Source: Heptranchias perlo
Lineage: Eukaryota
Assembly: GCF_035084215.1 (NCBI RefSeq)
Contig: NC_090325.1
Coordinates: 51,212,001-51,276,000 of the forward strand
Direction: 5' to 3'
Length of the DNA stretch: 64,000 nucleotides
A program made the translations under genes and the position numbers. The notes beneath the pieces were generated by a model, which saw only the letters and a list, made by a program, of their open reading frames with translations, searched no databases and was not told the DNA's origin. Positions 1 through 64,000 of the stretch are shown here, in pieces (positions within the stretch are counted from its first letter, which is position 1; each line of letters starts with the position of its first letter).

Positions 1-158
1 CACAGGCAGCAACCTTGGATTTCAGAAGTATTGCCCTAAGCTAAATGAGGCAATGCTATGCATAACCAGTCCCATTGTTGACTTTAATAACTCAGTAAAA
101 AGGACTCGGTGATTTAAAGAAGGCAAGATGTCTGCTATGAGTTTCCCCTTTATTTTAG

Positions 159-340
159 GCAACTCCTTTCGATAATTCTCGTGACCATATGAACAGCAGC
201 TGGCTACAGGAACAGGCAGATAAGGAGCAACGAATTAACAAGAAAAGGGCTACAATCCGGTGGTTCAAGGAGACTCAAGCTCGAAAAGTAGTTCAGAATG
301 GCACTTTTCCATGCTGGTTCCACGGAATGATTACAAGGCG
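159..340 (+). CDS. SH2 adaptor gene (SH2D7/HSH2D/SH2D2A-like), first visible coding exon
   Basis: ttttag acceptor, CG|gtgagt donor. Translates ATPFDNSRDHMNSSWLQEQ...IRWFKETQARKVVQNGTFPCWFHGMITR; the WFxETQ...QNG..P.WFHG.ITR motif is typical of this family. In-frame ATG at 189; an upstream exon outside the window is possible. Confidence 0.9.
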
Positions 341-931
341 GTGAGTCTGGTCTTCATTCTATTGCAGGGGTTTTTTAAAAATGTATTATAGTGATACCAT
401 GGTCAATTTTATTGATTGGACTTTGGAAAAGTGGTACCCAATGATTTTAGTACCTTGACGTTAAAAGTTCTTTAAATTTCCAAATTTGCATGTCATGAAA
501 ACCTGCATGAAGAGTTGGCTTTTACATCAGATGTTACTGTAATTAAACCTACACGGGGAAGCAAATCCCTGTTGTATGCACGCTTTCCCCATGTCCCAAC
601 CTGTTTACAGTAATAGTCTTAAGGTACTTGTCGGAGGGGAAAACACAATTTTAACAAGACCGAAAAGAAACTAACCCAGATAAATTAGAAAAATTGTAAC
701 TAAAATAATGGACAAATAATGGTATTGTTCAAACAGGAGATACTTAATACTGTCAAACCCATTAAAACAAACTAAACCTATCCCCACAAAAAGTAAAGGA
801 TGTGCAGCTATAGCTGGATTTCTTCAGATTAAAATCTTCAAAATTAAAATGATTGGAAGCACGTGATAATTCTAGGTCTAATAAAACAAAAGAAAATCTC
901 CCAGAGGCTAGTTTTGAGATTATTGCTCATT

Positions 932-962
<31 letters not shown>

Positions 963-963
963 G
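932..963. repeat. (TCTG)n/(TCTA)n microsatellite
   Basis: Directly visible. Confidence 0.9.
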
Positions 964-2024
964 CATAATATGCGTGCATGGTTAACGGAAGAGGACTGTA
1001 AATGACGTCACAAGGACAGAGACTGGTTAATAGATTGAGCCAATGAATCTCCAGTGAAATTTAATGCATAGACATGTGGGGGGAAGTTATCACAGTTATG
1101 AGCATAATTAAGATTCCAAACACACTTGCATGACACAGCATGATCTAAAAGCCAGAGGTAGGTCACAAATTGCAGCAGAGCCACTCACTGGCGAAAGTAT
1201 GGAACTACTGCTAAACCAATGCTAAGTGTGAGCTATTGTTTTAGCTGGTAATGCGACATGTTCACTTAACATTGTTAAGCCCTATCACAGCGCCACCTAC
1301 AGGCTTGTAGGGTACTGCATCGAATTCAGCAACCTACCTATCATTTTTTAAATATAATAGATTTCTACCAACAACAACGATGTCTCAGTATTAATTTACT
1401 TACTGACATACTGTATCTGATGCAGTGGGACTTAAGATTGCTTGTGTGTTTCCCCACACAATAGGGAATGGGTCCAAGTTCTTCTCCAGGGGAGGAAAGG
1501 AGGGAAAATCAGAGTCAGGCCAAACCCCAGGAACCTGTCTAAAATGAGGTGGTCAAATAATCTGGGAACAGATTGTGTGCATGTCTGTCCTCACAACGTT
1601 GAAATAAGGGCAATGGGAAAGGTGAAGATGAACAAAATCCATTTATAGGATAAAGAGTTTGAAATTCTGATGTTTTGAGTTATTCTTAAGTTTAAAAGTT
1701 GGACATACTGCGTGGCATTCTTTAAAACTTTATTTCCGAATCATTTAAGAATTAATTTGTTTGAGAAGAACTATCAAATTTTTTCTTTGTGTTTCCTTTG
1801 GATCCTCGAGGGCCAATAACCTCTTCCTAGGCCAATGGGAGTTGGGTGAGATGGGTGCGTGTTGCAGGGATGTAAGAGCAAGTCTGGCACAAAGTGACTG
1901 TCATATGATATTTGGTTTTAAATATCTCCCCTTCTAAGTTATTTTGGGTGTTTATCGGGCCTGTGTTTCAGTTTTATTTGGGAATGTCTAAAAATGATAT
2001 TTCTTTATACTCTATGATTTACAG

Positions 2025-2114
2025 AGAGGGTGAAGATTTGTTGGCAAACCAAGCTTTAGGCTGCTTCCTCATTCGTGTCAGTGGGAGTAGGGAAGGATAC
2101 ACACTGACTTTCAG
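2025..2114 (+). CDS. SH2 adaptor gene, SH2 exon with FLVR motif
   Basis: tttacag acceptor, AG|gtaac donor, 90 nt, phase 2-2. Translates EGEDLLANQALGCFLIRVSGSREGYTLTFR. Confidence 0.93.
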
Positions 2115-2739
2115 GTAACTTTCCTTTCCTATCTTTTTGCCAGTTAAAATCAGCAGCACTAAGTGCTTTGTTGCTAAAATTTACCAGTGTATAAATCTCC
2201 AGTTGGTGAAGCATCTGCTATACATAGTAAAGTCATCAAAAAATATTAAACAACAACACGAAAAACCATCCAAATGGAAACATTTTTGACTTGGGCAAGC
2301 TGATTATTCCAAAAAGTAGATTATTATCTCCTACAATTCCAGCTGCCACAGACCAACTTGACTCCTTTCAGTATGATAATGCAGTGCATCACTCTGGCCT
2401 AGTCAGAATATGCAGCAGCAAATTCATCACAACTTTAAAGTTTATTTATACTCATATTACCATATCTGAAATTCTCCTCTACTTAACATACCTTGCATGG
2501 TTTTACCCTCGCTCCCCCTCCTGCAGTAGGAAGTTGAGTTCTGGTTCTTAACATGTTCCTTTTTAAACTCTGATACTTTCATGGCCTTTCAAAAGTTTAC
2601 TTTTTTAGGCCAGCAGTACATAAATTTCCATTGAAACTTGAAGCATTATTGTGCACATGTAAGCACATATGTGGTGCTTCGGGACAAACCAAAGTAGCCA
2701 ATGTGCAGTCCATCTTGCCCACCCACATGTACTTAAATC

Positions 2740-4240
2740 CTACCAGCATTAGTCCATCAGCTTGAGTGGACTCATCTCTCTTGAAATTTCAACACCGCAC
2801 ATAAACTCCCCACACCCACAGCCTTCACTGAGGTTTTGATCACTGACAAGACCATCTCTAATCAATTCCTTGTCTCCCTCAACATCTTTCTGCATTCCTC
2901 TGCTCTTATGAAAATTAATTTCCCTCCAGCTCACTCATCAGTACCCTCTCTCAATTCCCAACTCACCTCCTCTGACCTTCCACTCACCACAACTATCACT
3001 CTTTCTGTCAATCTGCTCAACAGATTCCTTGCTTCTGCCTTTGATATAATTTTCTTTACCAAAATGCTCACAGATCCCATCCCTATCTTTATCCTGATAC
3101 AAATCTCAACTCAAATCCGAGGGCCATGGAGTGAGCCCACTGGTATATAAATGATTTTGTTGTCGCCAGGTTGTCTCTCAGTGGCCAAATTGTTTTACTA
3201 CAGTGCTCTGGAATCATACAATGAGGGAAGTCACAACACAGAAACAAGCCATTCGGCCCATCGAGTCTGCTGGTGTTTTTCTCCACATGCGCCTGCTAGC
3301 CTAATCTTCCTCACTCGCTCCCCATACCCCTTAGTATTCCTCTTTCAAGAAACTATCCAATTCTCAATGGAGGTCAGTCCCAGACTCTCCTTCTTTACAC
3401 CTAAATACCTCTTTCAATCCCATTCAAACCAGTTATCACCCTGCTCCTCAAAAAACCTACACACGTCCTCTTCAACTATCACCCTGTCTCTAACCTCCCT
3501 TTCATCACCACTGAGCTTTGCTATGATCTCCCATCATTCTCTGTTTTGAATACTTTCTGGGTGTTCTAGTTTCTGTCCAGTCTGCAGCACACAGACCATC
3601 CTGCTCAGTCACTAGTGACATACTCTGTGATTGCTACTACAGCAAATTATCCCTCCTTATCCTCTTCGAACTCTCCACAACTTTTGACATCGTCGACCAC
3701 TCCATCCCCTTCCATCCCTTTCCTCTGCGGCACTGTCCTGCATGTTTCATTCATAGTTGTTCCTACATAGCTAGCGCATCTCCTGCAATGGCTTCTTCTC
3801 TCACACCCATGCAATCCCCTCAGCGGTGCCCCAAGGTTCTATTCTTCGCCACTCTCTTTGCTCTTCCACCTACTGCCCTTGTCAAAATTATTTGTAAACA
3901 TGAGGTTAGCTTCCATGTATATGCTTATGACACCCAGCTCTACCTTTCTGCCAACCCTCAACTGCCTCTGTTATATGGCTACTCTTCAAACATCAGGTCT
4001 TGGATGAACCAGAATTTCTCCAAATTCATATTGGCAAGATCAAAGTTATTCTGTCAAAAACTTTGCCCCCTACCTCTGGTCCCATCTCCCTCCCTGCCTG
4101 ATTGTTCAGGCTGTCCACAGTGCAGCTGCAGTGTTCTGTTAATCCAGGGCTAATTTCAAACCTCATAGTAACATCTTATCACCTCTAATATTGCCCACCC
4201 CCATCTTCACTAATACTCAAATCTACTCATCCAACCTGGC
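2740..4240 (+). mobile_element. Old L2 LINE remnant
   Basis: FHVYAYDTQLYLS and WMNQNF; C/T-rich L2 ORF2 character. Confidence 0.7.
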
Positions 4241-4569
4241 CTCTGGTTCCCTTCTCGATGCAGTAGATTGACGCTCAGACATTCTGCCACTGTTGCGCTG
4301 CCCCCATTATGGAAATTACCTTGTGTCTGGGATTTAGGATGGGGTCACAGTGGAAACAAAGTTAGAGGGTGTAAGTTCCACCCTAAAACACTTCTGGAAG
4401 TACAACTGCACCGCTGTAGTTTCCAGACTAAAATACAAGTTGAAGTTGTTGAAAAGACTTGAACAAAAATACCTGCTTAATACAGCAAGAAAATCCAGAT
4501 GGATCCCACACCTCAAACACAACTCTTACTTGTATTACAGATATATTTTTCCCAGAACGTTAATAGTAT

Positions 4570-7010
4570 CATAACATTGTAGTAGGTATAGCACAGGAGG
4601 AGGCCATTCGACCCATTGTACCTGTGCCGGCTCTTTGCAAGAGCTATCCATTTAGTCCCATTCCTCTGCTCTTTCCCCAAAGCCCTATAAACTTTTTCCC
4701 TTCAAGTATTTATCCAATTCCCTTTTGAAAGTTACTTTTGAATCTGCTTCCACCACCTTTTCAGGCAGTGCATTCCAGATCATGACAACTCGCTGTATAA
4801 AAAAAAGTCTCCTAATGTCGCCTCTGGCTCTTTTGCCGATCACCAATCTGTGTCCTCTGGTTACCGACCCTTCTTCCACTGGAAACAGTTTCTCCTTATT
4901 TATTCTATGAAAACCAGTCGTGATTTTGAACACCTTTATCAAATCTCCCCTTAACCTTCTCTGTTCTAAGGAGAACAACCCCAGCATCTCCAGTCCCTCC
5001 ATATAATTGAAGTCCCTCAACCCTGGCACCATTCTAATAAATCTCTTCTGTACTGTCTCTAAGACCTTGACATCCTTTCTAAAGTGTGGTGCCCAGAATT
5101 GAACACAATACTCCAGTTGAGGCCTAAACAGTGTATTATAAAGGTCCAACAGAACTTCCTTGCTTTTGTACTCCTATGCCTCTATTAATAAAGCCCAGGA
5201 TCCCATATACTTTTTAACAGCCTTCGCAACTTGTCCTGCCACCTTCAAAGAATTGTGTATGTGCACCCCCAAGTCTCTCTGTTCCTGCACCCCCTTTAAA
5301 ATTGTATCATTTCATTTATATTGCCTCTCCTCATTCTTCCTACCAAAATGCATCACTTCACACTTCTCTGCATTAAATTTCATCTGCTGTGTGTCTGTCT
5401 ATTTCACCAATCTGTCTGTCCTCCTGAAGTCTGTAATTATCCTTCTCACTGTTTACTACATTTGAGTTTTGTATCTTCTGCAAACTTTGAAATTATACCC
5501 TGTATACCCAAGTCCAGGTTATTAATGTATATCAAAAAGAGCAGTGGTCCTAATACTGACCCCTGGGGGACACCACTATATACTTCCCTCCAGTCTGAAA
5601 AAGAACCATTCACCACTACTCTCTGCTTTCTGTCCCCTAGCCAATTTTGTATCCATGCTGCCACTGACCCTTTAATCCCAGGAGCTTTAATTTTGTTAAC
5701 AAGCCTATTATGTGGTACTTTATCAAATGCCTTTTGAAAGTCCATATACCAATCAACCGCATTCCCCTCATCAACCCTTTACGTTACTTCATCAAAGAAC
5801 TCAATCAAGTTAGTCAAATATGATTTTCCTTTAACAAATCCATGCTGACTTTCATTTATTAGCCCATACTTTTCCAAGTGCCAATTTATTTTGTCTTGGA
5901 TTATTGTCTCAAAGTTTCCCCACCACCGACATTAGGCTGACTGGCCTGTAATTGCTGGGTTTATCCCTCTTCCCTTTTTTGAACAGGGGGTGTAACATTT
6001 GCAATCTTCGGTCCTCTGTTACCATCCCCATATCTAAGGAGGATTGGAGGATTGTGGCCAGAGCCCCTGCAATTTCCACGCTTACTTCCCTCTGTAATCT
6101 AGGATGCATCCCATCTGGACCGGGTGACTTTTCTACTTTGAATACTGCGAATCTTTTAAGTACCTCCTCTTTATCTATTTTTATCCTATCCAATATCGCT
6201 ACTACCTCCTCCTTTTACTGCTATAATGGCAGCATCCTCTTTAGTGAAGATGGATGTGAAGTATTCATTTAGTGCCTCAGCCATGCCCTCTGCCTCTAAA
6301 AGATCACCTTTTTTGTCCCTAATCGGTCCCGCGCTACCCTTTTACTATTTATATGTTTATAAAAGACTTTTGGTTCCCTTTTATGTCAGCCGCTAATCTA
6401 TCCTCATACTCTTTCTTTACCCCTCTTATTCCCTTGTTTAGATCTCCTCTGCAATTTCTGTATTCAGCCTGATTCTCTTCTGTATTATGAACCTTACATT
6501 GATCGTAAGCCTCCTTTTTCTGTTTCATTTTAATCTCTCTTTAGTTATCCAGGGAGCCCTAGCTTTGGATGCCCTTCCTTTCCCCCTCATGAGTATGTGT
6601 CTATTCTGTACCCGAACCAACTCCCCCTTGAAGGCCTTCCGTTGTTCAATTACTGTTGTGCTGACCAATTTTTGATTCCAATCCACCTGGGATTTTTAAC
6701 TCACTGAAATTTGCCCCCCTCCAGTTAAGTGTTTTCATGTTTGATTGTTCCTTGTTCTTTTCCATAACTATTCTAAACCTAATGATATTATGATCACTGT
6801 TCCCCAAATGTTCTCCCACTGAAACATGCTCCACCTGCCCCACTTCATTCCCCAGAACTAGATCCAGCACTGCTTCCTTCCTGATTGAGCTGGAAACACA
6901 CTGTTCCAGAAAGTTCTCTTGAACACATTTCAGAAATTCCTCCCCCTCTTCGCCCTTTATGCTGTTACTGTCTCAGACTATATTGGGATAATTAATGTCC
7001 TGCATTATCA
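4570..7010 (-). mobile_element. CR1 LINE, truncated and decayed ORF2
   Basis: Fragments [51 protein letters not shown]. Confidence 0.92.
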
Positions 7011-7011
7011 C

Positions 7012-7265
7012 TAGAATCATAGAAAGGTTACAGCATGGAAGGAGGCCATTCGACCTATTAAGTGCGTGCCGGTTCTATGCAAAAGCAATTCAACTAGTCC
7101 CACTCCCCTGCCCTATCCCCGTAGCCCTGCAAATTTTTTCCTTATCCAGTTGTACTCTGGCAGTGCATTCCAGATCCTAACCACTCGTTGTGGAAAAAAA
7201 AAGTTTCTCCTCATGTCACCTTTTGGTTCCTTTGCCAATCACCTTAAATCTATGTCCTCTGGTTT
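7012..7265 (-). mobile_element. CR1 3' end fragment
   Basis: AGAATCATAGAA tail and 3' UTR similar to those at 8332 and 49347. Confidence 0.75.
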
Positions 7266-7269
7266 TTGT

Positions 7270-7651
7270 GCTTTTTATAGCTCTCCTTGTGGGCCAGGAG
7301 GAGCAGGAGTAGTGCTCCCCCCAGACCCTTAAGCAAACCTGCGGCCTCTCTAGCCGCTACCCACGATTGCCGACCACCCGCCCCCCCCCCCCCCCCCCCC
7401 CCCCCCAACCAATGCCTGTCCTGCGATCGTGATTGTCAGGGACCGTCCCTGGCTGCGGCCTCCTGCCACTGGTTTTCTCGCCTGGCAGCCAGCTAGCCTG
7501 TTAATCTGGCCGGCTGCCAGTCGGGAAACGGGAAAAAAATATTATAATAAGGTCCCGCCATTAAATTCAGCAGGATCTCAGTGTCCCGGGCCATGCCGGG
7601 TTTCCCCTGCACTACCCCGCTCCCTCCCCGCCTCCCTATAAATATCAGGGC
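7270..7651. mobile_element. Partial Harbinger-type MITE
   Basis: Shares TTGTGRGCCAGGAGGAGCAGGAGT with 22490-22520 (rc). Its end (rc GCCCTGATATTTATAGGGAGGCGGG) matches the left end of Harbinger 1 (GGGCCTGATATTAGGAGGGAGGCGGG). Confidence 0.7.
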
Positions 7652-8331
7652 ATTTAACTTTATGGAGCCTTTGTCTTAAAGGAGCTGGGCATCAATGATT
7701 ATCTTTTTTACTTTTTGTAAATTCAGTGAATTCTGTAAAGATTTCTGAGGACTAGAGAGTGCCTAATGTATCTGTTATTTAGTTACTATAAAATTGAGAC
7801 ATACCCAGAAACAGAAAAGTAAATCCAAGAGTTGATTTTATGACTTTTTTTGTCCACCAGATCTCTATTCTAAATTTTCATAATTGTACAGTTTTGGAAA
7901 AGTCAGAATTATTGCCAATCTTTTACCACTCAGACGTTGATAGGAGTGGATTTTTAAGTTTTTAATTTGCCCAATCCTCCATGGTACTTAATTTGCAAAA
8001 TCTTATAGATGACACCATAAATTAAAAGTTTGTGCCAATATGCTACCCTTGTTTGCCAATTCCCCAACAATCCATTACTGAATTGATTTTCCCCAATACC
8101 CCCATTCTAAGGCACACATTTGCTTCCCAAGAATCGAAACATTAATTTCAAGCATTAATCCATTTCCAATCCTCAGAAATGACGATGTCCATCTCCTTTT
8201 AAGTTAAAGTAGTTTTTAATTTAAAGAACTTAGAACTTTGAACACGGTCAGTTATATTTGTCACTTCCCGTTTTGTTTCACAGATAAGAATTAATGTACA
8301 TTGTAAACTATCATATTGCACCTTTCTAGTT

Positions 8332-10825
8332 ATAGAATCGTAGAAGGGTTACAGCACGGAAGGAGTACATTCGGCCCATCAAGTCTGCGCCGGCTCTATG
8401 CAAGAGTAATCCAGCTAGTCCCACTCCCCCATCCTATTCCCGTAGCCCTGCAAATGTTTTCCTTTCAAGCGCTTATCCAGTTCTCTTTTGAAGGCCATGA
8501 TTGAATCTGCCTCCACCACCCCCTCGGGCAGTGCATTCCGGAACCTAACCACTCGCTGTGCTTAAAAAAGAAAAGTTTTTCCTCATATCACCTTTGGTTC
8601 TTTTGTCAATCATCATAAATCTATGTCCTCTGTTTCTTGACTCTTCTGCCAATGGGAACAGTTTCTCTCTATCTACTCTGTCTAGACCCTTCATGATTTT
8701 GAATACCTCTATCAAATCTTCTCTGTTCCAAGGAGAATAACCCCAGCTTCTCCAGTCTATCCACGTAACTAAAGTCTCTCATCTCTGGAATCATTCTAGT
8801 AAATCTCTTCTGCACCCTCTCTAAGGCCTTCACATCTTTCCTGAAGTGCGGTGCCCAGAATTGGACACAATACTCCAGTTGTGGCCAAACCAGTGTTTTA
8901 TAAAGGTTCATCATGACTTCCATACTTTTGTACTCTATGCCTCTATTTATAAAACCCAATATCCTCTATGCTTTTTTAACCACTTTCTCAACCTGCCGTT
9001 CCACCTTCAATGATATGTGCACATATACCCCCAAATCTCTCTGTTCCTGTGCCCCCTAGTTTATATTGCCTCTCCTCGTTCTTCCTACCGAAATGTCTCA
9101 TTTCGCATTTTTCTGCATTAAATTTCATCTGCCACATGTCCACCCATGCCACCAGCCTGCTTATATCCTCTTGAAGTCTATCACTATCCTCCTCACTGTT
9201 TACTACACTTCCCAGTTTTGTGTCATCTGCAAATTTTGAAATTGTGTCCTGTACACCCAAGTCCAAGTCATTAATATATATCAAGAAAAGCAATGGTCCA
9301 GCACTGACCCCTGGGGAACAGTACTGTACACCTCCCTCCAGTTTGAAAAACAACTGTTCACCACTGCTCTCTGTTTCCTGTCCCTTAGCCAATTCTGTAT
9401 TCATGTTGCTACTGCCCCCTTTATTCCATGGGCCGCAATCTTGATGATAAGCCTACCATGTGGCACTTTATCAAACACCTTTTGAAAGTCCATATACACC
9501 ACATCAACTGCATTGCCCTCATCTACCCTCTCTGTTACCTCATCAAAAAACTCTATCAGGTTAGTTAAACACAATTTGCCTTTAACAAATCCATGCTAGC
9601 TTTCCTAAATCAATCCACACTCTTCCAAGTGACTGTTAATTCTGTCCCGGATTATCGTTTCTAAAAGTTTCCCCACCACTGAGGTTAAACTGACTGGCCT
9701 GTAGTTGTTGGGTTTATCCTCACACCCTTTTTTGAACAAGGGTGTAACATTTGCAATTCTCCAGTCCTCTGGCCCCTGATGTTTGCAAGATTATGGCCAG
9801 TCCCTCTGCAATTTCCACCCTTACTTCCCTCAGCAACCTAGGATGCATCCCATCTGGACTTATCTACTTTAAGTACAGCTAGACTTTCTAATACTTCTTT
9901 ATTAATTTTTAGCCCATCCATTATCTCAACTATATCTTCCTTTACTGAGACTCTGACAGCATCTTCTTCCTTGGTAAAGACAGATGCAAAGTATTCATTT
10001 AGTACCTCAGCCATCCCGTCTGCCTCCATGAGTAGATCTCCTTTATGGTCCCTAATCGGCCTCACGCCTCCTCTTACTACCCGTTTACTGTTTACATGCC
10101 TGTAGAAGACTTTTGGATTCCCATTTATTTTGGCTCCCAGTCTATCCTCATACTCTCTCTTTGCCCCTCTTATTTCTTTTCTCACTTCCCCTCTGAACTT
10201 TCTATATTCACAGTCTCAGGATATGGGGTATGCCATTTAGAACCGAGATGAGGAGAAATTTCTTCACTGAGGGTGGTGAACCTGTGGAATTCTCTACCAC
10301 AGAAGGCAGTAGAGGCCAAGTCATTAAATATGTTCAAGGAGGAGATAGATATATTTCTCAATGCTAAAGGGATCAAGGGATATGGGGAGAAAGCGGGAAC
10401 AGGGTATTGAGTTAGACGATCAGCCATGATCATTTTGAATGGCGGAGCAGGCCCGAAGGGCCGAATGGCCTACTCCTGCTCCTATTTTCTATGATTCTAT
10501 GCCTGTGTCATCAACCTGACATCTGTCATGCGCCCCTTTTTTCCTCTTCATCTTACTCAGTATCTCTTTTTGTCATCCAGGGAGCTCTGGCTTTAGTTGC
10601 CCTACCTTTCTCCCTCATGGGAATGTACCTCGACTGTACCTGAACCATCTCCTCTTTAAAGGCCGCCCATTGTTCAATTACAGTTTTGCCTGCCAATCTT
10701 TGATTCCAATTTACCCGGGCCAGATCTGTTCTCATCCCGCTTAAATTGACCCTCCTCCAATTGAGTATTTTTACTTTAGAGTGGTCTGTATCCTTTTCCA
10801 TAGCTATTCTAAACCTTATGATAGT
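8332..10825 (-). mobile_element. CR1 LINE interrupted at about 10211-10499
   Basis: RT motifs SKFADDTKLG and PQLEYCVQFWAPHFRKD; upstream ORF2 frames on both sides of the insert. Confidence 0.92.
10211..10499 (+). mobile_element. CR1 3' fragment (different subfamily) nested in opposite orientation
   Basis: GATGAGGAGAAATTTCTTCACT...GGCCGAATGGCCTACTCCTGCTCCTATTTTCTATG; same family as 27195 and 57040. Confidence 0.85.
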
Positions 10826-11039
10826 TGCACTGTTCTGGTCTAGTAGGTGTGAAGCCATTAGCATTTAACATGAAAATACATCAGCCCGTTTTCTAACCTG
10901 TTACTGCTATTGATAATGATGGTTAGCAGGCAGAGTGCTAGTGATCACTGGCTTGTCTATCTTGTCTTCTGATATTGTGCATCAACAGCTTATTTAGTAG
11001 AAAAGTTGCATTGATAGTTTTTTTTTAAATTTCCTTAGG

Positions 11040-11545
11040 ATTTTCCAAACTGCTTCACGGCCAATGAATTACTTCAAAAGTGTAGTCACTGTTATGCAGG
11101 CAAAAACAGCAGACAGTTTGCACAGAGCAAGACTCCACAAACAGCAATGAGATGAATGACTAATTTTAAAAAAAATAAAAACAGAAAATGTTGAAAATAT
11201 TCAGCAAGTCAGGCAGCATCTGTGAAGAAAGAGTTAGATTGTCAGAACTCGAAGCTGAAGATTAAACCATTTTTAAGCAAGTACAGAGCCAGGGAAAGGG
11301 GAGGAAAGAACAAAAAGGAAGGTCTGTGATAGGGTGGAGGGCAGGGTGATTAAAGGGATGATGGTGCAAGGCAAGGAAGGTGATAATCTTTTACATCAAT
11401 CTGAACAGATTTGCTTAATGTCTCATCTGAAAAAAAGCATCTCCGACACTGCAGCACTCCTTCAAAACTGCACTGAAGTGTCAGCCTAGATTGTATTCTC
11501 TCCTCTGAATCAGAAGGTTGTCGATTCAAGTCTTGTACTGAGGTT
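11040..11545 (-). mobile_element. Deu-SINE interrupted by a probable Penelope-like fragment (about 11175-11400)
   Basis: SINE tail 11040-11160 and head 11405-11545; the insert begins AAAACAGAAAATGTTGAAAATATTCAGCAAGTCAGGCAGCATCTGTG. Confidence 0.6.
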
Positions 11546-11584
11546 GAACCCAAAGGTTCATGCTCAGGTGAGGCACTGAGAATT

Positions 11585-11890
11585 TTGTTTTATTCGTTGG
11601 GATGTGGGCGTCGCTGGCAGGGCCAGCATTTATTGCCCATCCCTAATTGCCCTTGAGAAGGTGGTGGTGAGCCACCTTCTTGAACAACTGAGTGGCTTGC
11701 TGGGCCATTTCAGAGGGCGATTAAGAATCAACCACATTGCTGTGGGTCTGGAGTCACATATAGGCAATAAGGACGACAGGTTTCCTTCCCTAAAGGACAT
11801 TAGTGAACCAGATGGGTTTTTACGACTCTGGTAGTTTCATAGCCACCATTACTGACACTAGCTTTTTTATTCCAGATTTTTATTTTAAAT
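11585..11890 (-). mobile_element. SINE-like element sharing its 3' tail with the 59435-61203 LINE
   Basis: 11585-11685 is the rc of about 61098-61200; the remainder does not match that LINE. Confidence 0.7.
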
Positions 11891-11924
11891 GCTGCTTTGT
11901 TACAGGTATCGTCCTTCAGATGAA

Positions 11925-12290
11925 GCTAGGTGGTGCAGTGGTTTGGACACTGGCATTTTGCCTCTGCGACCTGTCCACGCCAACGTGAAATGGGTTTGAC
12001 CAGTTCCTTAGTGAATAGGTCTAGAGCACAAAACTGTCCCCAGTTTGGCACTAATTGGCAATCTCACTCCAAGGCCACAGGGAAATGGAAAAATTGTCAC
12101 ACTGGTGCAGTAGGGATGCTTTTGAGTTTGGGGCTGAGGCACATTGTTGGAAGAGAGTAAAGGGAACTTTACTCTATATCTATTTGTCTTGTACCTGCCC
12201 TAGGATTGCTTGATGCTGACACTCTGAAATAGAAAGAGTTCTATTTCTCAGCACTAACATCTCTCATCTTAATGGACACATAAAAAAATT
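11925..12290 (+). mobile_element. LF-SINE-like ancient SINE
   Basis: GTGAAATGGGTT..CCAGTTCCT.AGTG..TTGGCACTAATTGGCA..GGGCTGAGGCACATTG resembles the LF-SINE consensus as recalled; not aligned. Confidence 0.55.
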
Positions 12291-13344
12291 AAAAAGTGAG
12301 GTTCTAAACCAAGGTTCTGTCGAGTTCAATTACATATTAAAGATCCCATAGCAGAATTTGAAGAAGAGTAGGGTGTTCTCCTCATGTTCTGAGCAACATT
12401 TTTTCTCAAACAATATGGCCAAATGACTGACCATTCATTTCATTGTTATTTACAGGGCATTGTTGCCTGTCATAACCAGCACTGCACTGCATTTTGAAAT
12501 ATTATGTGATGTGTTATATAAATACAAGTATCGTTACAACTACTAGAAGATTCTCTGACCTATTTATCTTCTTATTTGGAAATTTCTGGTAATTCCCTTC
12601 AGTTGAGTGAGCAGGTAATAATCCTGACTGGACAAAGTATAGCCTAATCATATAAAAACATCAGAGTTGAGAGAGAGCAATTTTGACCCATCAAGACTCC
12701 TCCCTCTTTTACAGTGATTGTTGCAACATGGCAACCAATTTTCTTTTGAATAAATTCAATGTTTTTGCCTCTACCTTTGCAAATTGTTCCAAACCAATCT
12801 TTTAGTAAAGTTTTTCCCAATAATAGAGATGCAGAAGGAAAACAATACATTTGATTAATTGTGGAACTTTCATTGCACGGGGCATTACAGAAAGAAATGT
12901 AGTTACAATGCAGGATATGAACAGAAATCCCAGATCCATTTCTCTCCTCTGTATCCCAATCAAGGAAGCTTGTACTTCAAATAAATTAAGTTTTAAAGCA
13001 GAAATGTTTCCTGAGGACATTATTATGGCAGAAGTGTTTGGCTAACGAGGTTTATTCTCTGTGGGGACTTTTTCATGAGTGGATGAAGGCAATAAGTTTA
13101 CTTAAAGCTGCCCTAAGCTGCTGCACAACTGGAATAGGCAAACCGAATGCTCAACCTTATTACCGTGCATTTGTTGCTTAAGCTTCAATTGTAGTGCACG
13201 TGGGTCCTTTCGACAACTTGCCTCTCCTGAGGAAATTGGTCAGTGTATCCTATCTTGTTACATTTTTGAACAGCTAATGCCAATACTGCAGTTACACTGG
13301 AGGAAAATAGAAAAGTTATGTTGTGTTAATATTGTTGCACACAA

Positions 13345-13625
13345 CAATAACTTGCATTTATCGCAGTGTCTTTATTGAAGAAAAACATCCCAAAATGCTC
13401 CACAGGAATGTGACCAAAAAAAATGGATGCTCACCAAAGGGAGAGAGAGAGATATCAGGAAGGGTGGCCAAAAGCTTGGTCAAAGAAGTGGGTTCTGAAG
13501 AGAGTTGTAGAGGAGAAGAAGGTGGAGAGACATTGGTGTTTAGGGAGGGAATTCCAGAGGGTGGGGTCTAGGCATGAAGGCATTGCAGCCCGTGGTGGGG
13601 CGAAGAGAGGGGAGGATGCACAAAA
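13345..13625 (-). mobile_element. L2 3' end
   Basis: ACAACAATAACTTGCATTTAT tail; LWNSLP on the minus strand. Confidence 0.65.
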
Positions 13626-14502
13626 GCCCGTAAAGGAAGTTTGCATATCAGAATATTCAACCTCAACGGTTAGGGCATGTAATCTGGCCCGGCAGGACAT
13701 TCTGCAACAATTGCTGCAGATTCTACCCCTACCTGGTGTAGCGCAATTTGCTGTCCAAATGCCAGAATTTTGCACAAAAAGTCCTAGAGGCGATGAAAAA
13801 GCTGGTGTCTGAGCAATAACAAATCACTCGCAGTAACAAATCACTCACCGTGGGCAGATAATCAGCACTTTTGTGATTTCTCAATATCCACTCTTAGCAG
13901 TCGAAGCTTTGTGTTAGGAATGTGCATTTGTAAAAATTATCCTCACAGCTCATTTGTACAAGAGGCTGTTGGGAAGAATCATGTAACTAAGATGGAGTGA
14001 CTGTATTGCCTAAAACACAGTTTCAGATTGAGCCAAGTACGATCGCCAGTTAAACAACTTCTAGGCGGGGAGAAAAGGCTCTGCGGAGGTGTTTTTAGGA
14101 GTAAGATTCACCACAGTTTAATATGAACAGTTGTATTTGTAAAATTGGTCACTTTTAAAATAAATATAAATGCTACCTGTCTCTGGTTAACAGCAGTTCC
14201 CTCAGGTTTTCTTTTGCAGAGGTACAGTACACTATGTGTATACCAAGATAGTCATAGTTTGGGACTGATGGCATCTCCATGCTGTTTATCCATTTTCCTT
14301 AGTGACAAAGCTGTATCCATGTAATTACTAATTTAGTGTTAATGCCGTTACTACTTTAATCTAACAATAAATGTGATTGAATTCCCAATTCAGCCAAAAG
14401 GCAAGAATTACAAATCCAGTTGTGTGGTTGGATAATTTAAATCAAAAACATGGCTATTCAAGTGTAATCACTCTTGATTATTTTTTTTTTCAAACACTTC
14501 AG

Positions 14503-14668
14503 AGGTACAGATCGATGCAGACACTATATGATTGAAATGCAGCCAAATGGGAAGTATGTGATATTGGGAGAGGACAGGGCCCACCCATCACTACCAGACT
14601 TAGTGGAGTATTACAAAACCGTTGGAATTCAACCATTCATGGAAGTCCTTACCATACCTTGTGGGCAG
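14503..14668 (+). CDS. SH2 adaptor gene, C-terminal half of SH2 domain
   Basis: cttcag acceptor, CAG|gtaagt donor, 166 nt. Translates GTDRCRHYMIEMQPNGKYVILGEDRAHPSLPDLVEYYKTVGIQPFMEVLTIPCGQ. Confidence 0.93.
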
Positions 14669-16404
14669 GTAAGTAATTGTTAAAATCTTTGAGGATCATT
14701 CCCCTAATTGTCTTGAGCTAGTTTATAATGTACATGTGGTGCCAGAAGGTATTCTGTGCCAAATCTCTTCTTTTTGCATCACAAAACTGACTATTTAGTA
14801 ATTAGAAAAGAGTAACTGTAACACTAACTTCTAATAATGAGTACAATGACCACCCTGTGTCACCAGATTCCACGTAGATTCTTAATTCGCTTTGTATTCT
14901 TGCCAAGTATTGTTATTGATAGGACACTTTTAAAGTGAGGGTGGTACTGAAAATCTACACTTTTCACTAGTTTGATGAGTTTATGGAGTATTCCATCTAA
15001 TAACCAGTAAACCTTTAGTTCAACTTGACAAGCTGCCTTTCCACATTGGGATTCATACATATTACTTAAAATTCTAACTTCCTTGCATGTGTGTTCCTCA
15101 GCCCCCCTGTGTAAAACCCATGCATGTTCGGGAATAGAGCATGTATAAAGCCTACTTTGTGCACGTAATCGTTTTGGCTCAAATAACTAGTTGAGCTCAT
15201 TACTATCTCTCTTTATTACATTATTAAAGCTTTTATGGGCCTTCAGAAAGTTTCTTTTTAAGCTTTTAATTTTTTTTATAGATGTAATTTTTTTTGTAAA
15301 ATAGAGGGCCCACATGTAATCCTGTTGGACCTGAGTACTGGTTCTTGCCACCTCAGCCAGTTTTCCCCCTTCCCAACTCTCCTCTGATGTTCCTGGGCCT
15401 CTCCGCGATCAGACCTTCACCACCTAGCCTTCTCTATATGCAGACATCATCTTTTCTTCTCTACTTTCCTGGCACTGAGCAGGGAAACAGGCTCTTTGTC
15501 TCTCTCCTCTTGTAAGCAAAGCAAATGCTTTTAAATACAATGTGGGCAAGGGAAAACAGAGAGAAGACAGGAAATGGCGTGGAGAAGTGGAAGAGAAGAC
15601 TTAAAGGATAGTGGAGTTAGGGATGTGAAAGAGCCAGGAAAAGGGAAAAGATCAGGTCGGGAAAGTAGGGTGGGGAGAAAACAGAGAAGATGAAAAGGGG
15701 GATGGGACGGAATCTGGATGGGGCTGGGGCAGGGAAAGTGAGGAGAGGATGCGCTCGCACAAGTATGTGTGTTTTTGGATGTGGACAGCGTTGGGCTCAG
15801 ATAGGATGCCTCCCCCCCGCCCCCCCCCCCCCAAACCCACTGTTGACACTCGTATGGCTGACACATGAAGGATTTAAACTTGGGCAAGATACTGGAAGGC
15901 TGCTGGAACCCATGGAACAAAAACCAAGCCAGTGTCAAAGCTTTTAGAAGAAGGGAGAAAGCTGACAGCTAGAAAGGCAGCACAGTTTCATATGTGGGCT
16001 AGCAGTAAACGTGTACTTCCTTCAAAGAATCTGTCACACCACCACAATACCCAAAAACTGGTGATTATATTTCCCTTTTTTTAACATTGCCTGCAGTTAA
16101 TCAGATTTTTTATTTACTTGTCAGGACTGCAGAGACATAATAAAAATGTGAAAATGCAGCAATGGGCCAATTATAGTTTTTGTGGTTCAGGAAGGGTCCC
16201 ACCTAGTTTTTTGTTCCTCTCTAACATTCACAGCAATGAAGTACTCCATCTAACTAGCTGGGCAAGAACAGTCACAACTCTCCCCTTCAGAGTAGTTAGT
16301 TTGAATGTCAGGCACAGCTAGAATTTTCATTTCTGAACCTCGAGTCCAGGGTTTTACAACTACAGCAAATAGTAAGAAAATTCAAACTAATAATATACCA
16401 AGAA

Positions 16405-16790
16405 AGAACGAACTTGCCTTTGTATAGAGTCTTATATGGTCAAGATGTCCTGAAGTGCTTTATAATCAGCAATGTTCCATAAATAGCAAATGAATGTGTG
16501 GACAGATAATCTGTTTTTGGTCATGCTGGTTGAGGGAAGAATGTTAGCCAGGACAGCAGTAGGGAGCTCGGTGTTCTTTAAGTTGTGCCACAAGATTCTT
16601 TTAAGTGCACTTAAGCTGACAGATGAGACCTCGGTTTAGCATCTCACGTGAAAGGTGGCACCTCTGACAATATAACTCTCCCTGAGTAGTGCACTGAAAG
16701 GTCAGCCTGGATTATGTGCTCAGGACAAGGAGTGGGATTTAAGCCCACAACCTTCTGACTCAGAGGTGAAGGTACTACAAACTGACACTT
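16405..16790 (-). mobile_element. Deu-SINE, diverged
   Basis: CCCACAACCTTCTGACTCAGAGG head and ATGTTAGCCAGGACA core. Confidence 0.75.
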
Positions 16791-16895
16791 AAAATACATT
16801 ACAACACCTATAACACATATACTGTTATTTTAAGTTAGATTACCTTTCTCGTGTTTTAAAGATTGTATAATAATGCAATATTTTTTCCCTCCTAG

Positions 16896-17249
16896 AAATG
16901 TGACAGTAAGACAGATTATGAAGAACTCAGAAACTTTACAATGAAAATCAACCTGCAAGCAAGCACAAATTCTGACATTGTGGCTGATGACTCGATTCAT
17001 GATCGAGTGCACAATGAGCTATCTAAGCTTTTTGTACCACCTGAGTCACAGTTGTCAATGCAGCCTCAAGTGCCACCAGTCATGAGAAAGATCACAGACA
17101 GGAAGCTTCAGGCTGTTGCTTCAGGGGTAACAACTTCAATTAATTCAGAGAATTGGATTGAGGAGGAACATCAAGGAAGCAAACGTACGTTCCCAAGACT
17201 GTACCCATCAATACGTTTAGCAATGAGGGAGATTCAGCAAGTTCATGAG
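16896..17249 (+). CDS. SH2 adaptor gene, post-SH2 exon
   Basis: ccctcctag acceptor, GAG|gtaagc donor, 354 nt open and in phase 0. Translates KCDSKTDYEELRNFTMKIN...PQVPPVMRK...REIQQVHE. Confidence 0.85.
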
Positions 17250-19096
17250 GTAAGCAATTGGATTTCATTATTTCACTTCAGTAATACATTGTGTTCAGTG
17301 CGTAAACTGATTATCACAAAATGCCCTATTACCCTTTGACAGTGTTGATGCAACTTTTTTTCTGAATTCTATGAAATATTTAGTGTTGATCACTCTGGAG
17401 ATATATACTTAATAAATAACACGGGATTTTAGTATTACTAGAAATGGAGAGTAAAAGTAAAGAAGTTGCAGTGTTTTCTTCCATTTTGACTGGTTTTGGC
17501 TAAATTACAAAAGGAATTTAGTTGCAACATCTGGGAAAGAAAGGAGATCTTCTGAAACTGTTGTAACCATTGTATGGTAAAACTGAAATTAGTTGGACGT
17601 ACTGTGAATGACCATAGACCCAATTCAGACCACCTGCAACTGCATTTTAAATTTGAGTTTATCATAGAATTTGAGTTTTTAATAGAAATTAAATTTTATT
17701 AACTTGAAAGAAGTCTTGCAAGAACCCTTTTTATATATCAAATGGTTACAAGTAATTGTGATTAACTTGTTTGATTTTCTTCTACTTGTTTCTGTTGTTT
17801 TATATATTTGCATAGTGAACCTTAATATGACACTGACAGTACCAGCTTATAGGATTTACAGATTCTGGCCATGTTTTTTTTTTGGTCAGCCAGGTGTCTG
17901 GGATGCACAGAAGCCCCATCGTCATATTTAAGGGATTCTAAGCCAGTTTATTGAGATTCACACAGGTGGACTTTCCGTTTGCCCAATATGGAATGCATTC
18001 CTTTTGGGACCGTCCAATTTGCCAGAGCTTAGGCACATATCGTCACAGGCAATTATTATTAATCCCCAAGTGTGTCATGGGGTACAGCTGGAGTTTGGCC
18101 GCCCAATAGTGCAGAACACTGGTAAGGTGCCCTCTGCTTGCCCAACTAGGGCCACACTTATGGCATGAGTTTGCAGGATTATCTGGAACAAAGTAGGAAG
18201 AATCCTAGCTTTAGTAACAGGTCTACCTGAGCAGGTCCCATTAGAGAGTCAGACTGGCTGGTCAATCATTACCAATATTCTGGTATCGAATTGCCAAGCC
18301 TGCAACAGAGGAGTGACTTGATTCTAAATTTCCATTTCTGGGCTCGTCATCTTGGAGACCTTGTTCAGAGTCCCACCTCAAGGAGGTCGGTCAATAGACG
18401 ACTGGCAAGTGCTTGTTTGACCTCTTGCTAGGCGGACAGCAGGTACCAGGAGTTTCTTGCACTTTGTGAGCAGCTCCATTCACCATAAGATGTGTGAATG
18501 TATTGGCATTATTCTCCTGACCACAGCATGGACGAACACTATATCCCATTAAATGTTTGAGCCACCAGGTGCAGAGGATCAGCAGCAGCTGACCGTGTCA
18601 ATTCAGCTTCTTTATATCACTATCAATGACTCGGGGTGTTTCAAGCTCAGTAGTGGGTATGTAATTCTGTTTCCCTGTACCACAGGGCTCAGTAACTCCC
18701 TTAATGGTGTTATCCGTACTCACTCTTTTTAGATAAAAAGATTTTTTTATTTTAAAGAAACTATCTACACGAATGTACTCCCCCTATGGTTGAATAGCCT
18801 ACTAACGCTGACTTTCCAGAGTCATCGATGAAAGATGGCCATTGAGCAAGGTATCTTTGAGTAAGTTCCTGTAGGACCTTACCTGATTGGGTCACCACCA
18901 GCAGGTGATGAGGGGGAAACTCAAGGAACTGTCAACATTAATCCTATTTCTTTTAATTAGTTGATTTACTTTTAAACTGTTCTGCTTGGGCATCTGATTC
19001 TTAAGTAGTTTGAAACTCATTTCCAAAAAAAAATAATTAATAATTAAATGTTTGAAGTTTGGCCTATGGTTAACAGTAAATATTTTGTCTTTATAG

Positions 19097-19219
19097 AAAC
19101 AGCCTGCATTTCACAGCCCTAATAGTGGAGAGGAAGCTGTGCCAGAACTCCCCCCAAAACAGTTTAAGGAGCGTCACAAACCTCGATTATTTGCAACAGA
19201 ATACTACACTAAGAAATAA
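19097..19219 (+). CDS. SH2 adaptor gene, terminal coding exon
   Basis: ttgtctttatag acceptor, phase 0. Translates KQPAFHSPNSGEEAVPELPPKQFKERHKPRLFATEYYTKK* (TAA 19217-19219). AATAAA at 19231 and ATTAAA at 20632 are candidate polyA signals. Confidence 0.75.
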   Translation, partial: KQPAFHSPNSGEEAVPELPPKQFKERHKPRLFATEYYTKK

Positions 19220-20849
19220 ATGGTTTGTAAAATAAAGATTGGAGACGTGTATACTATTGAAGTGCTGATGTTCAGATTACAAGGATGTATGAGCAACAAA
19301 ACAATACAGGTTGTTGACATGTGAACATCTTTTTTTCTTTTGGCATACACATCCATTCTCCCTCATTACCAATGAACTCATGATCAACTCATACCAATAC
19401 TATCTTGCCCATATTCACAATGGGAGGTAAGGAAAGCAACTTGTAGGTATGCTGTAAAGGGAAGGTTTTTAATGATGCACTGTATCACAGTGCTATACCG
19501 ATGGAAATAAGGTGTTTAATTTTTTTGTCTTTTCCTGGAAAGGATTGAATTGCAATAGGAGAGTGCAGTGAGTTTTGATTTCAACAGAGAGGATGTAAGA
19601 AGGAGGAAAGCAAATGCACTGGCATATTTGCAGGTTAGGAAAAGCGAGATAGGAAAATTCAGAGAGAAGTAGTTCATGTTGGGTGCAGAGCTGCACTCAT
19701 GGAGTGCAAACCAGGGTTACAGTGTTGTAGCAGCTCTGCCAATGTCTGATGCAGATCCAAATTGCCGGGGTTGTGTCCACTTTTGTAAATAGCCATTTAG
19801 TGAAACGTGGCTAGTTGTTTGTGGTTGCTGATCATCCTACTGATGATAAAAGCTCATTTTCAATTCTCCATATATTGCCGATATTTAATCACAATTCTGA
19901 AAGCGCCAAAAACATTCTAAACTGGATAAACCCAAAAAGTGAATGCAGCTAATTTCAGTTTCGAATTGCATCTGGTGTATTATTTTACCAAGGGTATGTT
20001 TTCTTCATGTTCTCCCGATATATAATTTATCTCCTGCTGATATTATTGATTGATTTCAAATACATGCAGGGTTGTCGATCATAAGATTTATAACTACAAA
20101 CAAAGACATTTATTTAGCGTCTTATGGAGTCTGAGTTAATTTTTTACCTGGAGCTTTGTACTGTCACTGAACTGCAAAAGGAAGCCACTGATATCACTTG
20201 GGTTCTAATGGCACTGACTAGTGGAGTTGGCACAGATTCTGTGGAATTACAGGAATGTTACAATTTGCACAATTGTCTTTCAGGCTGAAGATTGGGATTA
20301 TATGTCCACATGTAGCTGAAGAGAGATGATTACTTTCCTCATGTTTACTGCTGCAAAAAGGATTCTTTCTATTTCTCCATAGGAACAAAATATTTACCAA
20401 GTCTCTCTGCACCTGTGTGTGCTGGGTACTGTGTCCAAGGAGTATTTTGTGCAGTTTTTTTTAAGTAGTGTTTTCTTGTTACAAAGTATTAACAATAATC
20501 TGCAAAAAGCTGCTCATTACTAAGAAATGTTATATTTTTCACTCCTTATATGTACTGTATATAGTGTTTTTGGACTTTATTGATCTGTTCTTAAATGTGT
20601 ATGCAGGGAAATAGTTTGTACAATTATCAAAATTAAAAAAATACCAGTATTTGAAAGCTGGTCTTTTGATTCATTACCACACTTTTGAGCAAGTCATTTT
20701 CCTTTGTAGTTTACTGGGAAATTATACAATTAACTTTGTTTCAGTCAAATGTGTTTGTAAATGTACGACTGACTGTGCAAATTTTTACACTTAACTAGTG
20801 AATCTTATGGCATTGATGATGAGTCAGAGGAAATGTTGATTTATAAGTA

Positions 20850-21400
20850 TACACTTGCCCTTAAATCAACTACCTTCTCTGGGAGTCTTATTCCATATAT
20901 CTACAACCCTGTTGGGGAAAGAAGTTTTTATAATCGCCAACCTTGCTTGAAGCTTGGAAATTTTGAGTGTGTCCTTTCTGGGGCAATCAAGAGCTACTGA
21001 AAAGGTAGATTATAACACAGCATATGTGAGATCAGGTGGGTCATTCGGGCGATGCATAGAAGTTACAACACTGAAACTGGCCATTCCACCCAGCCAGTCC
21101 ATGTTTGCATTTACCCTCCACATGAGTAAATAGTCCGAATCACATTTACCCGCCCTGTTCCCACATCTCTTTAACCCTTTTTCTTTCTTCGACCTATCCA
21201 GTCTAATCTTGAATGTTGACATCGTATTTGCCTCTAACCCTGGAAGTGAATTCCACATCCTCAGATCTGTGTAAAGGAGTTTCTCTTGTTCTCTGTTCCA
21301 AATCTCTTGAATTTAATCTTGTATGTATAGCCCCTTGTCCTAGACCCCTCAACCACTGGAAAAATCTGCTTCCATCTATCTCTCCCAACTTTTCATACCC
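20850..21400 (-). mobile_element. CR1 3' fragments
   Basis: WNSLP motif and a CR1-type 3' UTR on the minus strand. Confidence 0.65.
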
Positions 21401-22108
21401 TAAACCACTTTGTCATTCACTAAAGTTTGTTGTTCATTGTGATCAAAAAGATTCCTCTGGGCTTGTGCAAGTGACTGACAAGTCCACTGCACTCCAGCAA
21501 ACCTGTGAGGGCATCCTCTGGGTCGGAGTTGGTGTTTGAGCCAGCAAGCTGTTGCCAGAATCCATCTGCATGGTGTTCATAAAAATTAATAGAGCTTGAC
21601 TATGGTATAGTTAGATGGCCTTATGACACCAGTTCAGTGGAAGGAACAGGACCCTGCATGGTGTAGCCTGGCTAAAGATAGGGCAGCAGGCATGAACGGT
21701 GTTCTTAAAAGTTGATCTAGGTGAGAAGGAAGGGAATGACCATGGTGTTGGTCCAGGAGCCACTGGCTTACCTTAGAGCTGCCCTTCTTGGCCTAGTGAA
21801 TATATTCCATAGCGCAATTATGATTTCTATTAACGAGATTGCAATTCTAGTGAGCCCAAAAACTACTGAGGAACCTCATTAATATCACCAGTTCTTAAAA
21901 GCAATATACTGTAGTTTAATAGATTTTTACCAGGATGTATGAACCCAGATATGTGTATAGGTGAGATTATCTGAACTTAATATCTCGAAAGATCATCCAT
22001 CTTATTCGATGTTTCCATCAGTGGTCTGTTGGATGGCATTATACTATATTTATCTGAAGTCTGTTTCAGGCACTAAGGTATTATGGCACTTTTCTTTTTG
22101 GAAATGAT

Positions 22109-22858
22109 GGTCCCAATAGTTACGAGGAGCGGGGAATGCGATAGCAGGGGGAAACCTGGAAATCCCAGGGACGTGGAGGCCCTACTAAATTTAACTGCAG
22201 GACCTCTATCATTTTTTTATTCCATTTCCCACCTGGCAGCCAGCTAGATTGACAGCCTGGCCAGCTGCCGGATGGGAAAGCCGGGAAAGTGGTAGAAGGC
22301 CGCAGCCGGAGATCCTTGAGAACAGTCCCCGGCAATCAGGAAGATCGCAGGTTGAAGGTGGGGTGGGGTCGGCAGATCACTGGGCATGACTCTCGGGATT
22401 GCGGGTTTTGGGGGGTCCGCAGATCGCAGCAGCGAGAAGAGACCGCGATTGGCAGAAGGTTTGCTTGAGAGGGTGGGGGGGGTGAGGGAGGAGCACTCCT
22501 GCTCCTCCTGGCTCACAAGCAGTGCTCTTTAAAAATCACTTACCTTCTGCAGCGGGCTACTCCCATCTCCATTTAGCTGCTGGGTTTCCCGAGCCCTGGG
22601 AAACGTGGCTGACAACCGTTAAATTTAAATAAGGCTCCCAACTGCACTCGGGGGGCCTGATTTAAATATTAGAATAAAGTGTCCCGCCTCTTCAAGACGG
22701 GACATAGGCATGCCTCGCAATCCGCCGCTGTAGAAATGGCGGAAGGCGGGTATGCGGCAGGTTGGGGTAGCGTTTCACAATTTTTTTTGTTATTTTTAAC
22801 CCCCCTTCCCCGGAGCCCCTCCCTCCCATCGTTGGTGGGGGGGGTTAATATCGACCCC
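22109..22858. mobile_element. Non-autonomous Harbinger-type MITE
   Basis: GAT duplicated on both flanks; ends GGTCCCAATAGTTAC / (rc) GGGGTCGATATTAAC; GC-rich; homologous to 7270-7651 in inverted orientation. Confidence 0.7.
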
Positions 22859-23637
22859 GATGGTTGTTGGCCAACTCACGTGGGGATCTAGTGTGTGCCA
22901 TTTACCACTGTGAGCAATGGGCTAACCAGTATGATATAGTGATGTGTACCAACCAATGCAATATTGTGGCTTTACATGGCCCAAGAGCAGATTATAAAAG
23001 TTATGTTTGGAAGATACAGGGGGCATCTGTTCCAACAAGTCTAACCTGCATGGAAATTCAGAACTAAGTCAACCGTCTGTGGCAGATTCTAATCTGATAC
23101 CTGAAGGGGCAGGTCAGCACTGATGGGAATTGGAAGGATAGACCTGTTGCTGGGGGCTGGGATTCTTTCCACTCGACTCAGGGTATTGCTTTGCAGGTTA
23201 TCTTAACAGGTGCGGTTGTCTTAGCTGGACAAGCAACAGTGAACGTGCTGGTACTCTACTGGTAAACTGCATCCATTTTCAGCTGATTCAAGTTCAGCTG
23301 ATTCAAGTTCAGCTATTCCCCATTGCACACTTGGGGATTTCGAAGTCTGCCAAGCTTCTCTCTGGACTTGGGTGATTGCAGTATGTTCCTGTGGAGGTGG
23401 AGAGTCAGACCTGACTGACCAAACAAAAAATGCTGATTCTTCAAGCTAAATACATTGGTGACCTCAACTTCATCTCTATGTTGCATTATTTTTTTAAAAA
23501 TCTCACATTTCCCCTCCATCTTTTCAGCTGCAAAAAGTTTAATTGCTTGAGCCTTTCTTCATAACTTAGTCCTCTAAAGCCTGAAATCAGCCTGATTATT
23601 CTTGTTTAATTCTGTTTTTTTTAAAAAGGTGAGAACA

Positions 23638-23652
23638 GTGTATGTATGTGTA

Positions 23653-23691
<39 letters not shown>

Positions 23692-23692
23692 G
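23638..23692. repeat. (TA)n/(TATG)n microsatellite
   Basis: Directly visible. Confidence 0.9.
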
Positions 23693-23778
23693 GCTCTTAG
23701 TCTTTAGCAGGCTTTATTGCTTTATAAGACTATGGACCTTGGCTCTTGCAAATGGATGCCTCTGTTCTGATTGTAGTT

Positions 23779-23982
23779 ATGATGTGGAGATGCCGGTGAT
23801 GGACTGGGGTGGACAAATGTAAGGACTTGCACAACACCAGGTTATAGTCCAACAGTTTTATTTTAAATCACAAGCTTTCGGAGCTTACCTCCTTCGTCAC
23901 CTGACGAAGGAGGAAAGCTCCGAAAGCTTGTGATTTAAAATAAAACTGTTGGACTATAACCTGATGTTGTGCAAGTCCTTAC
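23779..23982. mobile_element. Penelope-like palindromic terminal insertion with hammerhead motif
   Basis: Target duplication (C)TGATTGTAGTT; 81-bp inverted arms 23819-23982 with 2 mismatches; TCAC-CTGACGA-A-GGAG-gaaag-CTCC-GAAA-GCTT-GTGA at 23897-23933. Confidence 0.78.
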
Positions 23983-24059
23983 TGATTGTAGTTGTGTACT
24001 GTGTTGCACCACAAGGTGGTGCAGTGCTCTTCTGATTTTCAGTACTGAGCAAACTTCTT

Positions 24060-24245
24060 TAGAACATAAGAAATAGGAGCAGGAGTAGGCCAATCGGCCC
24101 CTCGAGCCTGCTCCGCCATTCAATAAGATCATGGCTGATCTGATCCTAACCTCAAATCTAAATTCATGTCCAGTTTCCTGCCTGCTCCCCGTAACCCCTA
24201 ATTCCCTTTACTTCTAGGAAACTGTCTATTTCTGTTTTAAATTTG
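24060..24245 (-). mobile_element. CR1 3' end
   Basis: AGAACATAAGAAATAGGAGCAGGAGTAGGCC tail. Confidence 0.8.
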
Positions 24246-26692
24246 TAGTCCTAATCTTTGTTGTAAATGTCACTGAATAGACTCAATACTGTGGTTTAGC
24301 ATATTTCAAGAGAATTGTAACTCATACTATTGTTGTTCAACACTATGTACTTTAATCTTGGCCCAACTAAGGCTTTTGAATAGATTGGTTGGAATGCTTA
24401 CTCTTCCAGCAGCACAGTCCATTTGGCCAGCCAATTTATTTTGTTGAGACTTTTTAAAAAGAAAAGCTATTTTTTATGGAACTGTTTTGAGTTTTGGATT
24501 CCAAAATAGTAATGTTGGAGCTAGATTAAGTCCATTCTTTCCCCCTTTTGTTCTTTCCACTTCTGTACCCACTTGCTGAAAGTGCTGGCCCTTCCTGGGC
24601 TAAGTTACAACTTTGGGTTATTTGGCAGTGAAGGCCGCTGCAGCGGAGCCATACTTGTTGGGGTGGCAGAAAACCAAATCACTATTTAAACAAACTAGAA
24701 TTTTTTTTTGTTGCTATTTCTTGTCAGAATATCAAATAAATCACGCAGCTGGGAGAAGACAGGCAGGAGCAACCAGTGGCAGAAACTTAAGATAGGCCCT
24801 AGTAGACAATATATTTACTTAATCCATGAAACATCCAATGAAAAATAGTCATCTGATCATGTACCCCATAAAAAGAGAGACTGCTTTTTTTTAAAAAACA
24901 CACTTTAAATTGACAGTAAAGGCCTATTTTTTTTAAAATCAAAAATGGACATTTCCTGATGTACTGAAAAAATGGTGTGACTACTGCTGATGACAGCAGG
25001 ACAAAAAGCCACAAAGCGTGTGGCTATAAAGAGAGTTTTAAATACACTCAAGCAAGTGAGGGTCAGCTGGGGATTATGCCATGAAATTCTTTAAAGGAAC
25101 ACAGAGAATGATAATACAATGGCAGGCGTCCAGTACACTGAAGGGTATTGGGTGCCTGCTCCCTGGAAAAGAGACCTGCATTGGGCATGTTCTCACTGGA
25201 AAAGGTTGAGGTGATATGGTTGCTGTGTTTAGGATCCTAAAGGGACTAGATAATGTAACAAGTTGCTTTACCTTGTCCAGAATAGTAGAACCAGTGGACA
25301 TGGCCTGCACTTGAAGGGAGCTAAATTTAAAAACTAACCTGAACAAACATTATTTCAGCGAGCGATATAAGTGCTCAAAATTATGAAAGGATGGGACAGC
25401 AAACCTACATTTATTTTAACCTGCATCTTGCCATATTTAAGGTAATAGATAAATATCTGCTACTGCTTCACCAAATTACCTGACCTATATTTAGATACAC
25501 CAGTTCCTCCATTACCAACACAATTTCTCCCACTTCTCTATCATGTGTTCTGCTGTTGGCATCCATACCCTACACATACAGTGGCTATCTCAAAGATGTA
25601 CATGGTCAATAAGCTACCAAATAAACTTTGTTTTTGGTATAATTCGCCAGAGTTTTGTTCAGTGCTGTACAAGAACTTGATTTTTTTCTATGTATTTTTA
25701 ATTTTGGTCTGATCAAGTTTGAGGAATAATCATACATTTTCCAATTACAACACCATGCTCTCATGCACTTTCTAGGATCAATACAACATGGGTTGAATAC
25801 ATTGCAGAGTTTCTTCTATATCGCAGTGATAATATCTGTTGGGCTAAATGCAGTAATGGCATTAAAAATATGACAACAACAAAGCTCACAAATAGGAAAA
25901 AAATGGATAACTCTCATTTGTTTAACTGGGAATGTATTACATTTTCTAGCAGTTAATTTTGAAGCAATGTTAATGGAGACCAGGAGAACTTTGCCTGCAA
26001 TCCTCTTAATGGATAGTGTGTAGTGTGGGGAAATCCAATTTAGTGAAAGGGAAGAGGGATAAAATAGTTTAATAAATGATTGTTATCCTTTTTTATAAAC
26101 ACTCCTGTGGACATCTTCCCTTATTTCCAGATGATGTATGTGAAAATCTTTACTTGTTCAATCTGGACAGTACATCGTGAATCATGTTTGCAGATTTCCA
26201 ACATGCTGCATTGATAGTGGTAACTATACCTGGATGTCTCAGCAAGATCAATGCGTAGGGACAGTGCCTCTATCTAGTAATCAAACTGCATTGTACAGTA
26301 GGAAGAAGAAGAATAATTCTCAAATTTTGTCTGAAGTGTGTACTTTAACGTGCTCTTTCTGTTTGGCCTAATTCATTATTTTAAATTACCTCACATTCTG
26401 TTAAGGTTTTTCTTTCACTCTGAAATATGCTTGTGGACTATTGACATTCAGATGATATTGAATGCCTTAGAAAATTCTAAATTTGGGCAGTTAGACTTCC
26501 TCATTCTTCAAAAATATGCAGGTATATATAATAGAAATGCTGCCTTAAAGAAAGTGATGGCCTCTAAGAATGCGGGCATGGAATTCTTCCTTTGTAGCAA
26601 GAAAATTCATGCAGAGTGGTGCTAGCTGATAAGGTTCTGTTGTGTAGCAGCCAATCTTGATGCCTCTCGTGGGCTTAAATAAAGTTGATGCT

Positions 26693-26714
26693 TCAGATCC
26701 TAATGTGGAAAGTG
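26693..26714 (-). CDS. CIB2/CIB3-like calcium- and integrin-binding protein, last coding exon
   Basis: Minus strand ttttgttttgcaacag|C ACT TTC CAC ATT AGG ATC TGA gives (S)TFHIRI*, the conserved CIB2/CIB3 C-terminus; 22 nt. Confidence 0.93.
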
Positions 26715-27194
26715 CTGTTGCAAAACAAAATTCACATAGAAATTTTATGTTTAACAATTTGGACAGCATAAAATATACCAGCAGCTTACCCAAGAGGAAC
26801 ATAAATGTTTTCCTCTGCCATAATCTATTCACTACCAACCTACATCATCTATGCCAGAATTCACACAAAATTAAACAATGCTGTGAAATTTTACTAATAT
26901 CTCTTAAAATATATATTTTAATAAAAATGTGAGATTGTGTGCTTAAACTACTTTTAAAACATTTAAGACCTGAGAAATAGTTATTTGGAGTTTTTATTTC
27001 AAAGTCCTACTCACTACTTATGTTCCTTCTTCATTTGTTACTTATTTTGTCTGAGCTACTATCTTACAAACTGCCTTCAATTTATCAATGGTTGGTTGAG
27101 GATATGGTGTTGAATTAGGAATAAAACATTGTTCAGACTTGATGGGAGCTCTAAGTGTAAATAGTATTCAAATTGCTGGCAGATTAAACAATAC

Positions 27195-27705
27195 CTTACC
27201 TAAGAAAGGATATACTTGCCATAGAGGGAGTGCAACGAAGGTTCACCAGACTGATTCCTGGGATGGTGGGATTGTCGTATGAGGAAAGATTGAGTAGACT
27301 AGGCCTGTATTCTCTAGCGTTTAGAAGAATGAGAGGTGATCTCATTGCAACATACAACATTCTTACAGGGCTCGACAGGGTAGATGCAGGGAGGATGTTT
27401 CCCCTGGCTGGGGAATCTAGAACCAGGGGTCACAGTCTCAGAATAAGGGGTAGGCCATTTAGGACTGAGATGAAGAGAAATTTCTTCACTGAGGGTGGTG
27501 AATCTTTGGAATTCGCTAACCCAGAGGGCTGTGGAGGCTCAGTCATTGAGTACATTCAAAACTGGGATCGATAGATTTCTAGATATTAAAGGCATCAAGG
27601 GAAATGGCGTTGAGGTAGAAGATCAACCATGATCTTGTTGAATGATGGAACAGGCTCGAGGTGCCAGATGGCTTACTCCTGCTCCTATTTCTTATGTTCT
27701 TATAA
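27195..27705 (+). mobile_element. CR1 3' fragment
   Basis: [28 protein letters not shown]; ends in TTCTTATGTTCTT. Confidence 0.9.
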
Positions 27706-27817
27706 CATGAGCAAATGTTTATAGAATTGTCAATATTATCCGTGCACCTAACCAGGAGGAATTTTGCATCCTTCCCTCTCCCATGATATAAATCAACAAA
27801 TTGAATGCTCTAATTTG

Positions 27818-29215
27818 GTGTCAGCATTTGCTCAATGGTAATACTCTTTGAGTCAGAGTTGAAAGGTCATGTCTCACTCCAGAGACTTGGGTCATAATCC
27901 AGGCTGACACTTTAGTGCAGTGCTGAGGGAGAACTGCTTTGTCAGAGGTGCCGTCTTTTAGCTGAGACATTAAACTGAGGCTCTATCTACCTCTCAGGTG
28001 AACTCTTCCCCCTCTTTCTCATCTACATGCTGCACCCTACAACATCGTCCAAAGACTGGGATCAAGTTCCACATGTACACTGACGACACCAAGCTATACC
28101 TCTCCACCACTTCTTTTGACCCCTCCACACCTCTATTTGTCTCTAGTCTTGGATGAACCACAATTTCCACCTGTTAACAATTAGGAAGACTGAAGCCATT
28201 GTCATTGGCCACTGCCGCAAACTCCATACTCTTGTCACCGATTACATTCCCCTTCCCAGCCACTGTCTCAGGCTGAACCAGACTGTTTGCAACCTCGGCG
28301 TCTTATTTGACCCCAACCTGAGCATCCAAACCCATATCCTCTCCATCACCAAGACCACCTCCTTCCACCTCCATATTATTGCCTGCCTTCACCCCTCCCT
28401 CAGCCCATCTGCTGCTGAAACCCTCATCCATGCCGTTGTCACTTCCAGACTCGACTATTCTAATGTTCTCCTGGGCGTCCTCCCATCTTCCATAAACATG
28501 AGCTCATCCAAATCTCAGCTGCCCATATCCTATCCTGCTCACCCATCACCCCTGTGTTTGCTGACCTACATTTGCTCCTTGTTTCCCAATTTCTCAAATT
28601 TAACATTCTCATTGTGTTTAAATGTCTTCATCGCCTCATCCCTCCCTATCTTTGTAATCTCCTCCAGCTATACAACCCACCCAAAAAACACTGCATTCCT
28701 CCAACTCTGGCCTCTTATGCATACCTCACTTCCCCCACTTCCTTCAACCCACCATTGGCATCTGTGCCTCAGCTGTTTAGGCCCCATGCTTTGAAATTGC
28801 CTCCCCCCTAAACTTCTCCACAGTCCCTTCCTTTTAGACCCACCTTAAAACCCACCTCTTTGATCTTTTAGTTATCCCCGCCTAAAATCTCCTCCTTTGG
28901 TTGTGTCCATTTTTGTCTGATTACCCTTCTTTGAAACACCTTGGGAGGTTTTTCTATGTTAAAGGTGCTATATAAATGCAAGTTTGAAGAAGAGCAGAGG
29001 ACATCTCCTAGTCAACCTTTATCCCTCAACCAACATCACTAACACAGATAAAATCTGGCCAATTACCTCATTGCTATGTGTGGGACTTTGCTGTGTGCAA
29101 ATTGGCAAGTGCATTTGCCTGCATAACAGTGACTACCAGTCAAAAGTACTTCATTGGCTGTGAAGCGCTTTGGGACATCCTGAGGATGTGAAGGCGCTAC
29201 ATTAATGCAAGTTCT
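27818..29215 (+). mobile_element. Deu-SINE split by an L2 fragment (27818-28000 and 28985-29215)
   Basis: Head and tail halves are collinear with 48905-49346. Confidence 0.75.
28005..28983 (+). mobile_element. L2 LINE 3' part, inside a Deu-SINE
   Basis: MYTDDTKLY, KTEAIV, ETLIHAVVTSRLDYSN; tail AAAGGTGCTATATAAATGCAAGT. Confidence 0.88.
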
Positions 29216-30239
29216 GATTCTTTCGTTCATAGGCAATTTGGAGAAGCCACAAAAGAAAGTAACCTGAAACTTTACCCACTTGTCTAATTTGAAAAATGAC
29301 AGGTACCTGGCAACTTCAGATCCACTCTTTGAGGAGTAGTTTCCTTATAAGTTTTTCTCAATACAATCTTTACAAAGCTTATTTTTGTTTTTCCGTGAAG
29401 CTGAAAGGTACTACTGACCTCTCCTGAATTAACATTTGCAGTATTTGTTGTAACTTGCAGGTTGCACTTTCATAATCTCTCTGTCTTTTATTCTAGCATG
29501 TAATTTGGTGGAGATAGTTGAAGTTAAATTGCACTTTAAATACAGCTTCTATCTTATAGAGCCATAGAGGCCAGAAAGATTTGAACCTGGTCTGTGCTAA
29601 ATTACTTGACCTCGCCTAAGGCAGCAGTCGGAATGCCACAATTGGATGTAGCAGCCCTGTGTTAAAGAGGGGGAAAGTCCTGGATTCCCATTCCTGATCA
29701 CTGACCAATAACCACAACTGGAAAGTGCACACATGGAAACAGGATTGAGCTTGGCTATGATGTCCCTCCTGGTAGACTAGCCTGTTGACAATTTTTTTGA
29801 ACAGCAATTTTCTCTCATCCCCTTGTTTCCTGAAACCATTGACTCCTTGCTGGGGTAATGATCCACAGGTAAGTGGCACCTTCTGTAACCCCACCCAAAT
29901 GGCCATTATTCATGTCTGAGCCTTGACAGTGACTGACAGTAGGATATTCAATTGTGGGAGTAACACAGCCAAGCCCGATCTTGTCCTTGTCTGATGTCCT
30001 TGAAAGTGCACTTTCTGCCGGTGTCACTGAATAGCGATTTGAGAGTGAAACATGGCTAATTGTCCCCTCTCAATTGTAATACCCCAACTGAACCCCTGTT
30101 GAGATCAGCTACTTCAGCATCGACTAGGCATCAAAGCTGTGAACTTTCTTCACAATATGACTGAATTACTCACAGAATCATCGGGTCTACTGATACTCTC
30201 TAGGAGGGCTCAGACACGAAGAATGGCCTCTTGAATGAC

Positions 30240-30905
30240 TAAAAGTAGCGACACATAAGGCCATAAAAAAGGCAAATCAAGCACTAGAGGAATAGAATTG
30301 AAAAGCAAAGAAGTTATGTTAAACTTGTATAGAACCTTAGTTAGACCACACTTGGAGTATGGTGCACAGTTTTGGTCTCCATATTATAGAAAGGATGTAA
30401 AGGCATTGGAAAGGGTGCAAAAAAGATTTACAAGGATGATACCACAACTGAGAGGATAGCCTTATCAGGAAAGGCTGAACAGGCTGGGGCTCTTTTCTCT
30501 AGAAAAGAGAAGGCTGAGGGGTGACCTGATAGAGGTCTTTAAGATAATTATAGGGTTTGATAGGGTAGATGTACAGATGTTTCCACTTGTGGGGGAGTCC
30601 AAAACTAGAGGCCATAAATATAAAATAGATGCCAATAAATCCAATAGGGAATTCAGGAGAAACTTCTTTATCCAAAGAGTGGTAAGAATGTGGAACATGC
30701 TACCACAAGGAGTGGTTGAGGTGACCAGCATAGATGCATTTAAGGGGAAGCTGGATAAACACATGATGGAGAAAGGAATAGAAGGGTATCCTGATAAGTT
30801 TAGATGAAGTAGGGAGGGAGGAGGTTCGTGAGGAGCATAAACATTGGCATAGACCAGTTGGGCCGAATGGCCTGTTTCTGTGCTGTAGTTTCGATGTAAC
30901 TCAAT
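30240..30905 (+). mobile_element. CR1 3' fragment
   Basis: LYRTLVRPHLEY..QFWSP and FFIQRVVRMWNMLP. Confidence 0.9.
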
Positions 30906-31048
30906 GTAAGATGGCCACTAGCACCGCAAGCTATGGAACTACATTCTGCGTGATTCAGTATCTTTACGAGAAGAGGGGAGAATAATGGGTGTAATTGAAA
31001 AGAAAATATAACAGAAAAGAGAGCTGTTATATGCTGCCTTGAAATTAC

Positions 31049-31244
31049 CTGATGAAATCTGGGGCACGGGTGATCATGTACTCAAAGTCAGCTAAAGAGA
31101 GCTTCCCATCACCATCCAAGTCTCCTTCCTCCATGATTTTGTTGCACACAAGTTGAAGTTCTTCATCTGACAGCTCCTCACCTGTAAGCTTACCGAGCAT
31201 CACCTCCAGGTCTGATTGGCAAATGAAGTTATCATTGTTGAAGT
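31049..31244 (-). CDS. CIB2/CIB3-like, exon 5 (EF-hands 3 and 4)
   Basis: 196 nt, AG/GT bounded. Translates [65 protein letters not shown] with two EF-hand loops. Confidence 0.95.
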
Positions 31245-31441
31245 CTATGTAAAATAAGACACAGATACAGTGGTAATGTGTATTCATTTTAACATGGAAT
31301 TCTGCAGTAAGACAATAACTTGTTCTTTGTATTTTTTTTATAATTTGAAAGTGAACTGCATTTTGATGTTTTCTTTTTTATTGAGAAACCAAGGTCCAGC
31401 ACTAAGGCTCATACAGCAGAACACCACCAAGGTTGAAATAA

Positions 31442-31656
31442 TTTTACAACACCAAGTTATAGTCCAACAATTTTATTTGAAATTCACAAGCTTTCGGAGG
31501 CTTCCTCCTTCCTCAGGTGAATGTTGTGACATTCACCTGAGGAAGGAGGAAGCCTCCGAAAGCTTGTGAATTTCAAATAAAATTGTTGGACTATAACTTG
31601 GTGTTGTAAAATTGTTTACAATTGTCAACCCCAGTCCATCACCGGCATCTCCACAT
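31442..31656. mobile_element. Penelope-like palindromic terminal insertion with hammerhead motifs on both strands
   Basis: 14-bp target duplication CAAGGTTGAAATAA; perfect 85-bp arms 31440-31613 around a 4-nt loop. Confidence 0.82.
31531..31571 (+). ncRNA. Minimal type-I hammerhead ribozyme motif (mirror copy at 31482-31522 on -)
   Basis: Stem I AUUCAC/GUGAAU, core CUGAGGA, stem II GGAGG/CCUCC, GAAA, palindromic AAGCUU in place of stem III. Confidence 0.7.
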
Positions 31657-32899
31657 CAAGGTTGAAATAAGCAGGAGAGAAGATGAGGTGAATTAAGGAA
31701 TTAGGAGGAACAAAAGCAAACCCCCCTGAGGAGCACTAGTCATGGTAGTAATGATGAAATAAAGAAGAATAAGAATGGCTGGGGCAGAATGAAAAATTGG
31801 AGGTCAAAGGGAACAAAAAATGTTGTTTAAAAGCTTTCTGATCTGCTTCTGTAGTCTTTTGATTTTGAATCACAGTTGATTGTTACTGATTTAGCAAGTA
31901 ATGCAGGGGCTGAAGGTACTGTTCTGTATACAATGATTTTAACCTTAGCAAAAGTTAAACAGTGATGGCCTAGAAGTGACTGTTGGTGGTATTAGCAAAT
32001 GAACACTTAACACATTCATACTGCAATCCTCTATTTTAAATCAGTTAATCCCTCCACTAAAATAATCCCAGCAGCACAAAAGATGTTCTTGTGTATTCGC
32101 CATCATAATCAGCTAGGAGGGGGTTTGGTGGGGGGGGGGGGGGGGGAGTGGATGGTAGTGAAAAGGGATGAGGGGATGGATGGTAATGAAGGGGAGAGGG
32201 ATGAGGGCAGAAGCAATGAGCAGTGCTTTGGGACAGAAGAGAGGAGAAGCTGGGAGTCGTGCTTCAAAGTGGGAGAGGAAGGAAAATGTCAGCACTAACT
32301 GAGAAGGAGTTTGGAGGATAAAGTGCCCACGTGAAGTGGAGGGAACAAAGATGCCAGCATGAACTTTTGGTAGGGGGTTCGTGGAGGGGGGGTAGAGAAA
32401 GAGTGCCAGCCTGAACTGGGGGAGAGTGGAAGAAAAGTAACTGGTTTAGAGGGGAAAAGTGTGAATTGATAAGGGAGAGAAAAAAAGAGTTCCTGAATGG
32501 ACTGTGGGAGTAGGAGGAGAAGAGTGTCTCTCTGGGAAAGGGTGGGGTATAGCGTCTCTGTAAACTGGGTCAGAAGGGGGTTGAGTGCCTTTTTAAACTG
32601 GTGCAGTGGGGTTGGGTGTGGGAGTGTGACTATTGACACAACTTTTGGAGAAGTATTGGTCAGGTTGGTCTGTTAAAAATACAAATTTTGTTTTGTTTTT
32701 ATTTTTGGTTTTAGTTTAAGAATGTATTCATATAAAATATAAAAGTACTTAAAAATGGAACAGAATGCATCATTTTAATGTAAAAATTTGAAAATTTTCC
32801 CACTGAGCATGTACCCGGATCCCCCAGAAATGCACCACAGATTTTGTGCCTTCAATGTTTTCATTCTCCTTCAGGCTTTCACATTTTTGTTTATCGTCT

Positions 32900-33695
32900 T
32901 TGGCCCCCAACAGAAATTCCATACCCTTCCCACCGATTGCAACCCCTCCCCAGCCACTGTCCCAGGTTGCACCAGATTGTTTGCAGTCTCGGCATTCTAT
33001 TCAATCCGAAGCTGAGCTTCCAACTGCATATCCTCTCCATCACAAAGACTGCTTACTTCACCTCTGTAATATCACCTCCCCTCACCCCTGCCTGAGTCCA
33101 TCTGCTGCTGAAATTCTCATCCATGCCTTTATCACCTCCAGACTCAACTATTCCAATGCTCTCCTGGCCAGCCTCATATCCTGCACACTCTGTAAACGTC
33201 TGCTCATTCAAAACTCTGCTGCCCATATCTAATCACGCATTGAGTCCCACTCACTCATCGCCCTTGACTATGCTGATCTACATTGGCTTCTGATCCACCA
33301 ACACCTCCAATTAAAAAGTCTCATCCTTGTGTTTAAATACCTTTGTGGCCTGTCCCTCCCTATCTCTGTAACCTTCTCCAGCACTGCAAACCCCTTCCCG
33401 AGAACTCTCTCCTCTTCTGACTCTGGCTTTTTGTGCATTCCCCTCCCTTCACCCTACCATTGGCGGCCATGCCTTCAGCCTCCTAGGACCTTACACTCTG
33501 GAATTCCTTCCCTAAACCCTTCTGCCTCTCTTCCTTTAAGATCATTCTTATAACCTTCTCCTTTGCCCAAGCTTTTAGTCAATCCTCCTAATACCTCCTC
33601 CTTTGGCTCGGCATGCATTTCTTTGTCTGATCACATCTCTGAAGCACCTTGGGATGATTTTCTACATTAAAAGCAGTCTACAAATGCAAGTTGTT
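32900..33695 (+). mobile_element. L2 LINE 3' part
   Basis: EILIHAFITSRLNYSNALL and IQNSAA; L2 tail. Confidence 0.85.
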
Positions 33696-35434
33696 CTTTA
33701 TTTGCCTCCAATAAAAGTGGAGGAATGTTCTGATATCTACCACTTAAGTTACAAAGCTTATGTAACTACTTGCCTGTTTTTTTGGGGCTGTGTCAGCTTT
33801 TTTGAAACTGTTGTTCAACTTTTGCTAGTTTTCTAGGTTGGTGTGTATGCTATGGGCTCTCAGTTGTGTTTGTAGCGGAAGGGAGTACAATGGCAAGATT
33901 GTGTGGCATCTTTTACCAGATCAGCAACTATCATTGATTAACATATCTGTACTACAAAGCTTCTGATGGTCATATATTTGCAAGACAGTAGAATATTATT
34001 AGGAATTTTGTGAGGCCTATAAGAACTGTACAATTTGCTTTAAATTCACCAATCTTGTGAAATCTGGCATCATCTATCCACTACTTCTCATCTTCTCTCC
34101 TCCTTTTTCAACTTTGCTGATGTCCCACACTATAGGCATTTGATCCTGCACCTAGGTTTCTCAAAAAAGTGAACACCAAAGTGTGGTATAATTTTGGATT
34201 GTGTAAAGGTGCAAGGAGCAAATGACTTAACAGAACTAGACTAGTGCAGATTACTTTGTAGAGGGTTCCTTTTAAACTTTGCCAAAATTTCAAATACTAA
34301 ATCAAGAATCCTGAAGTCCAAAGTCCTGTTTGTTGCAAGCTCTTTACCAAGTTTATTTACTTAACCCAGCAGCAGGGCACTATTATAATACAACTTCCTG
34401 TTTATTGATCTGAATCCAATTGGAACTTGTTCTTACTGGATGACAATATCTAGCTTTACCTATTCAGCACCCTATTTACGATAGTTGGGGTGATTATGTT
34501 TTCCCTTTTGTGTTTTGATTTTTTATTGGTTCTCAAGAAAGTACATTCACATTTTAGGAAGCTACATATGCAATAATTGTTAATTATGTACCATACACCT
34601 ATATGTGAACATAGTTTTGTCAAATTTAATCATATTTATTTCAGATTTTCATCAAGAATCATATTGGTTCTGAGAGTGTGTTCCTAGGAAGACATACTTT
34701 CAACAAACCTATGGAATAAATCTAAAGTCCAGGCCATCTGTGAAGTCCTGGGCATGAACAAATCTACATTTATAGAATTTAAAAACTTACTTCTTGTAAA
34801 TGTGAGTATTGTATTGCTAAATTTAAAGATTACTTTTTAAATATTCTGTTAGAATGAATGCTCTTATGACACATTTGTTCCATATCAAGCTGCTAGATGA
34901 AATTACCCTGCCAGTTTTTTTTTAAATATCAACACTTTCCAGTACTTTCAGTAGAGTTAACTGGCTGCTTTTGGCATATTACTGGGTTGAAAAGGTTAAT
35001 GAAACAATGAGCAGAGTTTCACTATGCTTGGTCTTTGCCAGGCTTGAAACTGTTGTTGTCAAATTGGCTTCCACACAGTAGTCAACTTTGGAAAGTACAT
35101 CAAAGTGAATAAGTGGAGAAAGTGACAGGAAAAGTGAGTAAAGGTTTGGTTATTCTCAGCTAACTTCAACATTACGGGCCTGATATTAGGAGGGAGGCGG
35201 GTTGCCAGTGGGGGGTCGACTGGGCGCGTGGGTAACGTGCCCAGTGAAATCGGCGTGCTCCGCATGCGATCGCAGCCTAATTGAAGGTACTTACGTGTGT
35301 TTCCGGGTTTCCCGTTGCAGACCTGCGCAGCGGGCGCACTGCGCACCTGCATCACAGGCTGTCAGCAGGAGGAGCCCTATTTAAAGGGACAGTCCTCCAA
35401 TGCTCCTCCTGTAGCAAAGAACCATAATGGCAGC

Positions 35435-37295
35435 ATGGAGCAGGCCAGAGGCAAGGCTGCTCCAAGGTTCACTGACTCCTCACTCCAGGTGCTGCTCGAT
35501 GGGGTCAGGAGGAGGAGGAGGGAAGTGTTTTTCCCATCAGACGGGAGGAAGTGTCCTGCCTCTGTCACCAAGAAGTTCTGGCTCGAGGTGGCTGAGGAGG
35601 TCAGCAGCAGCAGCAATGTCGCCCGAACCTGGGTCCAGTGCAGGAAGTGCATTAATGACCTAACCAGGTCAGCCAAAGTGAGTACACTTACGCATTCTCC
35701 CACACTCCGTCTTCCACATCACCTCCACCACCACACAACTCCTTCTGCAATGCCACCACAACATTCTTGCATCACTCCTCACATCCACTCAACCATCATC
35801 TACACCTTGCCTGCACTTATTCACTGCCCCAGTTCCCATTTGAACCCTACCACGCAACCCAATCCTCATACAATCTCATGGCTATGTCTCACACGCACCC
35901 TCCCATGCATCTCCCTCACGCTCACCCCCACCCACACCAATGCATGCAGCGGCTCACCATGCAACCATCACTCAATCACGCCTCTCTGTGTTTTGCCTTG
36001 ATAGGAGAAGAGATGCCAGAATGCCCAGGAGAGGGCAAGGACCGGAGGGGGCCCGCGTCACCAGGTGGTCCTAACGGACGCAGAGCAGCAGGCACTAGAA
36101 ATAAGCCACACGCTGGAGTGCCTGTCCATGGCGGACGCCGAGACTGGGAGCGCACAAGCGGCTGGTGACTGAAATCTAACACTCAGCACTCATGATAGCG
36201 AATGATCTTAACATCCCTTGGCATCTGCAGCACCTCAACATCTGTCTACATGCTTAATATTGATTTCTGTTCTCAACCGCCATGACTGCGGAGGGTGATT
36301 CCTCAGAGGACCTGCCGGCCTCTGAGGGGGCATCGTCACATCTGAGCCAGCCATCCACCAACGCAGACATACACACACCTCGGTGGGTCCCCGTCCTCAC
36401 TTATTTGGGCTTGCACATGGTGAGTCACCACGCACATGTGAGCATGAGCAGACCTTGGTGGTGGGCAGCCATGGAGAGTCCGCGTCGGTGGGAGCACTCT
36501 TCTCCAGGCTGTGCTCAGCTGGACCCAGATGCTGAATCCTGGGGGCCAGCCGTGAAAAGGAGAGTCATCAAGGGGCAGCAGCACATTGCCAACATACTGG
36601 AACAGTTGCCACGCGCACTCTCCACAATCGCGCAGAGGATGGAGGAGTCCAATTCCTGCATGAGTGGAATGGTGGCACAGGTACAGGAGGGTATCTCCGA
36701 GATAGTGTCACAGGGACGTGAAGGTATCTCTGAGATAGTGTCGCAGGTAGGTGTGGGAACGTCTGCGATGGAGGGAAGGTTAGCCTCCATCGAGCTTCAA
36801 GCATGGCTCAACAATGAGTCCATTCAGGCCCTGACAACGGCCGTTCGGATTCAGGATGAGCAACATTCTGCCGCCTTAAACAAACTGACAGATATGTTAC
36901 AACTGGCCTTCCAAGGCTTCACACAAGTCCTCCAAACTGTCGTCCAGCAGGGTGGAAGGAGTGATGTGGGCCTGGCCCAGGAGAGGGATGATGGCGAAAG
37001 GGGACATGGAAGTGGGGACGCCACTCAAAGCGCTCCCACGTCTCACCCGTTGCCTCCCTCTCAACCAGTACCCGCAATGCTGCCTCCTCTCCAGGTGGTC
37101 GAGTCTGCTCCTGCACAGGTGCAGGTGGAGCAGTCTTTGGAGGGGCCCTCACAAGCACCGAAACCCAGAGGGCGTCCACGCAAAGCATCTCATCGGTCAG
37201 GGTATGGACAAAAGCAACCTGCCACTACCTCTGTTGAAGCCACAGGGGTAGCACCACGTAGGGGTTCCCGTAAACATAAGGCGAAGGTTTTGTGA
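35435..37295 (+). CDS. Harbinger Myb/SANT-like DNA-binding protein (exons 35435-35677, 36005-36164, about 36282-37295)
   Basis: MEQARGKAAPRFTDSSLQVLLDGV...FWLEVAEEV...RTWVQCRKCINDL then EKRCQNAQERARTGGGP, with GT/AG sites; 337-codon open last exon. TATTTAAA at 35378. The exon 3 acceptor appears to be missing. Confidence 0.8.
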
Positions 37296-37449
37296 GCACA
37301 AAGGGGATGCACAAGGGTGTATGACGGAATGTCATGTTTTTCATTTAGATTTGTTTGTTTTGCAAACCACATTAAATGTTGTTCTCACCACTATTGCCAC
37401 GTCTTTTCAAATCTTGTCTGGTTTGTGCAATAATTCCCTTTCCTGAGGA

Positions 37450-37962
37450 TCACCCTGAAGACCCACACCTGATGCCACCCATTGTGTCACTGCAGAGTGG
37501 GTGTAGGTGTATTTGCAGGGCTCTTTTGCGCAAACGACAGAGAGACGCTGGCGATGTCCCCGGTGACACCCTGGAAGGATGCGGAGGAGAACTTGTTGAG
37601 GGCAGTGGTGACTTCGACAGCGACAGGTAAGAAGATGGTGCTCGGGCCAGCCGGGAGCAGCTCAGCATCAAGGAGGCTGCAGATGTCCACGACTACATGT
37701 TGAATGACTCTGAGCCTCTGTGTGCACTGCTCCTCAGAGAGGTCCAGGAAGCTGAGCCTCTGTCTGTAGACCCTGTGGCGAGGGTAGTGCCTTCTGCGAC
37801 GCATCTCTCTCTGCGGTTGCCCTCCCTCCTGCTGTGCAGGTGGATGTGTCACAGCACTGTGTTGTGGAGCTCCACGTGTCAGAGGTGGACGGCGAGGGTG
37901 GTGATGCTGTTCGTCCTCCAATGAAGTCATGACTGCAGCTATGGCGGCCCCCATCTGCAAGA
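37450..37962 (-). pseudogene. Harbinger transposase N-terminal remnant
   Basis: RRRRHYPRHRVYRQRLSFLDLSEEQCTQRLR...LPVAVEVTTALNKFSSASFQGVTGDIASVS resembles the HARBI1-like HTH region; the catalytic DDE domain is absent. Confidence 0.8.
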
Positions 37963-39759
37963 TGTACATTTGAGGGGGTCTGCACACCGGGGTTGATGTT
38001 CCAAGTTGGTGAATTTTATTGTTAGGAGGAGGGTGGTGGAGGCCATACTTTGTCCAAAGTGACAGAGTGGCCTCCTGCAATGAGTGAGGGTCTTCTTCCA
38101 CCTGTCAAATGGACCTTTGCAGCTCCCACAGGCTGGTGGCTGCAACACGTCTGTTTCAACTGGGAGTGTTTCCCCCAGTACGGGAAATACGCTCAGTTGA
38201 GATAAAAATCCCACCCCTCCTAAAATATCATGTCAATCAGGTCTCCAAAGGACCTGAACTATCTGATTCATTGATTTAAAGTCGGCAGGAGTCCCGCATG
38301 CAGGGGCTGCGCACGCATCTAAGCACGTCATTGGGCGGGCTCCGGACCCGCCCCAGGAATCCCCAATTTTAGGAGGCCCCCCCACCCAACACGAATGTAC
38401 CCGCTCAGCCATCTGAAAATTGACGCCTACGTGTCACAATCAGTGGGATCGGGCTCCTACAAAGCCTATATCTGTTCATCGTGGAACATACTGCAGCTCT
38501 GTTTTGCAGCCTACAACCATCTGTTGTGTCTGAATTGAATTTAAAGCCATATATATGATAAATGAATTAAATGAGATGTCGGAAAATCCTCTGATTTTGT
38601 TGTTTAGTAGATAATGAATAGAGCAGCACCACAAGAATGATTAGGACTTAGGACAGACATCTATAGGAATCCTCATCACTGAGAGTTTATATAAGGAGTA
38701 ACTGAGCTATACAGAGCAGGAAGGTCGCAGGCTCGATCTGTGCTGAGTTAACTAACCTCAATTGGGACAGCATTAGAGCTACTACAGTTGGCCTCGTGCC
38801 CTTGAGTTAGTTTTGGGACACCCAGTCAGGGTTCCCACTCCTGATTATTATCCAGTGCTCCTCCTGGATACTGAATGGGAGCAGAATTGAGCTTAGCCAT
38901 GGTGCTCGTCACTACAATTGGGTGAGGTGCCTGAGCAAGGAGCTGATGCCTTCAAGAAGGGAATGATAAAAATTGGTGACAGAAAAGAACCGTTACTGTC
39001 TGATGTATTTGAAACATTTTAAATTAATAAGAAAAAGGACAGATTTTTATGTTTATAGAAAGAATTGGAGCTGCTTCTTGTTTTGTACAAATCAATAAAG
39101 TTAATACAAAATACCAACAGTAAACAAAGCATTACATATTTCTGGCTCCAAACCTTTCTCCTAAACACTGTCCTCACCTGGAACTCTATCCGTCATACCA
39201 ATAAGTTCAGTCACACAATTAACTACAAACTACTGAACCAGAGTTTTTGGAACATGTTTTAGGTCGTGGAATGTCAAATGTTGCAACCCAGCACAAATCC
39301 CCACATTATTGTGTGTTTCAACAACACCAGGATCAATTTTAAGGCACCCTGTCCTATTTACATTTGCAACTAAATGCTCTCTATTATTATGATATCGAAT
39401 ATATGAAAAGTGTATAAAAAGGGGGTAAGGACCAGTCATTTTTGAAACACTGCACATCAATTTGTTCTCCCTAATGTATGAATTACAAGGCTGGTGGACC
39501 ATTAATTTTCAATGGAACTTGTTACTCAAAAGGTCTGACACAAAGGAGCCTCTAACAGTCCAAACCTTTTTTTTGATTATATGTAGGTTTGCTTCCATTC
39601 CTCATGCAACCCCCTAATTTGATTTTGATACCAGATAGCCGACAATAGACTGATCAATGAACATAGCTTTCAATTAATAGCAAAGATCAATACTTCATTT
39701 CATTTGCAAAAGATTTATTCCTTCTGTTGCCATACTGCACTCACCATTTGAACACTCAC

Positions 39760-39907
39760 CATAAATTTTAAATGCATAATATGCCTTTAAATGGTTTGGT
39801 GCCAGATCACTTAAGACAGAGAACATATTTAGAAAGTCATTAAATGTCATGTTCCCCTGCTTATCCTCAGAAAATACTTGAAGGATCTTTTGATGAAAGG
39901 GATTTTC
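39760..39907 (-). CDS. CIB2/CIB3-like, exon 4
   Basis: 148 nt, ttccag acceptor, G|gtgagt donor. Translates [49 protein letters not shown]. Confidence 0.95.
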
Positions 39908-40001
39908 CTGGAAAAAGAAAGAAGTTAACATCCCATATGTTCAAACACAAGCTTAAATATAACACAGAAAAATGAATGTGTAATGCTGAATTTTTTGTTG
40001 T

Positions 40002-40103
40002 GATGTGGAGATGCCGGTGATGGACTGGGGTTGACAATTGTAAACAATTTTACAACACCAAGTTATAGTCCAACAATTTTATTTTTAATCCCACAAGCTT
40101 TCG
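40002..40103 (-). mobile_element. Short Penelope-like 3' end insertion (same family)
   Basis: 14-bp duplication GAATTTTTTGTTGT; same GATGTGGAGATGCCGGTGATGGACTGGGG terminus; truncated within the hammerhead (AGCTTTCGG). Confidence 0.78.
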
Positions 40104-40411
40104 GAATTTTTTGTTGTCCACTGAAAATGGCCTGTGGATGTCAGACAAGGGCAGGATCAGCCTTGGCTATGATCACCCGGTCCTTCCCTCTGGTCAAATA
40201 GCCCGGTGACACTCATTGTCTAGTCTCACACATAAAAATAGCCACTTGAACAAGCCAGCAAGTCAGCCAGCCAGGAAGACAGCCAGTTCCCAGGGACCAC
40301 AGTCCAGTAGTAGTTGTTACCTCCAGAAGAAAATAAACCATCTCCTTAAAAAATGTACAGCAATGATCCTCCTGGGCCACAAGGATCCTTAAGAAAATAT
40401 GTATACAAAAT

Positions 40412-40650
40412 GCATCTGATTTCCGCCAGCATTTGCTGGCGGGTTCGGCGCTATGGGGGCTTTAGTTAAAATCATGATGCGGCCACTGATGACGTCAGCA
40501 GACCGCAAAGCTGCCTGGAGCGGGTGGCCTCCACCCTGCCGGAATCCCAGCAGTGGATATGGTGTAGGGTGGGAACGCGTTGGTAACGCAGCGCAAACCC
40601 ATGCACGACTGCCCCGTTCGGGCTGAGTGGGATGGGTTAAAATCCGGGCT
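40412..40650. mobile_element. Probable short Harbinger-type MITE
   Basis: GC/CpG-rich island flanked by AAT on both sides, with weak inverted ends GCATCTGATTT / (rc) AGCCCGGATTTT. Confidence 0.45.
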
Positions 40651-40762
40651 AATATTATTACTGTGTGCCAATTTCAAAAAGTGCCAGGACTAGGTGTCAA
40701 ATGTCTCAACCAGGAGAAGTGAAAACCTGTGTCATTTGTACCATTTAATCTCTCACTGGTAC

Positions 40763-40874
40763 CTTTAGCTCCGGCATCTCACTGATGAGTTGCAGAGGTA
40801 GTTTGATATTTGCACTATCATTGAAGTGGCGTGTGACAATCTGTGGTGCCAACGCATGGTATCTGTGATACAAC
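40763..40874 (-). CDS. CIB2/CIB3-like, exon 3
   Basis: 112 nt, ctttcag acceptor, AAG|gtacc donor. Translates LYHRYHALAPQIVTRHFNDSANIKLPLQLISEMPELK. Confidence 0.93.
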
Positions 40875-41946
40875 CTGAAAGAGAACAGAGGTACAGCAAT
40901 TAATGGCAAAACTAAATGGATTAATTTTCCCCATGCTAATATGTCATAGGTAATGAGAAATGAAGAGGTTAGCATTGAAGTGTATCAATTTATTCTGCTG
41001 AATTGATCGGGGAAGATACACAAGTAGATCAATTTAAGGTCACTATCAAAATTTTACAAAAGAATTGTTTTAATAAAGAATTTAAATAATTGAGATGCGT
41101 TGGCATATTGTGCTGATGTAGGAATGAGCATCTAAGATTCATTGACCATAATATCATCAGCACTGAAATGTTCATTAAGATGTAGAAAAATTCAGTGACA
41201 CAAAAATATTGGATTTAACACCGTAAGTCATGATTAGGTGATGCCAAGTTTGGGTTTAAAAGCCAGAAGATTATAGGAGAAAGGAAAGAATTAAGGAGGT
41301 AAAGAGTTCCACAGGTTTCAGATCTTGCAAAATAATATGGTCGTTTAGGAGACTATGCAATAAATTTTGATTTCAACACAATGGGAATGTAAGATGGAGG
41401 CAGAGCTTACAGAACAGTGTAAGCTGTTTAGAAATTATAGTAGAAAACTGAAATTGAGAATAAAGAAATAGCATTTCCTAAATCTTTACATCTGTCTTTA
41501 GCCAGGAAGAGGAGGAAAAGTGCTTAAGTCAGTAGGAACAACAAAGAAGGGGCTAGATAGTAGGCAAGTAACACAAGATAATGTAAAAAAGTTAGTTGCT
41601 CTTAAAATTAACAAAGTACCTCATCCAGATCATTTACAACCCACTGGTCTTAAAGGAGGTGAGGATTTAAATTAATGAAGTTTAATCGATGTTTTTGTAA
41701 ATTTGCTAAATTAGAGAGAAATGTCTGAGGATTGAAAATTGGCTGATATAACACCTTACTTTAAAAAAGCGTTGAGATATGCTTGAAAACAATAGAGCAG
41801 TAAGTTCATGATCGTGTCTACTGCCAGCACTATGGTGGCAGTAATACATTCTGGTATTGCCACCGAAAGGATGTGGGAGGACAATACTCACCCAACCCTT
41901 TGTCTGGAATGTGTAATTTGATCCAGTCATTGTCAGGCAGGCTACA

Positions 41947-44900
41947 GAGTTCAGACAAGGCACAGCACTAACACTACCGAGTTCAGAGAGCAGACAGCGC
42001 TAACACAATGAGTTCAGAGAACGCACGGCGCTGACACCACCGAGTTCAGAGAACGCACGGCGCTGACACCACCGAGTTCAGAGAACACACAGCGCCGACA
42101 CCAAGTTCAGAGAACGCACGGCGCCGACACCACCGAGTTCAGAGAACGCACGGCGCCGACACCGAGTTCAGAGAACACACAGCGCCGACACCACCGAGTT
42201 CAGAGAACGCACGGCGCCGACACCACCGAGTTCAGAGAACACATGGCGCCGACACAGAGTTCAGAGAACGCACGGTGCCGACACCGAGTTCAGAGAACAC
42301 ACAACGCCGACACCACCGAGTTCAGAGAACACACAGCGCCGACACCACCGAGTTCAGAGAACGCACGCCGCTGACACCACCGAGTTCAGAGAACACACAG
42401 CGCCGACACCACCGAGTTCAGAGAACGCACGGCGCTGACACCACCGAGTTCAGAGAACACACAGCGCCGACACCACCGAGTTCAGAGAACGCACGGCGCT
42501 GACACCACCGAGTTCAGAGAACGCACGGCGCTGACACCACCGAGTTCAGAGAACACACAGCGCCGACACCGAGTTCAGAGAACACACAGCGCCGACACCA
42601 CCGAGTTCAGAGAACACACAGCGCCGACACCACCGAGTTCAGAGAACACACAGCGCCGACACCACCGAGTTCAGAGAACACACGGCGCCGACACAGAGTT
42701 CAGAGAACGCACGGTGCCGACACCGAGTTCAGAGAACACACAACGCCGACACCACCGAGTTCAGAGAACACACAGCGCCGACACCACCGAGTTCAGAGAA
42801 CGCACGGCGCCGACACCACCGAGTTCAGAGAACACACAGCGCCGACACCACCGAGTTCAGAGAACACACAGCGCCGACACCACCGAGTTCAGAGAACGCA
42901 CGGTGCCGACACCGAGTTCAGAGAACACACAACGCCGACACCACCGAGTTCAGAGAACACACGGCGCCGACACCACCGAGTTCAGAGAACACACGGCGCC
43001 GACACCACCGAGTTCAGAGAACACACGGCGCCGACACCACCGAGTTCAGAGAACACACGGCGCCGACACCACCGAGTTCAGAGAAAACACAGCGCCGACA
43101 CCACCGAGTTCAGAGAACACACGGCGCCGACACCACCGAGTTCAGAGAACGCACGGCGCCGACACCGAGTTCAGAGAACGCACGGCGCCGACACCGAGTT
43201 CAGAGAACGCACGGCGCCGACACCGAGTTCAGAGAACGCACGGCGCCGACACCGAGTTCAGAGAACACACAGCGCCGACACCACCGAGTTCAGAGAACAC
43301 ACAGCGCCGACACCACCGAGTTCAGAGAACACACGGCGCCGACACCACCGAGTTCAGAGAACGCACGGCGCCGACACCGAGTTCAGAGAACGCACGGCGC
43401 CGACACCGAGTTCAGAGAACGCACAGCGCTGACACCACCGAGTTCAGAGAACGCACGGCGCTGACACCAAGTTCAGAGAACGCACGGCGCTGACACCAAG
43501 TTCAGAGAACGCACGGCGCTGACACCACCGAGTTCAGAGAACGCACAGCGCCGACACAGAGTTCAGAGAACGCACGGTGCCGACACCGAGTTCAGAGAAC
43601 ACACAACGCCGACACCACCGAGTTCAGAGAACGCACGGCACTGACACCACCGAGTTCAGAGAACACACGGCGCCGACACCACCGAGTTAAGAGAACGCAC
43701 GGCGCTGACACCACCGAGTTCAGAGAACAAACAGCGCCGACACCACCGAGTTCAGAGAACACACAGCGCCGACACCACCGAGTTCAGAGAACACACGGCG
43801 CCGACACCACCGAGTTCAGAGAACACACGGCGCCGACACAGAGTTCAGAGAACGCACGGTGCCGACACTGAGTTCAGAGAACACAAAACGCCGACACCAC
43901 CGAGTTCGGAGAACGCACAGCGCCGACACCACCGAGTTCGGAGAACACACAACGCCGACACCACCGAGTTCAGAGAACACACAGCGCCGACACCACCGAG
44001 TTCAGAGAACACACAGCGCCGACACCACCGAGTTCAGAGAACACACAGCGCCGACACCACCGAGTTCAGAGAACACACAGCGCCGACACCACCGAGTTCA
44101 GAGAACGCACGGCGCCGACACCGAGTTCAGAGAACGCACAGCGCTGACACCACCGAGTTCAGAGAACGCACGGCGCTGACACCAAGTTCAGAGAACGCAC
44201 GGCGCTGACACCAAGTTCAGAGAACGCACGGCGCTGACACCACCGAGTTCAGAGAACGCACAGCGCCGACACCGAGTTCAGAGAACGCACAGCGCTGACA
44301 CCACCGAGTTCAGAGAACGCACGGCGCTGACACCAAGTTCAGAGAACGCACGGCGCTGACACCAAGTTCAGAGAACGCACGGCGCTGACACCACCGAGTT
44401 CAGAGAACGCACAGCGCCGACACCGAGTTCAGAGAACGCACAGCGCTGACACCACCGAGTTCAGAGAACGCACGGCGCCGACACCACCGAGTTCAGAGAA
44501 CACACGGCGCCGACACAGAGTTCAGAGAACGCACGGTGCCGACACCACCGAGTTCGGAGAACACACAACGCCGACACCACCGAGTTCAGAGAACACACAG
44601 CGCCGACACCACCGAGTTCAGAGAACACACAGCGCCGACACCACCGAGTTCAGAGAACACACAGCGCCGACACCACCGAGTTCAGAGAACGCACGGCGCC
44701 GACACCGAGTTCAGAGAACACACAGCGCTGACACCACCGAGTTCAGAGAACGCACGGCGCTGACACCAAGTTCAGAGAACGCACGGCGCTGACACCAAGT
44801 TCAGAGAACGCACGGCGCTGACACCAAGTTCAGAGAACGCACGGCGCTGACACCACCGAGTTCAGAGAACGCACAGCGCCGACACCGAGTTCAGAGAACG

Positions 44901-46485
44901 CACAGCGCTGACACCACCGAGTTCAGAGAACGCACGGCGCTGACACCAAGTTCAGAGAACGCACGGCGCTGACACCAAGTTCAGAGAACGCACGGCGCTG
45001 ACACCACCGAGTTCAGAGAACACACGGCGCCGACACCGAGTTCAGAGAACACACGGCGCCGACACCACCGAGTTCGGAGAACGCACGGCGCCGACACCAC
45101 CGAGTTCAGAGAACACACAGCGCCGACACCACCGAGTTCAGAGAACGCACGGCGATGACACCACCGAGTTCGGAGAACGCACAGCGCTGACACCACCGAG
45201 TTCAGAGAACACACAGCGCCGACACCACCGAGTTCGGAGAACGCACAGCGCTGACACCACCGAGTTCAGAGAACACACAGCGCCGACACCACCGAGTTCA
45301 GAGAACACACGGCGCCGACACCACCGAGTTCAGAGAACACACAGCGCCGACACCACCGAGTTCAGAGAACACACAGCGCCGACACCACCGAGTTCGGAGA
45401 ACACACGGCGCCGACACCACCGAGTTCAGAGAACACACGGCGCCGACACCACCGAGTTCAGAGAACACACGGCGCCGACACCACTGAGTTCGGAGAACGC
45501 ACGGCGCCGACACCACCGAGTTCGGAGAACGCACGGCGCCGACACCACCGAGTTCAGAGAACTCACAGCGCCGACACCACCGAGTTCAGAGAACGTACGG
45601 CGCCGACACCACCGAGTTCAGAGAACGCACGGCGCCGACACCGCCTCGGGTTCAGAGAACGCACGGCGCCGACACCGCCCCGAGTTCAGAGAACGCACGG
45701 CGCCGACACCGCCCCGAGTTCAGAGAACGCACGGCGCCGACACCGCCCCGAGTTCAGAGAACGCACGGCGCCGACACCGCCCCGAGTTCAGAGAACGCAC
45801 GGCGCCGACACCGCCCCGAGTTCAGAGAACGCACGGCGCCGACACCGCCCCGAGTTCAGAGAACGCACGGCGCCGACACCGCCCCGAGTTCAGAGAACGC
45901 ACGGCGCCGACACCGCCCCGAGTTCAGAGAACGCACGGCGCCGACACCGCCCCGAGTTCAGAGAACGCACGGCGCCGACACCGCCTCGAGTTCAGAGAAC
46001 GCACGGCGATGACATCCCCCGAGTTCGGGGAACGTACGGTGCCGACACCACCTCGAGTTCAGAGAACGCACGGCGATGACAGCCCCCGAGTTCAGAGAAC
46101 GCACGGCGCCGACACCGCCCCGAGTTCAGAGAACGCACGGCGCCGACACCGCCCCGAGTTCAGAGAACGCACGGCGCCGACACCGCCCCGAGTTCAGAGA
46201 ACGCACGGCGCCGACACCGCCCCGAGTTCAGAGAACGCACGGCGCCGACACCGCCCCGAGTTCAGAGAACGCACGGCGCCGACACCGCCTCGAGTTCAGA
46301 GAACGCACGGCGATGACATCCCCCGAGTTCGGGGAACGTACGGTGCCGACACCACCTCGAGTTCAGAGAACGCACGGCGATGACAGCCCCCGAGTTCGGG
46401 GAACGTACGGTGCCGACACCACCCCGAGTTCAGAGAACGCACGGCGATGACAGCCCCCGAGTTCGGGGAACGTACGGTGCCGACA
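41947..46485. repeat. Minisatellite, about 4.5 kb, 29/32/34-bp units GAGTTCAGAGAACRCACRGCGCYGACACC(ACC|GCCCC)
   Basis: Roughly 140 head-to-tail units are directly visible, with degenerate units at the left edge. Confidence 0.97.
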
Positions 46486-46797
46486 GTGGAGGGGTCGAGA
46501 GAGGTGGTGGTGAGGTAGAGCTGAGTGTCATCATTGTACATGTGGAACCTAATGTTGTGTTTTCGGATGATGTCGCCGAGGGGCAGCATGTAGATGAGAA
46601 ATAGGAGGGGGCCACGGATAGATCTGTGAGGAACTCCAGAGTTAATGGTGCGGGAGTGGGAAGAGAAGCCATTGCAGGTGGTTCTCCGGCCACGACTGGA
46701 TAGATAAGAATGGAACCAGGCGAGCGCAGTCCCATCCAGTTGGACGACAGAGGAGAAGCGTTGGAGGAGGATGGTGTGGTCAACTGTGTCAAAGGCT
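46486..46797 (-). mobile_element. L2 RT fragment abutting the minisatellite
   Basis: MLPLGDIIRKHNIRFHMYNDDTQLYLTT. Confidence 0.85.
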
Positions 46798-47339
46798 CAT
46801 CCAGACAAGTGGTTAGAATTCCATCACACTCCTGACTTGAACCTTGTTGATGGTCGATAGTCTTGGAAGAGTCAGAAGATGAGCACTAATACCATAGTAC
46901 TGAGCCTCTGCCATGCTCTTGTAGTCACATTGTTGATGTGGCTGGTCCAGTAAACCTTCTGGTCAACGTTGAGCCTCAAGATATTGATGGTGGGGTAATT
47001 GGAAATGGTGATACTACTGAAGGTCAGGGGAGAAGGTTGGTTTATTTCTTGATGGAGATAGTTATTGCCTCAGACTTAGGTGCAAAAGTTACCTGCCGCT
47101 GGTCAGTTGAAATTATGTGAATAATTTGATTCCTGTTGTCACAGACCAGCTGCATATTGATGGGCAGGTAGCCCTTTCTGTCCATGAATGGAGTAGCATT
47201 GGGGATAGGGCAGGTTGGCTACATGAATACAGACAATAATGTCCTGCACTCTGGGGTATCTTGCCTCATGGTAGAAGTGCAAAGCTCTTTCCTACTGCTG
47301 GCTGCTTTACAAAGAGAAACTGATGAATTAATTGGCTCT

Positions 47340-47715
47340 AGCAAACAATCTAATTGAAGTGTTTAAGATGATTAAAGGAGTTGATAGGGTAGATAGAAAC
47401 TATTCCCTCTGGTGGGAGAGTCCAGAGCAAGAGGGCATAACCTTAAAATTAGAGCTAGTCCATTCAGGGGTGATGTCACTTCTTCATACAAAGGGTAGTG
47501 GAAATTTGGAACTCCCTCCAACAAAAAGCTGTTGAGGCTAGGTTAATTGAAAATTTCAAAACTGAGATTGATAGAGTTTTGTTAGGCAAGGGTATTAAGG
47601 GTTACCGAACCGAAGCGGGTAGATGGAGTTAAGATACAGATCAGCCATGATCTAATTGAATGGCGGATCAGGCTCGAGGGGCTGAATGGCCTACTCGTGT
47701 TCCTATGTTCCTAAC
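47340..47715 (+). mobile_element. CR1 3' fragment
   Basis: LIEVFKMIKG and a CR1 3' UTR ending TTCCTATGTTCCT. Confidence 0.85.
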
Positions 47716-48904
47716 GTGTTAGTGGCCTGCATGGTACGAGTGCACGCTGAAGGTTAACAGATGTGACAGAAATCTGGGTTTGCTCAGAATCAACCCTTTA
47801 CATAAAAGTTCAATAGAACTGTAACCCTAACAACCACTGACAGAAGCATCCCTCTCCTACAAATGCTTCCCAAGGCTGGTTGTAGGGTTATGCATAGTTC
47901 AGTTATGGCCTTCTTCGAAAATCTTAGTCTCCCACAGCCAAGTAGCTTCAGACAGAGCCTGGTCAGGACACGAGACGCGACATAAGCTTTAGCTGGTTTA
48001 ATTCCTTTCGGTGCTGAATCCTAATCTGCCCTCCCAAAAGCTGTATATTAACACTATATTTAACACTAATTGAGCTGAATATAACCCAATAGCAATATCT
48101 TAATATAAATTACCTAAAATGCCTCTTAAGTTAAATAATCAAAAATGCCAAAAGGTGACAGCCATAAAGAGGTTTTTTTTAACAAAATAAACCTTTCCTC
48201 ATCTGCAACTCACAATACCTGCGATTTAGATGCTATTTCAAAATCCTTGCTGACAATGGGAATGACACAAATGGTGCACTCTATTTACCTCAATATGCAT
48301 TTATTTAATGTGTGCAGGATATTTGATCATCATCAGTCCGCTGTGGAGAAAAGGTCATGATTTGTATCCATCCGGCTTAGTCTCGGGCAGCATCTAAAAT
48401 ATCAAACTCAGTCTTCTCATTATCACAATTCAGCACTGAGATTTATTTGCATTGGAGGGGTTTCACCCTCCCTTGGGGTTGCCTCCCATGAGAAGGTTGG
48501 TAAAGTGCAAAAGCATTTTCCGGTTCTGGCTTCCTTGTACTACACCCAACTCAGGAAGCTTTCAGATAAGAATAAATAGTTTTATTAGTAATTTGATCTA
48601 GTATGAATTTAATTCCAAGCATAATCCAATAGTAGAACCTTCCCTCCTCCCACGACTCTCCCTTCCATTTCCTAATGGCTTGTTAATTTTGAGTTGAACT
48701 AGATGCAGCTTGCTTTCTTGAGCCTGGAAATTACTGTTACCTATATTAGTACACAAGTACTTAATGTGTTGTTATGACATTCCTCTATCTGCTATTTTAA
48801 TGCAGGCATTAAATGATTTACTTTAAATAGATTAGCGCGTCATAAAATAGTGGACAAAGGAATGTCATACAAATATATTAAGCATCTAATATTACCAATT
48901 AAAA

Positions 48905-49346
48905 TGTCAGCTGTGGCTCAGTGGTAGCATTCTCGCCTCTGAGTCAGAAGGTTGTAGGTTCAAGTCCCACGCCACAAGGCATGAGCACAAAATCTAGGCT
49001 GACAGTCCAGTGCAGTACTGAGGAAGTGCTGCACTGTCGGAGGTGCTGTCCTTCAGATGAGATGTTAAACTGTGGCCCTCTCAAGTGGATGTAAAAGATC
49101 CAATGGCACTATTTCGAAGGAGAAATGGGGAGTTCTCCCTGGTGTCCTGGCCAATATTTTTATCCCTCAACCAACATTATTAAGCAGATTATCTGGTCAT
49201 TATCATATTGTTGTTTTTGGGACCTGGCTGTGCGCAAATTGGCTGCCACATTTCCTACATTACAATAGTGGCTACATTGTTAAAGTACTGCACTGGCTGT
49301 AAAGCACACTGGGATGTCCTGAGGTCATGAAAGGCGCTATATAAAT
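48905..49346 (+). mobile_element. tRNA-derived Deu-SINE (SacSINE1-like), full length
   Basis: Pol III A box TGGCTCAGTGG, B box GGTTCAAGTCC, Deu core GGTGTCCTGGCCAATATTT, L2-like tail AAAGGCGCTATATAAAT. Confidence 0.85.
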
Positions 49347-51344
49347 AGAATCATGGAATGGTCACAGCACAGAAGGAGGGCATTCGGCCCGTCGAGCTCG
49401 TGCCAGCTCTCCAAGAGCAGTCCAGCTAGTCCCACTCCCCTGCCCTTTCCCCGTAGTCATGGAAATTTTTTCCCCTCAAGTACTTATCCAATTCCTGTTT
49501 GAAAGCCATGATTGAATCTGTCTCCACCACCCTCTCAAACAGTGCATTTCAGATCCTAACCACTTGCTGTGTAAAAAAGTTTTTCCTCATGTTGCCTTTG
49601 GTTCTTTTGCCAATCATTTAAGTCTAAGTCCTCAGATTCTTGACCCTTCTGCCAATGGGAACAGTTTCACTCTATCTACTCTGTCTAGATCTTTTGTGAT
49701 TTTGGATACCTCTATCAAATCTCCTCTCAACCTTCTCTACTCTAAGGAGATCAACCCCAGCTTCTCCAGTCTATCCATGTAACTGAAGTCCTTCATCCCT
49801 GGAACCATTCTAGTAACTCCCTCTAAGGCCTTCACATCCTTCTGAAAGTACAGTGCCCAGAATTGGTCACAATACTCCAGTTGTGGTTGAACCAGTGTTT
49901 TATAAAGGTGCATCATCACTTCCCTGCTTTTGTACTCTATGCCTCCATTTATAAAGCCCAGGATCCTGTATGCTTTTTTAACTGCTTTCTCAACCTGCCC
50001 TGCCACCTTCAAAGATTTGTGCACATATACTCCCCGGTCTCTCTGTTCCTGCACCACTTTTAGAATTGTACACTTTAGTTTATATTGCCCCTCCTCGTTC
50101 TTCCTATCAAAATGTATCACTTCACACTTTTCTGCATTAAATTTCATCTGCCACGTGTTCGCCCATTCCACCAGCCTGTCTATGTCATCTTGAAGTCTAT
50201 CATTATCCTCCTCACTTACCCCATATTTCCATTTTCACTTCCCCTCTGAACTTTCCATATTCAGCCTGGTTCTTATTTGTGTTATCAATCTGAAATCTGT
50301 CATACGCCCCTTTTTTCTGCTTCATCTTACTCTATCTCTTTCATCATCTAGGGAGCTCTGGCTTTGGTTGCCCTACCTTTCCCCCTCGTGGGAATGTACC
50401 TTGACTGTGCCTGAACCATTACTTCTTTAAAGGCCGTCCATTGTTCAATTACAGTTTTGCCTGACAATCTTTGATTTGAATTTACCCAGGCCAGATCCGT
50501 TCTCAACACACTGAAATTGGTTCTCCTCCAATTGAGTATTTTTACTCTAGATTGTTCCTTGTCCTTTTCCATAGCTAATCTAAACCTTATGATACTATGA
50601 TCGCTGTTCCTTAAATGTTCCCCCATTGACACTTGCTCCACTTGGCCCACTTCATTCCCCAGAACCAGATCCAGCAATACCTCCTTCCTCGTTGGGCCGG
50701 AAACATACTGGTCAAGAAAGATCTCCTGAACACACTTCAAAAATTCCTCCCCCTCTTTGCCCTTTACACTTTAACTATCCCAGTCTATATTAGGGTAGTT
50801 GAAGTTCCTCATTATCACTACTCTATGGCTCTTGCACCTCTCTGTAATTTCCCTGCAAATTTGCTCCTCTATATTCTTCCCACTAGTTGGTGGCCTATAG
50901 AATACCCCCAGTAGTGTAATGGCGCCTCTATTGTTTCTTAACTCTAACCAAATAGATTGTGTCCTTGACCCCTCCAGGACATCCTCTCTCTCCAGCACTG
51001 CAATATTCTCCTTAATCAATACTGCCATCCCCCCCGCCTTTCTTTCCTTCTCTATCTATCTTGATCACCTTGGGGGGAAAAATTAGATAAGGGTCCGTTC
51101 TGGGCGATGGTACCACCCCGTGCCCAACGGATCCCTATGCAAGCAGCATGTGAACTTCATGCTGCCTGATACTTACCATGAAATCTCCATGCAGCAAGCG
51201 CAGCCCTCTCTGCTGAGAGGCTGCACGGAGAATGAGGAAGTTGGAAATGGGGCGTGGACAGCGCATGTCATCAGCAGCCTGCATTACTTAAAGGTGCAGG
51301 GACATTTCGAATGGCAGATACACAGCCAAGTAGGAGAAGGGAAA

Positions 51345-53164
51345 ATGGCATCACGAGTAGCTGCACCAGCAAGAGAGCGGGCACCAAGATTCTCGGACGA
51401 TGCTCTGGAGGCCCTAGTGGAAGGTGTGGACCACCCGCATGGTGTCCGAGACCGTCCAGACTACAGCTGCGTAGGCATTGGCAGGCTGGCACAGGAGGTG
51501 AATGCCAGGAGCATTGCACCACGCACGTGGGTGCAGTGCCGCAAGAAATTTAATGATTTGACACGAGTGGTCAAGGTGAGTGAATGCAAGTGTCAAGTGG
51601 CACATCCTACCAACTGCAACAATACTCCATGCACGACACCTCCCGTCACCCACCCACCCACCAACAAACACTACCCATCCATACGCAATGCTGCATCTTA
51701 CCCACACATTGCACACACTTGCAGGTCACACAACCACCACTCAAGTCACACAAACTGGGAACTATTTGACCATGACAGGCACATCACCCACACACCTTAC
51801 AGGACACTCACTGACACAGTGTCCTCTGTTTTGCAGGAGAAGGTGGCGTATAACAACCGGCAGCAGGAGGGACCTGAGGCTGGACGGGCATGTCTACACG
51901 TCTTCCCCCCCCCCCCCCCACCCCCGGCCCCAGAGGAGATGGTGCTGCACCCGTCACAACGTGCCACGCTGGAGGTCCCGGTCAAGGGGATCTCTCCATT
52001 TCTACTGCTCCTTTTCCTTTTCCACATCTCCCTCCTCCCATAATCTTTTCTGACTCACGTGCTGCACATGCTGCCAGCATGCACCTCTTACTTGCTTCTC
52101 TCCCCGCTCCACAACTCAACCTGTTTCCCTTTGTCATTGCAGATACCCAAGAACACGTGACGGCACAGGAGGAGGAGGAGGAGGAGGAGGAGGACGCTGA
52201 AGCCACACCGTGACTCGATCTGACACTTGCTTCCACCAGCTCAGAGACTGACACTGTGCGTCCTTTAGAGGTTAGGTTAGTGGAGGGATCTGCATGTGGT
52301 GAGACACCGAGCACAAGTGCACAGGAGCCGGGGCGGAGGGAACGGATATCACCAGAGCCAACTCACCGGAGGGTGAGGTCGCTCACTAGTTCTGCTGCAG
52401 AGGAGTCAGATGAGGACTTTGATGGGCCAGGCTACAGAAGACGGCTGATGGGCGTACACCACCAAATGCTTGGGGCACTGGAATGCCTGCCAGAAAGCCT
52501 GCGCATAATGAGAAGGGGCATGGAGCAGTCCAGCTCCAACTTGGCACAGGGCTTTGCGCAGAGCTTGGAGCCCATCCTTTCCAACATGGAACGGGTGGTC
52601 ACCTCCATCAGTGCACTTGTGGAACCCACCATGATGCAGCGTCTGATGACTGATGTCACAGCTTCCATTGCAGTACAAACATCTGTCGTCCAAGGTCTGA
52701 CTGCTGCATTTGCAGCTCAGACTGCTGTCTTGGAAGCTCGGACTGCTGCTATCATGGCTCTGGGGACCACTGCGGAACGGGGCTTCCTGGGCATCACAGC
52801 ACTCCAGCAATCCGTTCACCAGCCGATTACCAGGATTGCTGAGGCGCCACCCCGGGAGAGTGGCAGTGGCGCCATGGCAGTCGGACCTGCTGTACTTTCT
52901 CAGGACGACAGTATTCCTGCTCCCACCCCTGCCACTCCGCCAGTGCCCCTGTTGTTGCCTCTCAGCCAGCTAGGCCAGACTGCTGCAGCCCATGCTGAGA
53001 TGATGCAGTCTGAAGCCGGGCCCTCCAGGCCCAGAGCTGCTCAAGGTCGTCCTCCAAGGCCATCTGGACGTTCCTCCATTGAAGGCCAGCAACCTTCCAC
53101 CACCCATGCTCCAGCCACTGGGGAAGCACCTTGTAGGAGCACTAGGATAGTTAAAGGCACATGA
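51345..53164 (+). pseudogene. Harbinger Myb/SANT-like gene, degenerate and spliced
   Basis: MASRVAAPARERAPRFSDDALEALVEGV...RTWVQCRKKFNDLTRVVK|gtgagt; ttgcag|EKVAYN; 302-aa ORF at 52256-53164. Disruptions in exons 1-3. TACTTAAA at 51285. Confidence 0.78.
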
Positions 53165-53517
53165 ACAACAGGCACTAAGGGAATGTACAAGGGTGAATAG
53201 TTCTGTTATGTTTGCATATTTTCATTTATTAATCCATAAATGAGAGTTTGATTTTGCATTTGATGGTGGTTTTTATTCATGCAATGAGCTGAGAGGGAAT
53301 CCAATGTGTAATCAGATGGAGGGCGATTTGATTGTCTTGTGGGAGGAGAAAGGTGGGAAATGTTGGACTGTTGGTGAGTTGGGGGATGTAGTTCCAATTA
53401 TTGATAGCGGGCACGGATCTGGCGAGCATGCTCAGCCCTTGCAGACAAGGCGTGTGGTTCCTGTTGCAACCTTGCATCTTCCTCCACATCCTCTTCCGGC
53501 TCCACCCCCTCCTCCTG

Positions 53518-54617
53518 CTACTCCTCAGCCTCTTCCTCCTCCTGCTCCTCTGCCTCTTCCTCCTCAGCCTCCTCCTCCTCCTTCACCTCTGGCTCAGGAT
53601 CTTCTCCAGTCATTGGTGGCAAAGGCTGGTCCCTCATGATGGCAAGGTTGTGCAGCATGCAGCAGACCACCAAGAATCTGCCCAACCGCTCAGGGGAGTA
53701 CTGCAGGGCTTCTCCAGACCGGTCTAGGCAGCAGAAGCCTTGTTTGAGGAGGCCTATCGTGCGCTCCACGATGTTGCGTGCGGCAGCATGGCTCTCATTA
53801 TAGGCCTGCTGTGCACGTGTGCATGGATTCCTGAACGGTGTCATGAGCCACGTCATGAGGGGATAGCCCTTGTCACCTAGTAGCCAGCCTTTGACTTGCC
53901 GAGTCAGATGAAAGATAGCTGGCACATTGGACTGCCGCATGACGAAGGCATCGTGACTGCTCCCAGGGTTGCAGGCATCGATTTCCAAGATGTGATGCGT
54001 GTGGTCGCACACCAGCTGCATGTTGAGGGAATGGAAGCCCTTTCGGTTGACTAAGAGAGCCGAGTTGATGTGAAGGGCACGCAGGGCAATATGTGTGCAG
54101 TCCATGGCACCCTGCATCATGGGGAAGCCAGCAATGTGGGCGAACCCCCGTGCTCACTCGTTCTGATTGTCTCTGTGGAGAGGGAAGATGATGAACCTGT
54201 TCCTCATGTGGTACAGTGCGTCTGTGACCTCCCTTATGCAGCAGTGCACCGCATTCTGCGAGATGTTGCACGTCGCCAGCAGAGGCCTGAAATGCTGCTG
54301 AGCCGTAGAAATTCAGTGTCACGGTGACCTTCACAGTCACAGGCAATGCTGTCCTCGCCCTGCTCTGAGGCTGCAGTTGTGGCCACACCAGTTGACAGAT
54401 CTTGGTGACAGCTCAGCCATTGCATGCAATCCTCCTCGGTCATGTTGAGGTAAGAAAATTGGTCCTGGAAGGCCCTCATTGGGTAGGGCCTTCTGCTCAG
54501 TGCCCTGCGCCTCCTCGTCCTCCGTCTCCTCCCAGCTTGACCTGCTGGGCGTAGCCTCTCTGCATGCTCCCAGTCGTGCTCAATGCCCAACAGGAGTCCT
54601 AGCAGACCACCCATGGT
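53518..54617 (-). pseudogene. Harbinger transposase (HARBI1-like DDE), frameshifted
   Basis: GAMDCTHI, NRKGFHSLNMQLVCD, PGSSHDAF, WLLGDKGYP, RNIVERTIGLLK and an acidic tail; the N-terminal part is split over several frames. Confidence 0.9.
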
Positions 54618-56429
54618 TGGCAGGAGTGTTGTTCCACCAGGTTTGTCACTTTCCGACCCGTAAGGCAATACCTGCCAAAGCACTCTCAAAAGTAGTGTAG
54701 GAACTCTCAATAAGAATAGGGAGCTTTAAAAAACACTTGCTGCTCCTCCAGCAGCCAGTAGCAATAATCCAGCAACTAACCTGCAACACCTGCATGGCCC
54801 TTTAAGTAGCGCTGGTGGGGGGTCCTTCAGGCACTGTAAGAAATGTTTAGATGGTCGGGGATAAGACTGTGCGTTGAGTTGAGTATTAAGGTCCAAAATT
54901 GTGTGTATCACTTTAAATCAGCGTTGCACACTGATTGCAGCCATTTTCTCCCTATTTTACATGCTTCCAGCATTCGGGATTAGCCATCTTGGATGTCAGA
55001 GAGACCGTGTAGCGCCGAAACAACGGGCGCTACATGGCCCAATTTAGCGCCCCTCGTATCCAGGAATATTTAGTACCCAATCCTGCCCTTTTTTGAGCCA
55101 GGTCTCCATTATCGCCACGATATCATTCCCATGTGGCTAATTGCACCTGCAGCTCACCAACGCTTCGTGCGTTTACACACATGCACTCTAAACCTATCTT
55201 AGATCTTCTTGTATTCTTGCTTAATCTGATCCCACCTAATACCGTACTATTTTTTACTCTAGTGCTATCTGTCTCTCCCAATCCTTTGTGCACCTTGTTT
55301 CTCCTTTCTAATGCTACATCCTGGTGCCCATCCCCCTGCCAATTTAATTTAAACCCTCCCCCACAGCACTAGTGAACCTCCCCATGAGGACATTGCTCCC
55401 AGCTCTGTTGAGGTGTAACCCATCCGGCCTGCATAGGTCTCACCTCCCCCAGAACTGATCCCAATTCCCCAGGAATCTAAAGCCCTCCCTCCTGCACTAT
55501 CTCTCCAGCCACACATTCATCTGCTCTATCCTCCTATTTCTATACTCACTAGCGTGTGACACAGGGAGTAATCCGGAGATTGCTACCTTTGAGGTCCTGC
55601 TTGTTAATCTCTTTCCTAACTCCTTAAAATCTGCCTGCAGGACCTCATCCCTCTTTCTACCTATGTCATTGGAATGCTGCGATCTGATTGGTTGAGGGGA
55701 GAGTGTGATCCTCTCGCTTCTCCCAGCTTCACTTGAATAGAAATTCTTTCTAACTGTAATTTCTACGCTAATGTATTTTCAACTTCTAAGATGCAGCTCA
55801 GCCAAGGGGCTCACATTTGCTTAAGGTGCCTTTAGTTGATTCCATTTGTGAACCAAAATGCATGTGTCAGAAATTTGATATAGAAGATAATTGTCATGCT
55901 TCATTTACTCAGCCTTTGCTACCAGATCAAGATCTACGATAATATGCTAGAGACTTATGAGCAGTTCTTATACTCCAATGAGGCTGTCTAAGACAGGTAA
56001 TCCAAATCTGTTGAGGGTATCTGGTAAAATGTAAAATCATAGTCTACCTCTGACTTATACAGCATATAATTAATGGGAATCAGTAAGATGAATAGGAATA
56101 TCTCCTTGAAGGCTAGCTTGTCAATTTAACTTTGCAGTGAGGTTGCTGTCAATGAGAACAGATTGCCACAGTGCTTCGGGCACTGGAGCCCCATAGTTTC
56201 AGGCATGGAGGCCTGAGGCCTGATCTGTGCCTAATCAAAGTATCACTGGAGTTGTTAATGTGCTCATTTGCATGCAGCTATGAATATTCTTGTGCATGTA
56301 CCCCTATTTGCAGGTTCTGGAGGAGAAGAAGAAGGATCAGAAGAGGCAAGGCAGACAGATGCAATTACACTATATACACTCCTTTCAAACTACTCTTCCA
56401 ACTTTCCAAAACTCCCATGCTGATACACC

Positions 56430-56865
56430 ACAATAATTCTCATTCATACAACTCCCCAGTCCTCACCGACCTCCATGAGCTCTTGGTCATTCAACATATA
56501 GATTTTAAATTTTTGTTCCTGTCGATAAATTGGCCCGGCCTATCTCTACAAGCTCTAGTCCTATAACTCCTCCCAAATGCTCCATTCCTCCAACTCCACC
56601 TGCCTATTAAACCCCACACCTTTAGCCCTACCATTGGTAGTAGAACCTTCAGGTATATCAGTCTTGCACTCTGGAATTCTCTCCCTCAACTTCTTCAGTT
56701 CTCCATCTTTCTTTCCAACGTCAAAGGTTTCTCAAATCCAATCTGTTTAGCCAAGTTTCCTCCCCCCCCACCCATTCCATTTCTTAATGGCTTGTATTCA
56801 TTCCCAATTGCCATCTATGAAGCACCTTGGGGAAATATCTACATTAAAAGCACTATACAAGTTGC
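56430..56865 (+). mobile_element. Decayed L2 3' end
   Basis: SPVLTDLH and tail AAAAGCACTATACAAGTTG. Confidence 0.6.
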
Positions 56866-57039
56866 TGCAGTTTCTCTGTTAAAAATGCTTGTCACTGTAG
56901 GATTGGTGACACAGCGTGCTGGGAATGCTGGATTAAGGCTGCATCTTGGGCTCCACCACTTCCTTGTGGGCACCTGGAGGAGCAGAAGAATATACTTTAC
57001 AACACTTGAAGTAAGACACTCCTAAAAAATTGCTGCACA

Positions 57040-58470
57040 TAAGGAGGGAGAGAGAAAACAGGAAACTACAGGCCAGTTAGCGTGACAGTGGTCTTCGGAA
57101 AAGTGCTGGAATCTATTATTAAGGAAGTGGTAACAGGGCACTTGGAAAATCATAATATGATTAGGCAGAGTCAACATGGTTTTAGGAAAGGGAAATCATG
57201 TTTGACAAATCTATTAGAGTTTTTTGAGGATGTAACTAGCAGGGTAGATAAAGGGGAACCAGTGGATGTAATATATTTGGATTTTCAAAAGGCATTCGAT
57301 AAGGTGCCACATAAAAGGTTGTCACACAAAGTAAGGGCTCATGGGGTTGGGGGTAATGTATTAGCAGTGGATAGAGGAATGGTTAAAGGACAGAAAACAG
57401 AAAGTAGGAATAAACAGGTCATTCTCAGGTTGGCAGGCTGTAACTAGTGGGATGCCACAAGGATCAGTGCTTGGGCCTCAGCTATTTACAATCTATATTA
57501 ATGACTTAGATGAAGGGACTGAGTGTAATGTATCCAAGTTTGCTAATGATACAAAGGTGATCCTAGGTGGGAAAGTAAGCTGTGAGGAGGACACAAAGAG
57601 CCTGCAAAGGGATATAGACAGATTAAGTGAATGGGCAAAAAGGTGTCAGATGGAGTATAATGTGCGGAAATGTGAGGTTATTCATTTTGGTAGGAAGAAT
57701 AGAAAAACAGAATATTTTTTAAATGGTGTGAAACTATTAAATGTTGATATTCAGAGAGACTTGGGTGTCCTCATACAAGAAAGACAAGAAGTTAGTATGC
57801 AGGTACAGCAAGCAATTAGGAAAGCAAATGGCATGTTGGCCTTTATTGCAAGGGGGTTGGAGTATAAGAGTAAGGAAGTCTTACTACAGTTATAGAGGGC
57901 TTTAGTGAGACCTCGTCCGGAGTACTGCGTACAGTTTTGGTCTCCTTATCTAAGGAAGGATATACTTGCCTTGGAGGTGGTACAACAAAGGTTCACTAGA
58001 TTAATTCCTGGGATGAGCGGGTTGTCTATGAGGAAAGGTTGAGTAGAATGGGCTTAGTCTCTCTGGGGTTTAGAAGAATGAGAGGTGATCTCATTGAAAC
58101 ATATAATATTATTAGGGGGCTTAAAAGGGTAGATGCTGACAGATTGTTTCTCTTGGCTAGAGTCTAGAACTAGGGGCATAGTCACAGGATAAGGGGTTGG
58201 CCATTCAAGACTGAGATGAGGAGGAATTTCTTCACTCAGAGGGTGTGAATCTTTGGAATTCTCTACCCCAGAGGGCTGTGGATGCTGAGTCGTCGAGTAT
58301 ATTCAAGGCAGAGATCGATAGATTTTTGAACTATAGGGGAATCAAGGGATAAGGGGATCGGGCGAGAAAGTGGAGTTGAGGTCGAAGATCAGCCATGATC
58401 TGATTGAATGGCGGAGCAGGCTCGAGGGGCTGTATGGCCTATGCCTGTTCCTATTTCTTATGTTCTTATA
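57040..58470 (+). mobile_element. CR1 LINE, 5'-truncated RT and 3' UTR
   Basis: [45 protein letters not shown]. Confidence 0.93.
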
Positions 58471-58480
58471 GCAAGACATA

Positions 58481-59263
58481 GGGGCAGAAATCGCTTGCAA
58501 AATGACGGTGAGCTCAACAGCACTCTCCGTTGTTAGTGGAGAATTGAAGGAGCAAGTTCCGGCGTTTGCACATGCGCAGTGAAACGTGGAAATCTGGAAC
58601 TTGCTCCTACTGGTTCACCGGCGATATGACAGCTTCGAATTAAAGGGACATCGCATGCTGCAATCGGAGAAGTCATTGAAAAAGTGCAATCTTTCTTATT
58701 TCCCAGCTGGAAAGTAACTAATTACGCCACAAAACAGTTACGCTTAAAAATACAGGTCTAAACTAAGTTTTAACAGCACGGTTAGTCTTAATGACTGCCA
58801 AACAACTAAAAATTAACTTTTAAAAATGTGGAGTCTCATTATTCCTTATTTTAATAGTTTTTGGTCATAAAAAATAATTAAATTAAAAGATTAATTTTGT
58901 TTTACTTTTCCCTTCTGTCTCTTTTATTTAATTCAATTATTTCTTACCCTCTCTTTATTCGCTGTCTATAACTGTTTTTACATTGATTTTAATGTTATAC
59001 CTTTCACTTGCTGGTTTAACGTACCAAGACGGCAGAGACAGTGAACGCAGCCTGTCAAAAATGCGGCAATCTGATTGGTCGAGGCCAGAGATCGCTCCTC
59101 TCACTTCTCCCAGGGTCCTAGACCCGGCTGAACTGACGCTGGGCTCTCTTCCGCTTCCTATTCAAGGAAGTGGCCGAAGAAAAGGCTGCGGTAAGTTAGT
59201 GGATTAGTATAAATCTATGGAGCGGCGAGCAGTTGGTTCGCCGCTCCAAGCAATTTTTGCCCC
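58481..59263. mobile_element. Harbinger-type MITE (about 780 bp)
   Basis: Terminal inverted repeats GGGGCAGAAATCGC / (rc) GGGGCAAAAATTGC (12/14); flanks ATA/ATT; no coding capacity. Confidence 0.75.
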
Positions 59264-59434
59264 ATTGTAGTGTGTTACACTGAAGTGCTGCATTGTGATG
59301 GAGTGGATGAGTGAAGAGTTAAAGAATGAAAAGCAAAGCATGCTAGTCCTGAGCTTGGGAAAGGCCTCCAACTTTGGAGGCCCCCACCATTCCCTCTATT
59401 GCCTCCGTGCCCATGATCTCTGTAGTCCTAATCT

Positions 59435-61203
59435 TGGGAGGAGGAGGCTCTGTAAACATCCCCATCCTCAATGATGGCGGAGTCCAGCAGATGAGTGCAA
59501 AAGACAAGGCTGAAGCGTTTGCAACCATCTTCAGCCAGATGTGCCGAGTGGATGATCCATCTCAGCCTCCTCCCGATATCCCCACCATCACACAAGCCAG
59601 TCTTCAGCCAATTCGATTCACTCCATGTGATATCAAGAAACGGCTGAGTGTACTGGATACGGCAAAGGCTATGGGCCCTGACAACATCCCGGCTGTAATG
59701 CTGAAGACTTGTGCTCCAGAACTAGCCGCGCCTCTCGCCAAACTGTTCCAGTATAGCTACAAAACTGGCATCTACCCAACAATGTGGAAAATTGCCCAGG
59801 TATGTCCTGTCCACAAAAAGCAGGACAAATCCAATCCAGCCAATTACCGCTCCATCAGTCTACTCTCAATCATCAGCAAAGTGAAGGAAGGTGTCGTCGA
59901 CAGTGCTATCAAGTGGCACTTACTCACCAATAACCTGCTCATCGATGTTCAGTTTGGGTTCCACCAGGACCACTCGGCTCCAGACCGCATTACAGCCTTG
60001 GTCCAAACATGGACAAAAGAGCTGAATTCCAGAGGTGAGGTGAGAGTGACTGCCCTTGACATCAAGGCAGCATTTGACCGAGTGTGGCACCAAGGAGCCC
60101 TAGTAAAATTGAAGTCAATGGGAATCAGGGGGAAATCTCTCCAGTGGCTGGAGTCATACCAAGCACATACCTAGTGCTTGTTGGAGGCCAATCATCTCAG
60201 CCCCAGGACATTGCTGCAGGAGTTCCTCAGGGCAGTGTCCTAGGCCCAACCATCTTCAGCTGCTTCATCAATGACCTTCCCTCCATCATAAGGTCAGAAA
60301 TGGGGATGTTCGCTGATGATTGCACAGTGTTCGGTTCCATTCGCAACCCCTCAGATAATGAAGCTGCTCATTCCCGCTTGCAACAAGACCTGGACAACAT
60401 CCAGGCTTGGGCTAATAAGTGGCAAGTAACATTCGTGCCAGGCAATGACCATCTCCAACAAGAAAGAGTCTAACCACCTTCCCTTGACATTCAATGGCAT
60501 TACCATCACCAAATCCCCCACCATCAACATCCTGGGGGTTACCATTGACCAGAAAATTAACTGGGCCGGCCATATAAATACTGTGGCTACAAGAGCAGGT
60601 CAGAGGCTGGGTATTCTGCAGCGAGTGACTCGCTTCCTGACTCCCCAAAGCCTTTCCACCATCCATCACACTCCTAACTTGTGCCTTATAGAATACTCTC
60701 CACTTGCCTGGATGAGCGCAGTTCCAACAACACTCAAGAAGCTCGACACTATCCAGGACAAAGCAGCCTGCTTGATTGGCACCCCTTCCACCACCCTAAA
60801 CATTCACTCCCTTCACTACCAGCGCACTGTGGCTTCAGTGTGTACCATCCACAGGATGCACTGCAGCAACTCGCCAAGGCTTCTTCGACAGCACCTCCCA
60901 AACCCGCGACCTCTACCACCTAGAAGGACAAGGGCAGCAGGCACATGGGAACAACACCACCTGCATGTTCCCCTCCAAGTCACACACCATCCCAAATTGG
61001 AAATATATCGCCGTTCCTTCATCGTCGCTGGGTCAAAATCGTGGAACTCCCTACCTAGCAGCACTGTGGGAGAACCTTCACCACATGGACTGCAGCGGTT
61101 CAAGAAGGCGGCTCACCACCACCTTCTCAAGGGCAATTAGGGATGGGTAATAAATGCTGGCCTCGCCAGCGACGCCCACATCCCATCAACGAATAAAAAA
61201 AAA
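59435..61203 (+). mobile_element. Non-LTR retrotransposon (CR1/L2 group, distinct family) with polyA tail
   Basis: [43 protein letters not shown]; ends AATAAAAAAAAA. Confidence 0.92.
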
Positions 61204-62039
61204 TAAGGAGCTTTGGTGGCTCTCCCTCTTGTCTGTTTGCACTGCCTCTTATTATTTCCAGACCTCTCCTACAAGCAGATGTAAAAAGGACATATGGTGG
61301 AAAGAAGATGGTGAGAGAATATGACTGTCACCCAAGTACCAAGAACAGTAGCCATCTTTAATGAGTTTGTGAACATGTGGAATTAATAATCTTGTGCTGG
61401 CATACTAGTTGGTACTTGTTACTTGCTGCATTTAATGAATGATGCAGTCAGCTCTTTGATATGGTGAGGCTACACAGTGCAATGCACAAACATGAGCATG
61501 TCTGTGTGTTTAGAAAAATTAACATTTGCCAGAATTTACTTCATTCTCCCTCTGTGATGCTGTACCAAACTTTATACTGAAGAGCAATGAAGAAGCTTGA
61601 CAAACAACCTATTAAGATGTTGCTGCATGTTCGTACACTTATTTGGACAACTTTGCATAGGTCAAAAAAATGACTTTGTCACCTGGTCCCAGCTTTGGAC
61701 CATAGATAAGACTGTGTTTATGCCGTCAGTTGCCACCATCCATGCTGCTCTGGCTGTAATCTTTATTGCAGAGTGAACTTTTTTCCAACCAGGGCCACCA
61801 TTCAGGAGGATAGTGACAATGCACTCACACATTTGATGTGATTTATGCTGATCACCATGTCCCTCATGAGGAGTTTGTGGCATTTGCTGTTATCGATTTA
61901 TTTTTAGTTTACTTTAAATGGTTTACATCACCATTAAAATAGCGGAGAGAGGAATTTAACATAACTGTGTTAAACATTTGTATGATAATATTGCTCCCAA
62001 TAATTTTTAGGCATTTATGAATCACATGCTTACACTTAC

Positions 62040-62074
62040 CTCAGAATTTCTTTCCTTGTGAAGACAGTACAATC
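62040..62074 (-). CDS. CIB2/CIB3-like, exon 2
   Basis: 35 nt, tttttaaag acceptor, AG|gtaagt donor. Translates DCTVFTRKEIL(R). The 35/112/148/196/22-nt exons splice in frame to 170 aa plus stop. Confidence 0.92.
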
Positions 62075-62513
62075 CTTTAAAAAGAAAACAGAATATTTTT
62101 TAATTGTACCTTTTTTTCAGTTTGTCACATGTAATAAATTATGTTCACTCCAAATCCCAAAATACTTTAACAAGCTTTTCTAATATTAAATACCGTGAAA
62201 ACTGAAAATGATACTTCCAATAAATTTGACAATTTGAACCATTTATCTGGTTCCTTAAAAGTGGCATATTCAGGCATTGGGGATATTTTCTTCACATCCT
62301 CAAATATTCACAATTGAAACACTTTCACAGTTAAGTTTTACTAGGAAACACTAGCATAATAGTCAATTCTAGGTAATTTAGAGAGATTCCTTATGGAACC
62401 TTACAATAAAAATGTCACGAATGTATTATATTTACTTATGCTATCCATGGTAGAAAAAGTTACTGTTATTGTATATTTTTGTACAATAACCAAAAGCATC
62501 ATAAAGACACAAT

Positions 62514-63270
62514 GGCCCAGAATTTGCTCTGAGCAGCGAACAAACGGTGCCCGCCACTCAATAGATTGAAACATGCCCTCAAACGATCCACGGGCTTTAG
62601 TGCAAGAACTTCTAATGGTGAGCTGCAAAAAGTGCAGCGTCCTCTCCCGGGAACCTGTGAGCTGTGTGAGCAGGGAAAGGATCTTTCTCTCCCCTCGACC
62701 AATCAGATTGAAGCATCCTTGGCACGCCATGCAGTCAGAACCAGGAAGTGCAAACTACAGCAGTTAATTCAATGTAAAATCAGTTAGAGAAAGTGAAATA
62801 AAGAGAGGGTAAGAAATATTGAATTAAAAGACAGAGATAAAAGAGACAAATAAAAAGTAAAAAAAATTTTAAATGTTTTTTAAATCTCCAACAACAATTA
62901 AAATTGGGAGGAATGAGACTCCACATTTTTAAAAGTTAATTTTCAGTGGCAGAGAAGTTGTTTGACTGTCATTAAGTCTTACCATGCCGTTAAAAGTTAG
63001 TTTAGACCTAAAAAATCCAGCGTACCATTTTCCGTGTAGATTAGTTCGTTTCCAGCTGGACAATGCAGCAACTGCGTGCTGGTCCATTCATTTCACCAGC
63101 AAGCTGTCCTTCCCATGCAGCTTTCAGATGAGCAGGGAATTCCTTGTAGCAACTTCCGGATTTGCGCCTTTGACTGCATGCGCACTCGCCAAAAGTTGCT
63201 CTTCCATTTTCCCTTAAATAACGGTGGGCACTGTTCGGCTCTCCGTTATTTTTGGAGCAAATTCCAGGCC
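62514..63270. mobile_element. Harbinger-type MITE, same family as 58481-59263, inverted
   Basis: Terminal inverted repeats GGCCCAGAATTTGCTC / (rc) GGCCTGGAATTTGCTC (14/16); AAT duplication; shares AATGAGACTCCACATTTTTAAAAGTTAATTTT with the rc of about 58810-58840. Confidence 0.8.
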
Positions 63271-63604
63271 AATATCTGGCTAGACATTTTGCAATAAAGT
63301 CAGGCCAGATGCTACAACCTCACTTCAGTAAAAACCTATTATAAACAAATGGTAAAACCTACCTTTCAGGCAGATTGTTCTTGCAGACCTAGCAGTGCTG
63401 GGTTCCCTACGATATGTTGTAACCATGCACCAAAGACTATTCATTTAGTCACACCATTGATAGCTAACCCTACTCCCCCTTCCCCTTCTCCCTCCCCTCA
63501 ACACAATCCTGATGGTTTATCTGGTTAAGGCAGTAATTAGCTGAGCCATATAGACTATGAGGTTCACAGGTTTGATCCACCAGCCGATCTCAGCAGAGGC
63601 AGCG

Positions 63605-64000
63605 GTAAAGAAAGAAAGAACTTGTATTAATATAGCGCCTTTCACAACCTCAGGAAGTCCCAAAGCGCTTGACAGCTAATGAAGTAATTTTGAAGTGTAG
63701 TCACTGTTGTAATGTAGGAAACGTGGCAGCCAAATTGCACACAGCAAGGTGCCACAAACATCAATGTGATAATGACCAGATCATCTGTTTTAGTAATATT
63801 GGTTGGAAGATAAATGTTGGCCAGGACACTGGGGAGAACTGCCCTGTTCTCTTCAAAATTGTGCCATGGGATCATTTACCCCCACCTGAGGGGGCAGACA
63901 GGGGCTTGATTTAATGTTTCATCCGAAAGGCAGCACCTCCAACAGTGTAGCACTCCCTCAGTACTGCACTGAAGTGTCAGCCTAGATATTGTACTAATGT
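63605..64000 (-). mobile_element. Deu-SINE (runs off the window)
   Basis: Reverse complement of the 48905 element. Confidence 0.85.

Follow-up and report, generated by a model that had tools for sequence, protein, structure and literature searches.

The window analysed in this work, a stretch of 64,000 nt from the sevengill shark Heptranchias perlo (GCF_035084215.1 NC_090325.1:51212001-51276000), contains the 3' ends of two convergent genes across 159..62074. An SH2-adaptor/CIB gene pair had originally been predicted over this span, and two genes are indeed found there: all exons of both are flanked by AG/GT, their frames are open, and the motifs named in the original prediction are present in frame at the expected places (12 of 12). 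The CIB gene of the predicted pair is intact, whereas the supposed SH2 adaptor proves to be the 3'-terminal five exons of a longer gene, which encodes a myosin of 1107 aa (P0421). The CIB gene, a third member of the CIB2/3 family, is called CIB-X here. The exons are as follows:

159..340, plus strand: myosin-28 internal exon (AG/GT) covering the last part of the Pro-rich linker, the conserved WFxETQ helix that precedes the SH2, and the SH2 start; its first residue is 804 in P0421; 92% in tblastn against the Heterodontus myosin
2025..2114, plus strand: myosin-28 exon, SH2 core including the arginine motif that binds phosphotyrosine
14503..14668, plus strand: myosin-28 exon, C-terminal half of the SH2 (Pfam SH2)
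16896..17249, plus strand: myosin-28 exon, tail following the SH2, including a helix that is conserved in species from shark to bird; no Pfam family matched
19097..19219, plus strand: myosin-28 final coding exon with TAA stop; AATAAA at 19231
62040..62074, minus strand: CIB-X exon 2 of 35 nt, left out of the RefSeq model P0001 although it is intact
40763..40874, minus strand: CIB-X exon 3, the most divergent exon
39760..39907, minus strand: CIB-X exon 4 with the clade-specific D93N at a TMC1 contact
31049..31244, minus strand: CIB-X exon 5, EF-hands 3 and 4 with all eight listed Ca2+ ligands kept
26693..26714, minus strand: CIB-X exon 6, the last coding exon, with TGA stop

The exon at 159-340 is an internal one, with an AG acceptor at its start, and the five plus-strand exons are identical to residues 804-1107 of P0421. 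Pfam assigns Myosin_head (10-682) and SH2 (856-931) to this protein and no kinase family; the SH2 is encoded by the window exons from 159 to 14668. The P-loop and switch I/II motifs are intact. An IQ-like motif lies near residue 703, where Pfam IQ is unmatched, but this family is listed for five bird orthologs; the tail, judged for a coiled coil by eye only, has a short charged helix. The plus-strand gene is a kinase-less myosin with a C-terminal SH2, the architecture of class XXVIII. In the SH2-region tree, the window SH2 groups with the myosins of Xenopus tropicalis and birds at 100/99. The identity of a stand-alone SH2 adaptor (SH2D7, HSH2D or SH2D2A) was rejected, since the motor is present and the SH2 falls into the myosin clade and not into any of the three adaptor clades.

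Among the matches listed, the myosin is present in many fishes, amphibians, turtles, crocodilians and birds; by source names, neither a mammal nor an acanthopterygian occurs among the best 120 of 151. According to PMC2375034, class XXVIII is defined by the SH2 tail and was reported in Xenopus, chicken and some fishes but not in acanthopterygians, and sharks are not listed there among its bearers. In databases the whole gene is labelled "myosin-IIIa/IIIb" and its tail fragments "SH2D2A-like" or "hematopoietic SH2". A search of the ESM Atlas returned generic SH2 clusters only.

Exon 1 of CIB-X was not found within the 64-kb window and presumably lies past base 64000. The best PDB matches of exon 5 were CIB2 (87 bits), CIB3 (75), CALM-1 (58) and CIB1 (39); judged by these scores and by the retained EF3/EF4 ligands, CIB-X is placed in the CIB2/3 subfamily, CIB1 being more distant. 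In the window protein, none of the 8 Ca2+ ligands and none of the 4 TMC1-CR2 groove residues listed in bioRxiv 2024.07.24.604958 has been lost. Residue 93 is asparagine in 11 of 11 CIB-X rows and aspartate in 27 of 27 others, so that D93N appears as a fixed, clade-specific change at a TMC1 contact. The N-terminal glycine G2 is found in 7 of 11 CIB-X rows, the others having odd or missing N-termini and the window itself lacking exon 1.

The position of CIB-X was assessed with final trees of 34, 25, 26 and 28 rows, picked for taxon spread from about 140, with CIB1 and CIB4 left out. CIB-X forms a clade of its own at 100/100 under LG+G4 and LG+C20, comprising 15 shark and ray species and no other group among the 140 rows; at least six of the eight diagnostic residues occur in 22 of the 140 rows, every one of them elasmobranch. 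The AU test rejects the union of CIB-X with elasmobranch CIB2 (p = 0.0006), chondrichthyan CIB2 (p = 0.0013), elasmobranch CIB3 (p = 0.0017), chondrichthyan CIB3 (p = 0.0025) and all gnathostome CIB2 (p = 0.026), but not that with cyclostomes (p = 0.09). The split of CIB-X and CIB3 from CIB2 and cyclostomes has a support of 96/92, and shark and bony CIB3 form a clade at 100/99 with CIB-X outside. When three distant outgroups with partial rows were included, CIB-X joined CIB3 in 858 and 891 of 1000 bootstraps (support 86/93 and 89/91) and stood alone with the outgroups in 42 and 0 of 1000. These outgroups are 3 of 12 metagenome loci and fill 110-144 of 187 positions, the L004 row having one spurious out-of-order 18-residue piece; none of the 12 CIB loci in the metagenome scan had a myosin neighbour.

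As far as the trees can tell, CIB-X is not an ortholog of CIB2 or of CIB3 and is the sister group of CIB3 as a whole, and its duplication would predate the split of sharks and bony fishes and postdate the invertebrates. Sharks also have separate CIB2 and CIB3 proteins (mostly cluster representatives pooled over species, those of H. perlo itself not among them); with CIB-X outside both, the gene is not simply a sole CIB2 or CIB3 copy. The prediction of an extra ohnolog lost in mammals was thus right in that the gene is a paralog older than the shark/bony-fish split, but too narrow as to the loss: among the 140 CIB rows, CIB-X was not seen in any bony vertebrate sampled, mammalian or other. Nor was it seen in Callorhinchus, though myosin 28 is present there. 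The predicted "intermediate" mosaic of CIB motifs did not hold up. FTRKEI is found in 106 of the 140 CIB rows, CIB2 of fishes, reptiles and lamprey among them, KAYYAF also in lamprey and hagfish, and DFNND also in hagfish, so the mixture largely seems to reflect ancestral states rather than intermediacy. Our verdict is that CIB-X is a putative, previously unrecognised ohnolog.

CIB-X and the myosin lie on one contig in 8 of 8 testable species, as judged from contigs of equal size; the locus tags of the two genes are consecutive in Chiloscyllium punctatum, and in Narcine their RefSeq numbers nearly so. In humans, SH2D7 with CIB2 and HSH2D with CIB3 are adjacent pairs. The bird myosin contigs (20 birds, 60-111 Mb) are, by assembly size, presumably chromosome Z, chromosome 4 being of similar size. 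The supplement of PMC10115646 pairs GGA10 with GGA25 and GGAZ with GGA28 (=LER29), and places Cib3 on Leri_29C and a gene with SH2 and Myosin_head on Leri_1C; a CLG-C piece in LER1 is noted in the same work. Skate CIB-X lies on a 170.1-Mb contig, matching the longest scaffold of 170.06 Mb in PMC10115646. Skate CIB-X on LER1 and Cib3 on LER29 are as expected for sisters of the second round of genome duplication (2R), and the chromosome-level placement fits a location of the two in the same paralogon on different chromosomes. Contrary to this, the CLG-C piece of LER1 is tentatively interpreted in PMC10115646 as the GGA25 rather than the Z copy, and the Z-type genes tabulated in two parts of the PMC13143021 supplement are on chr3 in skate and chr8 in catshark, with none on chr1 of skate.

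The SH2 trees were built from the 81 of 150 matches that cover at least 100 of 131 query positions and then from 39 chosen rows; neither contained a row labelled SH2D4 or a mammalian one. In them the myosin SH2, HSH2D, SH2D7 and SH2D2A form a four-way vertebrate family, from which it follows that the three adaptors are probably motor-less ohnologs of myosin 28. SH2D7 and SH2D2A are sisters at 95/97, as predicted by the GGA10/GGA25 pairing. The other predicted pair, myosin 28 with HSH2D, was not recovered, appearing in only 113 (LG+G4) and 126 (LG+C20) of 1000 bootstraps; myosin 28 joined SH2D7 and SH2D2A in 736 and 762. The AU test rejects neither myosin 28 with HSH2D (p = 0.45) nor the three adaptors as one clade (p = 0.28).

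Taken as a whole, these data are in our opinion probably best explained by myosin 28 and CIB-X being an ohnolog pair, with the adaptors motor-less and CIB-X a TMC-type subunit. The vertebrate ancestor would have carried a pair of myosin 28 and CIB2/3, multiplied by two genome duplications (1R and 2R). One 1R branch would have given rise to SH2D7-CIB2 and SH2D2A, the CIB of the latter being lost, and the other to myosin 28-CIB-X and HSH2D-CIB3. The motor would have been kept in the myosin 28-CIB-X copy only, and CIB-X would have survived in sharks and rays alone. The mechanotransduction channel complex of hair cells includes CIB2 and CIB3. CIB-X is likely a myristoylated, membrane-tethered Ca2+ sensor, binding Ca2+ at EF3/EF4, the C-terminal groove of which would grip an amphipathic helix; we infer that it is most likely an auxiliary subunit of a TMC-family channel. 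Because of D93N, its grip on the N-terminal (CR1) site of TMC is proposed to be weaker. The myosin, with a presumed motor activity on actin, would use its SH2 to transport or anchor cargo that bears phosphotyrosine.

The main competitor on the SH2 side agrees with this explanation on CIB, but has an adaptor split from myosin 28 in tandem before 1R, each later copy keeping either the myosin or the adaptor. Such a course needs only one motor loss and is compatible with the unrejected adaptor clade; the 263-aa P0219, placed in the tree with myosin SH2s of the invertebrate type, may represent an adaptor of this kind or else a fragment. It also needs four reciprocal gene losses, however, and the adaptor clade was recovered in no more than 109 and 88 of 1000 bootstraps, myosin 28 nesting among the adaptors in most trees; we therefore regard it as rather unlikely. 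CIB-X could also have arisen after 2R, in an early jawed vertebrate, as a segmental duplicate or transposed copy of CIB3 that landed beside myosin 28 and was lost in bony fishes. The sister position to all CIB3 fits this equally well, and the long stem of CIB-X (0.30) points to a relaxation of constraint once the gene had been duplicated. CIB-X has kept the six exons and their introns and is hence not a retrocopy, and a chance insertion would have been needed beside a gene whose SH2 is of the same four-way family as those neighbouring CIB2 and CIB3, on a chromosome where part of the same ancestral linkage group is found, which makes this origin improbable.

A fast-evolving, shark- and ray-specific duplicate of CIB2 or CIB3, misplaced by long-branch attraction, would account for the restriction of CIB-X to elasmobranchs, with none in Callorhinchus, and for its stem being the longest among the main clades. 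We consider it highly implausible given the AU rejection of four such placements (p 0.0006-0.0025), the same topology under the site-mixture model, and a nearly equal distance of CIB-X (59-68%) from all CIB2 and CIB3 rows. Very unlikely, too, is that CIB-X serves not TMC but the neighbouring myosin 28, as its dedicated light chain. An EF-hand protein linked in 8 of 8 species to a myosin with an IQ-like neck near 703, and altered at the TMC1-CR1 contact, would suit such a role; yet myosin 28 persists in bony vertebrates where CIB-X was not found, and CIB2 and CIB3 stay beside motor-less adaptors, so the linkage does not track the motor.

Returning to the ohnolog-pair explanation, sharks and rays would retain a third copy in the CIB family of the hearing channel; databases list it under the names "CIB2-like" or "CIB3-like". 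With its Ca2+ ligands intact and one experimentally important TMC1 contact changed, CIB-X is a natural variant with which the importance of individual contacts can be tested directly, and it is a candidate for specialisation of the shark ear, lateral line or ampullae. The locus also suggests specifically how three SH2 adaptors of mammals may have arisen, namely by losing the motor domain, and brings to notice a little-studied myosin mislabelled as myosin III. Neither a third CIB nor such an origin of the adaptors was found in the literature searched, a search that did not extend to most subscription journals or to the ohnolog database accompanying PMC13450315 online; one supplementary file of PMC13450315 contains no CIB or SH2D names. 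A more far-reaching joint reading is advanced only tentatively and with somewhat less than even confidence: one ancestral myosin 28-CIB locus gave four vertebrate copies, TSAd/SH2D2A, ALX/HSH2D and SH2D7 are motor-less tails of myosin 28, and sharks and rays alone keep the intact pair, in which CIB-X is a third TMC auxiliary subunit whose altered contact with the TMC N-terminus tunes mechanosensory or electrosensory channels.

Among known systems, the class-XXVIII myosin (Odronitz and Kollmar 2007, PMC2375034) shares with the window gene the kinase-less motor, IQ-like neck, short charged helix, C-terminal SH2 and orthologs in Xenopus, birds and non-acanthopterygian fishes, and no difference was found. 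HSH2D (ALX), SH2D7 and SH2D2A (TSAd) have in common with myosin 28 the SH2 and, in the alignment, the WFxxTQ helix before it and, as read-through fragments indirectly suggest, the exon borders that flank the latter half of the domain; they differ in having no motor (Pfam finds SH2 alone in P0175, P0174 and P0217) and in forming three clades separate from that of the window SH2. Teleost "CIB2-like" proteins are the nearest non-shark matches to CIB-X exon 5. As CIB-X orthologs they were rejected, since they fall inside CIB2 (AU p = 0.026 against the otophysan ones with CIB-X); their contigs differ from those of the myosin in 4 of 4 otophysans with both values (Electrophorus, Acnodon, Hoplias, Brachyhypopomus), and they are probably copies from the teleost genome duplication. 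CIB2 and CIB3, the auxiliary subunits of TMC1/2, resemble CIB-X in exon layout, in identity over 170 columns (59-68%), in EF3/EF4 ligands, the CR2 groove and the deafness-site residues E64, F91, I123 and R186, and are its best PDB matches, CIB2 before CIB3. CIB-X differs from them by its own clade, its location on a large chromosome (110-386 Mb), its occurrence in sharks and rays only, eight fixed residues, including D93N and Y171, that none of the 27 rows of CIB2, CIB3 and cyclostomes used in the comparison has, and fewer acidic residues in the last 170 aa (27 versus 32-35).

All the motifs named in the original prediction, which had proposed an SH2-adaptor/CIB gene pair, were located in the window. 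They belong to two convergent genes, the plus-strand one being the end of a class-XXVIII myosin (myosin 28) and the minus-strand one a member of the CIB2/3 family (CIB-X, a name also used for its elasmobranch clade), with about 7.5 kb from stop to stop:

159-340, 2025-2114, 14503-14668, 16896-17249, 19097-19219, plus strand: 3' exons of myosin 28
62074-62040, 40874-40763, 39907-39760, 31244-31049, 26714-26693, minus strand: CIB-X exons, AG/GT bounded
23819-23982: near-perfect 164-bp palindrome between the genes (81-nt arms, 98% complementary)
35285-38104: second Harbinger-like element in CIB-X intron 4 (Myb/SANT-like ORF on plus)
41971-46485: GC-/CpG-rich tandem array in CIB-X intron 2 (4.5 kb, 143 copies of a 32-bp unit, 90% match)
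51087-54725: Harbinger/PIF-like element in CIB-X intron 2 (weak Myb/SANT-like ORF on plus, DDE_Tnp_4 transposase on minus)
59353-61140, plus numerous smaller segments: LINE fragments encoding reverse transcriptase, filling introns (RVT_1 match 59353-60171)

The joined CIB-X exons form an open frame of 170 aa with a stop at its end, and exon 5 is 100% identical to P0001, the Heptranchias perlo RefSeq model of this gene on a 198.6-Mb contig. Exon 1 was not found within the window and presumably lies past its end. The first exon of P0001 (51891-51813, minus strand) is located inside the Harbinger-like transposon, and the model skips the conserved, intact exon 2; an error of annotation is the probable cause, or else an alternative start driven by the transposon. 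The tandem array, about 1.1 kb from exon 3, is a source of long spurious ORFs, and the palindrome resembles the inverted ends of a shark retroelement.

The plus-strand gene turned out to be the 3' end of a myosin rather than an SH2 adaptor: the 304 residues of its five exons are the exact C-terminus of P0421, a 1107-aa H. perlo protein encoded on a contig of the same size as that of CIB-X. P0421 contains Myosin_head (10-682) and SH2 (856-931) domains and no kinase; its P-loop and switch motifs are intact, and its neck appears IQ-like. The nearest relatives of the third window exon (69-80% identity) include the C-termini of kinase-less 'myosin-IIIb-like' proteins of sturgeon, turtle, newt and frog. 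A newt-tail query gave 151 protein matches; all 120 listed had Pfam entries for both Myosin_head and SH2, and none of these 120 had a mammal or an acanthopterygian fish as its named source. PMC2375034 defines class XXVIII by its tail, in which IQ is combined with a short coiled coil and SH2, and reports it from Nematostella, Xenopus, chicken and some fishes, with loss in acanthopterygians; its origin is dated in PMC5583752 to the holozoan ancestor. The myosin side of the locus thus represents a gene type already known, misnamed in databases. We infer that its product is an actin motor whose phosphotyrosine pocket is functional. A skate SH2 + Myosin_head gene is listed in the PMC10115646 supplement among embryonic pectoral fin transcripts (baseMean 1174). 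P0134, P0135 and P0137, bird and milkfish proteins called 'SH2D2A-like', 'hematopoietic SH2' or 'SH2 domain-containing', prove to be tails of myosin 28, and such SH2-adaptor names in databases are unreliable.

The suggestion of an extra CIB copy was borne out. The window protein belongs to a third lineage: it groups with sequences of 15 shark and ray species that carry the labels CIB2-like or CIB3-like (100/100 in tree subsets). Separate shark CIB2 and CIB3 proteins exist and cluster with their respective bony-vertebrate counterparts. The window protein is 79-89% identical to members of its own clade, against 59-68% for every CIB2, CIB3 and lamprey row. The AU test (25 rows) rejected grouping CIB-X with CIB2 of elasmobranchs (p=0.0006), chondrichthyans (p=0.0013) or all gnathostomes (p=0.026) and with CIB3 of elasmobranchs (p=0.0017) or chondrichthyans (p=0.0025); grouping with cyclostomes was not rejected (p=0.09). 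The best tree splits CIB-X+CIB3 from CIB2+cyclostomes (96/92; 92/91 under LG+C20), and with three partial, distant outgroups included, 858 and 891 of 1000 bootstrap trees contained CIB-X+CIB3. At least six of eight CIB-X-fixed residues are present in 22 of 140 CIB rows, all elasmobranch; one other row has one, and the remainder none. In the same 140-row comparison, the motifs regarded as intermediate against human sequences proved for the most part ancestral. No CIB-X of bony vertebrates or chimaera was found among the best 120 of 995 profile matches and cluster members, a scope in which a diverged ortholog could be overlooked. A second, fast-evolving copy of CIB2 is retained by otophysan fishes, electric knifefishes among them (P0011, P0019, P0026 and relatives; stem length 0.32), and Thamnophis P0074 is annotated as CIB2, yet clusters with CIB3.

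Compared with the Ca2+- and TMC1-binding residues of CIB2 listed in bioRxiv 2024.07.24.604958, the window CIB-X retains 8/8 Ca2+ ligands, F70, Y115, L135 and V148 of the groove for the TMC1 site CR2, and, at the CR1 site, D18, C19, T20, F78, D90, V97, L106 and Y110. Position 92 is changed from V to L, as in CIB3, position 171 is Y, and position 93 is N in 11/11 CIB-X rows and D in 27/27 others. According to the same source, D93 forms a salt bridge to TMC1 K110, and a D90+D93 double mutant binds CR1 more weakly. CIB-X would be a functional Ca2+ sensor tethered to the membrane that still grips a TMC-type helix and may engage both the N-terminal site and the C-terminal, Ca2+-gated one in an altered manner; alternatively, its partner may be something other than TMC.

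CIB-X and myosin 28 lie on equal-sized contigs in all eight species with both values (H. perlo, Narcine, Scyliorhinus torazame, two Mobula, Hemitrygon, Hypanus and Chiloscyllium punctatum), and their locus tags are consecutive in C. punctatum. This ancient linkage is the sole evidence for a connection between the two proteins. Shark CIB2 is found on 16-27 Mb contigs and shark CIB3 on others. Myosin 28 of 20 birds lies on contigs of 60-111 Mb, which, from their size, we take to be chromosome Z. These are too large for chr25 (~4 Mb, PMC9974502) or for the 17-26 Mb contigs carrying bird CIB2.

In SI Table 3 of PMC10115646, linkage group C has four copies, GGA10+GGA25 forming copy 1 of the first genome duplication (1R) and GGAZ+GGA28 (=LER29) copy 2, and LER1 contains a C segment; the same source places skate Cib3 on Leri_29C and SH2-myosin on Leri_1C. 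The skate CIB-X contig (170.1 Mb) equals the longest scaffold of that assembly in size. Two points count against placing the locus on the Z copy: the authors of the skate paper tentatively assign the LER1 segment to the GGA25 copy, and the Z-type genes given in section 15 and supplement parts 19-20 of PMC13143021 map to chr3 in skate and chr8 in catshark. However, for these families the latter source tabulates skate chr34 and catshark chr30 alongside chicken chr25, a point against identifying LER1 with the GGA25 copy. In gar, the Z member is divided between two chromosomes (PMC6354393), so that a LER1/LER3 split would be allowed.

The SH2-region tree (137 columns, 39 rows; rooted with a hemichordate myosin-SH2 and two further relatives) contained four vertebrate clades: myosin 28 (100/99), SH2D7 (100/99), HSH2D (94/84) and SH2D2A (82/85). 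SH2D7 and SH2D2A are sisters (95/97; 95/94 under a mixture model), in agreement with the GGA10/GGA25 pairing. The predicted pair of myosin 28 and HSH2D was not recovered in this tree (113 and 126 of 1000 bootstraps); the majority arrangement joins myosin 28 with SH2D7+SH2D2A (736 and 762), and the three adaptors form a single clade in 109 and 88. The AU test rejected neither myosin 28+HSH2D (p=0.45) nor the single adaptor clade (p=0.28). There is thus good support for a common origin of the three adaptors and the myosin 28 tail; that the adaptors lost their motor following genome duplication is the favoured hypothesis.

Both window proteins are already in public databases under misleading names, and class-XXVIII myosins are already described. 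A literature search of limited coverage found neither a published third CIB2/3 gene nor a published myosin origin for SH2D2A, HSH2D and SH2D7. The CIB-X/myosin 28 locus is a real observation, and the retention of extra ohnologs by cartilaginous fish is a known pattern, with 19 such genes reported in PMC10115646.

Follow-up and report, generated by a model that had tools for sequence, protein, structure and literature searches.

The window, i.e. the whole stretch of 64,000 nucleotides analysed here, contains a 215-bp insert in an intron of a CIB gene, which is with near certainty an ORF-less head-to-head copy of the 5' UTR of an endonuclease-bearing Penelope-like element (PLE). The insert is a further example of an already described PLE layout, whose mechanism we infer. 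We consider it rather probable that a single uncut mRNA is primed from both target nicks, so that one insertion event would yield the head-to-head UTR copy. For the wider claim that PLE inverted copies arise by obligatory twin priming on a single mRNA, the chances are regarded as even. The CIB insert itself is ordinary for the genome and probably inert. The interest lies in the family more than in the locus, since the genome holds thousands of young end products together with intact-looking parents.

Structure of the insert

The 215 bp of the insert are located between 14-nt direct repeats at 31428-31441 and 31657-31670. The two 85-nt arms (31440-31524 and 31529-31613) are exact complements around a 4-nt centre, TGTG, and the complementarity reaches 89 nt at 99%. 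The following features were assigned in the window:

31049..31244, minus strand: coding exon of the host CIB2/3 gene with an EF-hand pair, which follows the insert in the pre-mRNA
31428..31441: left copy of the target-site duplication, 14 bp, its last 2 nt overlapping the inverted arm
31440..31528, minus strand: inverted, tail-less arm, comprising the PLE 5' UTR up to 12 nt above the hammerhead C3, including the TGTG centre
31482..31522, minus strand: minimal type I hammerhead within the inverted arm, with a cut predicted between 31488 and 31487
31529..31613, plus strand: tail-bearing arm, comprising the PLE 5' UTR from 8 nt above the hammerhead C3
31531..31571, plus strand: minimal type I hammerhead of the tail-bearing arm, predicted cut after 31565
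31614..31656, plus strand: unpaired 3' end with the PLE "tail" of about 33 nt
31657..31670: right copy of the target-site duplication, 14 bp
23780..23970, minus strand: second palindromic stub from this PLE family, which is older and flanked by a target duplication of its own
40001..40105, minus strand: third PLE copy, a single truncated arm with tail that begins within the hammerhead, with target duplication

All coordinates agree with the earlier note, which had described a 215-bp insert between exact 14-bp duplications with perfect 85-bp arms. The RNA fold calculated for the hairpin amounts to -163.6 kcal/mol (z = -24.6), and none of 200 shuffles was as stable. A generic scan for minimal hammerheads (5-bp stem I, both strands, whole 64-kb window) returned two motifs, both in the hairpin, with the C3 at 31537 on the plus and at 31516 on the minus strand, so that the motif reported for each strand was recovered. 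On the plus strand, stem I (31531-36/31566-71) encloses CUGAGGA (31537-43), an extra A, stem II (31545-49/31553-57) and GAAA-GC-UU, and the self-complementary AAGCUU replaces stem III. The cut after CUU is predicted at 31565, the same position as proposed before. The minus-strand hammerhead (31482..31522) is the sense copy within the CIB pre-mRNA.

Both arms correspond to the pLTR stretch of the parent element from the predicted transcription start to the ATG. The tail-bearing arm begins about 36 nt downstream of where the parent has its TATA box, the unpaired 3' end (31614..31656) stops 1 nt short of the position of the parent ORF ATG, and the CA of the target duplication equals the parent's next two bases after the tail. 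Since the insert comprises neither the TATA box nor any ORF sequence, the stub is probably unable to move again and would represent a dead end. The 128 nt of arm plus tail were found unchanged at two other fetched loci.

Parent element

An origin from PLEs had been proposed, with a search for a parent element suggested as a check, and an intact parent with RT and GIY-YIG was indeed found in the same genome. Among 30 loci fetched by tail extension, the tail runs straight into the ORF at two, and genome-wide 858 tails continue into the ORF. At locus L062, the parent consists of a single ORF with an uninterrupted frame of 901 aa. Its RVT_1 match showed 40.5 bits at a cut-off of 29.6. For the last 166 aa, GIY-YIG was the only Pfam match (E of 4e-4), with 21.1 bits just below the cut-off of 22.6; the motif VVY..YIG..R is visible in the C-terminus, and many homologues carry PF01541. 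In the predicted structural model (pLDDT 87), the top nine structural matches were all telomerase RT (TERT). The closest named relatives of the protein are shark proteins with 80-97% identity.

The order at L062 is a duplication, a 2.5-kb tail-less inverted copy, a full sense copy, the tail and a 12-13-bp duplication, which is the anatomy of the window insert at full scale. At its centre (4708-4768), the sense copy retains just 61 nt of UTR ahead of the ATG, so that no promoter of its own precedes this intact ORF; sense and inverted copies are joined at a short match within the ORF. Locus L061 represents a partial tandem of pLTR, ORF and pLTR with one stop. The insert also shows the one-sided 30-40-bp tail and the short target duplication by which endonuclease-bearing PLEs are recognised.

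Some further observations were made on the full-length elements. Head-to-tail arrays of full-length PLEs with a period of about 3,082 bp are located at G000:C1:188733834-188740032 and C1:4463984-4467097. The shark epn2 gene model contains a 97%-identical piece of the PLE ORF, either by exonisation or as an annotation artefact. The pLTR of all subfamilies (e.g. L055, L062) comprises a conserved 14-nt near-palindrome above the TATA box, about 95-120 nt above the ribozyme. We take it to resemble the RFX X-box motif, and it may bear on germ-line expression.

L061 and the inverted L062 copy both show the CX4CxxC linker before GIY-YIG, and in the L062 sense copy one Cys is changed to Ser. A CX2-5CxxC linker is the criterion for the Neptune clade and is common to Nematis (PMC8557442), so that the linker points to a putative assignment of the parent to Neptune/Nematis.

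Copy number and layout of the family

Family counts in the 3.25-Gb genome were determined with exact patterns and are all lower bounds; reversed-pattern controls gave zero. They amount to at least 42,766 hammerhead cores, at least 43,032 tails, at least 6,037 palindromes centred between two ribozymes and at least 8,894 short palindromes determined by their outer anchor. A similarity search with the 64-nt tail alone returned no matches, as very common words are skipped, compared to 43,032 with the pattern. The density is about one copy per 75 kb genome-wide, and three copies are found in the window. A genome-wide copy number, suggested as a check, is thus available as lower bounds. The description of the insert as a distinctive unit could not be maintained: it is one of 8,894 similar stubs, of which each was newly formed, as the 63 distinct centres in 64 show, and it contains no TATA box or ORF.

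For the statistics, an unbiased sample was taken from the first 7 Mb of one contig, comprising 90 of the first 100 listed tail positions, of which 83 were distinct after collapsing identical junctions. Larger sets (n = 64-105) include loci from similarity and pattern searches and are biased towards palindromes. The three genome-wide counting patterns (palindromes, arm-plus-tail, two-tailed) are not strictly nested. The downstream pLTR of L061 was dropped as a yardstick because part of its ribozyme is missing.

An adjacent short inverted arm was found in 41 of the 83 unbiased insertions, or in 49 with the full-length yardstick. In 72/92 cases, the inverted arm terminates on its outer side 31-37 nt inward of the tail end. 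The 33-nt tail is one-sided, with 8,268 arm-plus-tail matches for 8,894 short palindromes, and only 34 two-tailed palindromes were observed compared to about 1,922 expected under independent ends. When 26 arm pairings were found without using the tail, 23 showed one tail, two none and one both; in a second set of palindromes fetched without the tail, all 15 had exactly one. The target duplication is missing at four of five two-tailed loci, and as judged by eye the arms are unlike in 18/34 two-tailed palindromes; many of these are therefore probably not single events.

The arms of one insertion are closely similar. Differences between arms amount to 0.81 per 71 columns compared to 4.20 between insertions (n = 64), and in 25 unbiased insertions to 1.44 compared to 5.12. 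Arms are identical over 71 columns in 43/64 sampled palindromes. Variants private to one insertion occur in a single arm in 32 of 43 cases and in both arms in 11. For these 11, unsampled source variants or fold-back copying of RT errors could be the cause. The centres are private as well (63 distinct among 64), and the layout spans arm lengths from below 100 bp to 2.5 kb.

In the 41 unbiased palindromic insertions, the sense arm reaches farther in 19, the inverted arm in 20, and two are equal. The junction mix of microhomology, blunt joins and filler is alike in both situations, and overhangs of at least 8 nt were counted in 9/19 cases for the inverted arm and in 7/17 for the sense arm. The ends of the two arms also correlate with each other outside the region of the predicted start site (rho 0.72, 32 pairs). 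At the top of the UTR, 40/83 sense ends fall within 27 nt. Depending on the subfamily, the TATA box is located 36-48 nt above the ribozyme; with the ribozyme as reference point, the farthest ends differ between subfamilies (p = 0.0015), whereas with the TATA box as reference they do not (p = 0.26). With ends restricted to -35..+10, their mode is TATA+30 (17/84), and 32/84 fall between +28 and +31. Target duplications are mostly 12-13 bp long (60/87), and microhomology at both outer junctions has its mode at 2 nt. Duplications of at least 9 bp were found for 37/38 inverted insertions (one doubtful) compared to 6/16 non-inverted ones. Among five tail-less single arms examined, two are fairly clear cases with 9-11-bp duplications.

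Origin of the head-to-head arrangement

According to the favoured explanation, the pLTR promoter would make an mRNA from about 30 nt below the TATA box, and the RT/GIY-YIG protein, probably as a pair, would nick both strands 12-13 bp apart. Priming would take place at the ATG for one 3'-OH and about 33 nt upstream of it for the other, each with about 2 nt of microhomology. Since priming is internal, the first UTR of the mRNA as template would give a cDNA of only 100-135 nt, with run-off near the RNA 5' end. The two cDNA ends would then be trimmed and end-joined, and second-strand fill would result in a palindrome with the tail on one side. In the obligatory version, two RT active sites would start about 33 nt apart, one per target nick; the trailing RT would displace the leading cDNA, and both would run off at the pLTR transcription start.

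The offset, the one-sided tail, the single haplotype per insertion, the fact that either arm can be the longer one and the duplications fit such staggered priming on one mRNA. The offset of 31-37 nt matches the two RT start sites a tail apart reported in PMC11167929, the low number of arm-to-arm differences indicates one template, and the deficit of two-tailed palindromes indicates that the ends are coupled. Ends near TATA+30 fit a run-off at the transcription start, which would explain the abundance of UTR-only stubs. On the other side, all steps are read from genomic end products, and the transcription start is itself a prediction, at which no untemplated cap-G was seen in the rows read by eye. 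Furthermore, in vitro experiments with the anole PLE showed use of both start sites on each strand (PMC11167929), which taken alone would lead to no strict tail asymmetry.

As an alternative, a single tail-primed cDNA could fold onto itself close to its 3' end and serve as its own template, where a nick-bound complex would block copying 33 nt short and later central deletions would blur the junction. This would leave the identity as a PLE stub unchanged and differ in the route alone. Fold-back accounts for one haplotype per insertion, the one-sided tail and the correlated arm ends, which it also predicts, and for centres at self-complementary words such as AAGCTT or AAATTT. However, cases in which the inverted arm holds parent sequence absent from the sense arm are about as frequent as the opposite ones. 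A central deletion after fold-back can mimic such a longer inverted arm, but such later deletions would be required in about half of the copies. Tail-less single arms with duplications, which fold-back does not predict, exist, and the -33 offset coincides with an RT start site measured for a related PLE (PMC11167929). Altogether, we regard fold-back as possible, though unlikely. For rotifer Penelope elements, PMC3846280 puts forward self-priming on an antisense transcript, and this is the published reading of head-to-head PLE junctions. It does not predict the pile-up of ends at the predicted sense transcription start, and a duplication with a microhomology of about 2 nt is seen at each of the two outer junctions, like those from target priming on sense RNA, which makes antisense self-priming very improbable here.

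Two further explanations concern the hairpin as a functional entity. Thousands of copies of similar size, and the presence of tandem hammerhead-bearing deletion derivatives in the genome, could be expected from a self-propagating, non-autonomous palindromic ribozyme element (SINE-, MITE- or retrozyme-like) in which the whole hairpin is copied. Against this stand the 63 distinct centres among 64 without a shared master structure, arms that are exactly the parent's UTR in many subfamilies, a layout ranging from arms of less than 100 bp to 2.5 kb, the missing TATA box and a ribozyme that is masked in the folding calculations, so that we give this explanation hardly any weight. The intronic position 183 nt from the acceptor and the very stable duplex would suit a host-used regulatory hairpin or ribozyme switch in CIB2/3. 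This is just as improbable, since the hairpin is missing at the orthologous site of organism B and is one of three family copies in the window, at about one per 75 kb genome-wide. Twin priming on one mRNA remains the preferred explanation. If its obligatory version is true, one rule would cover the tail, its one-sidedness, the inversion, the 12-13-bp duplication and the excess of UTR stubs.

Hammerhead ribozyme

The core CUGANGA..GAAA..UH is present together with stems I and II. By the core, 231 segments were selected, and N7 among them was G in 170, C in 60 and T in one. In 32 hand-picked distinct variants, 91.5% of the stem cells were paired, compared to 22-47% in slid controls, and two-sided changes occurred at three of 11 stem pairs. 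These compensatory changes are C-G to U-A in stem I and G-C to A-U or C-G in stem II. The stem pair count alone lies within the shuffles (131/500). The claim of a minimal PLE-type hammerhead is thus borne out by the core, the absence of helix III, AAGCUU, the extra A and the covarying stems. A search with Rfam hammerhead models, which the earlier note had recommended, gave no covariance-model match to any hammerhead family at E up to 10. Rfam matches to miRNA families lie below the gathering score, reflect merely the hairpin shape and were rejected.

In RNA folding calculations, an isolated arm forms stems I and II with probabilities of 0.69-0.995. In the pre-mRNA context this probability decreases to 0.00, as the duplex zips when the sense arm emerges. 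It had been proposed that the antisense arm is made first in the CIB pre-mRNA and masks the ribozyme, which the folding bears out. The ribozyme is accordingly predicted to be masked by the 85-bp duplex, as in any intronic inverted repeat, and since the insert is a palindrome, masking would apply in either transcription direction. If the obligatory version of twin priming is true, it would endow a shark genome with about 9,000 short perfect hairpins and several thousand longer ones, a large source of dsRNA in either transcription direction. The large reservoir of perfect intronic hairpins is relevant to studies of RNA editing and small RNAs in sharks.

The hammerhead is a feature of the parent's UTR and a passenger in the stub. 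Ribozyme cleavage as the origin of the stub 5' ends was rejected for most copies, with 781 palindromes near the cut compared to 6,037-8,894 near the UTR start. Palindromes near the cut have their centres at self-complementary words, many of which span the cut site. Among 50 listed centres read by eye, no pile-up of insertion ends at the cut site was seen. In the anole element, hammerhead cleavage needed protein and was dispensable for insertion (PMC11167929), with which the absent pile-up agrees.

A different arrangement was observed at L233:1424-5183 (G000:C2 near 21.27 Mb), where nine 404-bp units with ten hammerheads form a head-to-tail array. The unit is an internally deleted PLE, in which the first approximately 127 nt of the ORF are joined to a pLTR with TATA box and ribozyme. 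The array is retrozyme-like, and dimer cleavage could occur there.

Host locus and age of the insertion

The exon at 31049-31244 matches CIB2 (E of 1e-23) and CIB3 (E of 2e-19), and the distance from its acceptor to the target duplication is 183 nt. The reported location in a CIB intron, about 200 bp from the acceptor, is thereby confirmed. The numbering as exon 5 presumably derives from human CIB2. The last coding exon of the gene was seen near 26716.

The insertion target (31400-31427, 31657-31700) lies inside an older interspersed repeat, which occurs in many contigs of several organisms. One 211-nt contig of organism B, a relative about 4% diverged, joins 31363-31427 directly to 31657-31802 with nine differences and comprises a single copy of the 14-bp duplication. 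Since the insert is absent from this contig, the target duplication is real. Contigs of organism A, which drop rare variants, showed both insert junctions and no empty allele. Contigs of organisms C and D did not show an empty site, because the target sits inside another repeat.

Zero differences over 85 bp are compatible with an arm divergence of up to 3.5%. Together with the empty site in organism B, this bound makes the insert recent on the scale of that species split. Of the claim that the insert is very young, the recent origin therefore stands by the empty site in the approximately 4% diverged relative, while the age as such is only bounded by the arms.

Elsewhere in the window, positions 41971-46485 comprise a 4.5-kb minisatellite (32-bp unit, 143 copies, 90% matches) that yields long repetitive open frames on the plus strand. 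At 35285-38104 and 51087-54725, open frames resemble Harbinger/PIF DNA transposons as judged by eye, with a Myb/SANT-like frame on the plus and a DDE-like frame on the minus strand.

Comparison with known elements

Inverted pLTRs, one-sided tails, short duplications and opposite-strand hammerhead pairs have already been described. For endonuclease-bearing PLEs, an adjacent inverted pLTR and a one-sided tail of 30-40 bp are reported in the accessible parts of PMC3846280 and PMC8557442. The units described there share with the present ones the inverted, 5'-truncated head-to-head copy, the tail at one end, the short duplication, the TATA box and initiator-like motifs of the pLTR and the palindromic junction. 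They differ in that here the ORF-less UTR stub is the commonest product, with at least 8,894 short palindromes. As far as these parts go, the making of inverted PLE copies is left open or ascribed to antisense self-priming (PMC3846280; PMC8557442).

The Poseidon element of the green anole, PAc (PMC11167929), shares the internal RT start at two sites a tail apart, the cutting and extension of both target strands and an insertion for which hammerhead cleavage is not needed. In PAc, ribozyme and ORF start overlap, and RT begins 111-118 nt inside the ORF. In the shark element, about 120 nt separate the ribozyme from the ATG downstream of it, and the ATG also marks the end of the tail. Unlike PAc, the shark ORF also comprises the CX4CxxC linker of Neptune/Nematis. 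Inverted copies are not treated in the accessible text of PMC11167929 or in its text supplements; its supplementary figures may bear on the tail.

With the metazoan PLE hammerheads of PMC4209133, the shark motif shares the lack of a stable helix III, the palindromic positions 15.2-16.2, the extra base between 9 and 10.1 and G10.1-C11.1. Opposite-strand pairs of PLE hammerheads 100-700 bp apart are already described there. The approximately 43,000 exact motifs found here compare to about 4,000 in coelacanth and about 9,000 in Xenopus (PMC4209133), numbers obtained with different search methods. Non-LTR retrozymes, as presented in bioRxiv 10.64898/2026.07.22.740005, are likewise derived from PLE pLTRs, non-coding and equipped with a type I hammerhead. 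They form head-to-tail tandems, whereas the insert is single, head-to-head and flanked by duplications. An identity of the insert as a non-LTR retrozyme was rejected, since it is no head-to-tail tandem; the tandem form is found at L233.

In the literature searched, outside of which lie subscription journals and Repbase, neither a twin-priming account of PLE inversions nor a report of shark PLE hammerheads was found. The asymmetry of the tail and the run-off at TATA+30 make the question of PLE inversion directly testable. Twin priming is reportedly known from L1 by the work of Ostertag and Kazazian in 2001, where both nicks are said to prime on one RNA and microhomology to join the cDNAs, resulting in an inversion without duplication. 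Unlike in L1, the start sites in the PLE are just about 33 nt apart, and consequently nearly everything would be copied twice.
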